A stretch of DNA of 64,000 nt from Candidatus Bathyarchaeota archaeon. GTDB lineage: Archaea > Thermoproteota > Bathyarchaeia > Bathyarchaeales > Bathycorpusculaceae. The translations under genes and the position numbers were made by a program. How positions within the stretch are numbered: the first letter of the stretch is position 1; every line of letters begins with the position of its first letter. Below, in pieces: positions 1 through 64,000 of the stretch. The notes beneath the pieces are model-generated. The model saw only the letters and a list, made by a program, of their open reading frames with translations, had not been told where the DNA came from and did no database searches. The stretch is from assembly GCA_963701045.1 (NCBI GenBank), contig OY969560.1, forward strand, positions 871,144 to 935,143, read 5' to 3'.

Positions 1-741
1 TTCTTTATCATTCAAACTCTTCATCAAAGTGTTAACCAAAATGATTTCCATGTCATACTCGCGGCAGACTTCAATAGCCTTCAGCTTCATATCTAAGAGT
101 TCTCTGCCTCTGATTTTCTTGTTGAAGTCTTCATGGAAACTGTCAAACGATAAATAGACGATGTTTAGCCCGTTATCTTTCAGTCTCTTTGCCAACCCTG
201 GCGTATCAACAAGGTGTGTCCCGTTAGTTGCCAAAATAGTCATGAATTTTAGCCTGTGGGCGGCAGCGATGATTTCAGGCATATCCTCCCGTTCTAAGGG
301 TTCTCCGCCTGAAAAGAGGATTGCTGGCGGTTTGGGGTTTGCTTTAGCTACAAACTCGAGCATGTCTATGAGTGCTTCTTTGGTTGGTTCATAATCGACT
401 TTTTCTTGCTCTGGAAAAGTTGAGAAACAAACGGCGCATTTGAAGTTGCAGCGTTTGGTTACATCAATTACTCCTATAACCGTTCCTGAAGCATGGTTGT
501 GGCAGGTTTCACAGATGTATGGGCAGCCTTGTGGGTTTTTGGGAGAGTTCAAGTCCCCGAGGTATTGGAACTGGTCATAGGTTTGCATGTGATTATAAAC
601 TTCTGTGCTTTGCCAATGTGTCGCATCAAAACTTCCGTGTTCGGGGCATTGTTTGCTGATTCTTATTTTGCCGTTAGCTTGAGTTAATTGAGCATCGATT
701 TTTTTCTGACATTCAGGACAAATACTCTTGGTTTGACTGAT
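1..741 (-). CDS. Radical SAM protein of the tetraether lipid synthase (Tes/GDGT-MAS, MJ0619) family, divergent; 3' end outside the window
   Basis: Not in the ORF track; translated by hand. Motifs: QTKSICPEC...KQCPEHG (rubredoxin-like), GCPYICETCHNH (auxiliary cluster), IDVTKRCNFKCAVCF (CX3CX2C), LFSGGEP, ATNG, VYLSFD, KLKAIEVCR. No in-frame ATG/GTG/TTG at the 5' end; ATC at 741 follows GGAGG. Confidence 0.85.
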   Translation of the reverse strand, partial: MSQTKSICPECQKKIDAQLTQANGKIRISKQCPEHGSFDATHWQSTEVYNHMQTYDQFQYLGDLNSPKNPQGCPYICETCHNHASGTVIGVIDVTKRCNFKCAVCFSTFPEQEKVDYEPTKEALIDMLEFVAKANPKPPAILFSGGEPLEREDMPEIIAAAHRLKFMTILATNGTHLVDTPGLAKRLKDNGLNIVYLSFDSFHEDFNKKIRGRELLDMKLKAIEVCREYDMEIILVNTLMKSLNDKE

Positions 742-742
742 A

Positions 743-1633
743 TTATGCCCCTCCCAATATGCGAGATATCGCCTGAACTATTAACGCTAATGGAAGCAAA
801 ATCATAGACATAGTTACAATGCGCTCATACTTGCGTATGTTCGCTACTACGGTTGAAGAGGAAGTTACCAGACTTACTGATGAGTAAATTAGAAGAGCAC
901 TCCAAAGTAGGATAAGTGGTAGATAGTAAATGTTAAAATTGCCGACAAAAATTGGTAACGGTGCTAAAATCCCAGTCAATGTAAAGAAAACTGCCGCGGC
1001 TTTAACTGAACCAGATATACCGATTTTCTTAGGCAATGTGGGGTAGCCGACTTTTAAGTCGCCTTCAAGACTAAGAACATCACGTAACACGTTTCCACCG
1101 ATTGTTCCAAAAGCAATTGGGTACAAACTTAGAGAAATCAAACTTAAGGTAGGAGGAGCAGAAACAGTTGCTTCTCCAAAAAGAAATGCGGTTCCAGTTA
1201 AAATTCCAATTAAAACGTTCGCTACAAAACCCGATTTGCGTTTAACAAGGATCGAATAAACTAAGAGCAGCGCGCAATCTATTGCTATTATTGCAAAGCT
1301 CAACAGGTTTATGTAGGCAGCCATAACTAGACCAATGGCAAAAAGCACACCTGAAACTGCCACCACTTGTTTTAAAGAGAGAGCTCCTGAGGGGATTGGT
1401 CGTTTTGGTTTGATGATAGCGTCGCTTTCTCTATCAAAGTAGTCGTTAATTGCAAAGCCTGCGGAAGTTATGAATGCCATAGAAAAGAAAATCAGCAATA
1501 GCGTTTGTAGGCTGATGTTTAAAGGATGGAGTGAAATAGCAAAAGCAGTTAGAACTGATAAGCCACCAGTCATCAGCCAGTAGGGAAGACGCAGCAGCGC
1601 GATTAATCCCTTAGCCGGCGTCGGCTTACTCAT
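743..1633 (-). CDS. UbiA-family prenyltransferase, digeranylgeranylglyceryl phosphate (DGGGP) synthase-like
   Basis: NDYFDRESDAIIKPKRPIPSG first Asp-rich motif, YSxxxKR, DVLSLEGDLKVGYPTLP second motif, multiple TM helices. Confidence 0.85.
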   Translation of the reverse strand: MSKPTPAKGLIALLRLPYWLMTGGLSVLTAFAISLHPLNISLQTLLLIFFSMAFITSAGFAINDYFDRESDAIIKPKRPIPSGALSLKQVVAVSGVLFAIGLVMAAYINLLSFAIIAIDCALLLVYSILVKRKSGFVANVLIGILTGTAFLFGEATVSAPPTLSLISLSLYPIAFGTIGGNVLRDVLSLEGDLKVGYPTLPKKIGISGSVKAAAVFFTLTGILAPLPIFVGNFNIYYLPLILLWSALLIYSSVSLVTSSSTVVANIRKYERIVTMSMILLPLALIVQAISRILGGA

Positions 1634-2574
1634 ACCGATAGTTTCCTGTCGGCAATGACTTCTTTGATGCTTTCTTCAAGAGGAATTTTCGGATTCCAAT
1701 TCAGTTCTTTTTTGGCTTTGCTTATGTCAAAGTGAATTTTTGTTACATCTCCTTGCCATGAAACACCTGTTGTTGTAACAAATGTTTTCTTTTCTAAATT
1801 GAGAATTTTCAGCATCATTTTGGCAAGGTCAAGTATAGTTATACAATTGCCATAGCCAAGGTTGAAAACTTGTCCATTGGCGAAATCTTCTGAACCTACT
1901 GTTACCAGCGCATCAACAACGTCTGAAACATTAACAAAATCTCTTGACTGCATTCCTGTGCCAATGATTTCTAATTTGCCTGGGTTCTTTGCAATTTTAT
2001 CTAAAAAGTCGTGGATTACGCCGTGGCATCTTAAGCCGTAGACGTTAGCGAATCTTGTAATAGCAATGTCTAAGCCGTATTGGCTGCGGTACATGTCGCA
2101 GTATTCTTCGCCTACCACTTTGGATAAACCATAGCATGAGAATGGGTGAAAACCATAGCTTTCAGGAGTTGGAAAAACAGTTGGATTTCCATACACAGCG
2201 GCGCTTGATGCAAAAACCACTTTAGCGTCGTTTTTGCGAGCTTTTTCCAGAACTTGCAGGGTACCTTTGGCGTTGGTTTCAAAATCTACAAGTGGATTCT
2301 CCATTGAGTAGCCAACGACAACCTGTGCTGCTAAATGGTATATTAAATCGATTTTTTCGGTGCTGAGGAGTTTTTTTAAATCAAGTATGTCTGCTTTGAT
2401 AAGTTTGACTTTGCCCACGTCTTTGACGTTTTGCATTGTGCCGCTTGATAAATTATCATAAATAACCAAGTTATCGGTTAAACCTGAGAGGCGCTTTGAC
2501 AAATGATACCCAATGAAGCCTGCGCCGCCAGTAACCATGACTTTTTTCCCTTTCAAGTCCCCCATAAAGTTCAC
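1630..2574 (-). CDS. NAD-dependent nucleotide-sugar epimerase/dehydratase (GalE-like extended SDR)
   Basis: GGAGFIG, HLAAQ, ASSAAVYG, YGLSK, RFANVYG, QSRDFV. Confidence 0.92.
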   Translation of the reverse strand: MNFMGDLKGKKVMVTGGAGFIGYHLSKRLSGLTDNLVIYDNLSSGTMQNVKDVGKVKLIKADILDLKKLLSTEKIDLIYHLAAQVVVGYSMENPLVDFETNAKGTLQVLEKARKNDAKVVFASSAAVYGNPTVFPTPESYGFHPFSCYGLSKVVGEEYCDMYRSQYGLDIAITRFANVYGLRCHGVIHDFLDKIAKNPGKLEIIGTGMQSRDFVNVSDVVDALVTVGSEDFANGQVFNLGYGNCITILDLAKMMLKILNLEKKTFVTTTGVSWQGDVTKIHFDISKAKKELNWNPKIPLEESIKEVIADRKLSV

Positions 2575-2613
2575 GACAAAGGCTATATTCTATTTTCGTT
2601 AGTTGTAGGGTAT

Positions 2614-3450
2614 ATGTCCAATGTGAAAACTATAAAAACTTTTAGGGATTTGCTATCTTTCTTAACTATAATTCCTGTTTGCGAAGATTCCAACTATATT
2701 TTTAATACAGCAGACCACATGTACCTATTCACACTCATCGGAGCCTTCATAGGAGTACTTGCAGGAGGCTACTATTTAGCCGCAAACTACCTCGTCAACT
2801 TCCTGCTAAGCGAAATCAATAACTTCATTGCGTTACCAACAGTCCTTATTGGAAGGCTTGTTGTCGCAGCTATGACCGTAGCTTTCCTGATGGTCATTAC
2901 AGGTCTTCAACATTTTGATGGAATAATCGATTTAGGAAACACATTTGGACTAAGAAACATTCAGGACCGCAAAGATGTGGCTCACGCATGGACAGTCACC
3001 TATTGGGGAGCACTGCTGGCGTTCATTGTGGAGGTTGGAGCTTTCTTTGGACTCTTTCTGATTAATCCAGTTTTTGCTTTTGGAGCAATCCTTGCAGCTG
3101 AAGCTTCAGCTAAACTTGCCATGGTCACAATCGCCTGGGTTGGCAAACCAGCGCACAAGGGGTTAGGCTCCATTTTCCTTGCAAAAGCCAAAAAGAAACT
3201 CAACATAACAGCCTACATTATTGCATTGGCAGTTTCTTTCCCAATCTTTACATGGCAGCTTGGTCTGACTAAAGGGTTGGTTTGCATGGCAATAGTTTTA
3301 GTTAGTGTTCCTGTTGCGTTTTTGATGAGGGCGATTTCTAACAGAGTGTTTGGCGGAGTTTCAGGTGACACTATTGGAGCAACTAACGAGGTGGCAAGGA
3401 CAGTTACTTTAGTTTTGCTTGCGGTTGCATTGTGGGCGTTGGCGCTATGA
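2614..3450 (+). CDS. cobS: CobS-family (cobalamin-5'-phosphate synthase-like) membrane protein, divergent
   Basis: LSFLTIIP, GLQHFDGIIDLG, FGGVSGDTIGATNE; start re-placed at ATG 2614. Confidence 0.75.
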   Translation: MSNVKTIKTFRDLLSFLTIIPVCEDSNYIFNTADHMYLFTLIGAFIGVLAGGYYLAANYLVNFLLSEINNFIALPTVLIGRLVVAAMTVAFLMVITGLQHFDGIIDLGNTFGLRNIQDRKDVAHAWTVTYWGALLAFIVEVGAFFGLFLINPVFAFGAILAAEASAKLAMVTIAWVGKPAHKGLGSIFLAKAKKKLNITAYIIALAVSFPIFTWQLGLTKGLVCMAIVLVSVPVAFLMRAISNRVFGGVSGDTIGATNEVARTVTLVLLAVALWALAL

Positions 3451-4070
3451 AGGTTCCAGCGTTAATTATGGCAGGCGGAAAAGGCTCTCGCATGGGGTTG
3501 CCAGTCGAAAAACCCCTTTTGCCCTTGCTTGGTAAACCCTTGATTGATTGGGTAACCCTAGCAGTTGCAAGCGCCAAAAACATTTCAGAGTTTTTTGTGG
3601 TAACCAGCAGCAATACAACTCAAACAGAGAAGCATTGCCAAAGCATGGGCTGGAAAATCTTGCATACAGACGCTAAAGGCTACCATAACGACCTAAAACA
3701 AGCAGCCTCAATAGCTGGGTTAACAGGTCCAATCTTAACTGTTCCGGCTGATTCACCTGCAGTTACAGGAAAATTCCTCGACAAAACCATAAACCAATTC
3801 CAACACAGTGGCAAAGATTTTTTTGCGGTTTTCATTCCCATTAAATCCCGGGAAAGCTTAGGTTTGTCTGTAGATTCCACTGATGAGTATATGGGCAAAT
3901 GGTATGCTGTTTCAGGCGTTAACATTGTTGATGGAAGCAAAATTCAGAAAGAAGGCAAAATTGAAACAAGCGCTATAATAACTGAAGAGGTTGAAGTGTT
4001 GCTAAACATTAACACGCTTATAGATTTAGAAGTCGCAGAGAAGATAATGCGCCAAAACGCAAAGTTATAA
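3447..4070 (+). CDS. cobY: CobY-like adenosylcobinamide-phosphate guanylyltransferase (NTP transferase)
   Basis: ALIMAGGKGSRM..EKPLL, GYHNDL, SGVNIV, LNINT..DL; ATGA overlap with cobS. Confidence 0.8.
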   Translation: MKVPALIMAGGKGSRMGLPVEKPLLPLLGKPLIDWVTLAVASAKNISEFFVVTSSNTTQTEKHCQSMGWKILHTDAKGYHNDLKQAASIAGLTGPILTVPADSPAVTGKFLDKTINQFQHSGKDFFAVFIPIKSRESLGLSVDSTDEYMGKWYAVSGVNIVDGSKIQKEGKIETSAIITEEVEVLLNINTLIDLEVAEKIMRQNAKL

Positions 4071-4127
4071 TTTTGGTTTCCGGTAGACCATTAAATAGAT
4101 GGATGAGATCCATGTCGATCCAGCCAA

Positions 4128-4375
4128 CATTCAACATGACCTTACAACAACCAGTGATTTTTCAGCCAAAAACCATTATTGAAAAATGACTCCGCAACTA
4201 CAACAATTATAAAACAAAACCCAAAAACATGGAAAATCCAACAACAACCAGTCAACAACCCAACAGGCAATACGGTACAAAGCAAACCAAGAACACAAGT
4301 TAAAGCACAAACTGAAAATTTGGTTGTGGCACAGGGGAGTCAAACAACAACAACCAGACAAGAAGAAAAAAAACG
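4128..4375 (+). repeat. A/C-rich dispersed repeat, copy A
   Basis: TTCAACAT..CAACCAGTG..TTTT..AACCAT..TTGAAAAA start; 33/36 nt match to copy E (ACAAAGCAAACCAArAACACAAsTTAAArCACAAAC); ends AAGAAGAAAAA. Confidence 0.7.
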
Positions 4376-4477
4376 TGCCTAAGAGCTATTGTGTTTAAGC
4401 TTGAGTTAATCTATAGTAAAAAAGAAGCTGCTTATTTTTCATGTCAGTTATCGACTCATTTTTGCTACAACCTGCTT

Positions 4478-4660
4478 ATTTCAACATGCGTTATTTGCAC
4501 AACTAGTGGATTTTGCGCTACAACCATGTTTAAAAAACACCAATTCACTACAAGCAAAACCAGAAAAACCCAAAAAACAAACCAAAGCAAAAACACAACT
4601 CAACACACAACTTTCAAAAAACCCACAGCTGCTACTACAACAACCAAAGAAGAAAAATTA
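4478..4660 (+). repeat. A/C-rich dispersed repeat, copy B
   Basis: Exact 24-mer AACCAGAAAAACCCAAAAAACAAA shared with copy E; exact 26-mer AACTCAACACACAACTTTCAAAAAAC and 14-mer CTACAACCATGTTT shared with copy D. Confidence 0.8.
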
Positions 4661-4793
4661 AGAACTAAATGTTAATCATGCGCGGACAGCTGTGGCATAA
4701 AGCAAGATTTGGTCTTTTTGCTATTTCAGGGAAATCTTTAACATTCCCAGGTAACCTATCTAACACTTGACGTCTTACGGAGGAGACTTTGAG

Positions 4794-6212
4794 TTGAGCT
4801 TGCTTAGCTACGATACTTTTTGGAACGCAGTGATAACTCTGCCTATGACCAAAAAAATGCTCAAGCTCTCGCTCAAAAAATGTCCTTCATGCGGCAGAAC
4901 CGTTCTTGAAGCAGCCTTAGATAATTACTCCGGAAAAACAGACAAGCAATGTGGCAAATGCAGCGGCCTATATTCTCAAATCATCGGTTTCTGGGTTGAA
5001 TTTCTTCGCAGAAGCTTAAACATTAAACGCGAAAAAGTTAACAAGCTCCTAGCGGACCCATACGCCAAAAGAGCTGTCTTAAACCTCGCCAGAAGCTTCA
5101 CGTACATGGGCATAAAAAAACCCATTTCACTTTATGCACCTTTCCTTATAGTTTGGGATTTTACACACAAATGCAACTTGCAATGCAAACATTGTTACTC
5201 AAACAGCGGTACAATCCGCGAAGAAGAACTCACAACAAAAGAAGCCATATCAGTTGTGGATCAGATTGCAGATTCAGGAGTTACTGCTTTGGCTTTTTCC
5301 GGCGGCGAACCGTTAACGCGAAAAGATTTTTTTGAAGTTGTACGACATGCAGCAGACCGTGGGTTATATGTGTCAGTGGCTACAAACGGCACCTTGCTAA
5401 CCAAAGAAAACGTGCAGAAACTCAAGCAGGCAGGAGTAAACTACCTTGACATAAGTATTGATGGTGCATCCGCTAAAACTCACGACGAGTTCAGAGGGGT
5501 TCCAGGAGCGTTTGATAAGGCTATGGCTGGGTTGAAAAACTGCGTAGAAGCGGATTTGTGCGTTTGCATTGCGACCACAGCTACAAAAAGCAACCTTGAA
5601 GAAATGCCGGCAATTATCGATTTGGCTGAAGAAATAGGGGCAGAAAGGTTCACAAACTTTAATTTTGTTCCTGCAGGAAGAGGCAAAGCACATTACGACC
5701 AAGACCTCTCACCTCAAGAGCGCGAGAAATTGATGCGGTACCTTTTGGCTCGAATGTCAAAGGGCTGCAAAACAACCATATTGACAACTGCACCTCAGCT
5801 AGCCCGTGTTGGATTGCAATGTCAAGGATCAAGTGGAACAGGCGAAGTAACCATGTCTATGGCACATATGCAAACCGTCAAAATTACAAAAAAAGCCGTG
5901 CCCTTAGCAGATTTTATTGGAGGATGCGGCGCCGGTAGACTTTACTGTTCATTGTCACCCCAGGGTGATGTGCATCCCTGTGTGTTTTTGCCAGTTAATG
6001 TTGGCAACCTAAAAACTGAAAAATTCGAAGACATCTGGCTTAACTCGCTACTTTTCAAGTCGTTCCGTAACAGGGCAAACCTTAAGGGTTCATGCTCCAA
6101 ATGCGATTACAAGTATATCTGTGGCGGTTGCAGGGCACGCTCGGCAGCTTACCATAACGGCGACATGCTTGATGGCGACCCTGGCTGCATAATGGGAGTG
6201 AAAGGTGCCTAG
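4794..6212 (+). CDS. Radical SAM/SPASM protein with Cys-containing N-terminal extension; resembles the GMGT synthase (Gms) family
   Basis: CPSC...CGKC N-terminus, APFLIVWDFTHKCNLQCKHCY, FSGGEP, LADFIGGCGAGRLY...PCVFLP, CSKCDYKYICGGCRAR; TTG 4794 follows GGAGGAG. Radical SAM/SPASM is secure; Gms is recalled similarity only. Confidence 0.85.
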   Translation: MSLLSYDTFWNAVITLPMTKKMLKLSLKKCPSCGRTVLEAALDNYSGKTDKQCGKCSGLYSQIIGFWVEFLRRSLNIKREKVNKLLADPYAKRAVLNLARSFTYMGIKKPISLYAPFLIVWDFTHKCNLQCKHCYSNSGTIREEELTTKEAISVVDQIADSGVTALAFSGGEPLTRKDFFEVVRHAADRGLYVSVATNGTLLTKENVQKLKQAGVNYLDISIDGASAKTHDEFRGVPGAFDKAMAGLKNCVEADLCVCIATTATKSNLEEMPAIIDLAEEIGAERFTNFNFVPAGRGKAHYDQDLSPQEREKLMRYLLARMSKGCKTTILTTAPQLARVGLQCQGSSGTGEVTMSMAHMQTVKITKKAVPLADFIGGCGAGRLYCSLSPQGDVHPCVFLPVNVGNLKTEKFEDIWLNSLLFKSFRNRANLKGSCSKCDYKYICGGCRARSAAYHNGDMLDGDPGCIMGVKGA

Positions 6213-7170
6213 ATTGCCCAACTCAAAAATTGTAAAAATCTTCCAAGCCAAAGGCGACACAAGAGACATCGTTAAACAAGCCGTCGTAGGTTCAGGGCTC
6301 CGGGGAAAACGCAAAATTTTCATTAAACCTAACCTTAGCCACCCTGAATATATCCCTGGAGTGGTTACGAGTCCAGAGTTGATGCAGCAGCTTGTCGGTT
6401 TGCTCCGGGACGGCAACAGCGAAGTGATCGTTGGCGAATCTAATGGTTTTAACTATCCGTGCTGGACTGCGTTTGACAAAACCGGCATGCAAGACGCAGT
6501 TAAACGGGCAGGCGGCACAGTGATTAACCTTTCAGAGGACAAGGTGGTTAAAGTAAAATTTGCTGACGGCGTACTGCTCAAAGAACTCTATTTGCCCAAA
6601 ACCATTCTTGACGCCGACGCTGTTGTAGATTTGCCGCTTATGAAAACCCACGAATTTGCTGCTTACAGCGGCGCCATCAAAAACCTTTTTGGGTGTATTC
6701 CGAGCAATAAACGCATCTATCTTCACCCTTACCTGCCAGAAGTATTCTTTAGGCTCTACACTGTTTTCAAGCCACAACTAACTATTATGGACGCCAGAAT
6801 TGGCATTGAAGGCAACGGCCCAACCAAAGGTAAACCCGTAAAAATGGATCTTATTTTAACAGGCAACGATGCATTAGCCATTGACATAGTTTGCACTAAA
6901 ATCATGCAATTAGATTGGAAACAAACATATCTGAACTACATAGCCAAAAAAACAAGCTTCTACGAATCAACATTAAGAGTTGATGGATTACAGGTAGACA
7001 CGGTAAGCCGCAAATTTGAACCACCCAAAATAGACTTGCCCGTGAAAGCTCAAATGATGATTTATCAACATGAATACGCCACTAAATTCCTTTTTTGCAG
7101 TTTAGATATCGTTAAGCTTTTTCAGAGGGTAACTAAGGCGTATAGGCAAGAACCAATAGAAATCGCTTAA
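6205..7170 (+). CDS. DUF362 family Fe-S protein
   Basis: IKPNL, VGES, LPLMKTH, GAIKNLFG, IMDA...EGNGP; overlaps the radical SAM stop codon. Confidence 0.85.
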   Translation: MPRLPNSKIVKIFQAKGDTRDIVKQAVVGSGLRGKRKIFIKPNLSHPEYIPGVVTSPELMQQLVGLLRDGNSEVIVGESNGFNYPCWTAFDKTGMQDAVKRAGGTVINLSEDKVVKVKFADGVLLKELYLPKTILDADAVVDLPLMKTHEFAAYSGAIKNLFGCIPSNKRIYLHPYLPEVFFRLYTVFKPQLTIMDARIGIEGNGPTKGKPVKMDLILTGNDALAIDIVCTKIMQLDWKQTYLNYIAKKTSFYESTLRVDGLQVDTVSRKFEPPKIDLPVKAQMMIYQHEYATKFLFCSLDIVKLFQRVTKAYRQEPIEIA

Positions 7171-8363
7171 CTGAGAACCTCGTCATAAACTTCCATTGCG
7201 TCTTTTACAACTATGCGCCAATCATACTGGTCCACAATGGTTTTTCTCGCCTGCTGACCCATTTCCGCCGCTTCAGATGGATGCTCAAGCAAGAAAAGAA
7301 TACGATCGCTGAACTGTTTAACGTTGAAAGGCTCAACCAAAAAGCCGTTTTTACCGCTTTCAATTGTTTCAGGAATTCCACCAACCCACGTTGTAACTAC
7401 CGGCAAACCTGACGCAAGCGCTTCTAAAACTGCAAATGGATGATGCTCATAAAAAGTGCTGAACGCGAATACGTCAGCTGCTTGGTAAAGTTTGGGCAGT
7501 TTTTTATCTGGGTAGTAGCCTGTGAAAATAAGGTTATCTTTTACACCCACTTTTTCCGCGTGAGCAATGAGTTTATGCATTTCGTCGCTTTGACCTTTGC
7601 CTGAAACCACGAATTTCGCATTTTTGAAACGTTTCATAATTGGAGGCATACTTTCAATAAGAGTAAACAATCCTTTGCGGGCATATAATCTGCCAACCGA
7701 GAGAATAAGCAAGTCATCGGGGTTAAAACCAAGCTCAGATTTGATTTTACGTTTGTCCTGGGCAGGCTGGAACTTTTTAATGTCAACCCCATTGTGGATA
7801 ACTCGGATTTTGCTTTCAGGGATATGGTAATATTCGGTGAGTTCTCTTTTTGTGAAATGACTTACCGCTATTATTTTTTTGGCTCGTTCCAGCATTTTTT
7901 CCTCAAAAATTCTTAGGAACCAATTGAAGCTTACCATGAATTTCTCGTTGGCATTGAGGCGGCTAAATGGCTCACCTCGGATAGCTTCTGCCTCCCCCTT
8001 CCAAGTTGAATGCACAGTGCAAATGGTCGCTTTTCCAAAGTTTGGTGGAACTGCAAAATTGGGAGTCAGAGGCAGGTTAACGTGTGTAACGTCTATGTCC
8101 ATGTTTGAGCGTTCACTGTTAAGTTTGCGGTAGCTGTTGGCAGCAAGAAGGAAGGATTTTACTATGGGCGTTCTGGGGATCTGAAGGAAGAACACTTTGA
8201 GTTGCTCATTAACAGTGACATCCAATGTTTGGTTGGATCCAGTTACAATGCAGATGCGGTAGCCGTTTTTGAGAAGCTCATTTGACAGGTAATAGACATA
8301 GGCACCTGTGCCGCCAGAAAGAGGCCAATACTCAGGCGAAACAAAACATATACTATGCGCCAT
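7167..8363 (-). CDS. GT4 family glycosyltransferase
   Basis: EYWP..GG, IAVS, IHNGVD, GRL..RKG, E...FAVLEALASGLPVV. Confidence 0.92.
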   Translation of the reverse strand: MAHSICFVSPEYWPLSGGTGAYVYYLSNELLKNGYRICIVTGSNQTLDVTVNEQLKVFFLQIPRTPIVKSFLLAANSYRKLNSERSNMDIDVTHVNLPLTPNFAVPPNFGKATICTVHSTWKGEAEAIRGEPFSRLNANEKFMVSFNWFLRIFEEKMLERAKKIIAVSHFTKRELTEYYHIPESKIRVIHNGVDIKKFQPAQDKRKIKSELGFNPDDLLILSVGRLYARKGLFTLIESMPPIMKRFKNAKFVVSGKGQSDEMHKLIAHAEKVGVKDNLIFTGYYPDKKLPKLYQAADVFAFSTFYEHHPFAVLEALASGLPVVTTWVGGIPETIESGKNGFLVEPFNVKQFSDRILFLLEHPSEAAEMGQQARKTIVDQYDWRIVVKDAMEVYDEVLS

Positions 8364-9357
8364 GCCTTCTTCCCCCTTTTCCCACCAAAAAGTTAACTGT
8401 TGTTTTTATTGCACCCACAAACCATGCGAAAGAACGCACAAAATACAGCACCACAAGTCGCCAAGTGGAAACGTCATGGAATTTTAATTTTATTTTCGCC
8501 GCTGAATAACCGAAATAGATAAGCATGAACGCTAAGATTGCGGCTGAAATGTACCAAAATAATCTGATTAGCGGAACTATTCCAACGATGAATGACAAGA
8601 CGGTCGCCAAAAGTAAGATGGGTTGAATGTTCATGCCGACATCAGTGATTTCGTCGCCTCGGGCTAGGTGACCATGTTTAAAGTAAAGACGTAAAGTGTT
8701 TTTGCCGTACTGCATTTGTTGGCGATAATAAGCTCGAAGAGTTGGACGGTTGAAGTGGTAACATACCGCTTTGGGTTCATAAGCTATTTTGTATCCTTTA
8801 GCGCTAACCCTGAAACCGAGGTCTGTGTCATATTGGCTTGGTAGTTCTTCATCCCATCCACCAGCTTCATCAATTAAAGCTCTCTTCATGAGCAGATTCA
8901 TGGTGGCAATGCGACCTGTATAATGTCCTATGCGACTATATCGGTTCTTGAGTTCATAGCCGATGCTTTTTGCCCAAGGATTATTGCTGTTCCAAGTTTC
9001 AATAGTTCCGCTGACTCCGGCTACTTGTGGTTCATCTAGATGAGGCACTAGAAGTCTTAGCCAATTGGGTTCAACCTTTGCGTCTGAATCAATAAAGCCC
9101 AAAATAGGGTACTTTGCGATTTTCATCACGTAGTTGTAGGCTGCTGGACAATTTAGTTTTATAGATACAACTTGGACTTGGAGTTCTTGGGCTATTTCTA
9201 ATGTTTTGTCTTTTGAGAGGCCATCCATCAAAATGACTTCAAAATGGTCTTTCGGATAATCCAGTGACAAGATGGATTTGAGACATTCCATGATGGTTAG
9301 CTCATTATTGTATGATGCCACTATGATTGAAACTTTAGGAAGTTCTTGAGCAGCCAT
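8353..9357 (-). CDS. GT2 family glycosyltransferase with C-terminal TM helices
   Basis: VSIIVASYN, DGLSKD, FIDSD (DxD), DTDLGFR, RQQMQY. Confidence 0.9.
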   Translation of the reverse strand: MAAQELPKVSIIVASYNNELTIMECLKSILSLDYPKDHFEVILMDGLSKDKTLEIAQELQVQVVSIKLNCPAAYNYVMKIAKYPILGFIDSDAKVEPNWLRLLVPHLDEPQVAGVSGTIETWNSNNPWAKSIGYELKNRYSRIGHYTGRIATMNLLMKRALIDEAGGWDEELPSQYDTDLGFRVSAKGYKIAYEPKAVCYHFNRPTLRAYYRQQMQYGKNTLRLYFKHGHLARGDEITDVGMNIQPILLLATVLSFIVGIVPLIRLFWYISAAILAFMLIYFGYSAAKIKLKFHDVSTWRLVVLYFVRSFAWFVGAIKTTVNFLVGKGGRRHGA

Positions 9358-9361
9358 CCTG

Positions 9362-10060
9362 TTACCCCTTCGAATAAGCTAAAACTATTGAAAGCAAAAT
9401 TTTGGAGCCGTCAACCAGCGGATCCACGCCTGATCTGCCGTATGTCCGCTGCTGAAATGTAATCGGTACCTCGGTGACTCGGAAATGTTTTTTGGCTGTC
9501 TTTACAAGCATTTCAGACTCTATTTCGTATCCGCCTGATTTCAGCTTTTGGCTTTTCAAGACATCACGTGTCATAGCTCGATAACCTGATTGGCTATCTG
9601 TTATTGCAACTCTCGTTAAAAGCTCAATAAAGTCGTTGAAGATTCGCACACCAAAAGCGTTGAGTTTTCTAGCGGCAACATGCTTTTGTTTTAGGTATCT
9701 TGAACCAATCACTAAGTCAGCTTTGTTTTGTAGAACTGGTGCCAAAACTTCATCAAGTTCTTCGGGCCAGTGGGAACCATCTGAGTCAATTGTAATTATT
9801 ACGTCACCTTTTGACTTCAGAAAGCCCGCTCGGAGGGCATAACCTTTGCCTAAATGTTCTTTCAATGTAAAAAGTCTAATTTTGTATTTTTTAGCTATCT
9901 GAAGCGATCGGTCATACGAGCGATCGTCCACAACAAGAATTTCGGTTTGTATGCCGATTTTCTGCGTTGCTTTCTTAGTCCGCTCGATTATGTCGCCTAT
10001 AGTGGATTGCTCGTTGTACATGGGAATTATTATGGAAAGCAGCATTTGAGGTTGCTTCAC
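9362..10060 (-). CDS. GT2 family, DPM1-like (polyprenol-phosphate glycosyltransferase)
   Basis: SIIIPMYNE, VVDDRSYD, GKGYALRAG, IDSDGSH, GSRY, TDSQSGYRA, EVPI. Confidence 0.9.
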   Translation of the reverse strand: MKQPQMLLSIIIPMYNEQSTIGDIIERTKKATQKIGIQTEILVVDDRSYDRSLQIAKKYKIRLFTLKEHLGKGYALRAGFLKSKGDVIITIDSDGSHWPEELDEVLAPVLQNKADLVIGSRYLKQKHVAARKLNAFGVRIFNDFIELLTRVAITDSQSGYRAMTRDVLKSQKLKSGGYEIESEMLVKTAKKHFRVTEVPITFQQRTYGRSGVDPLVDGSKILLSIVLAYSKG

Positions 10061-10147
10061 TTAGCTTTTAGATGCCAATGGAAGACCTTATAAAGTTTGG
10101 CACAGCAACTCTGTAAGCAAACTAAACCTAAAGAGCTTGAACCCCAC

Positions 10148-10690
10148 ATGGAAACCGCCACCAAAGTTTATTCAGACAGAAAAATGTGGTTTTCAATGTG
10201 GTTCCTGGGGGCAATCGTGACTTTCGGAGCAGCTTTCTTTCCAATGTATTACCGTCTTGTACAAGGTAGAAACAAACATTTCCAACATGACAATGAGTGG
10301 AGAGAACAAATTTCAGTGTACCTGAAAAAACACGGCAAAGAGGCACCTGCAGTAAACGAAAGATTGTTGGTTCGTCATGCAAAGGTGTGGGCTGCAAGCA
10401 TTATTCTGATCATACCAAACTTTGTCATCTTGTATTTACTGTCAAAGGATTTAGCTGTGCATGAACATAAGCAGGATACTTTTTTAACGACGGCTTTCCC
10501 AGAACGGCTGTTCATGCCTCAAACAATACCGATAAAAACTTATGTTTTAATCACAATTGTTACTTTGGGTGTCGGCGGAATTTACTGGCTATATAAAGTT
10601 GTTAACTTATATAATGCCCACTTTAAAGCACAGTCTCTGGTTGAAAAAGAAATAGGCAGACTAATGGAGGAACAAGAAGTTGTCGAGTAA
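10148..10690 (+). CDS. Membrane protein (DUF4234-like, two internal repeats)
   Basis: Repeated IVTFG...YYRL..RNKHF / IVTLG..GIYWLY..YNAHF units; overlaps cobD start. Confidence 0.55.
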   Translation: METATKVYSDRKMWFSMWFLGAIVTFGAAFFPMYYRLVQGRNKHFQHDNEWREQISVYLKKHGKEAPAVNERLLVRHAKVWAASIILIIPNFVILYLLSKDLAVHEHKQDTFLTTAFPERLFMPQTIPIKTYVLITIVTLGVGGIYWLYKVVNLYNAHFKAQSLVEKEIGRLMEEQEVVE

Positions 10691-11795
10691 CTGCAAAGAA
10701 CGCAGATTTATCAGCCATGGAGGAGATATCTGGGGTTTCAGCCGAAGATGTAATGTTCCCATAGAAGAAGTGCTTGAATTTAGTGGACCCATAAACTTTC
10801 TTGGACCATCACCAAAAGCTGTCGAAGCCGTCAAAGATTACGCTAAATACATAAAATACTATCCTGACCCAAATCCGATTGAATTCAAAGAAAAAATCGC
10901 AAAATACGTAGGGCATGGTGTGGCAGCGGAAAAGGTTATTTTAGGCAACGGCTCCATCGAGCTAATTTACGCCATATCCGAAGTTTTGCCAAATTGTTTT
11001 AATGCGGTGATTCCTGTGCCCTCTTTCTCCGAATATGAGAAAGCTGCGCTCCGCGTAGGTGGCAAAGTGATTTTTGTCCAATTGCCAGAAGATTTCTCGC
11101 TTAACAACGAGGAAATAAAAAAGGCAGTAACGAATGAAACAAGAATCTTATGTATATGTAACCCCCACAGCCCATCTGGAAAACTTTACAGCAAAGCAGA
11201 GCTGACGGATCTTTTGGATTTCTGTGAGAAACGGGATATCATTTTTAGCGTTGACGAGAATTATATCGAGTTTGCTGATAAAGGAGACGAAAACACTTTA
11301 GCAGGTTTGGTTAACGAGTACGAGAACCTTTTTGTTATTCGTTCAATCACCAAATTCTATGGCATGGCTGGTATACGTTTCGGCTACGGGTTGGCTTCAA
11401 ACAGTTTAGTTAAGAAGTTGGAGGATGTTCGTTTGCCATGGAGCATTAATGGCTTAGCCTGTTTTGCCACATTGGCGGCGTTTAACGACAAAGAATTCAT
11501 TAAAAACACCAAAGTTGTCATCGCCGAAAACCGACTTGAACTTGCTAAGGAGCTTGGTGAAATTGATGGTTTGTATGTTTACCCGTCCACAACCAACTTC
11601 CTGCTTGTCAAAATCCAAAAAGGCAAAATCACCAGCACCAAACTGAAAGAAGCCCTAACTAACCAAAGAATCCTTATTCGTGACTGCTGCACGTTCATGG
11701 GTTTAGACGATCACTACTTCAGAATAACCATACGCTCGTCCAAAGACAATCTAAAACTAACAGAAGCCATTGCAAGAATAATGAAAGATAATTAG
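10680..11795 (+). CDS. cobD: L-threonine-O-3-phosphate decarboxylase CobD (class I/II PLP enzyme)
   Basis: N-terminal HGG, YYPD, GNGS.ELI, PSFSEY, CNPHSPSG, DENYIEF, RSITKFYGMAGIRFGY, ILIRDC. Confidence 0.8.
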   Translation: MSSNCKERRFISHGGDIWGFSRRCNVPIEEVLEFSGPINFLGPSPKAVEAVKDYAKYIKYYPDPNPIEFKEKIAKYVGHGVAAEKVILGNGSIELIYAISEVLPNCFNAVIPVPSFSEYEKAALRVGGKVIFVQLPEDFSLNNEEIKKAVTNETRILCICNPHSPSGKLYSKAELTDLLDFCEKRDIIFSVDENYIEFADKGDENTLAGLVNEYENLFVIRSITKFYGMAGIRFGYGLASNSLVKKLEDVRLPWSINGLACFATLAAFNDKEFIKNTKVVIAENRLELAKELGEIDGLYVYPSTTNFLLVKIQKGKITSTKLKEALTNQRILIRDCCTFMGLDDHYFRITIRSSKDNLKLTEAIARIMKDN

Positions 11796-11951
11796 AAGAA
11801 ACTAAATGAAAACATCTTTTAGTTTAAGAGCTTAAGTAAATCGAATAAGGCGTTTTTAAATCTTGATTTGAGTAATCTTAGTTTGGTTGGGTTAACTAAA
11901 CCAGTAAAGTGCCAAAATGTGTTGAGATGAAGCTAAGTCTATTTCCTTTAT

Positions 11952-12206
11952 TTACCTGTATTTCAGTTTCAGCGCCAAGATTGCAACACTTTGGATAAGA
12001 GCCAAGGAGTTTGCAAGAATGATCGCTATATCTTGGCGAAAAAACCCGTAGATGAACCATAAAGAGACGCCACCGCAATAGAGCGTGAACATCAGAGCTG
12101 AGATGTCTTTAGTTGATTTTGTCCTGTAAATCTTCATTAGCTATGGCAGAAGGCACATGGTTGTGAAAGCTGCGGCAATTAATCCTAAAACCGTTATTGA
12201 GTCCAT
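11952..12206 (-). pseudogene. SemiSWEET/PQ-loop sugar transporter with an in-frame TAG
   Basis: MDSITVLGLIAAAFTTMCLLP*LMKIYRTKSTKDIS...LWFIYG...IILAN; TAG at 12141-12143 replaces the Gln of the PQ motif. Confidence 0.85.
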
Positions 12207-12506
12207 CATACTATTGCATCTCAATTAACATTCGATAACATTTCATATTTAATTTGAAAATTTATTTTTGAAGAATCCATTGGGAAAAAAATTCTTCTGT
12301 CAGAGTAGGAACGTCAGGATTTCGTAATCATAATGTTAATAAAATCGGTTGATCCAATCCAATTGTAGAGCGACTTTCTACTACAAGGTCTAATTGAGAT
12401 TGAGTGTGATGGGAAAAACAACAAGTTTTTCAAAAAGGTTAAAACCTAAGAAATCATGCCGAAACCGCAAATCAACCCATAACCCGCAATACCTAAAAGT
12501 GTTACT

Positions 12507-14687
12507 GTGATTAGTCCAACAGTGCGGCAGGCTATTAGCCGAGGGTTAGATCGAAGAAAATTTTTGAAGCTATCAGCAATAACGGCTGGAGGCGGCTTGG
12601 CGGCAATTGTTTTTGCAAGCTACGTTGAACATGCAGGGTTCATGGTTAACGAAGTAAATGCACTACTAAATCCGAATAGACACGTTAATTTCGCAAGAAA
12701 TGGTTAACGCTTTTGACACGCTTCAGCAAACATTTTAGACCCACTTAGCATTCCAAAATTTGAAAACCAGCTAACTTCTCCGCCAATCGTTTATCAGCCG
12801 ACTGTTATCACTAGTCAAGGCACAGTTATTAGACATGAATACACAGTAACCATGGCTAGTTTTAAAGAACAGATCCTTCCTCCATCTATGAATCTATTCA
12901 CTGAAGTTTGGGGTTATGGCGGTGAGGCTATTGATCCATTAACCAAAGAGCCTTTAGGATTCATGCAAAGCAGCCCCGGACCGACCTTTGAAGCAATCAG
13001 AGGCATACCGATTAAGGTCAAATGGCAAAACAATATCAGCACACAATACATTTTTCCAGTAGATCCCACAATTCACTGGGCAAACACTAAAAACGATCCC
13101 ATGCCAACTCCGCCTTTCCCTACATATCCCCCAGGATTCACAAACTTTCAAAGCCCAGTTCCATTGGTAACTCATCTTCATGGCGGAGAAAACCAATCGT
13201 ATTCAGATGGTGGCCCTGAACAGTGGTTTACTGCAGAGGGAACGCACGGGTCAGCATATAGCACTGTTGAGGAGACTGATTCAAATGCTGCAGTTTACTA
13301 TTATCCCAATGCACAACAACCTACGACTCTTTGGTATCACGACCATGCCTTAGGGTTAACCCGTCTAAATGTGCAGTCAGGGTTAGCTGGTTTCTATATT
13401 ATTCGAGAGCTAAAAATAGAAAACGATAAAGTTGCCCCCATTTTGCCGACTGGAAAATACGAAATGCCTCTTGTTATCCAGGATAGAACATTCAACACTG
13501 ATGGCTCATTGTACTATCCAACTGTGGGGTCTGTCGCTGCTAATCATCCCTATTGGGTTAACAGTTTTCAAGGTAATGCAATTATTGTAAATGGCAAAGC
13601 TTGGCCCAACATGAACGTTGACAAAGCACAATACAGGTTCAGGCTTTTAAACGGATCAAACTCACGTTTTATTAACATTAACTTATCAAACGGTCAATCA
13701 TTTATCCAGATTGGAACGGATGGAGGCTACCTAAAAGCGCCCGTAACGCTCACTTCCTTAGCTTTGGCACCTGCTGAAAGAGCTGACATTATAGTTGACT
13801 TCTCTAAATTGCCGTCTGGAACAAAAATCGCAGTTCAAAACACCTCTTTGCTTACGAGCAGTAACGAAGAAAAACAAACATTGGGGCAAATAATGCAGTT
13901 CACCGTTACTGATGCTAATGGACCAACACCATTCAGCATTGCCTCCTCTCCATTACCCTTCAACCCTACATTATCAACAGCTACTTTTCCTACTTTACCT
14001 AATCCTAGCAAGCAAAGAATTCTAACATTATACGAAGTCATGGATGAACAAAACAATACGCCCTCTCAAGCGCTTCTGGACGGGCAGAACTGGGACGCTG
14101 AAATTTCAGAAACTCCTCAGCTTGGCACAACTGAAGACTGGATAATCGTTAACACAAGCATGGATGCACACCCGATTCATCTTCATTTAGTCCAGTTTCA
14201 GCTTGTCTCGCGCCAACCCTTTGACAACACAAGCTATTTAAAAGAATGGATAAAACTAAACGGTCAACCCCCATTCAACCACCCCACAAATAACGTAAAA
14301 TCCCTCTCCAATTATTTGACAGGCACCATAACCAATGCTCAACCAGAAGAGCAAGGCTGGAAAGACACTCTGACTATTTACTCAGGCGAAGTTGTAACAC
14401 TAAGAGTGCGTTTTGCTCCACAAGACGGCTCCAGCTATACCTTTGATGCTACAAAAGGACCAGGATACATTTGGCATTGCCACTTGCTAGAACACGAAGA
14501 CCACGAAATGATGCGCCCATATATAATCTACTCCACGGTGGCTAATTATCCCATAAAAACAGCTCTTGTTATCGCTGTGGGGGCAGCAACTGCGGCAACC
14601 ATACTAATAGTTTATAACCAAAAAAGAAAAAAACAACAATCCCAAGAGAAAACTGCTGAACAAGGCAACGTTGTGAGTGATGATTAA
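12507..14687 (+). CDS. Multicopper oxidase (CotA/bilirubin oxidase-like) with Tat signal and C-terminal membrane anchor; interrupted near 12675-12720
   Basis: DRRKFLK twin-arginine signal in the 12507 ORF, in the same frame as the 12852 ORF but separated by TAA/TGA. Cu motifs THLHGG, WYHDH, HPIHLHL, WHCHLLEHEDHEMM; hydrophobic C-terminal helix followed by KRKK. Confidence 0.88.
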
Positions 14688-14902
14688 ACTGGAGATTCTT
14701 GTATAGTTTTATTATTATCTAGGCGTTATCAAACGTTTGATTCGTAATTTCTCTCTAAAAACAAAAAACGGAAACATACAACAGAAAGGTTGTTTGAAGT
14801 TAGATGTTGACGATTGATGGAAACTTTGCTACGAGAAGGTTTAAATAAATACTGTTTCATTTCGTATATGCTTTCAATTTAATTAACGGATGAAAATTTA
14901 GA

Positions 14903-15391
14903 ATGTCACAAGAATATCGCTATATACTACGTATCATGGGTACAGATGTTCAAGGTACCTTGAAGACTTCTTACGCAGTTGCACAGGTAAAAGGCATAAG
15001 CCTTAGCCTATCAAATGCAATTCTCAAAAAAGCAGGAGTAAACCCTGACTTACGAGTAGGCTACTTGGTCGAGTCTGACCTTTCAAAAATTGAAGAGGTC
15101 ATAAAAGACCTGACTAAATTTGGGATGCCAACATGGATGTTTAACAGGCGAAAAGACTCGGAAACGGGAAAAGACAAGCATCTTCTAAGTGCGGATTTAG
15201 TTTTAAGAACAAAAATGGATATTGACGAAGCCAAAGACATAAGGTCTTGGCGAGGATACCGCCATGCTTACAGCCTCAAAGTTCGAGGTCAACACACAAA
15301 AACCACTGGCAGAGCCGGCAAAGCTTTAGGAGTTAAGAAGAAGACCCTTATGCAGAAACCTGGAGCAGCCCCAGCAGAAGGAGGCAAATAA
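14903..15391 (+). CDS. rps13: 30S ribosomal protein S13 (uS13)
   Basis: YILRIMGTD, WMFNRRKD, SWRGYRH...KVRGQHTKTTGR. Confidence 0.97.
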   Translation: MSQEYRYILRIMGTDVQGTLKTSYAVAQVKGISLSLSNAILKKAGVNPDLRVGYLVESDLSKIEEVIKDLTKFGMPTWMFNRRKDSETGKDKHLLSADLVLRTKMDIDEAKDIRSWRGYRHAYSLKVRGQHTKTTGRAGKALGVKKKTLMQKPGAAPAEGGK

Positions 15392-15393
15392 AT

Positions 15394-15987
15394 ATGGGCG
15401 ATCCAAAGAAGCAACGTAAAAAATTCGATACGCCACGTTTCCGATGGCGAAAAGACATCCTTCAAGAAGAACTAAAACTTCTGGGTCAATACGGCTTACG
15501 TAACAAACATGAACTCTGGCGTCATAAAACAACCCTTTCAAAAACCAGAGGTATTGCACGTTCACTAATCAGCAAAACAGCTGAAGAACGAGCAAAGACA
15601 GAATTCGAGCAAGTTACAAAGCTCAAGAAACTTGGAATTCTACCAGATACCGCAGTGTTAGATAATGTCTTAGACTTAACCATCGAAGACATTTTAGAAC
15701 GCAGATTACAAACCATAGTGTTCCGCAAAGGCTTAGCAAGAACAATTTTCCAATCTAGACAACTAATCACACACGGTCACGTAACCATTGACGGACGCAG
15801 AGTCACAGTGCCAGGTTTCATTGTTCCAAAAGCAGACGAGCCAAAAGTAGTTTACTCACCAGAGAGTGCAGTTGCAGCTCCAGCACACCCACTTAGACTT
15901 GGATTAACCGTTGTAGCAAAGCCACCTGAAATTAGGCAACCACAGCGTGGCGGAAGACGAGGCGGACGCGGAGGCGGAAGATTTTGA
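15394..15987 (+). CDS. rps4: 30S ribosomal protein S4 (uS4)
   Basis: [42 protein letters not shown]. Confidence 0.97.
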
Positions 15988-16391
15988 GCGCTCCAAGCAA
16001 CAAACGTAGTGAAAGATGGGGTATAGTTCACATCTTCAGCAGCTATAACAATACATTGATTCACATAACTGACATAAGTGGCGCAGAAACAATCTCCAGA
16101 ACCAGCGGCGGTATGTTCGTTAAAGCCGACCGAATGGAATCTTCACCGTACGCAGCTATGCGAGCAGCAACAGGCGCAGCTGAAGTGGCTCGAGACAAAG
16201 GAATTACAGCTATCCACATCAAAGTCAGAGCACCCGGCGGTAGTGGACCGAGAACTCCCGGACCAGGAGCACAAGCAGCAATCAGAGCACTGGCAAGATT
16301 TGGCTTTAGAATTGAACGCATCGAAGAAGTTACGCCAATTCCACATGATGGCACAAGAAGACCCGGTGGCAGAAGAGGAAGAAGAGTCTAA
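15984..16391 (+). CDS. rps11: 30S ribosomal protein S11 (uS11)
   Basis: [41 protein letters not shown]. Confidence 0.97.
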
Positions 16392-16458
16392 ATTATTCCC
16401 CCTTTTATGTTTAATGAGTAATGTTAAAAGCGACATATGTTTGGAGTGTTTGCGGCAA

Positions 16459-17274
16459 GTGAAAATTGAAATCTTGGAAAAAAATGATACTAACCTCCGT
16501 GTAGTTGTTAAAGACGCGGATGTTCCGTTAATGAATGCTTTACGGCGAATAGCACTTGCTGAAGTTCCATGCATGGCAATTGAAGAAGTTGTAATGATTG
16601 AAAACAGCTCAATTCTACAAGACGAAATGATTGCCCATAGACTTGGACTCACACCCCTAAAAACTGATTTAGATACCTATAACCTTCCAGAAGCATGTGA
16701 ATGCCAAAGTGAATTCGGTTGTCCAAAATGCAGAGTAACACTCACATTGGACGCTGAAGCAAAAGATGGAACAAGAACAGTGTATTCAGGAGAAGTAATC
16801 TCTGAAAACCCGGAAGTCGTTCCGGTCTCCGATAAAGTCCCAATTATTAAACTTGCAAAGAACCAGAAACTAAAGCTTGAAGCTTATGCGCGGCTGGGAA
16901 GAGGCAAAACGCACGCAAAATGGCAGCCCGTTTCTATGTGCGTTTACAAGTATTACCCGAAAATCACTCTTCCGGCAGAGAAATGTGAAGATTGCTCAAA
17001 ATGCGTTGATATTTGCCCAAAGAAAGTCTTTGTAATAAAAGATGATCAAGTTGATGTCAGAGACCTTTTGGGATGTAACCTTTGTATGGACTGTGTCGAA
17101 GCTTGTCCAAAGAAGCCTTCACCTTTAAAAATAGAGTGGGAAAAGAACCAGTTCATTATGACACTTGAATCTTCAGGTGCCCTTCCTCCTGAACGTGTAT
17201 TAAAAGAAGCAACGAAGATTTTAGGTCAAGAATTAAACGAAATTGAAGAACTATTAAAGGCTGAACAGCAATGA
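16459..17274 (+). CDS. rpoD: DNA-directed RNA polymerase subunit D (Rpo3) with ferredoxin-like domain
   Basis: GTG start at 16459; NALRRIALAEVP, ENSSILQDEMIAHRLGL, HAKWQP, CEDCSKCVDIC and CNLCMDCVEAC. Confidence 0.96.
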   Translation: MKIEILEKNDTNLRVVVKDADVPLMNALRRIALAEVPCMAIEEVVMIENSSILQDEMIAHRLGLTPLKTDLDTYNLPEACECQSEFGCPKCRVTLTLDAEAKDGTRTVYSGEVISENPEVVPVSDKVPIIKLAKNQKLKLEAYARLGRGKTHAKWQPVSMCVYKYYPKITLPAEKCEDCSKCVDICPKKVFVIKDDQVDVRDLLGCNLCMDCVEACPKKPSPLKIEWEKNQFIMTLESSGALPPERVLKEATKILGQELNEIEELLKAEQQ

Positions 17275-17633
17275 GAGAAACAAAAACCACAAACCCAGAA
17301 TTAATCCAATTAATTCAAGTTCTTAAAAAAGAAAGCAGAGAAAAACAAGCAGCAATATGGCATGATATTGCTGAGTACCTGTCCAAAACAAATAGCCAAC
17401 GTATCTCAGTTAATTTAAGCACTATAAACCGAAATACAAAACGCGCAGACACAGTTATAGTTCCAGGCAAAATCTTAGGTTCAGGCAGTATAGACCATGC
17501 TATAACTGTAGCTTCATTTGCTGTTTCAGAACAAGCAAAGGCGAAACTTGAATCTGCAAAAGCAAAATACTTAACCATTCCAGAACTCTTAGAGAAGAAT
17601 CCTAAGGGCACAAATGTAAAGATTATTCGGTGA
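17271..17633 (+). CDS. rpl18e: 50S ribosomal protein L18e
   Basis: TNPEL, VNLSTINR, VPGKILGSG, NPKGTNVKII. Confidence 0.96.
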   Translation: MRETKTTNPELIQLIQVLKKESREKQAAIWHDIAEYLSKTNSQRISVNLSTINRNTKRADTVIVPGKILGSGSIDHAITVASFAVSEQAKAKLESAKAKYLTIPELLEKNPKGTNVKIIR

Positions 17634-18088
17634 GTAAAATGCAAACAACAAAAACATCATCCGCCACTTTGGTAAATGCTGAAGGATTAATCGTTGGCAG
17701 AATGTGCAGCAAAGTAGCCAAGCGGCTATTAAACGGCGAAGACGTCATCATATTAAATGCTGAAAAGGCAGTGTTCTCAGGTAAAAGAAAAGCCAAAATT
17801 TTAGAAGGACATATATTCCTTGAAGTTGGCGCTCCAGAACGCGGCCCATTCCATTATAGGCGACCAGATAAATATCTGAGAAAAGTCGTAAGAGGAATGG
17901 TTCCTTACAAGCAACCTAAAGGGAAAGCCGCTTACAAACGTCTCAGAGTCTTTATGGGTGTACCAAAAGAACTCTTCGGTCAAGAAATGATCACTTTCGA
18001 AGAAGCCTCATCAGCCAACCTAAAAGGGCCACGCTTAACACTTGGCGAATTAGCTAAAGAAATCGGATGGAGAAACAGGATGGAATAA
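17630..18088 (+). CDS. rpl13: 50S ribosomal protein L13 (uL13)
   Basis: GRMCSKVAKRLL, GPFHYRRP, VRGMVPYK. Confidence 0.96.
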   Translation: MSKMQTTKTSSATLVNAEGLIVGRMCSKVAKRLLNGEDVIILNAEKAVFSGKRKAKILEGHIFLEVGAPERGPFHYRRPDKYLRKVVRGMVPYKQPKGKAAYKRLRVFMGVPKELFGQEMITFEEASSANLKGPRLTLGELAKEIGWRNRME

Positions 18089-18090
18089 TT

Positions 18091-18501
18091 ATGCCAGCAA
18101 AAAAAGTTTTAGTAGTTAGTGGAAAAAGAAAAACCGCAGTTGCCCGAGCGATAGTCAAACAAGGCAACGGTAAAGTGCGAGTAAACATGACTCCAGTTGA
18201 AATTTACGAGCCAGACATCGCGCGAGCAAAAATTATGGAACCATTACTGCAGGCAGGTCCAGAAACATGGCAGCAACTAGATATGGATGTTAAAACCAGC
18301 GGTGGAGGCTACATGGGACAGGCAGAAGCAGCAAGAATGGCAATCTCAAATGCTCTTCTCAAATGGACAAAAAGCACACATCTTCGCACGGTTTTTAGCG
18401 AATATGACAGAACAATGATCGCCGGAGACAGCAGAATAAAAGAGACAAAGAAAGTCGGCGGAGCAGGCGCAAGGTCAAAGGAACAGAAGAGTTACAGGTA
18501 A
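18091..18501 (+). CDS. rps9: 30S ribosomal protein S9 (uS9)
   Basis: [26 protein letters not shown]. Confidence 0.96.
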
Positions 18502-18517
18502 GGAGAGAAAAAACAGA

Positions 18518-18748
18518 ATGATTATTCCCGTAAGATGTTTCACCTGCGGCAAACTGGTTGGAGACAAATGGGAAGAATTCACAAGGCGCATCAAAACAGG
18601 CGAAAACGCAAGTGACATACTAGACAGCTTAGGAGTCAAACGCTATTGCTGCAGACGCATGCTGTTATCCAACGTGGAAATAGTGGATGAAGTTCTACGT
18701 TTCTACGAAGAAGCAGAAAAACGCAAAGAAGCAAGAAGCTTCTACTAA
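18518..18748 (+). CDS. rpoN: DNA-directed RNA polymerase subunit N (Rpo10)
   Basis: [21 protein letters not shown]. Confidence 0.97.
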
Positions 18749-18800
18749 ATCCCTTTTAACCAATTCTTTGCATTTATTTTCAATTTAAGCGTGAGTTTGA

Positions 18801-19358
18801 CTAAATTATATCTTCTTTAGTTTCCTCTCTGCTGAAACGGTTTTCTAGCCATGTAGCAGCCCACTTATCAACTAAGATGTCTAAGAGACTTGACTGATAG
18901 GCAACCAATATTTTTGCAATTTTATCTTCATCTTTAATTGTATAGACATTTTCATATCCGACTTTTGTTCTTTCAACAATATGATTATCCAACAAAGTCT
19001 TTAGATAGAAAGAAACTGTTGAAGTCGGCATCTTGAATTTGTCAACGATAAATCTGTACTTTGCTTTCTTTTCGACTAAAAGTGTTAGAACAATTTCTCT
19101 AATTCTTTTCTGTCTTAAGATTGACAGAATCTTTTTGTCTTCAGGATCAAGTGGGCTACAGTAGTATCGGGTGTAATGCTCAGCTTTCTCTTCAACTATG
19201 ATATTTCTCCGGGACATATAATTCAAATGATATTGTAAACTAGCTAAAGGAATATCTAAAACACGTTGAAGCTCTCTTATGTGCAATCCTGGATTCTTCT
19301 TAATATTTGAGTAAATTTTTTGTCTTCTTTGGTTTTCCAGGATTTCTTCTTTAAACAT
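18801..19358 (-). CDS. Double winged-helix transcriptional regulator
   Basis: RRQKIY..I..NPGLHIREL.R.L...LQYHL, second HTH STVSFYLKTL. Confidence 0.85.
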   Translation of the reverse strand: MFKEEILENQRRQKIYSNIKKNPGLHIRELQRVLDIPLASLQYHLNYMSRRNIIVEEKAEHYTRYYCSPLDPEDKKILSILRQKRIREIVLTLLVEKKAKYRFIVDKFKMPTSTVSFYLKTLLDNHIVERTKVGYENVYTIKDEDKIAKILVAYQSSLLDILVDKWAATWLENRFSREETKEDII

Positions 19359-19364
19359 TATTGT

Positions 19365-19658
19365 TTAGTCCTTCAATGCTCCTACTAGGATGCATAACAG
19401 CGCTACAGAGTCTAACAGAAGATGGTATCCTGTTGTAAACTCTGAATTAAAGTCAGGGCTTAATAATTCAGTTATGGCGAGTAATGCATGAATGAAGAAA
19501 AGTCCAAACCCCACAGAAAGTAGCAGTGTTTTGGTTCTACGGACGCGTATATAAGCTAATAGAGCAATTACGAAAATAATTGTTGTAACAATCAGGAATA
19601 CGATTCTTCCCACATATGCAATAAACGGTAACTGTTGTAACGCCATCGGTAGCAACAT
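19365..19658 (-). CDS. Small 3-TM membrane protein, co-transcribed with the regulator
   Basis: Hydrophobic helices, AYIR.R..K.LLLSVGF pattern; 6 bp from the regulator. Confidence 0.7.
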   Translation of the reverse strand: MLLPMALQQLPFIAYVGRIVFLIVTTIIFVIALLAYIRVRRTKTLLLSVGFGLFFIHALLAITELLSPDFNSEFTTGYHLLLDSVALLCILVGALKD

Positions 19659-19892
19659 CGTTTAACACCTCAAGACTGAGCTAAGAACTCTGCTCTATGT
19701 GCTTATATGTTTTTTAGAACAAAATCCATATGATTACTTTGGTCGACATGATTGATCATTGAATTTAACTTATTGAAAATATCTATTCTTTATTATTTTT
19801 CTTGATTTATAATACAATACCGCGATTTAGAATACGGTTAAAACTAGGTTTTGGGACAAATTTAATATGCATCTCTCCGATGTTTGTGAGGA

Positions 19893-19932
19893 GAGCTTGC
19901 GGTTTATTCATCAATGTTGAACCGCTAAGCTT
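19893..19932 (+). promoter_or_regulatory. 5'-UTR stem-loop upstream of beta-propeller gene 1
   Basis: AGCTT-GCGGTT...AACCGC-T-AAGCT arms between a TATA-like TTTAATAT (19861) and the AAGGAGAA RBS. Confidence 0.55.
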
Positions 19933-19953
19933 AAAGAAAAGGAGAAAAAGACA

Positions 19954-22647
19954 TTGAAAATAAATAAATATATATCTTTAATTTTGACAACACTTTTGAT
20001 TGCATCGGCAGCTCTAGCTATTATGAATACAATGCCCGTAAAAGCTCAACAAGGAGTAACCATAGGGACATGCGCAAACTCCCATTACAGGCGGACCAGT
20101 TCCAGCAGGAGTAACCCCAAGCACAAATATTCAAACAATATCATACATTAGTTTCTCACCGAATCCGATAGGCGTTGGACAGCAACTATTAATCAACGTA
20201 TGGCTTCAACCCGCAACTCAAGTTAACAGAGCACACACAGGATACTCAGTCGACATAACAAAGCCAGATGGAACAGACATTAAGGTAGGTCCATTCAATT
20301 CTTACCAAGCAGACGCAACAGCATGGCTAACTTATATTCCAGACGTAGCAGGCAACTACACAATTCAGTTCTCGTTCGCAGGCGATTATTACCCAGCCGG
20401 ATACTATTATCAATGGACTCTTAGCCAATACAACCCAATCTGGAACCATTATTGTCTCAGCTGGAACAAGCTACCAACACAGGTTTCAATGCTACTCAGG
20501 ATGTCTACTATGCACCTTCAAGCACCGAAAAATTCACTCTTGTAGTTCAACAAGACCAAGTAAGCAGTTGGCAACCAACCCCACTCCCAGGGGCAGGAAA
20601 CTACTGGATACGACCTATCCACCCAGACAACAGAGAATGGTGGGTAATCGGCGGGAACGTTCCATATAATGAAATCGGCGGCGGCACAGGAACCCCAGGA
20701 TGGCCAGACAACACCAACGTTTACTCTAGCAACTACAGATTCATGCCTTATGTCTTAGGTCCAACCAGCGCACACGTCGTATGGAGACAACAAGGTGCCT
20801 TAGACGGCATATTTGGTGGACTCATCGATGGAGCTTACACAACGGCCCAAGCACCAGATGTTGACTTCGCAGGTGCAGCCTTTACATTTGGAAATACTGG
20901 TCCAGGCTTCGGAGGAAACCCCAGCATCGCCTTCGCAGGAAGATTATACAATTCAATCACAAAGGTATTTGACGGTGCAACACAGACCGTTTGGGAATGC
21001 TCCGACATTCGCACAGGACAAGTTTACTGGGATCTTGCAAACGTTACCAACAAGCCAACATACATTTCATATGCTGAAAACGCCCCACCAGTGCCAGGAG
21101 GATTAGGACGAACCGACAGAACAACTGTGTCTCTTCTATACTTAGGCTCAAACCTAGTGACAAAATACAACCCAATTACCGGAGCGATTACACTTAACGT
21201 AAGCATTCCAAGTCTCTCATCAAGCACTTTATATGCTGATCCATATGTTTTGAGCATACAAGACCTAGGTGCAAGCCAAGGTGCCAACAGATATCACTTA
21301 ATCAACTGGACACTCCAAGGACTTACGACAAATGTCACTGCTTTTCCAACTAACAATGTAATAAGTAACATAACCTATCCGTTCTCCAGCATAGGCACTG
21401 CAGATTTCGAATCAATGATATCAGTAAACTCAGTTAGCAACAACGTACCTGCAACTGGAGTAGCTTCAGACGTTTGGATCATGGCAGCAGACCTAACGAC
21501 AGGAAAACTACTCTGGAATGAATCAACAGGCATTGGTTACCCGATCTTCAGCGGACTAGGACTTTCAGACCACGGAAAATACACAAACCGCTTCGACGAC
21601 GGCCACTTCTATTGCTGGGACTTACGCACAGGCAAATTCCTATGGAAGAGCGATATCTCAAGTCTCCCATGGGGAACATTCGGTTCATACCAAGATGAAT
21701 CAGCTTATGGTCTCATATTCTACAACCAATATGACGGCATTGTAGCGTATGACTGGAACACAGGAAAAGTAGCTTGGCACTATCAAGCACCCTCAGTACC
21801 ATTTGAAACCCCCTACCTAACAAACGGCGTTGGAAACACTAACACCTCAACCCAAGGTCAATCCTTCTTCAGCGGAAGTGTCATAGCAGACGGAATGGTA
21901 TACACATATGCAGTTGAACACTCACCCACAGCTCCACTAACCAGAGGATGGAATACATATGCAGTAAACGCTACAACAGGTGCACTAGTTTGGAAAACAT
22001 TAGGTTCGATGATTCCAGGCGTAGTTCAAGATGGCTACCTAACAGCTACTAACTACTATGACGGGTACATGTACGTCTTCGGCATGGGACAAAGCGCAAT
22101 CACAGTAACAACACCACTTAACCAAATCTTAGTAGGACAAAATGTAGCAATAACTGGCACAGTAATGGATAAATCTCCAGCGACTTCACAAACTCCAAAA
22201 TATGCTCCCGATTCAGGTGTTCCTTGCGTTTCCCACGATTCAATGGGTGACTTTATGGCATACCTATACCAGCAAACACAACTACCCGCTAACCTCACCG
22301 GCGTTCCTGTCTCTATCGACGCTACTGACCCCAACGGAAACCCAGTCCACATCGCTACAACAACAACTGATCCCACTACAGGTGCCTTCGGCGCTACTTG
22401 GACCCCAACAATTCCAGGAGAATACAAGATATACGCAACCTTTGCAGGTGATGATTCATACAGCTATTCATTAGCATCCTCTTTCGCGACAGTAACTGCA
22501 GCACCAACGGCAACAACGACACCGCCCACAGCAACACAATCAGCAGGCGTAACCATGAGTGACTTCGTAACGTACTTCATTGCAGGCATAATAGCTGTCA
22601 TAATTGCAATTGCAATCGTTGGCATATTGATTCTAAGAAAACGATAA
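19954..22647 (+). CDS. Large secreted PQQ-like beta-propeller/Ig-like surface protein with C-terminal TM anchor; three +1 frameshifts in the 5' part
   Basis: Signal peptide from TTG 19954. Colinearity with paralogue 50892-53534 (SPNPIGVGQ, WLQP, ITKPDG, YPAGYY) needs +1 shifts near 20071, 20408 and 20475. Also TG.LLW repeats, Thr-rich linker, TM+LRKR. Confidence 0.85.
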
Positions 22648-22665
22648 AACTCTAAAAACAAATAT

Positions 22666-22686
22666 CATTTTCTTTTTTCTTTTTTT
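22666..22686 (+). terminator. Archaeal oligo-U terminator
   Basis: TTTTCTTTTTTCTTTTTTT about 20 nt after the stop codon. Confidence 0.6.
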
Positions 22687-22759
22687 AAGTTTTCAACAAA
22701 ATCTGAAAACAAAAAATGTTTAATAAATAATAGCTATTTTGTTTACTTGTGAATCAACA

Positions 22760-23056
22760 ATGAAGTTTTTGGTTATTCAAAAGGTAAAACGTGAAGTACC
22801 GATTGAGAAATGGTCTAAACTATTGCCCTTGCAATTCAAATATTTTGAAAAGCTTGAAAAAGAAAAAACAATTGAGGTAGACTACCATCTTATCGGGCAT
22901 CAAGGTACAATGCTAATTGCAAATGTTGATTCAGACGAGCAACTCTCAAAAGTAATTGGACAAGACCCTTTATTCTTTGAATGCGAACGAGAAATATATC
23001 CCCTAACAACTCGTTTAACACATGAAAAACAAATAAGAGAACTTTTAAAACCATAA
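22760..23056 (+). CDS. Muconolactone isomerase-like / DUF3303 dimeric alpha-beta barrel protein
   Basis: MKFLV, I.NVDSDEQL...DPLF, EIYPL pattern. Confidence 0.6.
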   Translation: MKFLVIQKVKREVPIEKWSKLLPLQFKYFEKLEKEKTIEVDYHLIGHQGTMLIANVDSDEQLSKVIGQDPLFFECEREIYPLTTRLTHEKQIRELLKP

Positions 23057-23072
23057 TCGGAAGTTTTTTGTT

Positions 23073-23633
23073 ATGGTTTGCCACGGTGGATTTAATCTAG
23101 ACGAAGCTACAAGGCGATCATGGTACAATCCAGAAGATATACTGAAATCCCTCGGCGAAGGAATGGTTTTCGCAGACGTGGGCTGCGGCGACGGTTTTTT
23201 TACCATTATAGCGGCTAAAAAAGTTGGTCAAGAAGGGAAAGTGTACGCCGTAGACGTTGACGCACAAGCAATTAAGCGGCTAAACCAGAAAGCCACACTC
23301 TTGGGGTTGCAAAACATAATTACTAAGATCGGCCCGGCTGAAGACGCCGTTTTCTGCAGCAAATGTGCTGATATGGTTTTTTACAGTATGGTTCTGCATG
23401 ACTTCTCAGACCCAACGCTGGTGTTAAAAAACGCTTGGAATATGCTAAAACCTACAGGACTGTTGCTAGATTTAGATTGGAAAAAAATACAGGTGCCTTT
23501 TGGTCCTCCATATTCGATCCGTTTTAGTGAAGATTATGCATCAACGCTTATCAGAAATGCCTGCTTCAAAGTGTTCGATGTTAGAGATGTCGGCAACTAT
23601 CATTATGTTGTCGAGGCTAAGCTGTTGCCATAA
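23073..23633 (+). CDS. Class I SAM-dependent methyltransferase
   Basis: ADVGCGDGFF, VYAVDVD, LKPTG, DWKK..FGPP. Confidence 0.9.
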   Translation: MVCHGGFNLDEATRRSWYNPEDILKSLGEGMVFADVGCGDGFFTIIAAKKVGQEGKVYAVDVDAQAIKRLNQKATLLGLQNIITKIGPAEDAVFCSKCADMVFYSMVLHDFSDPTLVLKNAWNMLKPTGLLLDLDWKKIQVPFGPPYSIRFSEDYASTLIRNACFKVFDVRDVGNYHYVVEAKLLP

Positions 23634-23636
23634 ATC

Positions 23637-24242
23637 TTATTTTTGTGCGGCGATATCGTAGAGCGCCATTAGGTCTTTTTTGAATTGTTCAGTCTCGGTT
23701 TTGTAAGCTGAATGCCCTGATCCATTGTAAACTTTTAGTTTTGCGTCTGGCAATTTACTTTCTAAAGTTCGCATATCTTCTCCTGAAACGATATTGTCCT
23801 TTGAGCCCCAAATTATCCTGACTGGAAAATTAAATCTACCATAGGACTCTTGTAAATTGTCACTTAACGATCGGGCAGGAGCGATCAACAGCAAGCCTTT
23901 CACTGGAAATTTTGTCGCGTACTGCAAAGCCATGTGACCCCCGATGCTGGCGCCAACAAGAACAGGCACTGCTTCACCAAATACAGTCTTGATAGCTTCA
24001 GAGACAAAAGACAGGTTTTTTTCTGTGCTTCTAGTTTTAGGCTGACATTTACTCTTCATTCCATAAGGCATATCTAACATCAAAAACGGCACTCGTTTAG
24101 CAAGCAACAAATCAGATACCCCAATCTGCTGCCAAATCTCAATGTTATAAGATAAGCCATGCAAGAAAATAATAGGAACACCTGGAGTGTTGTTGTAGAG
24201 TGTTCGGCATTTGTAGCCCGACAAACTTAATGCTTTTTCCAT
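23637..24242 (-). CDS. Alpha/beta hydrolase (ABHD14-like)
   Basis: FLHGLS, DMPYG, GASIGG nucleophile elbow, WGSKD, SGHSAY. Confidence 0.88.
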   Translation of the reverse strand: MEKALSLSGYKCRTLYNNTPGVPIIFLHGLSYNIEIWQQIGVSDLLLAKRVPFLMLDMPYGMKSKCQPKTRSTEKNLSFVSEAIKTVFGEAVPVLVGASIGGHMALQYATKFPVKGLLLIAPARSLSDNLQESYGRFNFPVRIIWGSKDNIVSGEDMRTLESKLPDAKLKVYNGSGHSAYKTETEQFKKDLMALYDIAAQK

Positions 24243-24340
24243 AGGCTAAACGTGGTTCTCGTTTCTAATAACATTTAAGGCCAATAGCTGATAGACGAAA
24301 AAGATAATAGACTTTCTTGGTGTTTAGGATTGGTGACTTT

Positions 24341-24820
24341 TTGACTGTCAAAGTCGGCGACAAAGCTCCTGATTTCAGTTTGTCTTCACAGATGGGTGAT
24401 AAAGTAACCCTTTCCGAGTTTTTCGGAAAAAAGAACGTGGTTTTATATTTTTATCCCAAAGATGAAACACCAGGTTGCATAACGGAAGCCTGCAATTTCA
24501 GAGACAGCTATGAGGAGTTGACAAGTTTAGGCGCAGAAGTGCTTGGTATCAGTGGACAAAGCGTAGCATCACACAAATCTTTTGCCACTCACTACGGCTT
24601 GCCCTTTATCCTCTTAAGCGACGAAGATAACAAAGTGCGCAAACTCTACGGTGTTCCCTCAACTATGGGTTTGATTCCGGGTCGAGTTACGTACATAATT
24701 GATAAACAAGGCATTGTCCGACACATTTTCTCTTCTCAAACTCAGGCACCAAGACATGTCGAAGAAGCAAAAACAGCTTTAAGACAACTTGAAAATCCGT
24801 CGCAAACCCCTAATTCTTAA
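24341..24820 (+). CDS. bcp: Peroxiredoxin Bcp/PrxQ
   Basis: VGDKAPDF, YFYPKDETPGCITEAC, GRVTYIID. Confidence 0.93.
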   Translation: MTVKVGDKAPDFSLSSQMGDKVTLSEFFGKKNVVLYFYPKDETPGCITEACNFRDSYEELTSLGAEVLGISGQSVASHKSFATHYGLPFILLSDEDNKVRKLYGVPSTMGLIPGRVTYIIDKQGIVRHIFSSQTQAPRHVEEAKTALRQLENPSQTPNS

Positions 24821-24828
24821 AGTGAAAA

Positions 24829-26070
24829 GTGCAAATGTTGCAAGTTTACAATACTCTAACTCGGAAAACTGAGCCATTCTATCCATCCGAAGACATGCAT
24901 GTTAAAATGTATACTTGTGGTCCCTCAACGTATCAGCGGGCACATATTGGCAACTACCGCACTTTTCTCTTTGAAGACTTGTTGCAAAGGTACATGGAAT
25001 ATCTTGGCTACAAAGTAACACGATTAATGACGCTAACTGACGTAGAAGACAAAGCTATCACTCAGGCCCAAAAAGAAAACTTAACAGTTGAAGAGCTTAC
25101 AAGAAAAAACGAAGCCATCTTCTTTGAAGATTTCGAGCTTTTGCACATAAAGAAGCCAGATTACCCAGTCAGAGCTTCCTCAGCCGTTGATCAAGCGTCA
25201 AAACTTGTTTCTGAACTTATGAAGAAAGGCTATGTTTACTGGTACAAGTATGAGGGTGTCGTGAATGCCTATTTTGATGCATTAAAATTCAAAGGGTTTG
25301 GCAAACTTTCACATCTGGATTTGAATAAGTGGCCTGAAAAGAGGCGGCGTTTCCATAAAGACACGTATCCTGGTACGCCGTGGAATATGGGTGACTTTAT
25401 TGTGTGGCATGGCTGCGGATTGTGTGGCGTTTGCTATAATACATCGATTGGTAGCGGTAGACCAGCATGGAACATTCAGGATGTCGCCATCGTCACCAAA
25501 CATTTGGGCTTTAGCATAGACGTGGCTTGCGGTGGAATTGACAATCTCGTTAGGCACCACGATTACAACATAGCAATTTCAGAATCATTTAGTGGAAAAG
25601 CGTTTTCTCGATATTGGCTTCATGGTGGACACCTGTTTGTTGACGGCAAAAAAATGTCTAAAAGTAAAGGCAACGTGTATTATACAACCGATGTAATAGC
25701 CAAAGGGTTTAGTGGCGAACAACTTAGGTTCTTTTTAATTTACGGTCCATATCGAGAGAAACTAAATTTTACTTGGGAAAAAATCAAAGTTAGCAGTCAA
25801 AAGCTTGGATCTCTCAAGAAAATGGTTTCAGATTTGCAACAGTCAAAATCTATTTGTTCTGATAAAAAACTTGTGGCTCTAGCAAGAACACTTGTTCCAG
25901 TTTTCGAAGCTTCATTAAACAACGATTTAGATGTTAAAGGCGCTTTTGATAATCTGTACGAAACAATCAGTGAACTGCATAAAGCGCGTGATTTATTGAC
26001 GGCTGAAGATGTAAAAAATATTTTGAGGGATTTGAGGAGAATTAATGGTGTGCTTCAATGTCTTTTTTAG
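24829..26070 (+). CDS. Cysteinyl-tRNA synthetase paralogue (MshC-sized, no anticodon-binding domain)
   Basis: YNTLTR, MYTCGPSTY, HIGN, TDVEDK, GRPAWNIQD, GGIDN..HH, KMSKSKGN, DALR-like LNNDLD; ends at 413 aa. Confidence 0.85.
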   Translation: MQMLQVYNTLTRKTEPFYPSEDMHVKMYTCGPSTYQRAHIGNYRTFLFEDLLQRYMEYLGYKVTRLMTLTDVEDKAITQAQKENLTVEELTRKNEAIFFEDFELLHIKKPDYPVRASSAVDQASKLVSELMKKGYVYWYKYEGVVNAYFDALKFKGFGKLSHLDLNKWPEKRRRFHKDTYPGTPWNMGDFIVWHGCGLCGVCYNTSIGSGRPAWNIQDVAIVTKHLGFSIDVACGGIDNLVRHHDYNIAISESFSGKAFSRYWLHGGHLFVDGKKMSKSKGNVYYTTDVIAKGFSGEQLRFFLIYGPYREKLNFTWEKIKVSSQKLGSLKKMVSDLQQSKSICSDKKLVALARTLVPVFEASLNNDLDVKGAFDNLYETISELHKARDLLTAEDVKNILRDLRRINGVLQCLF

Positions 26071-26306
26071 ATTAAATCGCCGACAAGTTTGACGCGTTTG
26101 AGGTTTTCATCTCTGTGAGGTGCCATTTCTAACTCTTCAGTTAAGTCCTTACCTGCATTATGCATGCCTAAGTGTTCCCCGTCAAGCCAGAAACTGCTGT
26201 CTGAAACATCATAAACCTTGCCTCCGTAAGCAAGATACGCAGGCTTCCCGTTTCTTCCATCATTTTGCTCCAGTTCTTGTTTAGTAACTTTTTTTGTTTC
26301 AGCCAT
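26067..26306 (-). CDS. Cytochrome b5-like heme/steroid-binding domain protein
   Basis: EL...DGRNGKPAYLAYGGKVYDVS..W..GEH...H.AGKDLT...APH. Confidence 0.9.
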   Translation of the reverse strand: MAETKKVTKQELEQNDGRNGKPAYLAYGGKVYDVSDSSFWLDGEHLGMHNAGKDLTEELEMAPHRDENLKRVKLVGDLI

Positions 26307-26394
26307 AAAAACCCGTTTTCCTTGTATTGTTAGACTTTGAACCCTTATATTTAAATTGTTTAGATTTTTCTTTTTTCGATTGGTTAAATGCGTT

Positions 26395-26540
26395 TGTCTA
26401 TTTTATTTTTGTTCTTTTTGTGTGGGTGTGGGGCTGTAAATTTGCACACTACACTTGGGGGTTTGGATTTGTTTGTTTTCTTGGTTTAGGTTGTTTTCCA
26501 GTTGTTGTTTGAGTGTGCGGAGTTTGGTTGTTCCACACAG
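26395..26540 (-). repeat. A/C-rich dispersed repeat, degenerate copy C
   Basis: Same composition and AAAAGAACAAAAA-type end; weaker sequence match than the other copies. Confidence 0.4.
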
Positions 26541-26865
26541 CCTACATGGATTTAATGTTGAAGTGTGTGAGTGTGAGCGTGGGACTATGTTGCCTTTCGT
26601 TTTAGGAACGCTTAATTGGGCTTTCCATGGATCAGAATCTGAATGGCTCAAGAAGAATCCACTGAATGATAGTACAATGGAAATCCATAGCGTCATTGAT
26701 GTTTTTCGATGGATGTGAAGATTTTTTCTTTTTGGCCTTTGATTAGATTACGTTGTGGATAACAAATAAATTGAGGTATAATGTGATGCCTGAGCATTTT
26801 TGTTATTCTAACATTTAATAGGAATTTTTAATAAGGTAGTATTGAACGATTTGTTGGAGATTGCT

Positions 26866-28566
26866 TTGCCCCAAAAAGTTTTAGTTACATCCGCTTGGCC
26901 CTACATCAATGTTACGCCTCATCTCGGAAATCTAGTAGGCTCAGTCTTGTCTGCTGATGTTACTGCAAGATATTACAGGCTTAAAGGCGATGATACCATG
27001 ATGGTAAGCGGTTCTGATACTCATGGCACGCCTATTGAAGTCGAGGCCATAAAGCAAAAAATAACTCCTAAAGAACTTACTGACCGCAACCATAAACGTG
27101 TCGCTGAGCTTTTCCGTCGTTGGGACGCAAGCTTTGACAACTACACCAGCACAGAAAGCCCAATTCACAAAGAGTTTGTGCAGAAAACTCTCTTGGAAAT
27201 ACAGAAAAACGGTTATATCTTTGAGCAAGAAACTCAGATGCTTTATTGTGAGCATGACCAGCGGTTTTTGCCTGACCGTTTCGTAGAAGGAAAATGCCCT
27301 TACTGCGGCTGTGAAAAAGCCCGAGGCGACCAATGTGACATTTGCGGTAGATTGCTTGAACCAACCGCGCTTATTGAGCCCTATTGTGTCATCTGCAAAA
27401 ATAAACCTGTTATTAAAACCACACGTCACTGGTACATTGACCTGTCAAAATTGAGCGAACCTTTAACAGAATATCTAAAAACGAACCAGCAGCTTCCAGC
27501 GAACGTTAAAAGCTTTAGTTTAAACTGGATTAAGGAAGGATTAAAACCTCGAGCTGTTACCCGTGACGTAGAATGGGGTATTCAAGCACCTTTCAAAGGT
27601 GCAGAAGGAAAGACTATCTATGTTTGGGTTGACGCCGTTCTCGGTTATGTTTCTGCTACAATCGAACAGTCCCAGCTTTTAGGGCAGCCTGATCTTTGGC
27701 GAGAGTTTTGGTTTAACAAGGATGCTCGTACTCTCTATTTCGTGGGCAAAGATAATATTCCGTTTCACACGATAATTCTGCCAGCTCTTCTGCTTGCGTC
27801 GGGACAAGGTTACAATCTGCCGTGGAATGTTTCGGCTACGGAGTTTTTGCAGTTTCGTGGGCAGAAAGCCTCTAAAAGTCAGCGCGTTGGCATATGGATT
27901 GATGAAGCCCTTGAAATGTTTCCTGTAGATTATTGGCGCTTTTTCTTAATAGCTACTAGGCCTGAAAGCAAAGACACTAACTTTACTTGGTCGGCTTTCA
28001 CTGATAAAATCAACGCAGATCTTAACGATACGTATGGAAACTTTATCCACCGTACATTAAGCTTCATCTCCTCGAAATTCGATGGAACAATCCCGGCGCC
28101 AACCAAATTGGACAAAGATGATGAAGCGATTCTTCAATCTTTAAGAGAGAAGGTGGCGCAAGCTGCTAAGGAAATTGAGGATTCATGGCTGCAATCTGCA
28201 GTAAACACTCTGATCAGCATAAGCCGTCTTGGCAATCAGTATCTTAACACAAAAGAACCTTGGAACCTGATGAAAACTGATAGGGAAAGAGCAGGTACAA
28301 TTTTCTACGTTGCCGCTCAAGTAGTGAAAGCTGCCGCTTTGGTTTCCGCAGTCTTTATTCCGCAGACGGCTGAGCAGCTTTGGCAAACTTTACAGCTTCC
28401 AGGAAAAGTGGAGAACAGCCGATGGAGTGACGCTTTAACTCCGCTTGAGGCAGGACACAAAATAGCAAAACCAAAACCGCTCTTCCACAAAATCGACGCA
28501 GACGAAGCGAAGTTGGATGAACAGCTATCTCAAATCAGGGTGAAACTGGGAACAATGCCCAAATAA
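26866..28566 (+). CDS. metG: Methionyl-tRNA synthetase
   Basis: TSAWPYIN..HLGN, SGSDTHGTP, Zn knuckles CPYC/CDIC, YVWVDA, GKDNIPFH, KASKS. Confidence 0.96.
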   Translation: MPQKVLVTSAWPYINVTPHLGNLVGSVLSADVTARYYRLKGDDTMMVSGSDTHGTPIEVEAIKQKITPKELTDRNHKRVAELFRRWDASFDNYTSTESPIHKEFVQKTLLEIQKNGYIFEQETQMLYCEHDQRFLPDRFVEGKCPYCGCEKARGDQCDICGRLLEPTALIEPYCVICKNKPVIKTTRHWYIDLSKLSEPLTEYLKTNQQLPANVKSFSLNWIKEGLKPRAVTRDVEWGIQAPFKGAEGKTIYVWVDAVLGYVSATIEQSQLLGQPDLWREFWFNKDARTLYFVGKDNIPFHTIILPALLLASGQGYNLPWNVSATEFLQFRGQKASKSQRVGIWIDEALEMFPVDYWRFFLIATRPESKDTNFTWSAFTDKINADLNDTYGNFIHRTLSFISSKFDGTIPAPTKLDKDDEAILQSLREKVAQAAKEIEDSWLQSAVNTLISISRLGNQYLNTKEPWNLMKTDRERAGTIFYVAAQVVKAAALVSAVFIPQTAEQLWQTLQLPGKVENSRWSDALTPLEAGHKIAKPKPLFHKIDADEAKLDEQLSQIRVKLGTMPK

Positions 28567-28577
28567 GAGGCAAATCA

Positions 28578-29228
28578 ATGCAGATTAACGCAGACCTCCA
28601 CGTTCATACAACCTACTCAAAAGACTCAGTTATTACCCCAAAAGACCTTGTCAAATATGCAAAAAAACGCGGGTTAAACGCGGTGGCTGTCACTGACCAC
28701 AACTCGCTCGAAGGCTCATACAAGATTGCTAAAGAAATAGATTTTCTTGTTATTCCAGGCATGGAGGTTTCCAGCGCTGAAGGACACATCGTTGCATTGA
28801 ACGTGAAAGAACTTGTTCCAAGAGGTTTGAGTGCAGCTGAAACGGTTGAGCTTATTCATAAAGCAGATGGTGTGGCAATTGCTTGTCACCCTTACGCGTC
28901 TTTCAAAGGTTGTTTGGGAGAAGCAGTTACTTCATCGTTTGATGCCATCGAAACCATCAATGCCCGAGCTATTCCATTCAAACGAAGTGTTAAGCAGGCG
29001 GAGGCAAAAGCAAGAAGTCTCTCTCTTCCAAGGGTCGGAGGAACAGATGCTCATTATGGTCCACAGATTGGATACGGCTATACAGTTATCGATTCAGAGG
29101 CGCCCACGGTGGAGGCAGTCTTAAGCGCTATTGTTGAAGGTAAATGCCAACCTTTTGGTCAAGCAGTTCCATTAACCTCAAATCTTATGCTTAACCTTTT
29201 TAGAATAAAATACATGTTAAAAATCTAG
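28578..29228 (+). CDS. PHP-domain metal-dependent phosphoesterase
   Basis: DLHVHT..S.D, AVTDHN, GMEVSS..GH, CHPY, GGTDAH. Confidence 0.92.
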   Translation: MQINADLHVHTTYSKDSVITPKDLVKYAKKRGLNAVAVTDHNSLEGSYKIAKEIDFLVIPGMEVSSAEGHIVALNVKELVPRGLSAAETVELIHKADGVAIACHPYASFKGCLGEAVTSSFDAIETINARAIPFKRSVKQAEAKARSLSLPRVGGTDAHYGPQIGYGYTVIDSEAPTVEAVLSAIVEGKCQPFGQAVPLTSNLMLNLFRIKYMLKI

Positions 29229-29483
29229 AAGTTGAGTTTCTTTTTTAAAAAGCGACGTTTTTTGTTTGCAGCTTTTGAGGTTTGCATCCTAATTGTGGAA
29301 AACCTTCATTTCTGATACAAAGGGCTTTCTAAAGCAGATTAGTAACGAAGAGTTAAATCTAAGTTCTAAGGTAAAAGGAAATAGGAAGGGGGATTGGAAC
29401 CTGTTTATTTCCTCTGGATCATGACAGGTTTTTTCCGCTTGGGCAAATCAACTAAACTTTGACTCTTAGATGAGAGGGATTGA

Positions 29484-31133
29484 TTGAATCTAACTTCACT
29501 ATTAAAATGGGTTAAGGGTGGTTTAAACAAGTGGCGAATAGCCTTCTTAATTTTTGCCGCCATTTATGCGACCTTTCTGATTTTTAACCTCTCATACATG
29601 TCTGCGCAATGGGATGAAGTAGTCCATCTCGACGGTGGTCTCTTTCTTCTAAGAGGTAACATTCATCAATTCCAAGCTTGGAATTCTTTCTACCCGCCAA
29701 TGTATGACTTCTTAACGACAGGTTTCTTTGCAGTAGGCGGCGCAAGTCTGTTTATGGGCAGGTTTGTATCGGTAGTTTTTTCGCTTCTTTCGGTGTATGC
29801 TGTCTTTGAGTTTACTCACCGCATATATAATCCTAAAACGGCACTGCTTGCCAGTATCATGCTTGCTGTAATGCCTGGTTACGTTTGGCTTAGCAGAGTA
29901 GCGATGATCGAAACAACACTGATATTCTTTTTTACCGTTTCTACTCTGTTCTTTTTCCTTTGGCTAAAAGAGCATAAAAACAAATTTTTCATTTTGAGCG
30001 CAGTCACTTTTATTTTTGGTGTGTTAACAAAATACCAGACTGTGATTGTAGGTATTATTGCAATTGCTGCACTTGCTTTTTTGGGCAGAAATTATCTAAT
30101 GCAGAAGTTTCGTACAATTCCTCGCTTAATCCTTGGTGTTGTGGTTGTGGCGGTGCTGCTGATTCTATTTTTGTATTGGTACTATTCAGCTGGGATGATG
30201 AACCAATGGTTGTATGCAATGAACATTGGAAATCCTGATAAGACGGTGTATAGCACAGGACTTAATCGTTTTCCAGCATGGTTTGATCCTCTTCCTAGCT
30301 GGATTCAACTACCTATTTTCTATTTGATTGAGATAGTGCAACCCTACCCAAGTATTCATCCAATTTCGCTTGTTCTCTACGCTATTGGATTGGCGGGTCT
30401 AGCTATGTTGGCATTGCGTCGAAAACCGGAAGATAAGTACTTACTTATCTGGTTTGTTGTCGTGTATGTTTTTTTCACAGCTATACCGAATAGGCAGTGG
30501 CGTTATTTGGTACCGCTTTTTGCTGTGCTAGCGATATCTGGTGCAAATTTGGTTACATCTGCTTTAAGTAAAGGGCAAAAAACCTGGAATACTCCAAAGT
30601 TAAGCCTGAAAAAGAAACGGATACTGCAGTTTGCATCAGTTCTTTTGATAATTTCAACTCTAGGAGGTGTGGCTTACAGCGTGAATGATGCTTACACATG
30701 GGTTGCTAGTGACCAAATCAGCATACCGATCCAAGAAACTGCAAACTACCTTGGTAATCACCTAGCTCAAAATCAGTCGGCGGTCATTGTCTGCGCTTTC
30801 AACCTTTTAGACCAAGATCTGTTTCAATTTTATTTACCTGCAACTGCGCCTATTAGTCAAGTTTGGCAATATCCTGATATGCCTGTTGATACTTACCCAC
30901 CCAACTTTAACATTACAGAATTCGTTAACCTTTGTGAACAGCGTAACGTAAAATACATGATTCTTTACGATTACGGTGCTAATTCGCCATTTTACAACTC
31001 AACTTTAACTTATTCTAATGTTCTGGAAATGATCTATGCCACAAATAGGTTTGGGGTTTCAGCGGATCAACCTAACTTTGGTACTATGCCACATAGAATT
31101 TTTCTTGTCCGCTTTAATCAAACCCAAACTTAA
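29484..31133 (+). CDS. GT-C fold (PMT/ArnT-like) membrane glycosyltransferase
   Basis: WDEVVH, YPPMY, GRFVSV, LTKY, RYLVP, many TM helices. Confidence 0.85.
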   Translation: MNLTSLLKWVKGGLNKWRIAFLIFAAIYATFLIFNLSYMSAQWDEVVHLDGGLFLLRGNIHQFQAWNSFYPPMYDFLTTGFFAVGGASLFMGRFVSVVFSLLSVYAVFEFTHRIYNPKTALLASIMLAVMPGYVWLSRVAMIETTLIFFFTVSTLFFFLWLKEHKNKFFILSAVTFIFGVLTKYQTVIVGIIAIAALAFLGRNYLMQKFRTIPRLILGVVVVAVLLILFLYWYYSAGMMNQWLYAMNIGNPDKTVYSTGLNRFPAWFDPLPSWIQLPIFYLIEIVQPYPSIHPISLVLYAIGLAGLAMLALRRKPEDKYLLIWFVVVYVFFTAIPNRQWRYLVPLFAVLAISGANLVTSALSKGQKTWNTPKLSLKKKRILQFASVLLIISTLGGVAYSVNDAYTWVASDQISIPIQETANYLGNHLAQNQSAVIVCAFNLLDQDLFQFYLPATAPISQVWQYPDMPVDTYPPNFNITEFVNLCEQRNVKYMILYDYGANSPFYNSTLTYSNVLEMIYATNRFGVSADQPNFGTMPHRIFLVRFNQTQT

Positions 31134-31585
31134 CCTAGTTCTAAGACTTCAAAACTTGTATCCTTATTTTTCGCTCTTCGTGCAGAAGAACCTGTTAACT
31201 CTAAAATAACAACTTCTCCAATTAGCCAAACATTAACACCTTTTCGGACGCAGCCTGTTATAGCCTGTTCGTTTCTTCCAAAACTAGCATGCATATGCAG
31301 CTTAGGTGTACCTTGTCCGTTTGTAAAGATGGTTCCAACACCTGCCGCTTCATGTGCTCCTTTCAAAAGCGTCACCATTGGATCAATCGTACATGCTTTG
31401 CCATCTTTAGGTCCAACGACAACTTTACTCTCGTCATCTGCTCCACCTAAAAAGAAGCAGAGCGCACTTGCAACTTGTTTTTCAGAAGCAAATTTCTCAA
31501 TAACCTCATGCAATACATCGTCTTGATGCAGTCGGAGAATGAAGATTCTTCCAAGTTTCGCTTCTGTGAACTCCATATCTTTCAT
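31130..31585 (-). CDS. PPC/DUF296 domain protein
   Basis: RIFILRL, GVGTIF, LHMHASFG, EVVILE. Confidence 0.85.
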   Translation of the reverse strand: MKDMEFTEAKLGRIFILRLHQDDVLHEVIEKFASEKQVASALCFFLGGADDESKVVVGPKDGKACTIDPMVTLLKGAHEAAGVGTIFTNGQGTPKLHMHASFGRNEQAITGCVRKGVNVWLIGEVVILELTGSSARRAKNKDTSFEVLELG

Positions 31586-31668
31586 CTCTATTGTTTAAAG
31601 CGGATAAAAATCTACTATAAAAGAGTTAAAGCTACAAAAGTTTTTTTTTAAAGATACTGATAAGTGCT

Positions 31669-31803
31669 TTATATTCTGTTTATGTAGAGTGTTTTTTTTG
31701 CTTCTTCTTTTGATTTTTTTGAGGGCACGCTAACTGTGACAACTGCATTTGCCGTGGTTGCTTGGCAGTTTATTGGGTGTCCTGTGATTTTTCTCTGTGA
31801 CAT
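31669..31803 (-). CDS. Putative 44-aa small protein
   Basis: Not in the ORF track. MSQRKITGHPINCQATTANAVVTVSVPSKKSKEEAKKTLYINRI with a GAGGT RBS and a TTTATAAG TATA box upstream. Confidence 0.5.
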   Translation of the reverse strand: MSQRKITGHPINCQATTANAVVTVSVPSKKSKEEAKKTLYINRI

Positions 31804-31951
31804 ATTTTCGACCTCTTGGAGAGTCCCAGCATTATTAAAGTAAGCTTATAAACGTTATCCCAGTTGCAAGCGGTTTAATCTGTACCAATAAAATTATCAC
31901 TCACAAGCCAAATCGCAAGAAACTGTTTAAAGTAAGAAAACAAACTTTAAT

Positions 31952-32542
31952 TTAACGTCCAAATCGCTTGCCTTTCCAAACATCTGCGTCATCATTGTAG
32001 CCGCGGCGTTCCCAAAAACCAAGATTTTTGGTGCGAGTAAATTGCAAATGCGTCACCCACAAGGCGCTTTTGTATGCATATTTGCTTGGAACTATTAACC
32101 GAATGGGAAAACCTAGTCCCTCCTCCAAAGGCTCATTGTTAAGTTTGTAGGCTAACAGAATATCGTTGCCTGCAAGTTCCTCGCGGAAAATTGAAGTCGT
32201 ATATGAGTCAGCTGATTCAAAAGTTATTGCTTTCGCAACAGCTTTAGGTTTAACCAATTTCTCGATCTCTCGCATATGAATTCCTTCCCATTTGCAATCC
32301 AATACACTCCAGCCCTCGACACAGTGGAAATCGCTAACTGAGACTGTTTTTGGCAGCTTCATAAGGTCATTCCAGTTTAGCGTCTTGGGATTTTCTACTT
32401 CGCCATCAACTGTCATTGCGTAAGTTTCCAATTTTAGATGCGGGTTAGATGAGATTATTCCTGGATGATCAATGCCCCAACGCAAAATCTGGCCTGTCAC
32501 TGTTTGACCAGGCGGCAACTTCCTATTCTTTGAATTAGACAA
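31952..32542 (-). CDS. Sulfite-oxidase-like molybdopterin-binding oxidoreductase (MsrP-like)
   Basis: LPPGQ, DFHCVEGWS, WEG, GFPIRLIVP..YAYKSALW, GFWERRGY. Confidence 0.9.
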   Translation of the reverse strand: MSNSKNRKLPPGQTVTGQILRWGIDHPGIISSNPHLKLETYAMTVDGEVENPKTLNWNDLMKLPKTVSVSDFHCVEGWSVLDCKWEGIHMREIEKLVKPKAVAKAITFESADSYTTSIFREELAGNDILLAYKLNNEPLEEGLGFPIRLIVPSKYAYKSALWVTHLQFTRTKNLGFWERRGYNDDADVWKGKRFGR

Positions 32543-32599
32543 AAAGATATCCCTAATAAAAGAATAACTAACCTTGGAGAAAAAGTTTACCTTTAAGTG

Positions 32600-33700
32600 T
32601 TATGTTTGGAAAAAACTGGTTAGCTGTTTCTGCTGTCGCTCTTCTTTAACAAAGCTTCCGATTCGCACGCCAACCCGCCGGATTTCAATTTCGGTTTCCG
32701 CAAGATATTTCTCGAAGAGTTCCCTTGCGGCCTTTTGGATTGTTTCTTTATCTTTTGCTGGTTTCTCAAGGGTTTTGGATCGGCTCTTACCTGAAAGATT
32801 CGCCATAACAGCGCTGATACCAACGAGGCGGTAGCTGAGATTTTTTGTGGCGGCTTCTTTGTAAATGTCCTCAATTTGCTCTTGGATTTTTTCCATTATT
32901 ACTTCAATGTCTCGTGTATCTTGCTTGAGTGTTCCCATTCTTCCGATTGAACCGGCTTCTCCTGTTTCCTGAACAGGTTCATTGTCAATTCCTCGTGCGG
33001 CATTGAAAAAGTAAATTCCTGAAACTTTCCCGAAGATGGCAACCAGCTTCTGAATGTCAACATCTTCTAGATCACCGATGGTTTTGACACCAATTAAGTC
33101 AAGTCGAGCTCCGATTTTATGTCCCACTCCCAAGAGACGTCCAACAGGCAATGGCGAGAGAAAACATCCAACCTCATCTGGTCTAATTATGGTTAATCCA
33201 TTTGGTTTTTGGCTGTCACATGCAATCTTGGAGATAAGTTTGTTTGGACCTATACCAACTGTGAAGGAGATGCCGACCTCTGCTTTGACTTGTGTTTTCA
33301 TTTTTTCCGCGTGGTCTTTTGCTTTTTCAAAGCTGTTTTCGACCTGCTCTGTGACATCCATGTATGCTTCATCCACACTTACTTGCTCCAGATTTGTTGC
33401 ATATCTACGGAAAATGTTCATTATGCGTTCGCTTATTTGGTCGTAGTAAAGGTGGTCAACTGGGAGAAAAATTGCTTCAGTACCTTCAAGCTTTTTTTGT
33501 GCCAGAAAGAGAGGCATACCTGATTTTACTCCATATTTTCGTGCGATATAGTTGCTTGTGCTTACTGCACCGCTTATTTCTGTACGTCCCGAGTAAACGC
33601 CGACCACAACGGGTTTATCTTTGAGGCTAGGGTTTCGCAGTTCTTCACATTGGGCAAAGAAATAATCGAAATCCGCAAGCATAACTACTCTGTTTTGCGC
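32600..33700 (-). CDS. dinB: Y-family DNA polymerase IV (DinB/Dpo4)
   Basis: DFDYFFAQ, NYIARKYGVKSGMP, SVDEAY, K..SKIACDSQKPNG, RRVGVR; frame open to 33700, first ATG at 33682. Confidence 0.95.
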   Translation of the reverse strand, partial: AQNRVVMLADFDYFFAQCEELRNPSLKDKPVVVGVYSGRTEISGAVSTSNYIARKYGVKSGMPLFLAQKKLEGTEAIFLPVDHLYYDQISERIMNIFRRYATNLEQVSVDEAYMDVTEQVENSFEKAKDHAEKMKTQVKAEVGISFTVGIGPNKLISKIACDSQKPNGLTIIRPDEVGCFLSPLPVGRLLGVGHKIGARLDLIGVKTIGDLEDVDIQKLVAIFGKVSGIYFFNAARGIDNEPVQETGEAGSIGRMGTLKQDTRDIEVIMEKIQEQIEDIYKEAATKNLSYRLVGISAVMANLSGKSRSKTLEKPAKDKETIQKAARELFEKYLAETEIEIRRVGVRIGSFVKEERQQKQLTSFFQT

Positions 33701-33703
33701 TTT

Positions 33704-34579
33704 TTAGCCTCCTTTTGCTTTTTGCATAAGCCATGAGCCATCGCAGGGCGCCGTGTTAAGCTGTGCTAAGCCTTCTCGGCAAACACCAAACTTCATTCCC
33801 TGGGCCTCCGCCAAGTCACGGATGCTTTTCATAAGTTTATAGCGCAGGTCTTTGGGTAAAAGTGTGTTGCCACCAACTCGTTCGCCCTGCTGAAAATAGA
33901 GTGGTTTTAATTTTTCGGCTACTTGTGGCATTGCTTGACAAAGGCGCATCCAGTTGTCAGCTTTAGCTTTGTATGTTGAGGCTGTTATATGTTTGACGCC
34001 TATACTTGCTAGTTCGGAAATGAGTTTTATGGGTAGGTCGTTGACTGAGAAGATAATTGGGTCGATTCGAACTGAGACGGGAATGCCTACCTTGATTAGG
34101 TCTTGTATTGCTCTTAGTCTTTGTGAGGGCGCTGGTGCGTGTGGTTCGAGCAGTTTTGCTAAATTGTCGTCTTCAGTTGTTATGGTTAAAGCTACTGTTG
34201 ATGGTATTTTTGATAATAAGTCGTCGTCTCGGGCTACGAGGTTGCTCTTAGTAATAATTTGCACTTTGCATTTGCTGACTGCAAGAATTTCAAGACATCG
34301 CCTTGTTAATCCTTCAGAGACTTCAGCGCGTGGGTAAGGATCAGATGAGTTGGCAATTGAGATGGTTTCCCCTTTCAGTTTTGTCGCTTCACGTTTTAGC
34401 TGCGCAAGAAGTTCTTTTTTAGGTCTGATATCTTTGAAGTGGGGAATGTAACCTGTGGCGTAGCAATAGATGCATTGGTGGTCACATCCAGTATATGGAT
34501 TAAAGGTTAGTTTAGGTGGGCAGGTGCAAAGGCCAGAACGCCAAGGATCAAAGCTTGTGATTAAAGGCACAAATTCCAC
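33704..34579 (-). CDS. SplB-like (spore photoproduct lyase family) radical SAM protein
   Basis: FDPW..LCTCP, NPYTGCDHQCIYCY, SSDPYP..E, ITKS, EP.AP.P..RL, RIDPI, CREG. Confidence 0.85.
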   Translation of the reverse strand: MEFVPLITSFDPWRSGLCTCPPKLTFNPYTGCDHQCIYCYATGYIPHFKDIRPKKELLAQLKREATKLKGETISIANSSDPYPRAEVSEGLTRRCLEILAVSKCKVQIITKSNLVARDDDLLSKIPSTVALTITTEDDNLAKLLEPHAPAPSQRLRAIQDLIKVGIPVSVRIDPIIFSVNDLPIKLISELASIGVKHITASTYKAKADNWMRLCQAMPQVAEKLKPLYFQQGERVGGNTLLPKDLRYKLMKSIRDLAEAQGMKFGVCREGLAQLNTAPCDGSWLMQKAKGG

Positions 34580-34650
34580 AATGGGACTCTATGGACGTAA
34601 GTTAAACTAAAACTTTCCCAACAAAAAGGGGAAAAATGGGAGTTTATCCC

Positions 34651-34941
34651 CTAAGAAAGAGAGAAGATTTGTGCACCCGCATACTGTTTTTGCAACATGG
34701 ATGATTTGGTCGTGTTCAGCTGATCAGGAAATAGGTTTGTCGTCAAGCTAATGTCTTCTGCATGTGTTTTATAGTTCTGATTTGTGATCAACGGATGGTT
34801 TGATTGATTGGGCTTTGGAATTGAAAGCAATGTTAATGCCTCCTTGTTTGAAGGGGATTGGGGAGAATGAACAGGAGACATTACCAATGCTAGCAGGCAA
34901 ATTAGAACAGTTTTTAGCAGGTTGCAGACGTTTTTTGGCAT
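34651..34941 (-). CDS. Hypothetical small protein (alternative start TTG 34830)
   Basis: ATG 34941 with GAGGT RBS; in-frame TTG 34830 with AAGGAGG RBS; no recognisable domain. Confidence 0.4.
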   Translation of the reverse strand: MPKNVCNLLKTVLICLLALVMSPVHSPQSPSNKEALTLLSIPKPNQSNHPLITNQNYKTHAEDISLTTNLFPDQLNTTKSSMLQKQYAGAQIFSLS

Positions 34942-35012
34942 TAGTATTACCTCAATTTTTCTGCTGTGCGTGCACATTACCCCCTGCATCTTTTGTGTGT
35001 AAAAGCATTTTC

Positions 35013-35052
35013 GTCAAGAAATTTTGACTTGACTCCGTCAAGGTTTCTTGAC
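35013..35052. promoter_or_regulatory. Tandem 16-bp palindromes (GTCAAG-N4-YTTGAC), candidate operator or hairpin
   Basis: GTCAAGAAATTTTGAC (35013-35028) and GTCAAGGTTTCTTGAC (35037-35052). Confidence 0.6.
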
Positions 35053-35214
35053 TAAAAACTTCGCTGTATTTTCCAGTTTTTTTAACTTAGAAATTTAGGA
35101 AATTCCTCAAAAATATGTTATTTGTGCAATTGATATTTGACGCCATAATCCTACTCATCTCCAAAGTGCAACGTATATTAAAAAATCTTTGTCAAGACAA
35201 ACTGGTGATTAGAC

Positions 35215-35360
35215 TTTTCTTCTTCTTTGGTGTTGTGGTAGTGATTTTGCGTTTTTTGAAAGTTGTGTGTTGAGTTATGTTTTCATTTTGCGTTATTTTT
35301 TAGGTTTCTTTAGTTGTGCTGTAATGCAAAAACGTTTTTTCAAACATGGTTGTAGTGCAT
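35215..35360 (-). repeat. A/C-rich dispersed repeat, copy D
   Basis: Reverse complement is colinear with 4515-4660, including exact 14- and 26-mers. Confidence 0.8.
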
Positions 35361-35361
35361 C

Positions 35362-35657
35362 AATACCGCAAAATCAGGGACAATTGGAACAACTTCAATT
35401 ACTCCAGCAATCAAACATCCAGTCAAATTTTTACAACCTTTCATTGTCAAAACAAAGGCGGTTTTGACGTTAGTTTCACTGTTCTATTAACATTAACTAA
35501 CGCACGTTTTAATCAAACTAATAATCAATCATACAAATTAGTCAATGACACAACAGCCAAAATATCATTTAATTTGCATGGTCAAGAAAGAGCTGACACC
35601 GACGTTTATTTCTTAGTTGATAGCAACGCAATTTACTTTAAGATTTCAATTGCATAA
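35362..35657 (+). pseudogene. Fragment of a probable secreted, N-glycosylated protein lacking its 5' end
   Basis: Open frame with several NxS/T sequons and beta-strand pattern; its only ATG lies inside repeat copy D. Confidence 0.4.
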
Positions 35658-35733
35658 TGTTGAAAGATTCAAAGCAGTCTACATAATTCGAACTTAGAAA
35701 GTATTAAATTCACTTTGCTTTTACTACTATCCC

Positions 35734-37149
35734 ATGACAGGTTTTCTGGGGTATCTCAAAGCTGAAAACATGAGCCTTTTTACTGATTTTTATGAGTTAA
35801 CTATGTGTGCCAGTTACTTTGACAACAAAAACTTTGAGCCTGCGACATTTGACCTGTTCATACGGCGCCTGCCGGAAAACCGTTCCTATTTCCTTTTCGC
35901 CGGCTTACAAGAGGCCTTACTTTATCTTCAAAATATCAAATTCAACGATGAGCAGATATCTTACCTTAAAAACCAGGGGTTTAACCAAAGCTTTCTTGAT
36001 TACCTTCATAACTTCAAGTTTACTGGTGATGTCTATGCAGTTCCCGAGGGTACTGTAGTTTTTCCTAATGAGCCTCTAATACGAATAACTGCTCCAATTA
36101 TTGAGGCACAGTTAGTGGAGACTTTTTTGCTTAACTCAATTAACCTGCAAACAATGATCGCGACTAAAGCTTCGAGGGTGGTGCATTCGGCAAAGGGTAA
36201 ATCGGTTATTGAATTTGGTTTAAGGCGGGAACATGGCATTGATGCTGGTGTGAAAGTGGCTAGAAGCAGCTACATTGCTGGTTGCCAAGGCACAAGCAAC
36301 GTTCTCGCTGGGCAAACCTATAACCTGCCTGTATTTGGAACCATGGCTCATTCATTTATCATGTCTTACCCCAAAGAAATCGATGCTTTCCGTGCATTTG
36401 CAAAAACCTTCCCTGATAAATCAACGCTTCTAATAGACACGTACAATGATGTTTCAGGTGCAGAAAAAGCAGTCCTTGTAGGCAAGGAGCTTGAATCAAA
36501 AGGTCATAAACTCGGTGGAGTTCGTTTAGACAGCGGTGACTTGGCAAAAAGCAGTCAGAAAATCCGCAAAATCCTTGATAAACAGGGCTTAAGTTACGCT
36601 AAGATTTTTGTAAGTGGCGACTTGGATGAGTACAAGATTGCGTCACTCTTAGAACAAGGCGCTAAAATTGATATGTTTGGTGTTGGAACAAAAATGGGTA
36701 CTTCTTCTGATAAGCCGTATTTGGATGTAATTTACAAGCTCTGTGAAACCATGAACTCTGACGGTAGTTTTGTGCCTATTATGAAGCTTAGTGAGGAGAA
36801 AAGTACGTTACCCGGTCGCAAGCAAGTGTATCGTTTCAAAAACCAAGAAGGCATAATGGAAAAAGACGTTATTGCATTAGCTGACGAACACGTGCAGGGA
36901 GAGGGGTTGCTTGCTAAAGTTATGGAAAAAGGCAAACTAATCTACAATTTTCCAACACTGAATGATGTTCGAGCCCATGCATCGGAGAACTTATCTAAGC
37001 TTCCAGAGCGGTATAGGGCTTTAACGCATGCACCAGTTTACCCCATAGAAATAAGCCATAACCTTCAGAGTTTGATCAAAAAAATTAGACGCCAACTTAC
37101 TGTCAACGAAATTAACGATACCAAGCCAAAGCTGGAAAGCTCAAAATGA
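35734..37149 (+). CDS. pncB: Nicotinate phosphoribosyltransferase
   Basis: TDFYELTM, EFGLRR, TSNV, GTMAHS, LIDTY, VRLDSGD, FGVGT. Confidence 0.95.
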   Translation: MTGFLGYLKAENMSLFTDFYELTMCASYFDNKNFEPATFDLFIRRLPENRSYFLFAGLQEALLYLQNIKFNDEQISYLKNQGFNQSFLDYLHNFKFTGDVYAVPEGTVVFPNEPLIRITAPIIEAQLVETFLLNSINLQTMIATKASRVVHSAKGKSVIEFGLRREHGIDAGVKVARSSYIAGCQGTSNVLAGQTYNLPVFGTMAHSFIMSYPKEIDAFRAFAKTFPDKSTLLIDTYNDVSGAEKAVLVGKELESKGHKLGGVRLDSGDLAKSSQKIRKILDKQGLSYAKIFVSGDLDEYKIASLLEQGAKIDMFGVGTKMGTSSDKPYLDVIYKLCETMNSDGSFVPIMKLSEEKSTLPGRKQVYRFKNQEGIMEKDVIALADEHVQGEGLLAKVMEKGKLIYNFPTLNDVRAHASENLSKLPERYRALTHAPVYPIEISHNLQSLIKKIRRQLTVNEINDTKPKLESSK

Positions 37150-37287
37150 CCTTTTTTATCAATAAAATCTCAAAAATTTCCTTCTTAGCTAATAATTGAA
37201 TTATTGTTGATTTACGTAAAATATGGCAAACACTTAATAGCCATTTCAGAAAAGGATAACTGCTATTCACAACGTGGAGACGTGACT

Positions 37288-38490
37288 TTGCAAAATCGTC
37301 CGGCTATAGTTGGCGTCGGCAGAACCAAGTTTGGGGAATTTTACGGAAAAGAACCCGAAAAACTTATAGAAGAAGCTTGGCTTGCCGCTTCAAATGAATG
37401 CAGCCTAGAACGCAAAGATTTAGAAGCATGTTACATGTCTGATTGTTTTCTTCCTATCACCAATAAGCTAGGTTTAGAGGAAGGGTTTCTCTCTGAACTT
37501 ACTGAACTTCATGTTCCAATGGAAGTAACTCGTTCTTTTAGTGCTGCCCTTTCGACTGCATGTAACGCCATACAAGCTGGTGTCTACAATACAGTCTTGG
37601 TGGGCGGCATAGAAAAAATGACGGATCGCTGGGACAAAATCCGAGACGACCTTATGCTTTTGGAGGATCCTTGGAGCTATTATGCAGGCTGTACTCCGGA
37701 AGCAAACCATGAACTTCTGTTAAGAGCCTACATTAAGAGGCATCAAATAAATGGCGAAGATTTAGAAAAACTAAACCATGCGCTTGCTTACATCTCAGTT
37801 AAAAATCATTCTAATGCAACCAAAAATAAGTATGCACAATACCATAGAAAAATCACTGTAGAGCAAGTTATAGCTGCACGAAAATCAGTTCATAAACCCT
37901 TAGGACTATACGATTTCGCCCCGATATCTGATGGCGCTTCAGCTCTAATTTTAACCAGTGATTCAAAAGCAAAAAAACTCAGCAAGAAACCAATTTACAT
38001 TTTAAGCTGCTGTTCAGCGACTGATTATCTCAATTATCCGGCAAGAGACGATCTTTCTCGGTTCGTTGCAGCTGAAATTGCAATGAAGAAAGCACTCCAA
38101 ATGGCAGAAACGTCTCTATCTAGCATACCTATCATTGAAGTTAATGACCAATCGACCATAATGGACTTGATTTCGCTTGAAGACTTAGGTTTTTACCCGC
38201 ACGGAACAGCATGGAAGAGCATTTACGAAAGCTATCAGAAAAACGATAATTATTATGAATTTGAAGGAAGGAAACTTTATGTTAACACTGACGGAGGCCT
38301 GAAAGCTAACGGTAACCCGCTTGGTGCATCTGGTGGAGCGCAAATTTATGAGATTTACAGACAACTTCGTGGCGAAGCTGAAGAACGTCAAGTTAAAATT
38401 AATGATTCATGCAGAAATGGTTGTGTAGTCGAGTTCGAAGGCTTTGGAACTAAGGCGTACTCTACAATTTTAGGAGAGAAAAAAGATTGA
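37288..38490 (+). CDS. Thiolase-fold (SCP2/archaeal acetoacetyl-CoA thiolase type) protein with degenerate catalytic motifs
   Basis: IVGVGRTKFGE, GGIEKM, VKNH.NA..N.YA, PISDGASA, VNTDGGLKA.G.P.GASG, QLRGEA..RQV. Confidence 0.88.
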   Translation: MQNRPAIVGVGRTKFGEFYGKEPEKLIEEAWLAASNECSLERKDLEACYMSDCFLPITNKLGLEEGFLSELTELHVPMEVTRSFSAALSTACNAIQAGVYNTVLVGGIEKMTDRWDKIRDDLMLLEDPWSYYAGCTPEANHELLLRAYIKRHQINGEDLEKLNHALAYISVKNHSNATKNKYAQYHRKITVEQVIAARKSVHKPLGLYDFAPISDGASALILTSDSKAKKLSKKPIYILSCCSATDYLNYPARDDLSRFVAAEIAMKKALQMAETSLSSIPIIEVNDQSTIMDLISLEDLGFYPHGTAWKSIYESYQKNDNYYEFEGRKLYVNTDGGLKANGNPLGASGGAQIYEIYRQLRGEAEERQVKINDSCRNGCVVEFEGFGTKAYSTILGEKKD

Positions 38491-39995
38491 GCAGTGAACC
38501 GATTGAACGCCGAGTGTCTTATTTAGGTGATAGACTAAAGTCATGTCGTTGCCTAATTTGCGGCAAAGAGTACTTTGAAGTACGGGATTACTGTAGCAAC
38601 TGCGGCAGAAAGAGCTACGGAAAAATGGGCAGCATTGATTTGTTCTTTGATAAAGGCACACTTGAATTATGCACATTCGTCAATGAACCAACAAACAAAT
38701 TCATGAAACTCTCAAACTTCATTTATGGGATCATTTCATTTCATGATGGAAAAATCCGTGTTCCAGGTAGGCTTACAGACCAGCTGATTTGTGACGGCAA
38801 AGACATTGATTTTTCAAGCTTTGAAGGCAGAGAGGTTGTTCCACGTTTTAGAAGACGATATTCAGTAGGAAAAAACGAAGTTATTCCAACAATCTCCTTA
38901 GCTTTCACTTTAGCCGATGAATATTACCCTCACCAAGAGTACAAAATTGTTGAGCCAAAAAAAGAGTACGAGTTACCCGGTATTGTCGGTTACGGAGCTT
39001 ACACCTCCAAGTTTCGCATTAAAGAAGGCGGAATAGAACGTGCTGTTCCATACATTGATGAAGACTCAGTAACCGCGGCAGTTGAAGCTGGAAAATCGGC
39101 TCTGATTCATTCTGGGGTTAATAGTAATCTAATTGGAAAAGTTTATGTTGGCTCAGAATCGAACCCTTATGCCGTTAAGCCTATTGCATCTAAGGTTGCT
39201 CAAGTTCTGGAGCTTGGCGAAAAAGACGGGGATGTCCAAAGTGTAGATGCAATAGACACAGAATTTGCTTGCAAAGCTGGCACAAGCATGTATAAAGACG
39301 CATGTTCACTAGTCAGTTACCCACGTTCAGGCATTAAATACGCCATGGTTATCGGCGCTGATAACTCTCAAGCAGCACCTAGAGGATGCCCAGGTGGAGA
39401 ACTAGACCAATTTGTTGGTTTTGGTGGAGCAGCATTCATTTTCGGAAAGAATGATGTCATTGCTGAAGTTGAGGGTTGGTATTCATGTACTTCTGATACG
39501 CCTGATTTTTGGCGTCGCGATGGAGAACCTTTCCCAATGCACGGTGGACGTTTCACAGGTGACCCCGCATACTTCAAGCATGTTCGTAAAGCTGCGAGCA
39601 AACTTATGGATCGCTTAAATCTTAAAGCATCTGACTTGGACTATTTTGTGCCTCATCAGCCTAACCCTGTGTTTCCTGTTAGAGTCGCCAAAGAGCTTGG
39701 ATTCTCGGAGGAACAGTTTTCACCTGCATTACAAATCTGCAAGTTTGGCAACACCTATTCGGGTTGCACACCGGTTGGATTGGCCTCAGTTCTTGATGTT
39801 GCAAAACCAGATCAACGTATTTTAGTTGCAAGTTACGGTTCAGGTGCTGGAAGTGACGCCTACTTGCTTAGAACTACCAGCCAACTTATAGATAAGCGTA
39901 AACGACAGAAAGTTACAGTTAAATTCCAAGCTGAAAACCCATTCATCGAATACTTGGATTATACAACTTACCGTAGGCTTAAACTCGGCATGTAA
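38487..39995 (+). CDS. DUF35 (Zn-ribbon/OB) - hydroxymethylglutaryl-CoA synthase fusion
   Basis: N-terminal CLICG...CSNCGR plus OB-like region; then GIVGYG, EDSVT, VGSES.PYAVKP, EFACKAG, DTPDFWRR, HQPN, GNTYSG, SYGSGAGSD. Confidence 0.9.
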   Translation: MSSEPIERRVSYLGDRLKSCRCLICGKEYFEVRDYCSNCGRKSYGKMGSIDLFFDKGTLELCTFVNEPTNKFMKLSNFIYGIISFHDGKIRVPGRLTDQLICDGKDIDFSSFEGREVVPRFRRRYSVGKNEVIPTISLAFTLADEYYPHQEYKIVEPKKEYELPGIVGYGAYTSKFRIKEGGIERAVPYIDEDSVTAAVEAGKSALIHSGVNSNLIGKVYVGSESNPYAVKPIASKVAQVLELGEKDGDVQSVDAIDTEFACKAGTSMYKDACSLVSYPRSGIKYAMVIGADNSQAAPRGCPGGELDQFVGFGGAAFIFGKNDVIAEVEGWYSCTSDTPDFWRRDGEPFPMHGGRFTGDPAYFKHVRKAASKLMDRLNLKASDLDYFVPHQPNPVFPVRVAKELGFSEEQFSPALQICKFGNTYSGCTPVGLASVLDVAKPDQRILVASYGSGAGSDAYLLRTTSQLIDKRKRQKVTVKFQAENPFIEYLDYTTYRRLKLGM

Positions 39996-40047
39996 CAAAC
40001 ACTTAATAAATCCCAGTGAGAATTCTGCATACCCGAGGGCAAAGAGA

Positions 40048-41362
40048 TTGATTCTTAACGACATAGCAGAAGTGCTTTACGCGCCAGCAAAGGCTTTTAA
40101 AAAAATAATTGAAAACCCAAAATACTTAGGAGCTTTTCTAGTTCTTATCTTATTCTTTGTTGTAGCTATTGGTTACGAGACTGTTACATTCTCCAAAGTT
40201 TATGCAGAAAATACTTCACCTTCTGTTAATGAGTTTGCTAAATACACTAATGCCACATATTGGCAAGCAAGCGAAAATGTAGGTGTAAGTAATAATTATT
40301 CTGATTCTTTTAATTACAGCATCTATGTGTCAACATTTGGGCTTCCGGCAACAGATTCACAAGCATATTACAATATATTTTCAAATTACACAAATGACAT
40401 TGGCCCAAGCAGCCTACAGATTAATGGAACAAACATAACTAACGCTTCAGTTGCCATAGGCGGTGCCTTCAACGTCGATTGTAGTTCAAATGGCTTCCAG
40501 AACCTCTCAATGGTTATTAAGGAAGTATCCCCAAACACATCACCTCAAAAAGCAATTTTAACATTATACTCCATTAACGATGCGGACTTCTTCAAATATG
40601 ATTTAACCAGTTCCTTAACAAGTACATCAGACTGGCAAAATCTAACAATTCCATTAGGCCCTAATGCTCAAGGGTGGACAAGTTCAGGTTCGCCAAACTG
40701 GAGCAACATAACATCAATTAAACTAGATTTAGTTTATACAACCAGTTCAAGCGTGAACATTCACATCGGTGCTTTGTTTTTCCGAGGTCAATATGTTCAA
40801 GATCTAAACTCTGGCATTTTGTACAGTTATCTGGCTATGGCACTGCAGGTTGTCTTCACTTGGTTCATTCTAACTGCAATCATTTACCTCTTCTTTAAAG
40901 GCTTAAAAACTAACGTCGTCTGGAAACCTTTGCTAATCGCAGTTGGATTTTCAACAACAGTAATGATAATTCGTGAATTAGTTAATCTCGTTGCTGCGCT
41001 TGCGTTGCCAATGCTATATCTTCCGTATGACGTGACATTCGGTGCAGTCGCAAACTTGAGTGGTCTTCCTATCCCTTCGCAAGCGATTGGCAAAGCAATT
41101 TATTACCCTGTAGAAGCAATTGGAAGGTTAACTCCAGCATCTCAAGCAGCAGCTAACCTCATTACTTCCCAAACTGGCTATTTAGGAATTATTACATTGT
41201 TAACGCTGGTTATCTCATATGTTTGGCTGGGTATTCTTAGTTAGCATTGTCATAGGCACGATAAAACCGGAGTTTTCTATTGGAAAGAAAGTGGGAATAT
41301 CAGCAGGTAGCGTAATTATCACGATTATCATAATTTTGCTACTGCTGCAAATACCCATTTAG
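40048..41362 (+). CDS. Yip1-like membrane protein with a large extracellular insert; +1 frameshift near 41241
   Basis: VLYAPAKAFKKI Yip1 N-terminus, sequon-rich loop; the +1 frame continues SIVIGTIKPEFS.. plus a final TM helix to TAG 41362. Confidence 0.7.
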
Positions 41363-41479
41363 CCTTTTTCATTTTTTTCATGGACTTTTTTTTAGGGGTA
41401 AGCAAGATTTATATGATTGAAGGGCAACCTTTGCAAGTGAAAACCTCTAGCGAGGAATTTACGGTTTAGGTGACACAAA

Positions 41480-41773
41480 ATGGTTGCAATAAAAGACTTG
41501 CAAGATGGACAAAAGCGGGTTAGCGTTGAAGCAAAAGTTGTTGAGAAAAGCGAAGTTCGAGAAGTCAAATCGCGTTTCAAAGATGAAACTTACCGTATCG
41601 TTGACGCCGTCGTAGCAGACGAGACAGGAAGCATAAAACTAACCCTCTGGAACGACCAAATCAACTTAGTCAACGTTGGAGACAACATAAAAATCGAAAA
41701 CGGCTACATAACAAGCTTCAAAGGCGAAATGCAACTAAACGTTGGCAAATTCGGCAAGCTCACAGTAGGATAA
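41480..41773 (+). CDS. ssb: Single OB-fold single-stranded DNA-binding protein
   Basis: IKDL, VADETGSIKLTLW, IENGY..F.G..QLNVGKFG. Confidence 0.88.
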   Translation: MVAIKDLQDGQKRVSVEAKVVEKSEVREVKSRFKDETYRIVDAVVADETGSIKLTLWNDQINLVNVGDNIKIENGYITSFKGEMQLNVGKFGKLTVG

Positions 41774-41797
41774 AAACATTAATCATTTTATTTGTTT

Positions 41798-42616
41798 TCA
41801 ATCTTTTTGCATTTTTGTTGCTGATTTTAGTCTGATAGCTGCTGTCTTGAGTTCGTTTAGTAATTTTTCCATGTTAGAACTGTGTTTCTGAATGATATTG
41901 ATGAATGCGCTTCCAACAATTACTCCGTCTGCACCTGCTCTGATGATGCGTGCAACATGTTCGGGCTTAGATACGCCAAATCCAACTGCTAAAGGAACTC
42001 GCGTAGATGTAAGTGGTAAAATCCTTTTGACTAACTCGATTGTTGAATCTTCGATAGTCGACTGGGCTCCTGTGACGCCGAAGTGTGAAACAAGATAGAG
42101 AAAACCTGAAGAGGCATCCACAATGGTTGCTAAGCGCTCTGTTGAAGTTGATGGAGCAGCAAGGAAAATTGTATCTATACCTACCTTGCTAGCTGCTTTC
42201 CTGTAGTCATCAGCTTCTTCGACCGGCAGATCAGGAACAATTACCCCGTCAACCAAGCACTCTCTGGCATAAGTAAAAAACTGATCAAGTCCCATTCTGA
42301 AAATGGGGTTGTAATAAGTCATTATCACGATTGGAACATCATGTTTTTTCCGAATTTTCTTGGCGATTTCGAGTACTTTTGTTGGTGTTGTTCCAGCCTC
42401 CAAAGCCCGGATGCTTGCAGCTTGTATGGTTGGTCCATCAGCTATCGGATCAGAGAACGGTAATCCCAACTCCAAAATGTCTACGCCTCCGCTGATTAAT
42501 GCGCCGGCGATCTTTGGAGTTGCTTCTGGGGTTGGATCTCCTGCAGTTATGTAGCCGATAAGTGCGCCGTTTCCGAGAGATTTGGTTTTTTGGAAGGCTG
42601 CTTTAATTGTGTTCAT
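41798..42616 (-). CDS. trpA: Tryptophan synthase alpha chain
   Basis: [42 protein letters not shown]. Confidence 0.97.
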
Positions 42617-43806
42617 ATTTTTTCACCTATGTAGTCTGCGATTGTATTGACATCTTTGTCGCCTCGTCCGGATAATGTGACTACAATTGACTCAGATTTT
42701 TTCATTTTTGGAGCTAATTTTAATGCGTAGGCTACTGCATGGGCTGATTCCAAAGCTGGCAAGATTCCTTCCTCTTTAGATAAAATCAAAAATGCTTCTA
42801 CTGCTTCTTTATCTGTAGCTGAAACGTATTTTGCACGTTTTAGGGATTTGAGGAAAGAATGTTCAGGGCCTACCCCTGGATAATCTAATCCTGCAGATAC
42901 ACTGTTTGTGTTCTGGATTTGTCCATTGCTGTCTTGGAGAACGTAGGTTAACATGCCGTGGAAGACTCCTTCTGTGCCCGCTGCAAGTGATGCTGCGTGT
43001 TTTCCTGTTTTTAAGCCTTCTCCAGCTGCTTCTACGCCGTAAAACTCAACTTGGTCATTGTCTTCAAAAGGATAAAATGTTCCTATAGCGTTGCTTCCGC
43101 CGCCCACACATGCTACCAATGCGTTTAGTATTTTGCCTTCTTTGATGAATTGCTCTTTGATTTCTTTTCCGATGACGCTTTGAAAATCTCGAACGATCAT
43201 GGGGTACGGATGAGGACCCACAACTGAGCCTATAAGGTAATAAGTGGTTTGTAAGTTGGTGACCCAATCACGGAAGGCCTCGTTAATTGAGTCTTTTAGG
43301 GTTTTGGAACCTGAGCTAACTGGATGAACTTGCGCGCCTAAAAGTTTCATGCGGAAAACATTAAGTCGTTGACGCTCACAGTCTTCTGTTCCCATGTAGA
43401 CTTCTGCTTTCAAACCTAATGCTGCGCATGCAATTGCTGTGGCTACTCCATGTTGTCCTGCTCCAGTTTCAGCGATAATGCGTGTTTTGCCCATTCGCTT
43501 AGCAAGGAGGGCTTGTCCGATGGTGTTGTTTATTTTGTGGGCTCCGCCATGTGCGAGGTCTTCCCGCTTAAGGTAGATTTTGGCGCCACCTATTTTACGA
43601 GTCAAATTTTCAGCAAAATACAGTGGCGTGGGGCGTCCAACGAAATTTGAAAGATAATAATTTACCTCTTTTTGGAATGAGGGATCCTTGCATGCTTTTC
43701 CATAGGCTTCGTCCAATTCCATGATAGCTGTCATCAAAACTTCTGGAACGAATCGTCCGCCGTATTTACCGAATTTTCCGTTAATTGGATAATTATTTAT
43801 TTTCAT
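42613..43806 (-). CDS. trpB: Tryptophan synthase beta chain (TrpB1 type)
   Basis: [50 protein letters not shown]. Confidence 0.97.
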
Positions 43807-44579
43807 GCATTCACAAACTCCTTGATTTTCTTTTGGACATCATCTGCAAGCATTATAGATGAGCCAATTAGGAAAGCGTCTGAACCGTAACTTCGGAGAA
43901 GCTGTAGGTCAACTGGAGATTTTATTCCGCTTTCACTTATGATTGTTTTGTTGTCTTTCCCATTTTCCATTAGGATTTGTTTTGTTGTGTTGAGATCAAT
44001 TTGAAGATTTGATAAGTTTCGGTTATTGATTCCGATTAAGTCGGCGCCTGTTTCCATCGCAGTCTTAAATTCATCGCTTGTGTGGGTTTCCAGCAAAACC
44101 TCGAGTCCTTTTCCATGAGCAAAGGTTATCATTTTGTTTATTTCCATTTCGCAGCAGCCCCGTTCAAAAAGAGCTTCAATCAGTAAAACCGCATTTGCTC
44201 CAATTTGTGCGGCAACTTCTATTTGATCTGCAACGATGATTATGTCTTTCATTAGAATGGGTATTTTCACGACCTCTCTTGCTTGGGCAAGTGTTAAGAG
44301 TGATCCATGGAAATGTTTAGGTTCTGTTAAAACAGAAATGCCCACTGCGCCGGCTGCTTCCATTGCAGTTGCAATTGCTTTTGGATCAATATTTTCTCGT
44401 ATAGTTCCAGCTGACGGTGAAGCTGCCTTTAATTCAGTAATAACTGCATTTGCCTTGCAATTTTGAATGGCTTGTTTTAAGCTAATTTTTGGTTGCTTTG
44501 CGTAAGTGAATTTTTTGTAGTATCCGCTTTCCACTGTTTTTGCTGCATCCATCGCCAATGTATCTAGAAAATCATTCAT
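43803..44579 (-). CDS. trpC: Indole-3-glycerol phosphate synthase
   Basis: [35 protein letters not shown]. Confidence 0.96.
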
Positions 44580-45633
44580 AGATGGCTTTTAACTCCTCAA
44601 GTTTCTGTAAATCCCCACCTGATAAAGCAACCAACCTCTCTAGTTTGGAGTATGCGGATTTGCTTTCAATTGATTTTCGAGCCAACTCCATACCTTCCTT
44701 GAAGTTGTTGGCTTTTCCGCCAACGATTATTCCGGCTGCTGCGTTAACAAGTACAAACTCTGTTTTAGGGTCATCCATATTTAAGTTACCGTTTAGGATT
44801 CTAAAGATTGTTTGAGCGCTCTCAGCTGAAGTTGACACTTTCAAATCGGCTTCGGTTGCTTTTTTTACACCAAAAGTTCTGGGTGAGGTTATCATCTGCT
44901 TTACTTTAGCGTTTTTTAAGTGAGAAATGGCTGTTTTGCCGATTGTTGAAATTTCATCCAAGCCGTCAAGTCCATGGACAACCATAGCTTCCTTACATCC
45001 CAGCCGATCAAGTGCGTAAGCTACTGGCTCTGTGAGTTTTGGATCGTAGACACCTAGCACTTGAGCGTTTGCAGACGCAGGGTTAGTTAAGGGCCCTAAA
45101 AGATTGAAGACTGTTCTGATTCCTATTTCTCTTCTAGGTTCTGCTGCAAATTTCATAGCTGGATGAAATTCTGGCGCAAATAAAAAGCCTATTCCAATAG
45201 TTTCAATAGCTTTTTCAACTTCCTTTGGAGGCGAGTTAAGGTTTAAGCCAAGCCTCTCTAGAACATCGGCACTACCGCTTTTGCTTGTTACAGCTCTGTT
45301 TCCATGTTTCGCTACAGCGACGCCTGCGCCTGCAATCACAAACGCCGATGCAGTGCTGACGTTGAATGTTTTTATTTTATCTCCACCCGTTCCGCAAGTG
45401 TCTACCAAACGGTTTCTTACTTTTGGGTGAATTTGTATGCCGTTTTCTCTCATGACTTGGGCAAAAGCGATGAGTTCTTCAACTCCTTCACCTTTCATTC
45501 GTAATGCTGTTAAGAAAGCGGCTGTTTGTGAGCTTGTGGCTGTACCTGACACGACTTCTCGCATTATTTGTCCTGATTCATCCATGGTTAGGCTGCAACC
45601 TTCAATGAGTTTCTGAATGCCTTCCTGGATCAT
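44572..45633 (-). CDS. trpD: Anthranilate phosphoribosyltransferase
   Basis: DTCGTGGD..TFNVST, KHGNRAVTSKSGSAD, RTVFNLLGPLTNP, GLDEIS. Confidence 0.97.
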   Translation of the reverse strand: MIQEGIQKLIEGCSLTMDESGQIMREVVSGTATSSQTAAFLTALRMKGEGVEELIAFAQVMRENGIQIHPKVRNRLVDTCGTGGDKIKTFNVSTASAFVIAGAGVAVAKHGNRAVTSKSGSADVLERLGLNLNSPPKEVEKAIETIGIGFLFAPEFHPAMKFAAEPRREIGIRTVFNLLGPLTNPASANAQVLGVYDPKLTEPVAYALDRLGCKEAMVVHGLDGLDEISTIGKTAISHLKNAKVKQMITSPRTFGVKKATEADLKVSTSAESAQTIFRILNGNLNMDDPKTEFVLVNAAAGIIVGGKANNFKEGMELARKSIESKSAYSKLERLVALSGGDLQKLEELKAIYE

Positions 45634-46217
45634 GTTTGTTTACCTTCTAAAAAGTTCTTGATAATTAGCTTTCCATCCTCACAAAGAATGGATTCAGGAT
45701 GAAACTGTACACCAACAATTGGAAATTTAACGTGTCGCACAGCCATAATTTCGTTATCATCGACGCATTCTGCAGTTATTTCTAAACAAGCTGGAATTGA
45801 GCTTCGTTCTCCTACAAGAGAGTGATATCTAGTAGCTCGAAACGGATTGCGTACGCCGCTGAAAATTCCTTTTTTGTCATGTTTAATGGCGCAGGTTTTT
45901 CCATGCATGAGCCTTTTTGCACGAATGACTTTTCCCCCATATGCATGAATAATGCCTTGGTGTCCTAAGCATACGCCTAAAGTTGGCACAGTTTGGCTGA
46001 TGGTTTGTAGAATTTGTGTGCAAACGCCAAAGCATCTTACATCTTCGGGGGTTCCTGGTCCTGGCGAAATGACAATTCTATCAGGTTTTAGCGTCTGCAC
46101 TTGTTTTAATGTGATTTGATCATTTCGGTAAACTATAGTTTCTGAACCTAATTCGCCTATGTATTGTTCAAGGTTGTAAACGAAGGAGTCGTAATTGTCG
46201 ATGATTAAGATTTTCAT
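45630..46217 (-). CDS. trpG: Anthranilate synthase component II
   Basis: IDNYDSF, SPGPG, GVCLGHQ, RYHSL, QFHPES. Confidence 0.97.
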   Translation of the reverse strand: MKILIIDNYDSFVYNLEQYIGELGSETIVYRNDQITLKQVQTLKPDRIVISPGPGTPEDVRCFGVCTQILQTISQTVPTLGVCLGHQGIIHAYGGKVIRAKRLMHGKTCAIKHDKKGIFSGVRNPFRATRYHSLVGERSSIPACLEITAECVDDNEIMAVRHVKFPIVGVQFHPESILCEDGKLIIKNFLEGKQT

Positions 46218-47659
46218 GCTTTTGTTTCTCCTGCAAGTTTTAGTGCCTGCATCAAAGCTTTGGCTTTATGATCAGTTTCAAACCATTCACGTTCAGGAAC
46301 TGAATCTGCTACGATTCCCGCGCCAGCTTGAATGTAGGCTTGATTTTTGTCAGCGAATAGCGTTCGTATTGTTATTGCAAAGTCCGCGTTACCATTATAG
46401 GAGAAGTAACCTATCGCGCCTGCGTAAGGTCCACGTCTTTCGGTTTCAAGTTCATCTATGATTTCCATTGCTCGAACCTTGGGCGCTCCAGAAACAGTTC
46501 CAGCAGGAAAAACTGCTCTGAGCGCATCATAGCTTTTGAGTTCATCTTTGAGCTCTCCTACAACCTGAGACACGATGTGCTGGACATGGCTGTATTGATG
46601 TATTTTCATGAATTCTGGGACATTAACACTTCCATACTTCGAGATTCTGCCAAGATCGTTTCGAGCTAGATCCACTAGCATTACGTGTTCTGCGCATTCT
46701 TTGGGATCAGCGAGCAACTCATTTGATAATCTGCTGTTTTCGTCAGAATCTTGTGAAATTGGCCTTGTTCCAGCAATTGGAAAAGTTGAAACTTGACGGT
46801 TTTCGACTCGAACAAGCATTTCTGGGCTGGAACCAACAATTTGTCGTTCGCAAGTCTTGTAATAATACATGTAGGGCGAAGGATTAATTGTGCGTAGAGA
46901 TTCATAAAATGGGATGAGGTCTCCTTCTATTTCGAATTGATACCGTTTTGAAAGAACAACTTGGAAAACATCGCCTGCGGTAACGTACTCTTTTGCTTTT
47001 TCCACTGATCTTTCAAAATCTTCTTTTCTCGTATTTACTTTGGGCGTTGAAAAAATTATTTTTTCATAATCAACCGATGATCCCAATAGATCTTCGACTT
47101 CAGGCAAGCGATTTTCGCCACGGTAGTAATAGAATGCCTGCTCATTCAAATGATCAAAAATGAAGCCATCGTCGAATATGCCCATTTCTAAGTCGGGAAA
47201 ACCTGGATCAACGTGATGATTTTCAGGCAGTTTTTCCCAGTAACGCACAGCATCATATGAAATGTAGCCGACTGCTCCTCCTACGAAGCGAAACTGACGG
47301 TTTGTTACTTCCTCGTATTTTAGCAAGGTTTCAATTGTTTTTAAAGGGTCGTTTGTTTTTTGAGTGGTGGTTTCGCCTGTTTTTTGGTTTTCTATTTTGG
47401 TTTTTCCGTTTTTAGTTTGGATTGTTATTTTTGGGTCGAATCCAATAAAGGAATATTTTGCAAGTTTTTGTGGTCCTTCGATTGATTCAAGAAGGTAGGT
47501 TGTTTTGTGTTTTTTTTGGAGTTTTGAGAATATTTCTATGGGTTGAGTTTGGAGTCTTATTTGTTTGATTTTTAGGTTGCTAGCTGGTGTAGTTGTTGTC
47601 TCTGAGCCAAAGGCGATTCCCCATTTGTTATACTTCCTATGTTTATAGTTGAGAAGCAT
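46214..47659 (-). CDS. trpE: Anthranilate synthase component I (true start uncertain)
   Basis: LLES, GDVFQVVLS, NPSPYM, SSPEML, PIAGTR, EHVMLVDLARND, GAPKVRAM. Confidence 0.95.
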   Translation of the reverse strand: MLLNYKHRKYNKWGIAFGSETTTTPASNLKIKQIRLQTQPIEIFSKLQKKHKTTYLLESIEGPQKLAKYSFIGFDPKITIQTKNGKTKIENQKTGETTTQKTNDPLKTIETLLKYEEVTNRQFRFVGGAVGYISYDAVRYWEKLPENHHVDPGFPDLEMGIFDDGFIFDHLNEQAFYYYRGENRLPEVEDLLGSSVDYEKIIFSTPKVNTRKEDFERSVEKAKEYVTAGDVFQVVLSKRYQFEIEGDLIPFYESLRTINPSPYMYYYKTCERQIVGSSPEMLVRVENRQVSTFPIAGTRPISQDSDENSRLSNELLADPKECAEHVMLVDLARNDLGRISKYGSVNVPEFMKIHQYSHVQHIVSQVVGELKDELKSYDALRAVFPAGTVSGAPKVRAMEIIDELETERRGPYAGAIGYFSYNGNADFAITIRTLFADKNQAYIQAGAGIVADSVPEREWFETDHKAKALMQALKLAGETKA

Positions 47660-47703
47660 ACTCCAATGTATTATTTAAGGCTTATCTGTACAAAAATGTA
47701 CAT

Positions 47704-48033
47704 TTAACGAGTGGGTTGTATGACAGTATCCATCCAATCTAAATAGTCCTTCGATCCATCAACAATTGGAAACGCCAAAACCTCAGGAACCTCATAACTA
47801 TGCAAACCCTTAACCTTCTCCACAATCTGCTTAAACAAATCTAATCGTGACTTCATAATAATCATACATTCATCAGCTCTCTCAATTTTGTTTTGCCAAA
47901 AGAAAAAAGAGTCAATCGGGTTGACAAGGTTGGCACACGCAATTAATCTATCTTTTAGAAGTGATTGTGATAGTTGTTCAGCCTCAGTCCTGTCTTTTGT
48001 TGTAACAAATATGATTATGTAGTTGTCTTTCAT
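47704..48033 (-). CDS. cutA: Divalent-cation tolerance protein CutA
   Basis: LIACAN, W..KIE..E, HSYEVPE, YLDW. Confidence 0.93.
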   Translation of the reverse strand: MKDNYIIIFVTTKDRTEAEQLSQSLLKDRLIACANLVNPIDSFFFWQNKIERADECMIIMKSRLDLFKQIVEKVKGLHSYEVPEVLAFPIVDGSKDYLDWMDTVIQPTR

Positions 48034-48164
48034 AGCTGTTTTACCTAAAGATGTTTAGTTTTGAAAGTAAATAAACATACCATTTTATGATTATTATCTA
48101 TAGAAACAACTTTGGTTCAACTTCTATTGAATAACGTTAAATGGAAGGGTGAGTAATCAAACTT

Positions 48165-48677
48165 GTGGAATGCTGGGTGGACGAAATAGCAATTACAGTT
48201 CTAAAAGAGTTAAGTAAACTTACAAACCGCATGGACCTGAATTTGTTTTCTCTTAAGGTTAATTTGACCCCTAATGAAACTGTTCTTCAGTTTCAACAGT
48301 TGGTTAAAGAGGGTTTCTTGCAGAAGATTGGTAACGGGTATGGCATAACAAAGAGGGGTAAAATTGCCCTTAAAGTGCTTACACCTGTTCCAGAAAAATT
48401 GGGTTTTCAGTTTTATTATGGCATTGATCGCCCAGCAGATTTCTTTGCAGATACTTTAAAGGATTTTTACTTAGTTATCAAACAGATTAATGTTGAATCT
48501 TTAGAGTTTCACCTGTACAGAGGTGACTTTGAAAGTTGGCTAAAAGAAAGCTTCAAAGACCCTCAACTTGCTTTTGAGTTTGGAGCAACACGAGCATTTA
48601 ACTTAAGGGGCGAAGATCTTAGGGCAGAGCTCCTAAAAACTTTAGACAAAAACTACTGTGTCCAGCAACTTCTGTGA
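48165..48677 (+). CDS. Winged-helix plus DUF5752-like domain hypothetical protein
   Basis: wHTH-like YGITKRG; F.FY......A..L..F...I...SLEFHLYRGDFESW. Confidence 0.6.
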   Translation: MECWVDEIAITVLKELSKLTNRMDLNLFSLKVNLTPNETVLQFQQLVKEGFLQKIGNGYGITKRGKIALKVLTPVPEKLGFQFYYGIDRPADFFADTLKDFYLVIKQINVESLEFHLYRGDFESWLKESFKDPQLAFEFGATRAFNLRGEDLRAELLKTLDKNYCVQQLL

Positions 48678-48785
48678 AGAGACTTAATTTCACCCAACTG
48701 TTCTATTTCAAAAAAATAAGTTGAATATCTCGATTAGGTAATGAATGCAAAAGTATTATTCTTGCTTCAATGAACATTCATTTTA

Positions 48786-49453
48786 TGTTGCGTGTTGGTC
48801 ATCGAGGAGCAAGAGCTTACGCGCCTGAGAATACCTTGACGAGTTTTAGAAAAGCGATTGAATTAGACGTTAACGCAATTGAGTTTGACGTAAGAAAAAC
48901 TAAAGATGGAATATTAGTAGTCATCCATGATGCAGATGTAAAACGTACAACCAATGGCGAAGGATTAGTATCCGAGTTGACGCTAAACAAAATAAAAAGC
49001 TTATCTACCGAAGACAATGAGAAAATTCCAACCCTTGAAGAAGCCCTAGATTTTTTGGAAAAAAAAGTACAAGTGCTGATAGAGCTAAAAGAAGTCGGCT
49101 GTGAAAAACAAGTTCTCGATATTGTTCATGCAAAAGGATTGGAAAAAACCGTCATTATAACCTCTTTTCTTGAAGAAGTTCTGCAAAAAGTCAGAGAGCT
49201 TGATAGCAATGTGGCAACTGGCTTAATCTACGCAACTCATAAAAGCCCAGTGGAAGCTGCTCTCAAATTGAAGGCAAATTATTTAGTTGCTTTATACCGG
49301 TTTGTTCATACCGCCAACGTGGTTAAAGCCCATGAGAATGGATTAAAAGTTGTAGTTTGGACTGTGAACGAGCGTTCAGAGGTTGAAGCATATGTTAAGA
49401 AAGGTGTCGACGGTATAGCCAGCGATAAACCAGACATTCTTAAACAGACTTAA
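48786..49453 (+). CDS. Glycerophosphodiester phosphodiesterase
   Basis: GHRGA..PENT, EFDV..TKDG..VVIHD, IELK, WTVN, GIASD. Confidence 0.93.
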
Positions 49454-49462
49454 AACAGTAAC

Positions 49463-50362
49463 TTATTCAGAAAGAACCTGTGAGATCCGATCTGCTTCTT
49501 TCTGACTTTCATCGTTAAGAGCTGTCAAATGTATTTCAGCAACTGATTTTACACCAAGGCCTAACTCTGCGGCACGCTTGATCTGTTCTTGTTCAAAAAC
49601 ATTCAATTCTCCCACTTTGCCTTTTGCTCCATATAATTTTAGGATAGCTACTCCCACGGCGTCTATTGCTACCCGGTCGTGGCTTGCAAGCAGAAGGTTG
49701 GGCTCCACAACTTTGCCTTGATCAGGACCACCAGTTACAAACGCTTTTATTCCATCCATTAAAACAAAATCCGAATTGTAACTCTGGTTTATTTCTGCAA
49801 TCATCAGTCGTTGAAACGGTGAACTGTGTAGTTCCCACATATAGTCGTACATAACACCTGGAACCCCCTTTGCAATTATACCGACAGAATTTTTCATTGA
49901 AAGCGTAAAGTGACCGCCGAATCTATGTGTCTTTAAGCAGCAGGTTTGAACAACTTTATCAGCGTCATGGAAGACTTTAGCAATGTAAAAACCTTTGAGC
50001 CAATGTGTGTTTTTGTGTTCAATTTTTAACCAATCTTCTTTGCAAATGTCATCTAATATTATAGTTTTAAACCCAAGTTCCTTTGATAATGCTAGAACCC
50101 CCATTTGCTCCAAAACTTCAGCTGTATTTCCCATGCCGCTACGTTCAGCCAAAGCTAAATCGCTTACACCAGCATCTTTCAAGTTTTGCACAAGTTCTCG
50201 TAGCGTGTCTATGTGGGTTGAGGCTGGGAATAGGTCAGCGCTGTTGTAGTTTGCTTTTAAAGCTACAATCTTGCCTGCGTAATCACTTAAGCCGATCTTA
50301 TTGAGCAGTGTGGAGATACCTGTTTTTCTATCAGGAGTTTTTAGGATAAAAACTTGGCCCAT
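49463..50362 (-). CDS. DUF362 family protein
   Basis: LKANYNSAD, AERSGMG, LKTHRFGGHFTLSMKN, DRVAIDA. Confidence 0.85.
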   Translation of the reverse strand: MGQVFILKTPDRKTGISTLLNKIGLSDYAGKIVALKANYNSADLFPASTHIDTLRELVQNLKDAGVSDLALAERSGMGNTAEVLEQMGVLALSKELGFKTIILDDICKEDWLKIEHKNTHWLKGFYIAKVFHDADKVVQTCCLKTHRFGGHFTLSMKNSVGIIAKGVPGVMYDYMWELHSSPFQRLMIAEINQSYNSDFVLMDGIKAFVTGGPDQGKVVEPNLLLASHDRVAIDAVGVAILKLYGAKGKVGELNVFEQEQIKRAAELGLGVKSVAEIHLTALNDESQKEADRISQVLSE

Positions 50363-50493
50363 TGAGTCTGCCACAAAAATCGCCAATATAATAAAGTGCA
50401 AGTCTGTTATTAGTTTTTCACTGCATTAACTGAGACAACAAAACCACAAGCTCTATATTATTCAGTGAAGCCATTTTCAAAAGCAAGACGTGC

Positions 50494-50568
50494 GGGTCCG
50501 TAGCTCAGTCAGGCTAGAGCATCGGACTCTTAATCCGAGGGTCGCGGGTTCAACTCCCGTCGGACCCG
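50494..50568 (+). tRNA. tRNA-Lys(CTT), intronless, CCA not encoded
   Basis: GGGTCCG/CGGACCC acceptor stem, TCGGA-CTCTTAA-TCCGA anticodon arm, GGTTCAACTCC T-arm, TATA-like element upstream. Confidence 0.96.
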
Positions 50569-50826
50569 CTACAACAAATCTAAAAATTGATTTTTCTGCC
50601 CTCTAATTTCATTTTGTTATAGATGTAGAATCGCCTTTTTTCCAAATCTTTTTCCTTTTCGGTATTGAAATGATGTTTGGTTTCTTCAATTGTTTTTCTT
50701 AAATTAACTTGATATGGTTCAGTTCTCTGATTGATTTTTTAATTACAACGAGTTTTGGTAAAACTTTGAGAATTTGCTTCAGACTGCTAAAGCTTATAAG
50801 CATCTAGCAAACAAAAAGGGCACCTA

Positions 50827-50874
50827 TGGAAAGAGTTAATCCACGAAATTACTTTTTCTTGGATAGTTCTTCCA
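50827..50874 (+). promoter_or_regulatory. 5'-UTR long stem-loop upstream of beta-propeller gene 2
   Basis: TGGA..AGAGTT..ATCCA..GAAA / TTTC..TGGAT-AGTTCT-TCCA arms ending at the AAGGAGAA RBS; TATA CTTATAAG at ~50793. Confidence 0.55.
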
Positions 50875-50891
50875 GAAGGAGAATAGGAAAA

Positions 50892-53534
50892 TTGAATTTA
50901 AAAAATAAACTTTTCGCCATAATAGCGATAACTTTAATGATTGCTTCTGCAGCAACGGCGACAGTAACAATCGATTCAGCAACGGCTCAATCAACATCAC
51001 AGCTGACAGGAAATCCCCAGTATCCATTAACTGGAACGACGGGTGCTTTAGCAAGCGGAGTCACACCGGCAGCTTCAATTGCGACAATTGCATATTTCAG
51101 CGTCAGCCCAGGCGTAATCGGTTTGGGACAATATAACTTGTTTAACATGTGGCTTCAACCAGCTGCTAGCGCATATAGAGCCATGAATGGATACGTTGTT
51201 ACGATAACGAAACCTGACGGCAGCATTGTAGTTTTAGGACCGCGCAATTCCTATCCCGCAGACATGACAGCATGGTTCCAGTGGATACCCGATCAAGTTG
51301 GCACTTACAAAGCAGTCTTTACATTTCAAGGAGAATACTTCCCAGCGGGATACTACGCAAACGGAGTATTATTCGCAACCCCAAACGGAAATGACCCCAC
51401 AACAGGCAAACCAGTTAATATTCCAGCTCCGACCGGTTTAGGTGGAAGCCAAAACCTAACGTCTACATACTACCAACCATCCACAAGCCAAACAGTGACA
51501 TTTACTGTGCAAAATGAACTGGTGTGGTCTTGGCCTCCAGCTCCATTGCCAACAAGTTATTGGGCACGACCAATCTCGCCTAACTTACGTGAATGGTATC
51601 AAATCGCAGGCAGCTACCCATGGTACTATGCAAACAACTACCGCTTCCAAGGACCCTACGTAACAGCACCAAACAGTGCACACGTACTGTGGAGAAGACA
51701 AGGCGAACTGGGTGGAATCGTAGGCGGCGACGTAGCATATGCATCAGGAGGGGGCTTACAAGAATCTATTTACAGCGGAGGCGGCTTTGGCATGGACACT
51801 GACTTCCCAAGCATAATCTTCATGGGAAGATGCTACCAAACAATTGTTAAACCAATGCCTGTCTTAATCAATGGTTCGATGGTACAGCAAGCTGTAAGCA
51901 CATGGCAATGTTATGATTTGCGCACTGGACAAATTTATTGGGAACAAACCGGCATATCGCAGATTCCAACTGGATACATGTGGGATACTGGAACCCCTGA
52001 AGTAGCCGGCGCAGAATCTGATTGGAGAGCAGCACCACAATTGGTTTACATAGGCTCATACCTGGTCAAATACAATCCATTCACTGGAGCCGTTTTGATG
52101 AATGCGTCTATACCTTTAACTGGCACACGATGGGGAAACGACAAAGTCTATGCAGTGCAAACAATTAATGCCACCGCTGGAAACTACCGCTTAATCACAT
52201 GGAACCTAACGGGAACAAGTACTGACTTCAACTCAAGAGTCATGTCCAACATTACTTGGCCTTTTAGTAGCCTTGGAACTTGTGACTTCAACACTGGCGT
52301 AGCAGTTCAAACAGGAACGGTCTCAAGCGCTGGAACACAAACATCTCGATTCCTTATGGGCATCGACCTTAATACGGGGCAGTTACTTTGGAACGTTACT
52401 TCGAATTTGACCTACTTTGAAGATGGTATGGCAGACAATGGTATGTATGCAGCCTCAACTCAACCTGACAGTCAATGGGCAGCGTGGGATCTAAAAACAG
52501 GTAAACAAACATGGGTAAGTGATAAAACTGAGTATCCATGGGGATGCTTCTGGTCTTACTCTGCAGAATCAGGTTACGGCATGATATACACACAAACTTA
52601 CAGCGGCGTCTATGCAATCAACTGGACAACAGGCCATATAGTCTGGAGTTTCCAATCACAAGTACCGTATGCCTATGAAACACCATATACAACAAACGGC
52701 ACAAATCGATATTCATTCTTCGGCTCAGGCGGCGTAAGTGTTGGCGACGGCAAAATCTTTGTCTTTGGCAACGAGCACACACCTACTCAACCCATGACTC
52801 GAGGCTGGAAGATCTATGCGGTTAATGCAACAACAGGCACATGCCTATGGAATATGACCGGATACATGACACCAGGCGCATTTGCAGATGGATACTTAAC
52901 AGCTGGCAGTGGATATGACGGATACATGTATGTTTTCGGACCTGGCCTCAGCAAAACAACGGTTTCAGCTCCACAAACACAGATCACCGCTGGACAAAGC
53001 GCAATCATATCTGGATCAATAATGGACATGTCCCCTGGTACATTGCAAGCAGCAACATCAAAGGAGCCCAATAACAAAGTTCCAGGTGCGCAGATCATTG
53101 CAGAACCAGCATGCGTTTCCGACGGTTCAATGGGCACCTATATGGAATATGTATACATGCAACTACCAATTCCCAGCAACGTAACAGTAACAGGCGTGCC
53201 AATAATAATAACAGCGATTGATCCAAATGGCAACACAGTTAACTTAGGAACAACTACAAGCGACATGAGTGGACACTTCGCCCTAACATGGACACCCTCA
53301 ATTGCAGGAGAATATACTATCTCAGCTGTTTTCGAAGGTTCCAACTCCTACGGAAGCTCATATGCAACAACATCAGCAATTGTAGCTAACTCAGCAGCCA
53401 CACCAACAACCACACAACAAATTCTAACACAAACAGATTACACAATGACAATTACGGCAGCAGCAATAATCATTGCATTAGTAGTCGTTATCTCAGTCGC
53501 CATAGCAACATTAGTAATATTAAGAAAACGATAA
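50892..53534 (+). CDS. Large secreted PQQ-like beta-propeller/Ig-like surface protein with C-terminal TM anchor
   Basis: Signal peptide from TTG 50892, TGQ.YW/TGQLLW repeats, DGYMYVFG, VTGVP..AIDPNGN, Thr-rich linker, TM+LRKR. Confidence 0.88.
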   Translation: MNLKNKLFAIIAITLMIASAATATVTIDSATAQSTSQLTGNPQYPLTGTTGALASGVTPAASIATIAYFSVSPGVIGLGQYNLFNMWLQPAASAYRAMNGYVVTITKPDGSIVVLGPRNSYPADMTAWFQWIPDQVGTYKAVFTFQGEYFPAGYYANGVLFATPNGNDPTTGKPVNIPAPTGLGGSQNLTSTYYQPSTSQTVTFTVQNELVWSWPPAPLPTSYWARPISPNLREWYQIAGSYPWYYANNYRFQGPYVTAPNSAHVLWRRQGELGGIVGGDVAYASGGGLQESIYSGGGFGMDTDFPSIIFMGRCYQTIVKPMPVLINGSMVQQAVSTWQCYDLRTGQIYWEQTGISQIPTGYMWDTGTPEVAGAESDWRAAPQLVYIGSYLVKYNPFTGAVLMNASIPLTGTRWGNDKVYAVQTINATAGNYRLITWNLTGTSTDFNSRVMSNITWPFSSLGTCDFNTGVAVQTGTVSSAGTQTSRFLMGIDLNTGQLLWNVTSNLTYFEDGMADNGMYAASTQPDSQWAAWDLKTGKQTWVSDKTEYPWGCFWSYSAESGYGMIYTQTYSGVYAINWTTGHIVWSFQSQVPYAYETPYTTNGTNRYSFFGSGGVSVGDGKIFVFGNEHTPTQPMTRGWKIYAVNATTGTCLWNMTGYMTPGAFADGYLTAGSGYDGYMYVFGPGLSKTTVSAPQTQITAGQSAIISGSIMDMSPGTLQAATSKEPNNKVPGAQIIAEPACVSDGSMGTYMEYVYMQLPIPSNVTVTGVPIIITAIDPNGNTVNLGTTTSDMSGHFALTWTPSIAGEYTISAVFEGSNSYGSSYATTSAIVANSAATPTTTQQILTQTDYTMTITAAAIIIALVVVISVAIATLVILRKR

Positions 53535-53717
53535 ATCCACAAACAACAAACCTTTTTTCTTTTTTTTGTTCTCTAAGAATCTTTAGGTTTAATTTTTAGA
53601 GAGCATACTCAATTCTCAAACACCCACGTTTTCCATTGTTTGGTTTGCACTGGTGCGGATGTTGTACCTAGCCCGCCTTGTAGGGCAGAAAATCAGTTAA
53701 TCGTTAGCATTAAACGA

Positions 53718-53972
53718 AGCCAAAAGGTGGCAAACTTACATTTCATAGCTACAATGGTGCAAACGAAAATATAATTATCTTTAAGGATACTGGTGTCGGC
53801 ATACCTGAAAAGGTTAAGAGAAAATTGTATGCGCCAATGTTTAAGACTGAGTCTAAAGGTCAAGCTTCGGATTAGCAGTAATCAACCGTATGACTGAATC
53901 ATTAGGCGGAACGGTTGCTTTCGAGAGCCAAGAATGCAAAGTCACGTAGTTTATTGTGCGTTTGCCATCCAA
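53718..53972 (+). pseudogene. Remnant of a sensor histidine kinase HATPase_c domain
   Basis: PKGGKL...KDTGVGIPE...PMF.T.SKGQ/(frameshift)FGLAVINRMTESLGG.V.FES....T*FIVRLP. Confidence 0.8.
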
Positions 53973-54247
53973 AAACAATGAACGGCAAAATAGACTTCTG
54001 GTCAGAGATTCACTCGCTCAAGGCTCAACAATATTTGAATCTGCAAACGATTACGTAAATCATCGGTACAAATGCTCAGCAATCAACTTAGCAGATGATC
54101 CAGTAGGTGCTTCCGAGTAAATGTTCTCTGGAATGGTCGATAACCGTCGGACCTGCCCATCTTTCTGAAAATTATCCTGAATTTTCTTAATTCTTTTCTA
54201 AAGCCCTTTAAGCAGGTGGCATGTTACCTTTGCCCATAGGGATATCG

Positions 54248-55189
54248 ATGCCATCAATAGAAGCGGTAAATTTAACGAAACAATATGGCGCTTTCACAGC
54301 CTTGTCAGGATTGAACCTGAAGATTGAAGGAGCAAAATGCGTCGGTTTTCTAGGTCCAAACGGCTCAGGAAAAACAACCACGTTGAAAATGTTTACCGAC
54401 TTAATTAGGCCAACAAAAGGTGAAGCCCTCATCAACGGAGTTAACGTTCACCTTGAAAAGAAAAAAGCCTTGGCTGCAGTAGGCACTTTGATTGAAACTC
54501 CCGAAATTTATTCTTCGCTTACTCCCAGAGAAGCTCTTAGCATGATTGCTGAGATTCGAGGAGTGCTTGCTCAGGACGTAAAAAAGCAGGTTGAAGAAGT
54601 TGTTGCAGAAGTTCATATGGAAGAGTGGATTGACAAAAGGGTCGGTAAGTTTTCCAAAGGTATGAAGCAAAGAATATGCATTGCTTCCGCGTTGCTTGGT
54701 AAACCTTCAATTATTATTTTAGATGAGCCTACAACTGGACTTGACCCTCGTGGTATGAGTGAAGTTAGGGACATAATCAAATCGCTTAAGGGCAAAGACC
54801 GCCTCATCTTTATGAGTTCACATATTTTAAGTGAAGTTTCCGATGTTTGCGACGAAGTAGCAATGATAGATCATGGCAAATTGATCGTGTACGATACACT
54901 TTCAAATGTTACAGCTAAATTTTCAGGCGGAAACAACGTCGTCGAAGTGGGTTTGGCTCGTCCAGTTGAAGACAAATCAATCGCCCAGACTATTTCTGCT
55001 TGGTCCGACGTAGTTAAGGCAGATGTCGTGGATGACAAAAACATAAAAATAATCTTCAAAGGCGGCTTAGAAGTGCAAGAACGCTTGCTCAATGAAATCG
55101 TGAAACTAAATCTTGGCGTAATAAGTTACAAAACCGCTTCATCTGAACTTGAAGACGTGTATTTAAAGCTGATAACCTCAACGTTGTGA
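54248..55189 (+). CDS. ABC-2 type transporter ATP-binding protein
   Basis: GPNGSGKTT, FSKGMKQR, LDEPT, SSH. Confidence 0.95.
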   Translation: MPSIEAVNLTKQYGAFTALSGLNLKIEGAKCVGFLGPNGSGKTTTLKMFTDLIRPTKGEALINGVNVHLEKKKALAAVGTLIETPEIYSSLTPREALSMIAEIRGVLAQDVKKQVEEVVAEVHMEEWIDKRVGKFSKGMKQRICIASALLGKPSIIILDEPTTGLDPRGMSEVRDIIKSLKGKDRLIFMSSHILSEVSDVCDEVAMIDHGKLIVYDTLSNVTAKFSGGNNVVEVGLARPVEDKSIAQTISAWSDVVKADVVDDKNIKIIFKGGLEVQERLLNEIVKLNLGVISYKTASSELEDVYLKLITSTL

Positions 55190-56046
55190 TGAACATGACT
55201 CAAACAAATGTAGAATCTAAAAACTCAGTTCCAGGTAGCATGGCTCAAGTTGGGACAATCATGAAGTATACTTTGCTTGATTACTTAAGGTCCCGAAGAT
55301 TCTTTATCATGCTGATTATAACCGTACTCATAAGTGTGCTTCTAACGGTTCTCGTAGGATACTATCGGCCAGAAGGTTTTCTGTCTTCCAACTTAACATT
55401 CTATAGCAACTGGTGGGGAAGCTCTGTTACTTTCGTAGTTATACTTTCAGCGATTTTCTTCGGCGGTGATGCAATTTCTGGAGAGTTCCAAAATAAAACA
55501 GGCTACTTCGGTGTTCCAAATCCAATTCGGCGTTCATCAATCTATGTTGGAAAATGGGTGGCAGCATTTATTGCTTCACTTGTTATGTTGGGGATTTTCA
55601 CAATTGTTACTGTAGGAAATGGTCTCTATTACTTCTCAGGCGTACCTTACCAATTTGGTGAATCACTTATATTTGCCTTAATCTACTTGATTGCAGTTCT
55701 CGGATTCACTTTCTTCTTCAGTTCACTATTCAAAAGCAGCTCAATGTCGATACTGCTCACGGCTATTCTATTCTTGTTTGTATTCTCACTGATTCAAACA
55801 CTTGTTTCGTCACTTGTCCAAATAGAACCTTGGTTCATCCTAACTTATGGATCCACGATCATTGGCAATGTATTGACAGTGCCTTATCCAGCTCATATGA
55901 CCACCGCCAGTTTTGGTCCAGGAGCACGTGTGCAATTAACAACGTATAATGCAACAATTCCTGAAGGACTCGCTATTATGCTAATTTACTTCGCCGTCAC
56001 AGCGATCTTAGGCTTGTTACTGTTCGAAAGAAAAGAATTCAACTAA
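55186..56046 (+). CDS. ABC-2 type transporter permease
   Basis: DAISGEFQNKTG...PIRR..GK, six TM helices. Confidence 0.9.
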   Translation: MMNMTQTNVESKNSVPGSMAQVGTIMKYTLLDYLRSRRFFIMLIITVLISVLLTVLVGYYRPEGFLSSNLTFYSNWWGSSVTFVVILSAIFFGGDAISGEFQNKTGYFGVPNPIRRSSIYVGKWVAAFIASLVMLGIFTIVTVGNGLYYFSGVPYQFGESLIFALIYLIAVLGFTFFFSSLFKSSSMSILLTAILFLFVFSLIQTLVSSLVQIEPWFILTYGSTIIGNVLTVPYPAHMTTASFGPGARVQLTTYNATIPEGLAIMLIYFAVTAILGLLLFERKEFN

Positions 56047-56119
56047 GAAAATAAACATTTATCAATTCAAATATTCATTGCTATGCAGTTCCGAATTCAA
56101 ATTGGTTTTTTCAATCCTT

Positions 56120-56536
56120 TCATAGCAGAACTTTAAAAATGCCTAGAGCGATTCCCATAAATGCTGTTGCTACTATAACTATGGCGCTTAACAGTGAAGG
56201 ATAAAGTTTCCTTGGTTGAATTCCAAGTAATTTGCCCAATATTGATAGCTGTATAGGCGAGAGAACTAGTATACCTGCTATTAGGCCATAGCAACCATAT
56301 TTATCGATGAATTTTTTTCCTCTCGAAAGCTTTCTTTCAAGCCAGCTCCTTAGACCTTTTTTCCAACATAGCAACCTATCTATTAGAAATACAACTGCAA
56401 TTATAGTTAGAAAATTTATCGCTATAGTTGCTGGAAATACTAGTATCGGATTGTAACCAATACCGACCCCATAGATGATGCCTATGCCGCATTCAAGAAA
56501 AACTGATAAGATTATGAAAACTAATAACTCGTACAC
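56120..56536 (-). CDS. Small multidrug export/DedA-like membrane protein
   Basis: Hydrophobic helices flanking KFIDKYG..GL. Confidence 0.55.
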   Translation of the reverse strand: MYELLVFIILSVFLECGIGIIYGVGIGYNPILVFPATIAINFLTIIAVVFLIDRLLCWKKGLRSWLERKLSRGKKFIDKYGCYGLIAGILVLSPIQLSILGKLLGIQPRKLYPSLLSAIVIVATAFMGIALGIFKVLL

Positions 56537-56714
56537 TTATGGATCCATCAACTTAGAGCTGAAAATAAATAATATTAATTTTTTGGAATTAGAAAAAGAA
56601 AGCGTTTTTCAAGCATTTTATCATTTGAAGTTTTTGAGAGAGCATTCGACAGTTCTTAATATATTGCCGAGAGTGTAGGTTAGACGTGTCAAGGGCTAGT
56701 TTGGCGGAAACCGG

Positions 56715-57704
56715 ATGACTGAGATTGAAAATAAAGAAGTTTCATGGAAAGTTTTTGATATTCCTGTTTACGGTACCATTACAGCGCCAATAACTGAAGG
56801 GTCTCATTCAGCGGTTGTCTTTGTTGCTGGCAGTGGTCCAACTGATAGAGATTGGCGTTCACCTCTTTTGCCTGGAACAAACGGGAGCGCCAAACTATTG
56901 GCTGAAGCTCTAGCAAGCCAAGGTTTTGTTACTCTGCGTTATGATAAACTTGCCTCTGGCCCGAACGTTAGAGAAAATATACCTAAACTTGTTGGCAAAA
57001 TAAGTATGCAAAGTCACTTAGAAGAACTCAAAGGCGCTGTAGAAACATTAATTCTTGAAAAGAACGTGGATAAAAATAATGTTTTTGTGCTAACTAACAG
57101 CGAAGGCGCTATCCATGCCGTAAACTACCAGCTGCAGACGAAGAATAATCGTTTCAAAGGATTGGTGCTTACCGGCGCGCCTGGAAGAGCGATTGGTGAA
57201 TTGGGTCGCAGCCAAATCTTTGAACAAATCAAGAACATGTCTAACGCCCAAACTATCATGAAAGCTTACGATGACGCTAACTCTGCTTTCTTGGTAAGTA
57301 AACCCACAAAATTAGATTCTTCACTTCCCGAAGGTATTAAAATGGTTCTTCTTAGCCTTGAAAGTCCCTACAATTTGCCGTTTAGCCGAGAATTATGGAT
57401 GTATCGCCTCTCAGAACATCTTGCAAAGATTAACGAACCAGTACTAGTTGTTATAGGCAAAAAGGACATTCAAGTTGATTGGAAAATTGATGGAGCATTG
57501 TTAGAGCAGTCAACTCCTGAGAAAACTACCGTCGTTTTTGTATATCCAGAAAACGCTAATCATGTTCTAAAACATGAAGAAATACCCATTGAAAAAATCA
57601 ATGCTCAAAATGCAACATTAAATTATAATGCTCCAGATGCAAAACTTGATTCGGAAGCACTTGAAGCAATTTTTAGGTGGTTACAAAAGCAAACAAAGAA
57701 ATAA
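56715..57704 (+). CDS. Alpha/beta hydrolase (S9-like)
   Basis: AGSGPTDRDW, LRYDK, TNSEG elbow, GKKDIQV, ANHVLK. Confidence 0.88.
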   Translation: MTEIENKEVSWKVFDIPVYGTITAPITEGSHSAVVFVAGSGPTDRDWRSPLLPGTNGSAKLLAEALASQGFVTLRYDKLASGPNVRENIPKLVGKISMQSHLEELKGAVETLILEKNVDKNNVFVLTNSEGAIHAVNYQLQTKNNRFKGLVLTGAPGRAIGELGRSQIFEQIKNMSNAQTIMKAYDDANSAFLVSKPTKLDSSLPEGIKMVLLSLESPYNLPFSRELWMYRLSEHLAKINEPVLVVIGKKDIQVDWKIDGALLEQSTPEKTTVVFVYPENANHVLKHEEIPIEKINAQNATLNYNAPDAKLDSEALEAIFRWLQKQTKK

Positions 57705-57729
57705 CAAATTCAGAAAAACTTTGTATCTT

Positions 57730-58461
57730 CTACTTCCATTTTGTTAGTATCTCTTCTCTGCGGAAAGTGGATTTGCTCAAGAAGTAGAGAATTACGTCGA
57801 TAATTAAGATGATGATGGCGAAAATCAAAAGGTTCTCAACACTGAATGTAAAAATTCCTTCTACACCTGCAAAGAAGACTGCAACAAAAGGAATAAACAT
57901 GAGACCAGCAATCTGGTTTGCACCCCTAACGTCATTTACTTTGGATGATGCAATCACAGCTACTTCAATGCTGAGAATGGCGGAAAGAGGCGCGAGCATC
58001 AATAGCATGATGCCAGCGTTCCAGTTGGGAAAATAGTAGTAGCCTAATCCACTGTTGTATAATACATAGTCTGTTGCTGCCATGTAGATTGTTGCTCCTG
58101 CCCACGTTGAGAGCATAGGCGGAATGAACGCTGCGATACTTTTTCCAAGTAGAATCTCTCCGTCGCTTGTCGGCGTAGCAAGCAGTGGCTCCAAAGTCTT
58201 CTCAACTTTTTCACCCACTATACTGTAAGCTGCAATTGTGCTGGGCAGAAAAGTTGCTAAAATAACGAAGATGTAAACGATTGAATCTGCACCTAATGAT
58301 ATTGAGCCTGGAATTCCGTTTGCTATTTGGTTCTTTAAAACAAATGAGAAAACAATGGCGATAAGCAACGGTAGTCCTATGGTATAGAATATGATACTTC
58401 TCTTTCTGCTTATTACTTTTAGTTCTTTTTGAGCTATTTTCCACGGCATCCAAGTTGTCAT
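57730..58461 (-). CDS. ABC-2 type transporter permease
   Basis: SIVGEKVEKTLEPLLATP..EILLGK, FRREEIL. Confidence 0.92.
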   Translation of the reverse strand: MTTWMPWKIAQKELKVISRKRSIIFYTIGLPLLIAIVFSFVLKNQIANGIPGSISLGADSIVYIFVILATFLPSTIAAYSIVGEKVEKTLEPLLATPTSDGEILLGKSIAAFIPPMLSTWAGATIYMAATDYVLYNSGLGYYYFPNWNAGIMLLMLAPLSAILSIEVAVIASSKVNDVRGANQIAGLMFIPFVAVFFAGVEGIFTFSVENLLIFAIIILIIDVILYFLSKSTFRREEILTKWK

Positions 58462-59381
58462 TGTGCGTTCTCCCTTACAAGTTTCAAATAAGCCTCTTCA
58501 AGCGAACTGCTGGTCACCGTAACGGTTTCGATTCGTCCTCCAGCTGCAACAATTGCGTTTATCATGTCAGGGTTCTCATCTTCAGGGTTCGCAACATCAA
58601 AAGTCAATTTGTTACTTTCTCTGACCATATTCTTGACTTTTAGTTTCTTTAGCGAATCAATAATGGCTTCGTTTATTTGTCTGAGTTGAATTACGGTTTT
58701 TCTTCCGTGGATAGAGCTTTCAAGTTCTTGAGGAGTACCTACAGCCATAAGCTTGGTGTTTAATATGCCGATTCTGTCGCAGACGCGTTGTGCCTCGTCG
58801 AGGTTGTGCGTGTTTAGGAAAATGGTTTTCTTTTCTTTTTTTAATCCAAGTATGAATTCTCTTACTGTTTTTGCAGACTCAGGGTCCAGATTCGCGGTTG
58901 GTTCATCCATGAAAATTAATTCAGGATTATGAATTAGTGCTCGCGCTATTGCTAATTTTTGTTTCATTCCTTTGGAGAATGATCCAGCTAGAACGTTTCG
59001 TTTCTCCCACAGTCCAAGTAGCTTTAGGAAGTATTCATTGCTCTCTTTTCTTTTTGAGTCAGTAAGCCTGTATAATGTTCCATAATAATCTAAGTTTTCG
59101 TATGCGGTTAGCGACTCGTAGAGACCCACGTTATCCGGGACGAGCCCGATCATCTTTCTGATCTTCGCAGAATTCTCTGGCTGACCAATCTCGTAGTCGC
59201 CAATCCAGGCGTTACCGCTTGACTTTGCAATCAGGCAACATAGCATTCTAACTGTAGTGGTTTTGCCCGCTCCATTTGGTCCTAGAAAGCCAAAGATTTC
59301 GCCCTGATTTACTTTAAAAGTTACGTTATCCACTGCTGTTAGATCGCCGAACTTTCTTGAAAGGTTCTCGGTCACAATCAT
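58458..59381 (-). CDS. ABC-2 type transporter ATP-binding protein
   Basis: GPNGAGKTT, FSKGMKQK, MDEPT, NTH. Confidence 0.95.
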   Translation of the reverse strand: MIVTENLSRKFGDLTAVDNVTFKVNQGEIFGFLGPNGAGKTTTVRMLCCLIAKSSGNAWIGDYEIGQPENSAKIRKMIGLVPDNVGLYESLTAYENLDYYGTLYRLTDSKRKESNEYFLKLLGLWEKRNVLAGSFSKGMKQKLAIARALIHNPELIFMDEPTANLDPESAKTVREFILGLKKEKKTIFLNTHNLDEAQRVCDRIGILNTKLMAVGTPQELESSIHGRKTVIQLRQINEAIIDSLKKLKVKNMVRESNKLTFDVANPEDENPDMINAIVAAGGRIETVTVTSSSLEEAYLKLVRENAQ

Positions 59382-59509
59382 TGTTTCAATCCTTCTCGAT
59401 TAGGCTTCAATTTTTCATCATAAAAACATCAGACATATTAAAGATTAAATGGAAACCAACTATTAGAGCAATTAGATTTAACTCAAAATATCGTTGACAA
59501 TATTTGAGT

Positions 59510-59705
59510 TTTATTTTTCTTTTCTTTAGTTGTGTGTGAATAATTTTGCGTGCTTTTCTATTTTTTGGGTTTGTGTTTTAAGTTGTGTTTTTGGTTTGCT
59601 TTGTTTTTTGGGTTTTTCTGGTTGTGGATAGGTTGTGGAAGTGGGTTTTTTCAAATGGTTGTTGTGAAAAACCGACTGGTTGTGGAGATACTGTATGTTG
59701 AAAAT
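59510..59705 (-). repeat. A/C-rich dispersed repeat, copy E
   Basis: Reverse complement shares an exact 24-mer with copy B and 33/36 nt with copy A. Confidence 0.8.
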
Positions 59706-59885
59706 GCGAGTTTCCACAAGTCATAGACCTTTTAGTGTAAAAGTCTTCGTTACTTTCCCCGCGTGATAGGTAGAAGATACGATTCATGTAGAATCCTGTA
59801 AATCTGTTTATTATTAGAAAAACAAGACGGATGATTGCATTGGCATCCCATTTTCCTTCTCTTATCAATGCTCCTGTAGCTTTTT

Positions 59886-60812
59886 CTAAAGTCTCTGGCG
59901 TGTAGGCTTTTTATGTGCTTCGTCGGATTGATTTTTTGGTTGGGCAGTTTTTGCTTCAGCGTTTAGGAGTTGTTTTAATTGCCAAACGGTTACGTCTCGG
60001 TCATTTGGTTGTTGATGTATCCATAGTTCTCGGTATTCTCTGAATTGTTGTCCTGTAATTTTTCCTTTTGATTGAAGTTCTGCAAGCAATTTTACGAGGC
60101 TTTGTAGGTTTATTTGTTCGTCTGTTACCGTTGTGGTTTTTTTGTCTTCTGCAGCGTTTTCTGTGTCTGGCGGTGGATAAGTTTGGTATAGGAAACTGCT
60201 AAAGTATAATGTGTCCCAGTTTTGGGTTAGAGATAAACTGTTTTTGGCTTTCAGCAATTCTTCAGTGTAGTGTTGATATTCTTGTCCAAGCGACAAATAC
60301 TTCGTTTGCACACTGCCTGCAGCGGTCCGGTTAACGAAAAACCGCAGATGCTGAGTACTGAAAATAGGCAGGACTTTTCCGTTTTCGAAACTAAAGCAAT
60401 AAATGATTTTTTTGGCAAGTTGCTTGTCTTGCCCTAAACCGCCTATTTTCTCCCATGGCGCATCCACTTTTTCCGCCAAAGCCTTTCTACTATCAACTGC
60501 AATGCGGAGCAAGTTTTTGAGGTCTTGGATTTGGAGACGCGCATTCCGATATACGTTGCTGTTGTTAAGAGATGGATTGCCGAGTGGTTTTAGGGTGGCT
60601 TCTAGTAAACGGAAGAACTCTCCAACCTCGTCAGGGTTTACTTTGAAAAGTTTGTCGGGATCAAGCCACTCTATTGAACGGAGGTTTTCTGCAAATGGAA
60701 ATTTCTGCCTTAATTCTTTTAGGCGACCAAACTCAATTTCAACTTCATGTTTAATTGAGCCATTTTTATCGAATGCATTTGCTTTCTCCAATAGTGAATT
60801 ATTTTTCGACAT
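59886..60812 (-). CDS. Hypothetical protein
   Basis: Long ORF with normal composition; LPIFSTQHL..F and W...F..FLY motifs. Confidence 0.75.
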   Translation of the reverse strand: MSKNNSLLEKANAFDKNGSIKHEVEIEFGRLKELRQKFPFAENLRSIEWLDPDKLFKVNPDEVGEFFRLLEATLKPLGNPSLNNSNVYRNARLQIQDLKNLLRIAVDSRKALAEKVDAPWEKIGGLGQDKQLAKKIIYCFSFENGKVLPIFSTQHLRFFVNRTAAGSVQTKYLSLGQEYQHYTEELLKAKNSLSLTQNWDTLYFSSFLYQTYPPPDTENAAEDKKTTTVTDEQINLQSLVKLLAELQSKGKITGQQFREYRELWIHQQPNDRDVTVWQLKQLLNAEAKTAQPKNQSDEAHKKPTRQRL

Positions 60813-60970
60813 ACGCTTCCGCACCAGATATTTATTTTGAGGGTAATAGACAAAATCCTATCATTACGGTTAAACCTTACCGAACGACTGGACGGCACAA
60901 TTTTTTTGGTGCTTCAAACTGCCAATCTAAGCAATGAAATTAGTTTATTTTTGAACGTTAGCCTAAATTT

Positions 60971-61588
60971 TTATTGCTTGCTTTTTCGTTCCAATAGGCG
61001 TCTGACGCTGGGCAATGTCAATGTAATCAGCCACAGCAAAATCCTCACTGGAATGACAGCGCCGCCCACTTCGATTCGCCAAGACCAAAAGAAAGGCAAC
61101 GCTGAAATAAAAAATAATGACGCACTTATGGATAATGTGATTCTTTGGAATCTAAAACTGCGAAGAATTGGTTCTGGCCTGTTTTTGTCTTTTAGAATAA
61201 TGCTAGATAGAACTGCTTGAATGACAAATAATCCTCCCAGGTCAAAGGCGTATAGTATCGAAACATTTTCTCCCAACGTAGAGCTTATCAATTGATTGAA
61301 TAAGAAAGGTTCAATGGAAACCAAGAAAAGCAACAAAATGTTGGTTTCAATCAAGGCAGTTGTCTCAATATGCAGTTGAGACATGATGCGTGTGTACCCA
61401 TACCAAACGCTAATTAAAATCAAAAAGCTAAACGCATAAAACAAAATGGATTGAATTAGTTGTCCAAAATTGCTTGGAGGTTGTCCAATCAAAGTCAATG
61501 CGCCAATTGAGAGGGCTAAACCAAAAATCAAATCGGAGAGTGATTCTATTCGCGCTTTTGGAGTCGAGCGTTCTTTTGTTTCAGCCAT
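60971..61588 (-). CDS. TMEM175-family (DUF1211) membrane protein / K+ channel-like
   Basis: RIESLSDLIFGLAL (RxxxFSD-like), YAFSF..I..W, N..LLF.VSI.PF. Confidence 0.8.
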   Translation of the reverse strand: MAETKERSTPKARIESLSDLIFGLALSIGALTLIGQPPSNFGQLIQSILFYAFSFLILISVWYGYTRIMSQLHIETTALIETNILLLFLVSIEPFLFNQLISSTLGENVSILYAFDLGGLFVIQAVLSSIILKDKNRPEPILRSFRFQRITLSISASLFFISALPFFWSWRIEVGGAVIPVRILLWLITLTLPSVRRLLERKSKQ

Positions 61589-61630
61589 GAGTAGCCCATT
61601 TGATATTATTGTTGCAGGAGCAATATAGCA

Positions 61631-62023
61631 TTAATGCAGCGCTAAACTTACGGTTAGAACCGTTAGTACAAACAGTGTTATGGCAACGAATTTTCGGTTT
61701 CTTTCCCAACCAAAATAAATCACCGAAGTTATGGCTCGAATGTAAGGGGTTAGTAGCAGAATAATTAGTCCAAGTGTCATGAACAATAATGCGTTTTGGC
61801 TGCCCAACAAATGTTGGGTTTGCTCTATCATGAATGCAAAAAAGTTTTCTCCGGTTATGAAGAAAGCTTGGTTTTGGGAAACTTGAGTGTTTCCGTAGGT
61901 TCCATAGAACAGTGCAATGCCTATCGCTTCGAGAACTACGCTTGAGACAACGCCTATTAAGAGTAAGTAACCGACGATTACTTCCAATTTTGTTTCTCCG
62001 CAGCCTAAATCGCCGTTAGTCAA
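61631..62023 (-). CDS. DUF1634 membrane protein
   Basis: LLIGV..S, LGLIILLLTP..R; usual partner of TSUP transporters. Confidence 0.85.
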   Translation of the reverse strand: MTNGDLGCGETKLEVIVGYLLLIGVVSSVVLEAIGIALFYGTYGNTQVSQNQAFFITGENFFAFMIEQTQHLLGSQNALLFMTLGLIILLLTPYIRAITSVIYFGWERNRKFVAITLFVLTVLTVSLALH

Positions 62024-62862
62024 ATAGATATCACTCCCTTGTAGAGCATCTGAACAATTAACACCGTTACAACCAACAAGAATAAGACTCTGAGATTTCG
62101 GTCTCGAATTCTATTGAGGTACCTGCCACCGACGAATGCTCCAATTGTTGTGCCAACAGCCATGGGTGCCATTAAAGTCAAATTCAAAAGACCGGAAAAT
62201 AGGTAAACGCTTGCACCTGCTAGGGCGGTCATGCCTATGATGAAGCTGCTTGTGGCTGTGGATACTTTGGCGGGTACTTTTAGGACTTTCTCGTGGACAA
62301 TGACTTTGAAGGCTCCTGCGCCGATTCCCAGCATGCCTGCGGCTATGCCAGCCACAAACATGCCTAATCCGCCCAGTAACGAGTTGGTAGCTTTGTATCT
62401 TATTACTTTATTTTTGGATTTATCAAAATAGCTTCCCTGTAAGCCAAGCCATTTGGAGAATCTATCTTGCTTTTCGGAAAGTTGGCAGGTTTCTCTTAGA
62501 CTAGACCGTATGCCGATAAATGATGTGAGCAGAAAAGCGGCGAAGAGAAAATAGAGGTACACTGGCGCGATGATGACGGTTATTGTTGCTCCTGCGATAG
62601 CGCCTATAATCGTGAACATTTCCAGGTACATGGCTAATTTGACATTGGCGATTTTTTCTTTTACAAACGAAGAGGCTGCGCCACTAGACGTAGCGATTAT
62701 TACTATCATGCCGCACGCTAAAGCTTCCTTAACTGGAAAACCCAGAAGGACTAGAATGGGGGTCAGGATGCTGGCGCCGCCTAAACCAGTCAGCGAACCC
62801 AATAAGCCAACTGCTATTGAAATCAACATAAGCGTAATCATATCAAGCAAAGTTGGGTTCAC
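62020..62862 (-). CDS. TSUP (TauE/SafE) family transporter
   Basis: GSLTGLGGA...P, IATSSGAA, GMLGIGAG, STATSSF. Confidence 0.92.
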   Translation of the reverse strand: MNPTLLDMITLMLISIAVGLLGSLTGLGGASILTPILVLLGFPVKEALACGMIVIIATSSGAASSFVKEKIANVKLAMYLEMFTIIGAIAGATITVIIAPVYLYFLFAAFLLTSFIGIRSSLRETCQLSEKQDRFSKWLGLQGSYFDKSKNKVIRYKATNSLLGGLGMFVAGIAAGMLGIGAGAFKVIVHEKVLKVPAKVSTATSSFIIGMTALAGASVYLFSGLLNLTLMAPMAVGTTIGAFVGGRYLNRIRDRNLRVLFLLVVTVLIVQMLYKGVISI

Positions 62863-63000
62863 TACGATAATTTGTCGAATCAGAAGTTATTAAGGCACTG
62901 GTTGCAGCTATTCTTTTCTTTCTTAGAGTTGATTTTGAACGCTTATTTGAAATTAATAAAGTAAAAATAGCAATTTAAACAGCCGATTATTGGCGAATCA

Positions 63001-63390
63001 TTGAAAGACAGAAATGAAAATATCACCTTTTGGATACTGGAAAGAAACCGCAAAGAAAACCGCTCTAAAATTGAAAAAGAGAGGGAGTTACAAAAAGACG
63101 TGGAAAGACACCGTTGCCCCAAATGTAAGAAAGGATTTAGTGAACCCAAATTAATTCAATATTATGTTTGCCCACATTGCGAAAACAAATTTGAACATGA
63201 ACATGAAAATGAAACAATAGCGAGTGACTGCCAACATTTTCTTGGATTTCTCGGAGCAAAAGATAAGAATCAATCAGTCCCTCAAGAATGCGTCGAATGC
63301 GAACGTGTTTTAGAATGTATGTTAAATACCCAAGCATCCCAAAAAAGCTGTCTCACAAATCAAAAAATGGTATTAACTATAGATATGTGA
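63001..63390 (+). CDS. Small Cys-rich (double zinc ribbon) protein; both ends uncertain
   Basis: CPKC, CPHC, CQHFLGFL, ECVEC...EC; a +1 shift in the A6 run at ~63341 would give the ending AVSQIKKWY*. Confidence 0.7.
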   Translation: MKDRNENITFWILERNRKENRSKIEKERELQKDVERHRCPKCKKGFSEPKLIQYYVCPHCENKFEHEHENETIASDCQHFLGFLGAKDKNQSVPQECVECERVLECMLNTQASQKSCLTNQKMVLTIDM

Positions 63391-63414
63391 AAAAGGAAAG
63401 TAAATCCTGATTTT

Positions 63415-64000
63415 TTAAGATTTTTTTTGTTTGAATTCTTCTCGAACTTGCATCTGGCGTCGTTTACGGTTGTAACTTAGTGAAAAGTCGTGTGTCGCAT
63501 CGCGGATTTTGCGGAGCAGAAGCATCATGCGGCTATTCTTTTCAAAGCTTTTGGGCGTGGAGTCGTATGGCAAATAGATTTCTTCGTGTTCTTTAGCTAA
63601 GCCGATTATCGGAATCTGCAAACTCAAAGCGTTTAAAGCGTCTTTTGCAGCGCTGACTTGTCCAGGTCCGCCATCAATCATTATTAGGTCTGGAAGTGGG
63701 CTCTTCTCTTCAACCAACCGTTTATAGCGCCTTGCCACAACCTCATTCATTGAAGCAAAGTCATCTTGTCCTACAACGGTTTTGATTTTGAATCGGCGAT
63801 AATTCTTTTTGTCAGGTTTCGCATCTTTGAAGCTAACCATGCCTGAAACAACATGTTCCTGTCCCAAATTAGAAATGTCAAAACTTTCAATGACGCGTGG
63901 CAACGTGTGCAAGTTGAGGGCAGCCTTCAAATCAAAAAGAGCGCTATTAACTTCCAAGGAAGCTTCAAGATTTTTCTCTGCCAATTGTATCAGCGCAAGT
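63415..64000 (-). CDS. uvrC: Excinuclease ABC subunit C, 3' part
   Basis: IESFDISN, K.NYRRF.IK, DDFASM.EV..RRY, PDLIMIDGG.GQ, GLAK..E, IRD..H.F. Confidence 0.93.
   Translation of the reverse strand, partial: LALIQLAEKNLEASLEVNSALFDLKAALNLHTLPRVIESFDISNLGQEHVVSGMVSFKDAKPDKKNYRRFKIKTVVGQDDFASMNEVVARRYKRLVEEKSPLPDLIMIDGGPGQVSAAKDALNALSLQIPIIGLAKEHEEIYLPYDSTPKSFEKNSRMMLLLRKIRDATHDFSLSYNRKRRQMQVREEFKQKKS

What the first reader, a model, noticed from the sequence alone, without database searches (positions are those of the whole stretch)
1..11795. Candidate tetraether-lipid tailoring cluster: divergent Tes-like, DGGGPS-like and Gms-like enzymes with glycosyltransferases and CobS/CobY/CobD
Seen: about 12 kb holding an MJ0619/Tes-family radical SAM gene coupled to a UbiA prenyltransferase and a sugar epimerase, a divergent cobS-cobY pair, a radical SAM/SPASM-DUF362 pair, three glycosyltransferases and cobD. 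Established: DGGGP synthase forms the second ether bond, Tes joins the tails into tetraethers, Gms cross-links the chains, and GT2/GT4 enzymes add sugar heads. Inference: this is a dedicated module making a non-standard membrane lipid. The Cob genes could supply cobamide to B12-dependent lipid methylases or ring synthases. Alternatively, they could be repurposed to make (CobD), activate (CobY) and transfer in the membrane (CobS) an amino-alcohol-phosphate head group. No cbiB, cbiZ or cbiP is present in the window.
Basis: partly seen in the sequence, partly recalled or inferred. Interest (0 to 1): 0.82.

Follow-up and report, generated by a model that had tools for sequence, protein, structure and literature searches.

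The report
Second-copy lipid and cobamide gene island
This soil/peat Bathyarchaeon and about 80 sampled relatives keep an extra gene island in which second copies of the enzymes that build membrane-spanning lipids sit back to back with second copies of the enzymes that finish vitamin B12, a pairing not found in the papers searched and whose product is unknown.

Summary
**Observation:** confirmed. Window 1-11795 holds Tes-family rSAM, UbiA and GalE-like epimerase (one minus-strand operon), then cobS-cobY, rSAM/SPASM-DUF362, three glycosyltransferases and a small membrane gene plus cobD.

**What the tools added:**
- Every key gene is a second copy. Canonical Tes1, CobS1/CobY1/CobT/CobZ and a CobD1-CbiB1 pair lie elsewhere in this genome. 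A canonical DGGGPS-like UbiA is seen in complete relatives.
- A second CbiB (CbiB2) lies 67 kb away, among B12-binding radical SAM genes.
- The block Tes2-UbiA2-Epi<>CobS2-CobY2 keeps its order in all 70 related loci with enough flank, while the surrounding blocks shuffle.
- UbiA2, CobS2 and CbiB2 were found in the same 12-13 genera of two families among 401 Bathyarchaeia genomes. One single-contig relative lacks them all but keeps the canonical set.
- Tes2 keeps every metal ligand of the solved enzyme. CobS2 has a rewritten core motif and an insertion.

**Reading:** this is an accessory tetraether-tailoring island. What the second Cob set does is open.
- About 40%: cobamide finishing for B12-dependent lipid enzymes.
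- About 30%: repurposed to make an amino-alcohol-phosphate linkage.
- About 20%: linked by descent only.

The scan had noted this module before in four other genomes. I found no paper describing it.

The parts
1..741 (-). Tes2: 5' part of a 490-aa second tetraether-synthase paralogue (whole gene L001:14269-15741). Probable ATC start at 741.
   Evidence: NF045702 Tes scores 467.6 bits on the full frame (cut-off 450). It is 38% identical to Tes1 at G000:C1:251689-253110. All metal ligands of MJ0619 are kept (against PMC9433317). ATC aligns with the start codon of 69/71 orthologues.
743..1633 (-). UbiA2: DGGGPS-like prenyltransferase, second copy
   Evidence: PF01040 123 bits. Best solved relative is MjDGGGPS 6M31 at 112 bits, with both Asp-rich motifs. 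It scores below the NCBIfam DGGGPS cut-offs. Relatives hold a better-scoring UbiA1 that is 28-30% identical.
1630..2574 (-). Epi: archaeal GalE-type UDP-hexose 4-epimerase-like SDR, first gene of the Epi-UbiA2-Tes2 operon
   Evidence: Pfam Epimerase/GDP_Man_Dehyd hits and GalE 167 bits. Best solved relatives are A. fulgidus GalE-1 3EHE and Pyrobaculum 3ICP.
2575..2613 (.). 39-bp divergent intergenic region with an A/T-rich TATA-like box, shared by Epi and CobS2
   Evidence: Sequence. The gap between Epi and CobS2 hits has a median of 46 bp in 78 related loci. Promoter function is inferred.
2614..3450 (+). CobS2: diverged cobamide-synthase paralogue (278 aa)
   Evidence: PF02654 95.6 bits. TIGR00317 101.4 bits, below the cut-off of 110; CobS1 scores 150.6. 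CobS2 forms a clade of its own covering f1 and f7, support 99. It has an 18-23 aa insert, D->N109, and MHD..GAGG replaced by AHxWTV..GA. The AF2 model has pLDDT 89.7.
3432..4070 (+). CobY2: MobA-like NTP transferase, CobY paralogue
   Evidence: TIGR00454 113.9 bits; CobY1 scores 143.7 and both are below the cut-off. Aligns end to end with M. jannaschii CobY 3RSB. Forms a clade of its own covering f1 and f7, support 99.
4071..4766 (.). A/C-rich 696-bp spacer peculiar to this genome. The 94-aa ORF at 4391-4675 has no relative.
   Evidence: Sequence. No Rfam match. The ORF gave no tblastn hit in 80 loci. In relatives the gap is about 115-130 bp.
4767..6212 (+). Gms-type radical SAM/SPASM enzyme (AhbD-like core plus a 126-aa N-terminal Cys4 helical domain)
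   Evidence: AhbD 319.5 bits over residues 127-475, below the cut-off of 500. Cys39/42/62/65 are conserved. AF2 predicts six N-terminal helices at low overall confidence. The architecture matches that described for Gms in PMC11214058 and PMC11186832.
6205..7170 (+). DUF362 protein, overlapping the rSAM/SPASM gene by 8 nt
   Evidence: PF04015 170.7 bits. Adjacent to the rSAM/SPASM gene in most related loci, including family f7.
7167..10060 (-). Operon of three glycosyltransferases: GT2c (AglJ/Dol-P-hexose-synthase-like, 9362-10060), GT2b (8353-9357), GT4b (7167-8363)
   Evidence: Pfam and NCBIfam hits. The order is conserved in f1 and f7. The acceptor is unknown.
10097..10690 (+). memU: small membrane protein with about three hydrophobic segments, overlapping cobD2 by 11 nt and divergent from the GT operon across 36 bp
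   Evidence: Weak DUF4234 hit. Sequence. Found next to CobD2 in f1 and f7.
10680..11795 (+). CobD2: second threonine-phosphate-decarboxylase-like PLP enzyme
   Evidence: TIGR01140 275.4 bits, below the cut-off of 290.55. It is 36% identical to CobD1, which lies next to CbiB1 at G000:C1:979618-980688 and scores 301.6 bits.

Best explanation
This is a lineage-specific accessory island of Bathy-6 Bathyarchaeia, found in two families.

**Lipid half.**
- It holds second copies of the enzymes that make the archaeal lipid core: a DGGGPS-like prenyltransferase (UbiA2) and a tetraether synthase (Tes2), in one operon with a UDP-hexose 4-epimerase.
- It also holds a Gms-type cross-linking rSAM/SPASM with a DUF362 partner, and glycosyltransferases.

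**Cob half.** Second, diverged copies of the four enzymes that handle the corrinoid during linker and nucleotide-loop assembly: CobD2, CobY2 and CobS2 in the window, and CbiB2 elsewhere.

**Proposed working (inferred).**
- UbiA2 makes a diether.
- Tes2 joins the tails into a tetraether.
- The Gms-type enzyme cross-links the chains.
- The glycosyltransferases, with epimerase-made UDP-sugar, add heads.
- Together these would give a second, tailored tetraether species.
- The Cob2 enzymes still carry out CobD/CbiB/CobY/CobS chemistry on salvaged corrinoid. They would supply cobamide to the B12-dependent radical SAM enzymes (Gmm/Grs/Ted-like) that are always encoded around cbiB2 and are inherited with the island.

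**Shown:** paralogy, synteny, co-distribution and intact catalytic motifs.

**Inferred:** every substrate and product.
For: **All are second copies.**
- Tes1 scores 665 bits against 468 for Tes2.
- Complete relatives hold UbiA1.
- A CobT-CobS1-CobY1 operon and CobZ lie 2-7 kb upstream of the window start.
- CobD1-CbiB1 lie at 979 kb and CbiB2 at 804 kb.

**Synteny.** The core order is present in 70/70 loci, with at least 10 different outer arrangements. The whole island is also present in family f7 at 38-56% identity.

**Co-distribution.** UbiA2, CobS2-type and CbiB2 occur in the same genera of f1 and f7 and in none of the other families among 401 genomes.

**Co-absence.** G413 (single contig) keeps CobT, CbiB1, a CobD-like gene (35% identical to CobD2), CobS1, CobY1 and Tes1. 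It lacks Tes2, UbiA2, CobS2, CobY2 and CbiB2.

**Tes2 looks functional.** It keeps the rubredoxin, N-cluster, RS-cluster and C-cluster/Met ligands (PMC9433317).

**For corrinoid chemistry.**
- CbiB2 passes both CbiB equivalog cut-offs.
- CbiB2 is flanked by B12-binding rSAM genes in this genome and in 6/6 relatives.
- Family f7 has only a CobY2-type CobY, yet it has CobT, two CbiB, CbiZ and two CobS.
- In G389 (and, at the CobS1 locus, G008) CobY2-type sits beside CobS1; in G389 CobY1-type sits beside CobS2. So either type works next to either CobS.
- Bathyarchaeal B12-rSAM enzymes are known to modify GDGTs (preprint 10.1101/2025.10.20.683597; PMC11214058).
Against: - A full duplicate set doing the same reaction has no obvious reason. 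These genomes lack cobyric acid synthase, so they only salvage corrinoid.
- The immediate partners of the Cob2 genes are not B12 enzymes. These are Tes2 and UbiA2 across 39 bp, and the GT operon across 36 bp.
- CobS2 has lost conserved residues of the CobS core motif. It scores under the CobS equivalog cut-off, as does CobD2 under the CobD cut-off.
- CobT and CobZ, which handle the lower ligand, are not duplicated.
- The B12-rSAM genes near cbiB2 were not shown to be lipid enzymes; they gave only generic class-B hits.
- No second GGGPS exists, so the lipid branch starts only at the UbiA step.
- No lipid or corrinoid data exist for this lineage.
Confidence: 0.4

Rival explanations
1. The Cob2 set is repurposed as a lipid or glycan head-group pathway.

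- CobD2 makes an amino-alcohol phosphate.
- CbiB2 joins it by an amide bond to a carboxylate, for example a uronic acid on a glycolipid.
- CobY2 activates the phosphate with GTP.
- The membrane enzyme CobS2 transfers it to a hydroxyl of the lipid made by UbiA2 and Tes2.

The result would be a phosphodiester-linked head group or bridge made without CDP-archaeol.
For: - Two conserved divergent units pair Cob2 genes with lipid or glycan operons, in f1 and in f7: Epi-UbiA2-Tes2<>CobS2-CobY2 and GT2c-GT2b-GT4b<>memU-CobD2.
- Exactly the four enzymes that handle the large substrate are duplicated. The lower-ligand enzymes CobT and CobZ are not.
- The CobS2 core motif is rewritten and an insert is added, in both families.
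- The Cob2 genes are co-distributed with UbiA2 and co-absent with it and Tes2, not with CobS1.
- The genomes are corrinoid salvagers, for which two loop-assembly sets look excessive.
- There is a chemical precedent. In Campylobacter capsule synthesis, serine phosphate is decarboxylated to ethanolamine phosphate and amide-linked to glucuronic acid in a glycan (PMC12409886). That the decarboxylase there is CobD-like is from my memory.
Against: - In f7 the only CobY is of the CobY2 type, although cobamide salvage genes are present.
- The CobY types swap loci.
- CbiB2 is an above-threshold CbiB and sits among B12-binding enzymes.
- Thirty core CobS residues are unchanged.
- No archaeal lipid with such a head group is known to me.
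- It requires concerted change of four enzymes.
Confidence: 0.3
2. There is no functional link.

- The Cob2 genes arose by local duplication of, or transfer next to, the neighbouring cobamide cluster.
- They stay beside the lipid genes only by descent.
- They serve as an alternatively regulated or substrate-shifted salvage and remodelling set.
- The lipid and glycan genes work independently.
For: - The island lies between canonical cobamide genes in family f1.
- The clade is fairly narrow: two families of one order.
- Adjacent genes are lost together by single deletions whatever their function (G413).
- An Amidohydro_3 gene next to CbiB2 in 6/6 relatives could be a corrinoid amidohydrolase used for remodelling. 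This is speculation.
Against: - The five-gene core survived every rearrangement seen, down to 41% CobS2 identity between families, while all other junctions broke.
- CbiB2 is physically unlinked from the core in several genomes (about 67 kb away here), yet it is co-distributed with it and also missing in G413.
- The intergenic distances of 36-39 bp imply shared control.
Confidence: 0.2
3. The epimerase and glycosyltransferases, and perhaps UbiA2, belong to protein N-glycosylation or cell-envelope glycan synthesis on polyprenyl carriers, not to membrane-lipid head groups. Only Tes2 and the Gms-type enzyme would be lipid enzymes.
For: GT2a and GT2c score best against AglJ and dolichyl-phosphate hexose synthases (160 bits). 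GT4 and GT2 families are not specific for lipids.
Against: - All scores are below the family cut-offs.
- No oligosaccharyltransferase or flippase was seen in the island.
- Epi is in one operon with UbiA2 and Tes2.
Confidence: 0.1

Closest known systems
Tetraether synthase Tes / GDGT-MAS (MJ0619, PDB 7TOL/7TOM; MA_1486)
   Same: Tes2 aligns over its full length (379 bits). It keeps the CX2CX20CX2H iron site, the CX3CX2C..H N-terminal cluster, the radical SAM CX3CX2C and the C-terminal cluster with its Cys-Met pair. It passes the NCBIfam Tes cut-off.
   Different: It is a second copy, 38% identical to the genome's own Tes1. It lies on a long branch with no relative above 37% identity outside two Bathyarchaeia families. 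It is translationally coupled to a UbiA gene, which the nearest outgroup Tes genes are not. Its substrate is unknown.
Digeranylgeranylglyceryl phosphate synthase (MjDGGGPS, PDB 6M31)
   Same: It is the best solved relative, and both Asp-rich motifs are kept.
   Different: UbiA2 scores below all NCBIfam DGGGPS cut-offs. Relatives carry a better-scoring UbiA1. There is only one GGGPS per genome, so the acceptor or the prenyl donor may differ.
GMGT synthase Gms (T. guaymasensis, P. furiosus PF0647, M. okinawensis)
   Same: It has an AhbD-like rSAM/SPASM core plus an N-terminal extension of about 100-126 aa, predicted as six helices. Bathyarchaeota from peat are reported to hold many Gms homologues (PMC11214058, PMC11186832).
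   Different: It was not compared directly with a characterised Gms sequence. It is always coupled to a DUF362 gene, which the one Gms paper checked for it (PMC11214058) does not mention.
Archaeal cobamide linker and nucleotide-loop pathway: CobD, CbiB, CobY (MJ1117, PDB 3RSB), CobS
   Same: All four Cob2 proteins are full-length homologues. CbiB2 passes the equivalog cut-offs. CobS2 shares 30 near-invariant residues with canonical CobS.
   Different: They are a second set, 33-41% identical to the canonical set. They are not next to cobT. They are paired with lipid and glycan operons. The CobS2 core motif is altered and it carries an insertion.
Amino-alcohol-phosphate amidation of glucuronic acid in the Campylobacter jejuni HS:2 capsule (Cj1436, Cj1438C, Cj1435)
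   Same: An amino-alcohol phosphate made by a PLP decarboxylase is amide-linked to a carboxylate of a glycan (PMC12409886). This is the chemical logic of CobD plus CbiB applied outside B12 synthesis.
   Different: The amide-forming enzyme is of a different family, there is no CobY or CobS step, and the system is bacterial. It is a resemblance in logic only.

Membership tests
Tes / GDGT-MAS (NF045702) | Rubredoxin-like CX2CX20CX2H site, N-terminal CX3CX2C..H cluster, radical SAM CX3CX2C, and C-terminal cluster with a labile Met | tested here: met
   Alignment to 7TOL read against the ligand list in PMC9433317. C8/C11/C32/H35, the CPYxCxxCxxH motif, CNFKCAVC and the C-terminal Cys-Met with PFC are all present.
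Tes / GDGT-MAS (NF045702) | Score at or above the curated equivalog cut-off (450 bits) | tested here: met
   467.6 bits for the full 490-aa frame. Only 398.5 bits if the downstream ATG is used as the start.
Tes / GDGT-MAS (NF045702) | Joins two phytanyl tails to give GDGT or macrocyclic archaeol | not testable with these tools
   Needs expression and lipid LC-MS.
DGGGP synthase (UbiA superfamily) | UbiA fold with two Asp-rich motifs, and closest to characterised DGGGPS | tested here: met
   PF01040 123 bits. 6M31 scores 112 bits against 52 for chlorophyll synthase. The NDxxDxxxD and DxxxxxGD motifs align.
DGGGP synthase (UbiA superfamily) | Reaches an NCBIfam DGGGPS equivalog cut-off | tested here: not met
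   165 against 269, 155.5 against 296, and 105 against 353 bits. UbiA1 of a relative scores 235.6.
GMGT synthase Gms | AhbD-like rSAM/SPASM core with an N-terminal extension of about 100 aa | tested here: met
   The AhbD model matches residues 127-475 (319.5 bits). A 126-aa extension with a conserved Cys4 motif precedes it.
GMGT synthase Gms | N-terminal domain of six helices | tested here: inconclusive
   AF2 gives six helices before residue 115, but the model's mean pLDDT is 54 (62-85 over residues 21-110, lower beyond).
GMGT synthase Gms | Falls inside the clade of characterised Gms proteins | not tested
Cobamide synthase CobS (TIGR00317 / PF02654) | Pfam family membership and the conserved HxDGxxD and GDxxGAxNE motifs | tested here: met
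   PF02654 95.6 bits. H100, D102, G103, D106, G251, D252, G255, A256, N258 and E259 are shared with 25 canonical CobS sequences.
Cobamide synthase CobS (TIGR00317 / PF02654) | Equivalog cut-off (110 bits) and the conserved ..GD.. / MHD...GAGG segment | tested here: not met
   101.4 bits. D->N109, and MHD..GAGG is replaced by AHxWTV..GA in all 17 CobS2 sequences.
CobY (TIGR00454 / NF045495) | Full-length similarity to M. jannaschii CobY | tested here: met
   Aligns to 3RSB/2MZB over residues 9-209 at 63-64 bits. It is below the curated cut-off, but so is the canonical CobY1.
CobD threonine-phosphate decarboxylase (TIGR01140) | Equivalog cut-off of 290.55 bits | tested here: not met
   275.4 bits for the window copy. 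CobD1, next to CbiB1, scores 301.6.

The most novel reading that the evidence does not exclude
The four second-copy cobamide enzymes (CobD2, CbiB2, CobY2, CobS2) no longer act on corrinoids. Instead they build a GDP-activated amino-alcohol-phosphate linkage on the tetraether or glycolipid made by UbiA2, Tes2 and the glycosyltransferases. That would be a new route for attaching polar head groups or bridges to archaeal lipids, evolved by wholesale recruitment of the B12 nucleotide-loop machinery.
Probability: 0.3. Interest if true: 0.9.

Novelty: new variant of a known kind. Interest (0 to 1): 0.66.

Why it matters
- Bathy-6 Bathyarchaeia are abundant in peat, soil and termite guts. As far as the papers read here show, their lipids have not been measured directly.
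- Tetraether lipids are widely used as environmental proxies. A second Tes/DGGGPS pair with a Gms-type enzyme predicts a distinct tetraether species from this group. It gives defined genes to express.
- No paper found here describes a complete second set of linker and loop-assembly genes. It is tied by inheritance to lipid genes and to B12-dependent radical SAM genes.
- If the set feeds cofactor to lipid-tailoring enzymes, it links B12 economy to membrane remodelling.
- If the set is repurposed, it would be a new head-group chemistry.
- Either outcome is testable with existing archaeal expression hosts.

Tried and rejected
- **Rfam scan of window 1-16000:** no match. In particular there is no riboswitch in the 696-bp spacer.
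- **Foldseek of the confident CobS2 model against the PDB:** nothing below E 0.06, and no sequence match either. No structure-based inference was possible.
- **Homologue search for CobS2:** saturated by orthologues, all named adenosylcobinamide-GDP ribazoletransferase. It gave no outgroup information.
- **Contexts of the nearest non-Bathyarchaeia Tes homologues** (Aenigmatarchaeota; a contig with TonB-receptor and Por-tail genes, probably bacterial; Thorarchaeota): no UbiA, SDR or Cob neighbours. The module is not a wider Tes context.
- **Fusion search among long Tes-family proteins:** found MobA-like NTP transferase fused to MJ0619-family rSAM. Those belong to a different system and match only the first ~320 residues of Tes2. 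I treat this as a curiosity, not as support.
- **Second GGGPS:** none in five genomes.
- **AF2 model of the rSAM/SPASM protein:** too poor (pLDDT 54) for a fold search.
- **Origin of Tes2:** the tree does not resolve whether it came from Tes1 or by transfer.
- **Literature searches** for a Bathyarchaeal second cobS/cobY or for multi-copy loop-assembly genes returned nothing relevant.
- **The 94-aa ORF at 4391-4675 and the ORF at L001:13441-14232:** rejected as genes. They are not conserved, or are full of stops in the expected frame.

Full report
**1. Where the window lies**

- The window is G000:C1:871144-935143 of a single 1.06-Mb contig rated 68.7% complete.
- Record titles of the closest loci name Bathyarchaeia of the 'Bathy6' / Candidatus Bathycorpusculum kind, from peat, soil and arthropod guts.
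- Related genomes are 2-3 Mb. A gene missing from this assembly is therefore weak evidence of absence.

**2.

Pfam and NCBIfam place the following in window 1-11795:
- a Tes-family radical SAM gene, cut by the window start;
- a UbiA prenyltransferase;
- a GalE-like SDR, whose best solved relatives are archaeal UDP-hexose 4-epimerases;
- CobS-like and CobY-like genes;
- a radical SAM/SPASM gene overlapping a DUF362 gene;
- GT4, GT2 and GT2 genes;
- a small membrane protein;
- a CobD-like gene.

Gene starts and ends fit four tight transcription units:
- (-) Epi-UbiA-Tes;
- (+) CobS-CobY, a spacer, then rSAM/SPASM-DUF362;
- (-) GT2c-GT2b-GT4b;
- (+) memU-CobD.

Two very short divergent gaps separate them, 39 bp at 2575-2613 and 36 bp at 10061-10096.

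Two corrections to gene models:
- *Tes start.* The frame before the first ATG encodes the zinc ribbon, with no ATG/GTG/TTG upstream. An in-frame ATC at 741 follows a GGGAGGGG box. It sits exactly where 69 of 71 orthologues have a canonical start.
- *CobS start.* The gene starts at 2614, not 2503, as nearly all aligned orthologues do.

**3. Every key gene is a second copy**

| Function | Canonical copy | Copy in or tied to this island |
|---|---|---|
| Tes | Tes1, 665.5 bits, G000:C1:251689-253110 | Tes2, 467.6 bits; 38% identical to Tes1 |
| UbiA | UbiA1 in relatives, 148-162 bits to Pfam; 235.6 bits to NF009523 (measured in G003) | UbiA2, 165 bits to NF009523; 28-30% identical to UbiA1 |
| CobS | CobS1, 150.6 bits (cut-off 110) | CobS2, 101.4 bits |
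| CobY | CobY1, 143.7 bits | CobY2, 113.9 bits |
| CobD | CobD1, 301.6 bits (cut-off 290.55), next to CbiB1 near 979 kb | CobD2, 275.4 bits; 36% identical to CobD1 |
| CbiB | CbiB1, near 979 kb | CbiB2, at 804 kb; 41% identical to CbiB1; both above the CbiB cut-offs |

- UbiA2 is the only UbiA in this partial assembly. G003 has exactly two.
- The canonical CobY1-CobS1-CobT operon, a Dph6-like gene, CobZ and two more glycosyltransferases (GT4a, GT2a) lie upstream of the window in L001.
- CobT was single in all five relatives searched. Neither CobT nor CobZ has a second copy in this genome.
- So the duplicated steps are exactly those that handle the corrinoid: linker synthesis, linker attachment, activation and condensation.

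**4. Conservation of the neighbourhood**

- A scan of one genome per species with CobS2-specific peptides gave 154 relatives. The best 80 loci were examined with 10-kb flanks.
- tblastn of 24 query proteins against them shows the order Tes2-UbiA2-Epi<>CobS2-CobY in every locus with enough flank.
  - A strict automatic count gave 66 of 70.
  - The other four have split or sub-threshold hits visible in the listing.
- The genes beyond the core vary. 36 of 54 loci have GT2a on one side and the rSAM/SPASM gene on the other, and at least ten other arrangements occur.
- A genome of another family of the same order (G040, and likewise G229) carries the whole island at 38-56% identity, in a different order.
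  - There the Epi-UbiA2-Tes2 and CobS2-CobY2 units are still neighbours.
  - The GT2c-GT2b-GT4b<>memU-CobD2 unit is kept.

**5. Distribution**

- In 401 Bathyarchaeia genomes, three genes were found only in families f1 and f7 and in the same genera:
  - CobS2-type sequences (at least 146 bits to the CobS2 profile);
  - UbiA2 (E at most 1e-40);
  - CbiB2 (E at most 1e-88).
- Within genus g24, the same three of seven genomes hold UbiA2 and CobS2, and two of these three also reach the CbiB2 threshold.
- The few mismatches are contig ends or fragmented assemblies.
- Other families have only a canonical CobT-CobS-CobY(-CobZ) cluster.
- G413 is a single 3.05-Mb contig of the same genus.
  - It keeps CobT, CbiB1, a CobD-like gene, CobS1, CobY1 and Tes1.
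  - It lacks the island, Tes2, UbiA2, CobS2, CobY2 and CbiB2.
- These genomes are kin, so the counts are not independent events. The clearest independent cases are G413, the g24 subset and G327.

**6. Trees**

- CobS2 of f1 and f7 form one clade (support 99) apart from all canonical Bathyarchaeial CobS. CobY2 does the same.
- The pair therefore diverged before the two families split.
- Tes2 of both families forms a clade with support 100 on a long stem inside the full-length Tes group. Its origin is unresolved, and no relative above 37% identity exists outside the two families among 1.8 billion representatives.
- The nearest outgroup Tes genes have no UbiA, SDR or Cob neighbours.

**7. Are the enzymes intact?**

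- *Tes2.* It aligns to GDGT-MAS (7TOL) over 481 residues and keeps all the ligands listed in PMC9433317:
  - the CX2CX20CX2H iron site;
  - the N-terminal CX3CX2C..H cluster;
  - the radical SAM motif;
  - the C-terminal Cys-Met and PFC.
- *UbiA2.* It keeps both Asp-rich motifs and is closest to MjDGGGPS.
- *CobS2.* It shares 30 near-invariant residues with 25 canonical CobS sequences. It differs in both families in three ways:
  - an insert of 18-23 residues after the first helix pair;
  - D->N in the ..GD.. motif;
  - replacement of MHD..GAGG by AHxWTV..GA.
  - Its AF2 model is confident (pLDDT 89.7), but no solved fold matches it.
- *rSAM/SPASM.* It has an AhbD-like core (residues 127-475) and a 126-aa N-terminal domain with a conserved Cys4 motif. 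AF2 predicts six helices in that domain at low overall confidence.
  - This is the architecture reported for Gms.
  - The PNAS paper reports many Gms homologues in Bathyarchaeota and in peat (PMC11214058, PMC11186832).
  - I could not compare it with a characterised Gms sequence.

**8. What bears on the role of the Cob2 set**

*For corrinoid chemistry*
- CbiB2 is an above-threshold CbiB.
- Here and in 6 of 6 relatives, including f7, CbiB2 lies among several B12-binding radical SAM genes, an Amidohydro_3 gene and (in four of the six relatives) another rSAM/SPASM gene.
- In G003, G014, G040 and G229 that block lies a few kb (up to ~13 kb) from the island (coordinates).
- Family f7 has only a CobY2-type CobY, although it has CobT, two CbiB, CbiZ and two CobS.
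- In G389 (and, at the CobS1 locus, G008) the two CobY types sit at the opposite loci. So CobY type is not tied to a CobS partner.
- B12-dependent rSAM enzymes of Bathyarchaeota are known to modify GDGTs (preprint 10.1101/2025.10.20.683597).

*Against a plain cobamide role*
- No cobyric acid synthase was found in five relatives. These are salvagers, for which two loop-assembly sets seem excessive.
- The immediate divergent partners of the Cob2 genes are Tes2/UbiA2 and a GT operon, none of which is B12-dependent.
- The CobS2 core motif is changed.
- A chemical precedent for amino-alcohol-phosphate amidation of a glycan carboxylate exists in the Campylobacter capsule (PMC12409886).

**9. Verdict**

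- The lipid half is most likely an accessory tetraether-tailoring module.
- The Cob2 half is unresolved. My odds are:
  - about 0.4 for cobamide finishing tied to B12-dependent lipid enzymes;
  - about 0.3 for repurposing into a head-group or bridge pathway;
  - about 0.2 for linkage by descent only;
  - about 0.1 for a glycan rather than lipid role of the sugar genes.
- Nothing here shows a product.
- The scan had already noted this module in four other genomes and in parts of this window.
  - One earlier follow-up left the function open.
  - Another tied the second copy to B12.
  - My tests agree with both observations.
  - They add the second CobD and CbiB, the B12-rSAM neighbourhood, the CobY swap and the class-wide co-distribution.
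- I found no paper that describes it.

Noticed in passing
window 739-741 (Tes2 start): Tes2 has ATC where 69 of 71 orthologues have ATG/GTG/TTG. Two other genomes also lack a canonical start there (one has ATA). This is either near-cognate initiation or a start-codon mutation that lowers expression in this strain.
   Followed up: partly
window 4071-4766: A 696-bp A/C-rich spacer lies between cobY2 and the rSAM/SPASM gene. Relatives have about 115-130 bp there. It has no Rfam match, only weak short tandem repeats, and its 94-aa ORF is not conserved.
   Followed up: partly
L140:4005-11086 (G000:C1:802004-809085): CbiB2 is flanked by three B12-binding radical SAM genes, a Dph6-like gene and an Amidohydro_3 gene. 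One B12-rSAM is split into N- and C-terminal ORFs, here in different frames. The same two pieces are seen in G229, G389 and G008, so the split may be conserved (a recoded stop or a true two-piece enzyme) rather than an error.
   Followed up: partly
L001:10228-10905 and L140:6664-7257: Two Dph6-like PP-loop ATP pyrophosphatase paralogues lie next to cobT and next to cbiB2. A Dph6-like gene also neighbours the cobamide cluster in other Bathyarchaeia (a different family in L126 and L130; the same genus in L127). It may be an undescribed cobamide-pathway enzyme.
   Followed up: no
G003, G014, G040, G229, G413 (whole genomes): No cobyric acid synthase (CobQ/CbiP, TIGR00313) was found at E<=1e-20, while CbiZ, CbiB, CobT and CobS are present. 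These archaea look like corrinoid salvagers rather than de novo producers.
   Followed up: partly
L124:3983-4702 and L125:4004-4738 (family f7): The canonical-type CobS of family f7 stands alone, with no cobT or cobY beside it, on a very long branch (1.04). CobY1 is missing from these genomes. Which CobS makes cobamide there is unclear.
   Followed up: partly
P0191, P0212 (metagenome contigs; L148): In an unrelated system, a MobA-like NTP transferase (with or without an HD domain) is fused to an MJ0619-family radical SAM protein. It lies next to C_GCAxxG_C_C and, on one of the two contigs, methyltransferase, AMP-binding and His_Phos_1 genes. This is another pairing of a nucleotidyltransferase with this rSAM family.
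   Followed up: partly
window 12852-16391: After a 1-kb gap with no convincing gene come a 611-aa multicopper oxidase (PhsA/CueO-like, below cut-offs) and the ribosomal protein genes S13, S4 and S11. These mark the right-hand end of the island in this genome.
   Followed up: no

Follow-up and report, generated by a model that had tools for sequence, protein, structure and literature searches.

MITEs are defined by terminal inverted repeats (TIRs) and, usually, also by target-site duplications. Two reviews (PMC10969869, PMC3184786) describe them as small, non-coding, non-autonomous, multi-copy, mainly intergenic and lineage-specific, with presence/absence differences. The A/C-rich repeat that we analysed in a 64,000-nt stretch of Candidatus Bathyarchaeota DNA (the window) has the same small, non-coding, multi-copy, intergenic and lineage-restricted habit as the MITEs of bacteria and archaea. 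However, it has neither terminal inverted repeats nor target duplications, is strongly strand-asymmetric and not palindromic, and no related autonomous IS with the same ends was found in the genome that holds the window (G000, an assembly 69% complete).

REP/BIME, BOX and ERIC sequences are likewise dispersed extragenic repeats that carry no transposase gene of their own, are modular or composite and lie near gene ends and promoters; BOX elements of pneumococcus are modular, and their composite forms are copied as units. REP/REPIN sequences are short G+C-rich palindromes that form a stem-loop, often stand as inverted pairs and co-occur with a single-copy RAYT (Y1) gene, whereas the common form of the A/C-rich repeat has no significant fold on either strand and is not tracked by a Y1 (RAYT-like) enzyme. 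Eukaryotic SINEs share with the repeat a defined 5' end, an A-rich 3' tail and the lack of inverted ends; in both, subfamilies expand within single lineages, and some copies are composite or truncated at the 5' end. Yet SINEs depend on a reverse transcriptase and produce target duplications, while no RVT_1 domain was found in G000 or the high-copy genomes, no duplications are detectable and no internal polymerase promoter was identified in the repeat. IS200/IS605-derived elements (PATEs) and IS110 elements are, like the repeat, TIR-less, duplication-free and oriented, and insert beside specific short sequences. Against this likeness, the ends of the IS200/IS605 copies in G000 are unrelated to the repeat, subterminal hairpins are absent from its simple type, and Y1 and DEDD enzymes were not found in several element-rich genomes. 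Reused or 'mobile' promoters also place similar sequence ahead of unrelated genes; in the case of the A/C-rich element, however, the ancestral promoter is kept between element and start codon, and some copies face no gene. Promoter regions that are highly similar although they precede non-homologous genes have been catalogued in prokaryotes (PMC3575422). The family fits none of the MITE, REP, SINE, IS200- or IS110-derived classes. A literature search found no such repeats for Bathyarchaeia, and repeats of this small, interspersed kind have, to our knowledge, hardly been described from uncultured archaea.

Copies in the window and their anatomy

An earlier note had proposed five copies in 64 kb. 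Four of them (A–D) are homologous: local alignment scores for B-C, B-D, C-D and A-D lie 8.6–26 SD above 200 dinucleotide-preserving shuffles. The fifth, 'copy E' (26395..26540, minus strand), is an A/C-rich spacer that precedes a cytochrome b5-like gene and has no demonstrable family membership. It was rejected because it reaches only z ≤ 1.4 against every other copy (dinucleotide shuffles); it is not among the matches at E ≤ 1 in a full-sensitivity profile search of the window, and its region alone scores 7.8 bits in nhmmer with a bias of 19.7. The exact matches reported between distant copies are present (24 nt, 4558–4581 with 59600–59623; 26 nt, 4597–4622 with 35251–35276; 0 expected in shuffles), and a repeat finder run on the window returned matches of 56 nt at 91% and 95 nt at 78%.

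Low-complexity A/C-rich spacers might resemble each other by chance, with no common origin. Two-letter composition does raise apparent identity, and copy E illustrates that A/C-rich spacers without demonstrable homology occur in G000. For A–D, such chance likeness is contradicted by the scores against dinucleotide shuffles and by the long exact matches, which composition-matched shuffles fail to give. It is also contradicted by the colinearity of family copies over 130–270 nt with sharp common ends in pairwise alignment, and by profile matches that are confined to one genus. We regard it as refuted by these comparisons, with a probability close to nil.

Copy B (4479..4657, plus strand; 78 bits, E 1.9e–23) is of the simple type, sharply bounded at its 5' end and A-rich at its 3' end; homology between B and D begins exactly at 4479 (genome 875622). 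The same alignment sets the 5' end of copy D (59514..59703, minus strand; 67.6 bits, E 3.2e–20), a full-length simple copy upstream of an ABC-transporter ATPase operon, at genome 930846. Copy C (35214..35375, minus strand; 73.6 bits, E 4.4e–22) is a simple copy with a 5'-truncated head that aligns with B over 143 nt and lies in the divergent spacer between a NAPRTase gene and a 112-aa ORF. Copy A (4130..4368, plus strand) is matched by the profile at 4143–4366 (50.6 bits) and 4144–4368, and aligns over 141 nt with the first module of a composite copy at genome 102592–102731. As read from its alignments, A is an internally deleted composite, in which the head and a truncated first body are joined to the 3' part of a second body.

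By alignment, the repeat is a non-coding element of roughly 190–330 bp overall that lies between genes. A single unit (~180–250 bp) has four parts: a 5' end, a head, a body and a 3' block with a tail. The 5' end is well defined (TTTCAACAT in G000) and loosely resembles the TATA boxes of G000 tRNA genes. The head consists of 2–3 direct boxes YACAACCANTG with a short T-run between boxes, the body is composed almost only of A and C, and a conserved 3' block, CAACAACAACCAAAGA, is followed by the A-rich tail. Composite forms of ~330 bp combine a truncated unit with a full unit whose head forms a hairpin, and they are themselves copied.

The description of the A/C strand as poor in G and of its RNA as unstructured agrees with our data. 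G makes up 6–13% of this strand in the copies, and in the simple type its predicted folding does not exceed that of shuffles (z 0.41 and –1.15; MFE –6.6 to –9.8 kcal/mol for ~145 nt). The other strand of the simple type likewise has no significant fold (z 1.74 and –1.71), and the hairpin head is limited to the composite subfamily (z –3.1). As also noted earlier, copies lack terminal inverted repeats: the window search returned only copy-to-copy matches on opposite strands with no arms inside a copy, and alignment-defined copy ends are not complementary. Target duplications, in turn, did not emerge from the comparison of flanks (34 copies; 5' flank against own 3' flank 9.97, against the 3' flanks of other copies 10.77 ± 2.89), although short duplications at old copies could have been lost. 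Direct repeats picked out by eye around B and D failed this own-flank versus cross-flank control. DNA curvature was discarded as well, since A-tracts show no 10–11 bp helical phasing and the only internal periodicities are ~12–13 and 17–18 bp. TATA-like motifs in the head are not conserved across copies, no conserved promoter precedes the element (flanks are unrelated between copies), and no oligo-T terminator follows the tail.

Distribution and turnover between species

A nucleotide profile search found 15 copies at 11 loci in the 1.06-Mb contig, with tandem pairs at 4 of the 11 loci. The further copies anticipated earlier exist beyond G000 too: 15 of the 60 same-genus genomes contain the element, each with 1–5 or more copies, and one sister genome has at least 11. 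At E ≤ 1e–4 the profile had no match in 145 genomes that represent 78 further genera of the class. When 185,579 species were scanned, profile-confirmed matches came only from records titled Candidatus Bathyarchaeota. A virus or plasmid origin was rejected, as viral contigs (IMG/VR) yielded no profile-confirmed match. Among the genomes searched, the family is, by profile, confined to one genus of Bathyarchaeia.

We compared orthologous loci, in all cases between species only, and found the empty sites and presence/absence differences that the earlier note had suggested looking for. The spacer upstream of the radical SAM/SPASM gene that follows copy B measures ~700 nt here versus ~90–190 nt, element-free, in sister species. 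B is missing at 29 same-genus orthologous loci and in the metagenome relative L233 (92% identical), where an A-like copy is present. The spacer at the C locus is 1155 nt long here versus ~360 nt in G013, which has no element there; at the D locus the closest relatives (G045, G056 and G053) carry no element upstream of the orthologous gene, and none of the five closest genomes has an element at the C or the D locus. Exact insertion junctions could not be placed between G000 and L233, whose spacers are too diverged. From these filled and empty loci, together with the copy numbers, it is shown that the family multiplied and was gained or lost locus by locus as species diverged.

In a tree of the copies, those of G000 form two G000-only clades and those of G002 group together. 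Such genome-wise clustering could also stem from gene conversion. G000 copies are 70–91% alike, and so give no sign of current activity. An orthologous copy in G071 and G011 is 76–78% identical, compared with 85–87% for flanking non-coding and 98% for coding sequence, and its G067 orthologue has lost the body. At this one orthologous locus, in low-complexity sequence that is hard to align, the divergence gives no sign of selection on the element.

Genomic context and possible functions

The A/C strand had been said always to point towards the next gene. This holds for the four window copies, with gaps of ~133–225 nt, but not significantly for the family: in tandem-gene contexts, with orthologous loci collapsed, ~11 copies are co-oriented and 5 anti-oriented, and at one G000 locus the neighbouring genes converge on the element. 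A replication-strand bias was rejected, since copies alternate in orientation along the contig. The TATA-type core promoter of the radical SAM/SPASM gene (4731..4744, plus strand) lies downstream of copy B and outside the repeat. Its motif resembles G000 tRNA-gene promoters and recurs, at the same distance to the start codon, in 11 sister species without the repeat. More generally, the elements in the window stand upstream of the conserved promoters that belong to the neighbouring genes themselves. Genes downstream of copies are functionally unrelated, and a regulon was rejected on this ground.

That downstream genes keep a conserved promoter of their own, and that the same genes with their predicted promoter occur in sister species without the element, also argues against a dispersed cis-regulatory module. 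Such a module, a 'mobile promoter' or an upstream activating or insulating element with protein-binding head boxes, would supply an extra promoter or a shield. It would explain why elements are positioned 30–75 nt upstream of TATA boxes. All four window copies and most G000 copies end 113–240 nt before a co-oriented start codon. The 2–3 direct repeats of one head box look like an operator array, the 5' terminus is loosely TATA-like, and the prokaryotic promoters catalogued before unrelated genes (PMC3575422) offer a precedent. However, the downstream genes share no function, about a quarter of the copies face away from the next gene or sit at convergent genes, the TATA-like motifs vary between copies, and A-tracts are unphased at 10–11 bp. 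The orthologous locus also has no excess conservation, with the body deleted in G067. We consider a regulatory role rather unlikely.

Still less probable are genes for unstructured, G-poor ncRNAs, which might, for example, sponge up a protein or form a long, unstructured leader and so promote translation of the downstream gene. The extreme strand asymmetry is conserved across species and the A/C strand is predicted to be unstructured, both as expected of such RNAs; furthermore, the tail has no oligo-T terminator, so that a transcript could run into the downstream gene. Yet at gathering score Rfam recognised one tRNA only in the window and, near a sister-genome copy, nothing at E ≤ 0.01. The element carries no conserved upstream promoter, its flanks differ between copies, homopolymer runs often contain indels, and the element diverges as rapidly as the sequence around it. 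The conserved radical SAM promoter is downstream of the element, which places the element outside that mRNA unless a second start exists. The ncRNA option of the earlier note thus finds no structure, Rfam match, carried promoter or terminator, or excess conservation in its favour.

As for small protein-coding genes, the 49-codon ORF of copy B ends in Cys and is next to a SPASM enzyme, like a RiPP precursor. Alternatively, copies could descend from a low-complexity coding segment rich in Lys, Thr, Gln and Pro. In favour of a coding origin, many copies have an ATG and then an A-run at the same place, T/G-poor sequence is open in all frames, and A/C-rich codons specify Pro/Thr/Lys linkers in real proteins of relatives (L177). 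Nevertheless, the statement that copies have no conserved reading frame proved correct for both strands. Six-frame translations of 11 loci gave no shared frame, and the frame, frame shifts and stop positions vary between copies. At a position where B encodes Gln, C is interrupted by an in-frame stop; D lacks a start codon, and in one copy a stop comes immediately after the ATG. Of 60 genomes in the genus, 56 conserve the radical SAM gene, but copy B, and hence its ORF, is missing at 30 orthologous loci (29 genome representatives and L233). We reject the RiPP-precursor idea for B because the ORF is missing from all orthologous loci examined; other copies precede unrelated genes. The coding reading is contradicted at the sequence level and is very improbable. 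A scar of integration events, another option raised earlier, is unlikely, as copies have neither a tRNA or att-like context nor duplications at their flanks. A chromatin-organising or insulator site, also raised earlier, fares less well than a mobile element; A-tracts in the repeat are not helically phased.

Mode of spread and significance

Candidate mobilisers do not co-occur consistently with the element, and all three enzyme families considered (RVT_1, Y1_Tnp and DEDD_Tnp_IS110) were rejected. Reverse transcriptase (RVT_1, PF00078) is present in 6 of 60 genomes, not the element-rich ones, with no match in G000 (69% complete) or any high-copy genome. The Y1 transposase (PF01797) occurs in 7 of the 16 genomes that have the element and in 12 of the 45 that lack it, and the IS200/IS605 type is absent from G071, G060, G067 and G061. 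The IS110 DEDD transposase (PF01548) is absent from G000, G071, G067, G061, G011 and G002. The IS200/IS605 copies of G000, given their unrelated ends, were discarded as an autonomous source. One of them abuts a repeat at genome 704.4 kb, where it inserted independently at its TTTAT target. In the contig of this 69%-complete assembly, no transposase has further head or tail matches beside it.

The earlier proposal of an element spread through the genome, for example a TIR-less, non-autonomous mobile one, fits the 15 copies at 11 loci, the empty sister sites, the stepwise gain of A and then B, and the genome-specific clades. A–D are probably lineage-specific, non-coding, non-autonomous interspersed repeats, selfish or neutral DNA that would have spread by DNA-level copy-in. 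The family is most likely ordinary selfish DNA. Copy-in would leave no inverted ends and no detectable target duplication, and the mobilising enzyme may be encoded elsewhere or have been lost. The element seems prone to land beside existing copies, as the tandem pairs at 4 of 11 loci suggest, and copies would persist where no promoter or coding region is broken. Oligo-T is an archaeal intrinsic terminator; copies whose T-run-rich complementary strand faces an incoming transcript may therefore be purged, which would give a weak co-orientation with genes.

It is unlikely, though conceivable, that the copies represent an undescribed form of archaeal DNA mobility, in which an unrecognised recombinase or an RNA intermediate would move a short, oriented element that has no TIRs, makes no target duplication, and carries direct repeats in its head and an A-rich tail. 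Such an element would home to spacers immediately before promoters or to sites adjacent to copies of itself, with the G-free transcript or DNA strand as the functional substrate.

The family is easily recognised and restricted to one genus, and its locus-by-locus variation between species makes it usable as a marker for the history of strains and species. It also warns against mistaking the spacers that contain it for genes of regulatory RNAs or peptides; RiPP mining could be misled by the 49-codon ORF ahead of the radical SAM/SPASM gene. Since the family fits no described class and none of the three obvious enzyme families follows its distribution, it raises a specific question, amenable to testing, about the spread of such DNA in archaea.

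Repeat copies in the window and their anatomy

A repeat finder aligned copies B (4479–4657, + strand) and C (35214–35375, −) over 95 nt at 78% identity, B and D (59514–59703, −) over 56 nt at 91%, and A (4130–4368, +) and D over 42 nt at 88%. Low-complexity sequence inflates alignments in comparisons of this kind. When scored against 200 dinucleotide-preserving shuffles per copy, the local alignments stood far above the null (z = 22.6 for B–C, 26.3 for B–D, 8.6 for C–D and 11.2 for A–D), and the exact 24- and 26-nt matches between copies that the earlier note reported are present, with zero expected by chance. Chance similarity of A–D is therefore vanishingly improbable and effectively excluded. 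The same note had counted a fifth copy, E (26395–26540, −), which fails every test: z ≤ 1.4 against all other copies (dinucleotide shuffles), no place among window matches to the family profile at E ≤ 1 with filters off, and, in a search of this region by itself, 7.8 bits with a composition bias of 19.7. We rejected E as a family member; it is spacer DNA rich in A and C, at most a relic beyond recognition. The spacer containing it, 5' of a cytochrome b5-like gene (26306–26540, −), matches the repeats in A/C-richness without detectable homology, so membership of the family is not needed for such composition to arise or persist.

Pairwise alignment including 200-nt flanks revealed sharp ends: B–D homology starts exactly at TTTCAACAT, and homology between the copies at 704 and 801 kb of the contig terminates within the A-rich tail. 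Compared over 35 distinct copies in at least 10 genomes, the repeat has a head of two to three direct boxes (YACAACCANTG) separated by a T4–T6 run, an ATG plus A-run motif 3' of these boxes, a body almost exclusively of A and C, and its most conserved block, CAACAACAACCAAAGA, close to the 3' end. The genome under study, G000, holds two subfamilies: a simple type (B, C, D and the copy at 616 kb) and a composite type of ~330 bp (102, 683, 704 and 801 kb), in which a truncated and a full unit meet at a fixed junction. A is a composite copy with an internal deletion. In the composite second head, short inverted motifs are nested within one another and fold (z = –3.1); at 801.7 kb (L024:3730–3860), and also at 683, 704 and 102 kb, it contains at least five CCCAAG/CTTGGG motifs in a nested hairpin, which the simple type lacks. 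This head might serve as a site of recombination or protein binding. In the simple type, neither strand folds better than its shuffles, in line with the proposal that RNA from the A/C strand would be unstructured. We regard a function as unstructured RNA as quite improbable.

As the sequence had suggested at first reading, there are no terminal inverted repeats, either in the window repeat search or in the pairwise-aligned ends, and neither strand has a conserved reading frame. A 49-codon ORF within B (4521–4670, +; ATG at 4521, last residue Cys), ~125 nt 5' of a radical SAM/SPASM gene, was considered as a RiPP precursor and rejected as a by-product of T/G-poor sequence, being missing from all orthologous loci examined. 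A peptide gene is thus very improbable and effectively excluded. Rfam has no family matching the repeat, whose A-tracts lack helical phasing. A separate 133-nt segment (L179:1736–1885; G000:C1:758763–758896), also without an Rfam match, is ~80% conserved between species, occurs at several sites in the sister genomes G060, G011 and G002, and in one sister genome sits immediately 5' of a repeat copy.

Distribution, gain and loss

The suspicion of a genome-wide element was borne out by an iterated nucleotide HMM, which found 15 copies at 11 loci in G000, a single contig of 1,058,941 bp scored 69% complete (same-genus genomes measure 2–3 Mb); the window spans its positions 871144–935143. Tandem pairs occupy 4 of the 11 loci. 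Nine loci fall within 616–989 kb, ~37% of the contig; this crowding may reflect local spread or be a post-hoc pattern. A sequence-only covariance model, R1, detected the family in 15 of 60 same-genus genomes, sampled with strict filters; 145 genomes spanning 78 other genera of the class yielded no match (E ≤ 1e–4). A gapped exact pattern scanned over 185,579 species, one genome each, gave many chance matches in unrelated bacteria, and R1 confirmed Bathyarchaeota records only; it confirmed none of six IMG/VR pattern matches. The public records with the repeat are named 'Candidatus Bathyarchaeota archaeon' and are mostly MFD soil and sediment MAGs. Pattern matches in termite-gut Bathycorpusculum MAGs (L177, L171) proved to be Pro/Thr/Lys-rich protein linkers in A/C-rich DNA, not repeat copies. 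Sister genome G071 (CAWEZP...) carries at least 11 copies, many ~90% alike.

Orthologous loci differ in presence of the element. The spacer between the MobA-like and radical SAM genes measures ~700 nt in G000 versus ~90–190 nt in sister species with the same gene order; R1 found no element 5' of the radical SAM gene in 29 orthologous loci, and the five closest genomes are also empty at the C and D loci. In the metagenome contig L233, which encodes a radical SAM protein at 92% identity, the conserved promoter comes directly after an A-like copy, and B is missing. Hence either A is older and B was added later, or B was lost in L233. Target duplications, a check proposed in the earlier note, did not appear: own-flank scores (9.97) versus cross-copy scores (10.77) gave no copy-specific duplication. 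Some loci are common to G071, G011, G067 and G002. In the core tree G000 copies split into two clades exclusive to that genome, and those of G002 cluster together; such clustering points to amplification within lineages or to concerted evolution.

Only one shared locus aligned well, and there the element is 76–78% identical between G071 and G011, versus 85–87% for flanking non-coding and 98% for adjacent coding DNA. The orthologous copy in G067 has lost its body, with head joined to tail, and that in G002 lacks its head. Such divergence, at this single locus, would be expected of neutral DNA whose homopolymers are prone to slippage.

Relation to genes and promoters

Every window copy is followed by a gene in the same orientation, with A preceding B. 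Measured from the 3' end of the copy, B stands ~137 nt from the radical SAM/SPASM gene, C 225 nt from a 112-aa ORF and D 133 nt from an ABC ATPase gene. The claim that the A/C strand faces the next gene therefore holds for A–D but not family-wide. Among 42 distinct copies classified by context of simple ORFs of at least 100 aa, 17 were tandem co-oriented, 5 tandem anti-oriented, 10 in divergent and 5 in convergent spacers. Collapsing obvious orthologues left, in tandem contexts, ~11 co-oriented versus 5 anti-oriented, which is not significant, so the 'polar' rule is a tendency at best.

TATA-like boxes follow C (35173–35190) and D (59434–59449), and these resemble G000 tRNA promoters in style. 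In a comparison with 11 sister species, the TATA-type promoter of the radical SAM gene, GAAATCTTTAACAT (4731–4744), and the Shine-Dalgarno site of this gene proved conserved, and both lie downstream of B, which places the element outside the ancestral transcription unit. The Shine-Dalgarno-like GGAGGAG and TATA-type box are conserved genus-wide; the start codon (4794, +) is apparently TTG in G000 and ATG at the aligned position in sister species. No common function links the genes downstream of repeats (radical SAM, ABC transporter, acyl-CoA synthetase, TPP enzyme, DNA glycosylase, surface protein, riboflavin kinase operon, methyltransferase). Overall, despite its position before promoters in the window, we consider a regulatory module unlikely.

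Mobilisation and nature of the family

Insertions without inverted ends are produced by reverse transcriptases, IS200/IS605 Y1 transposases and IS110 DEDD transposases. Reverse transcriptase (PF00078) had no match in G000 or any element-rich genome, IS110 transposase (PF01548) was not found in six element-bearing genomes including G000, and Y1 transposase (PF01797) was not found in G071, G060, G067 and G061, each absence being weakened by MAG incompleteness. G000 has four IS200/IS605 copies with Y1 tnpA, all outside the window (704430–706300, 785 kb, 80.6 kb and 997.7 kb); their left ends are identical and unrelated to the repeat. All four sit immediately after TTTAT(A), and for the one abutting the 704-kb repeat the TTTAT target belongs to the G/T strand of the repeat. 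That IS copy is followed by a 361-aa ORF, possibly tnpB; the 997.7-kb copy has an in-frame TGA.

With its 15 copies at 11 loci, empty orthologous sites and lack of inverted ends, the family agrees with the non-autonomous mobile element suspected earlier. We think it probable, though far from certain, that it is a genus-specific, non-autonomous interspersed repeat, selfish or neutral DNA; it belongs to none of the defined classes of small repeats. Such a repeat would have accumulated in spacers where it is harmless, by a mechanism leaving neither inverted ends nor detectable duplications, and new copies would tend to land beside existing ones. T-runs are archaeal terminators; copies presenting many of them to incoming transcription may have been removed, which would leave the weak co-orientation with genes.
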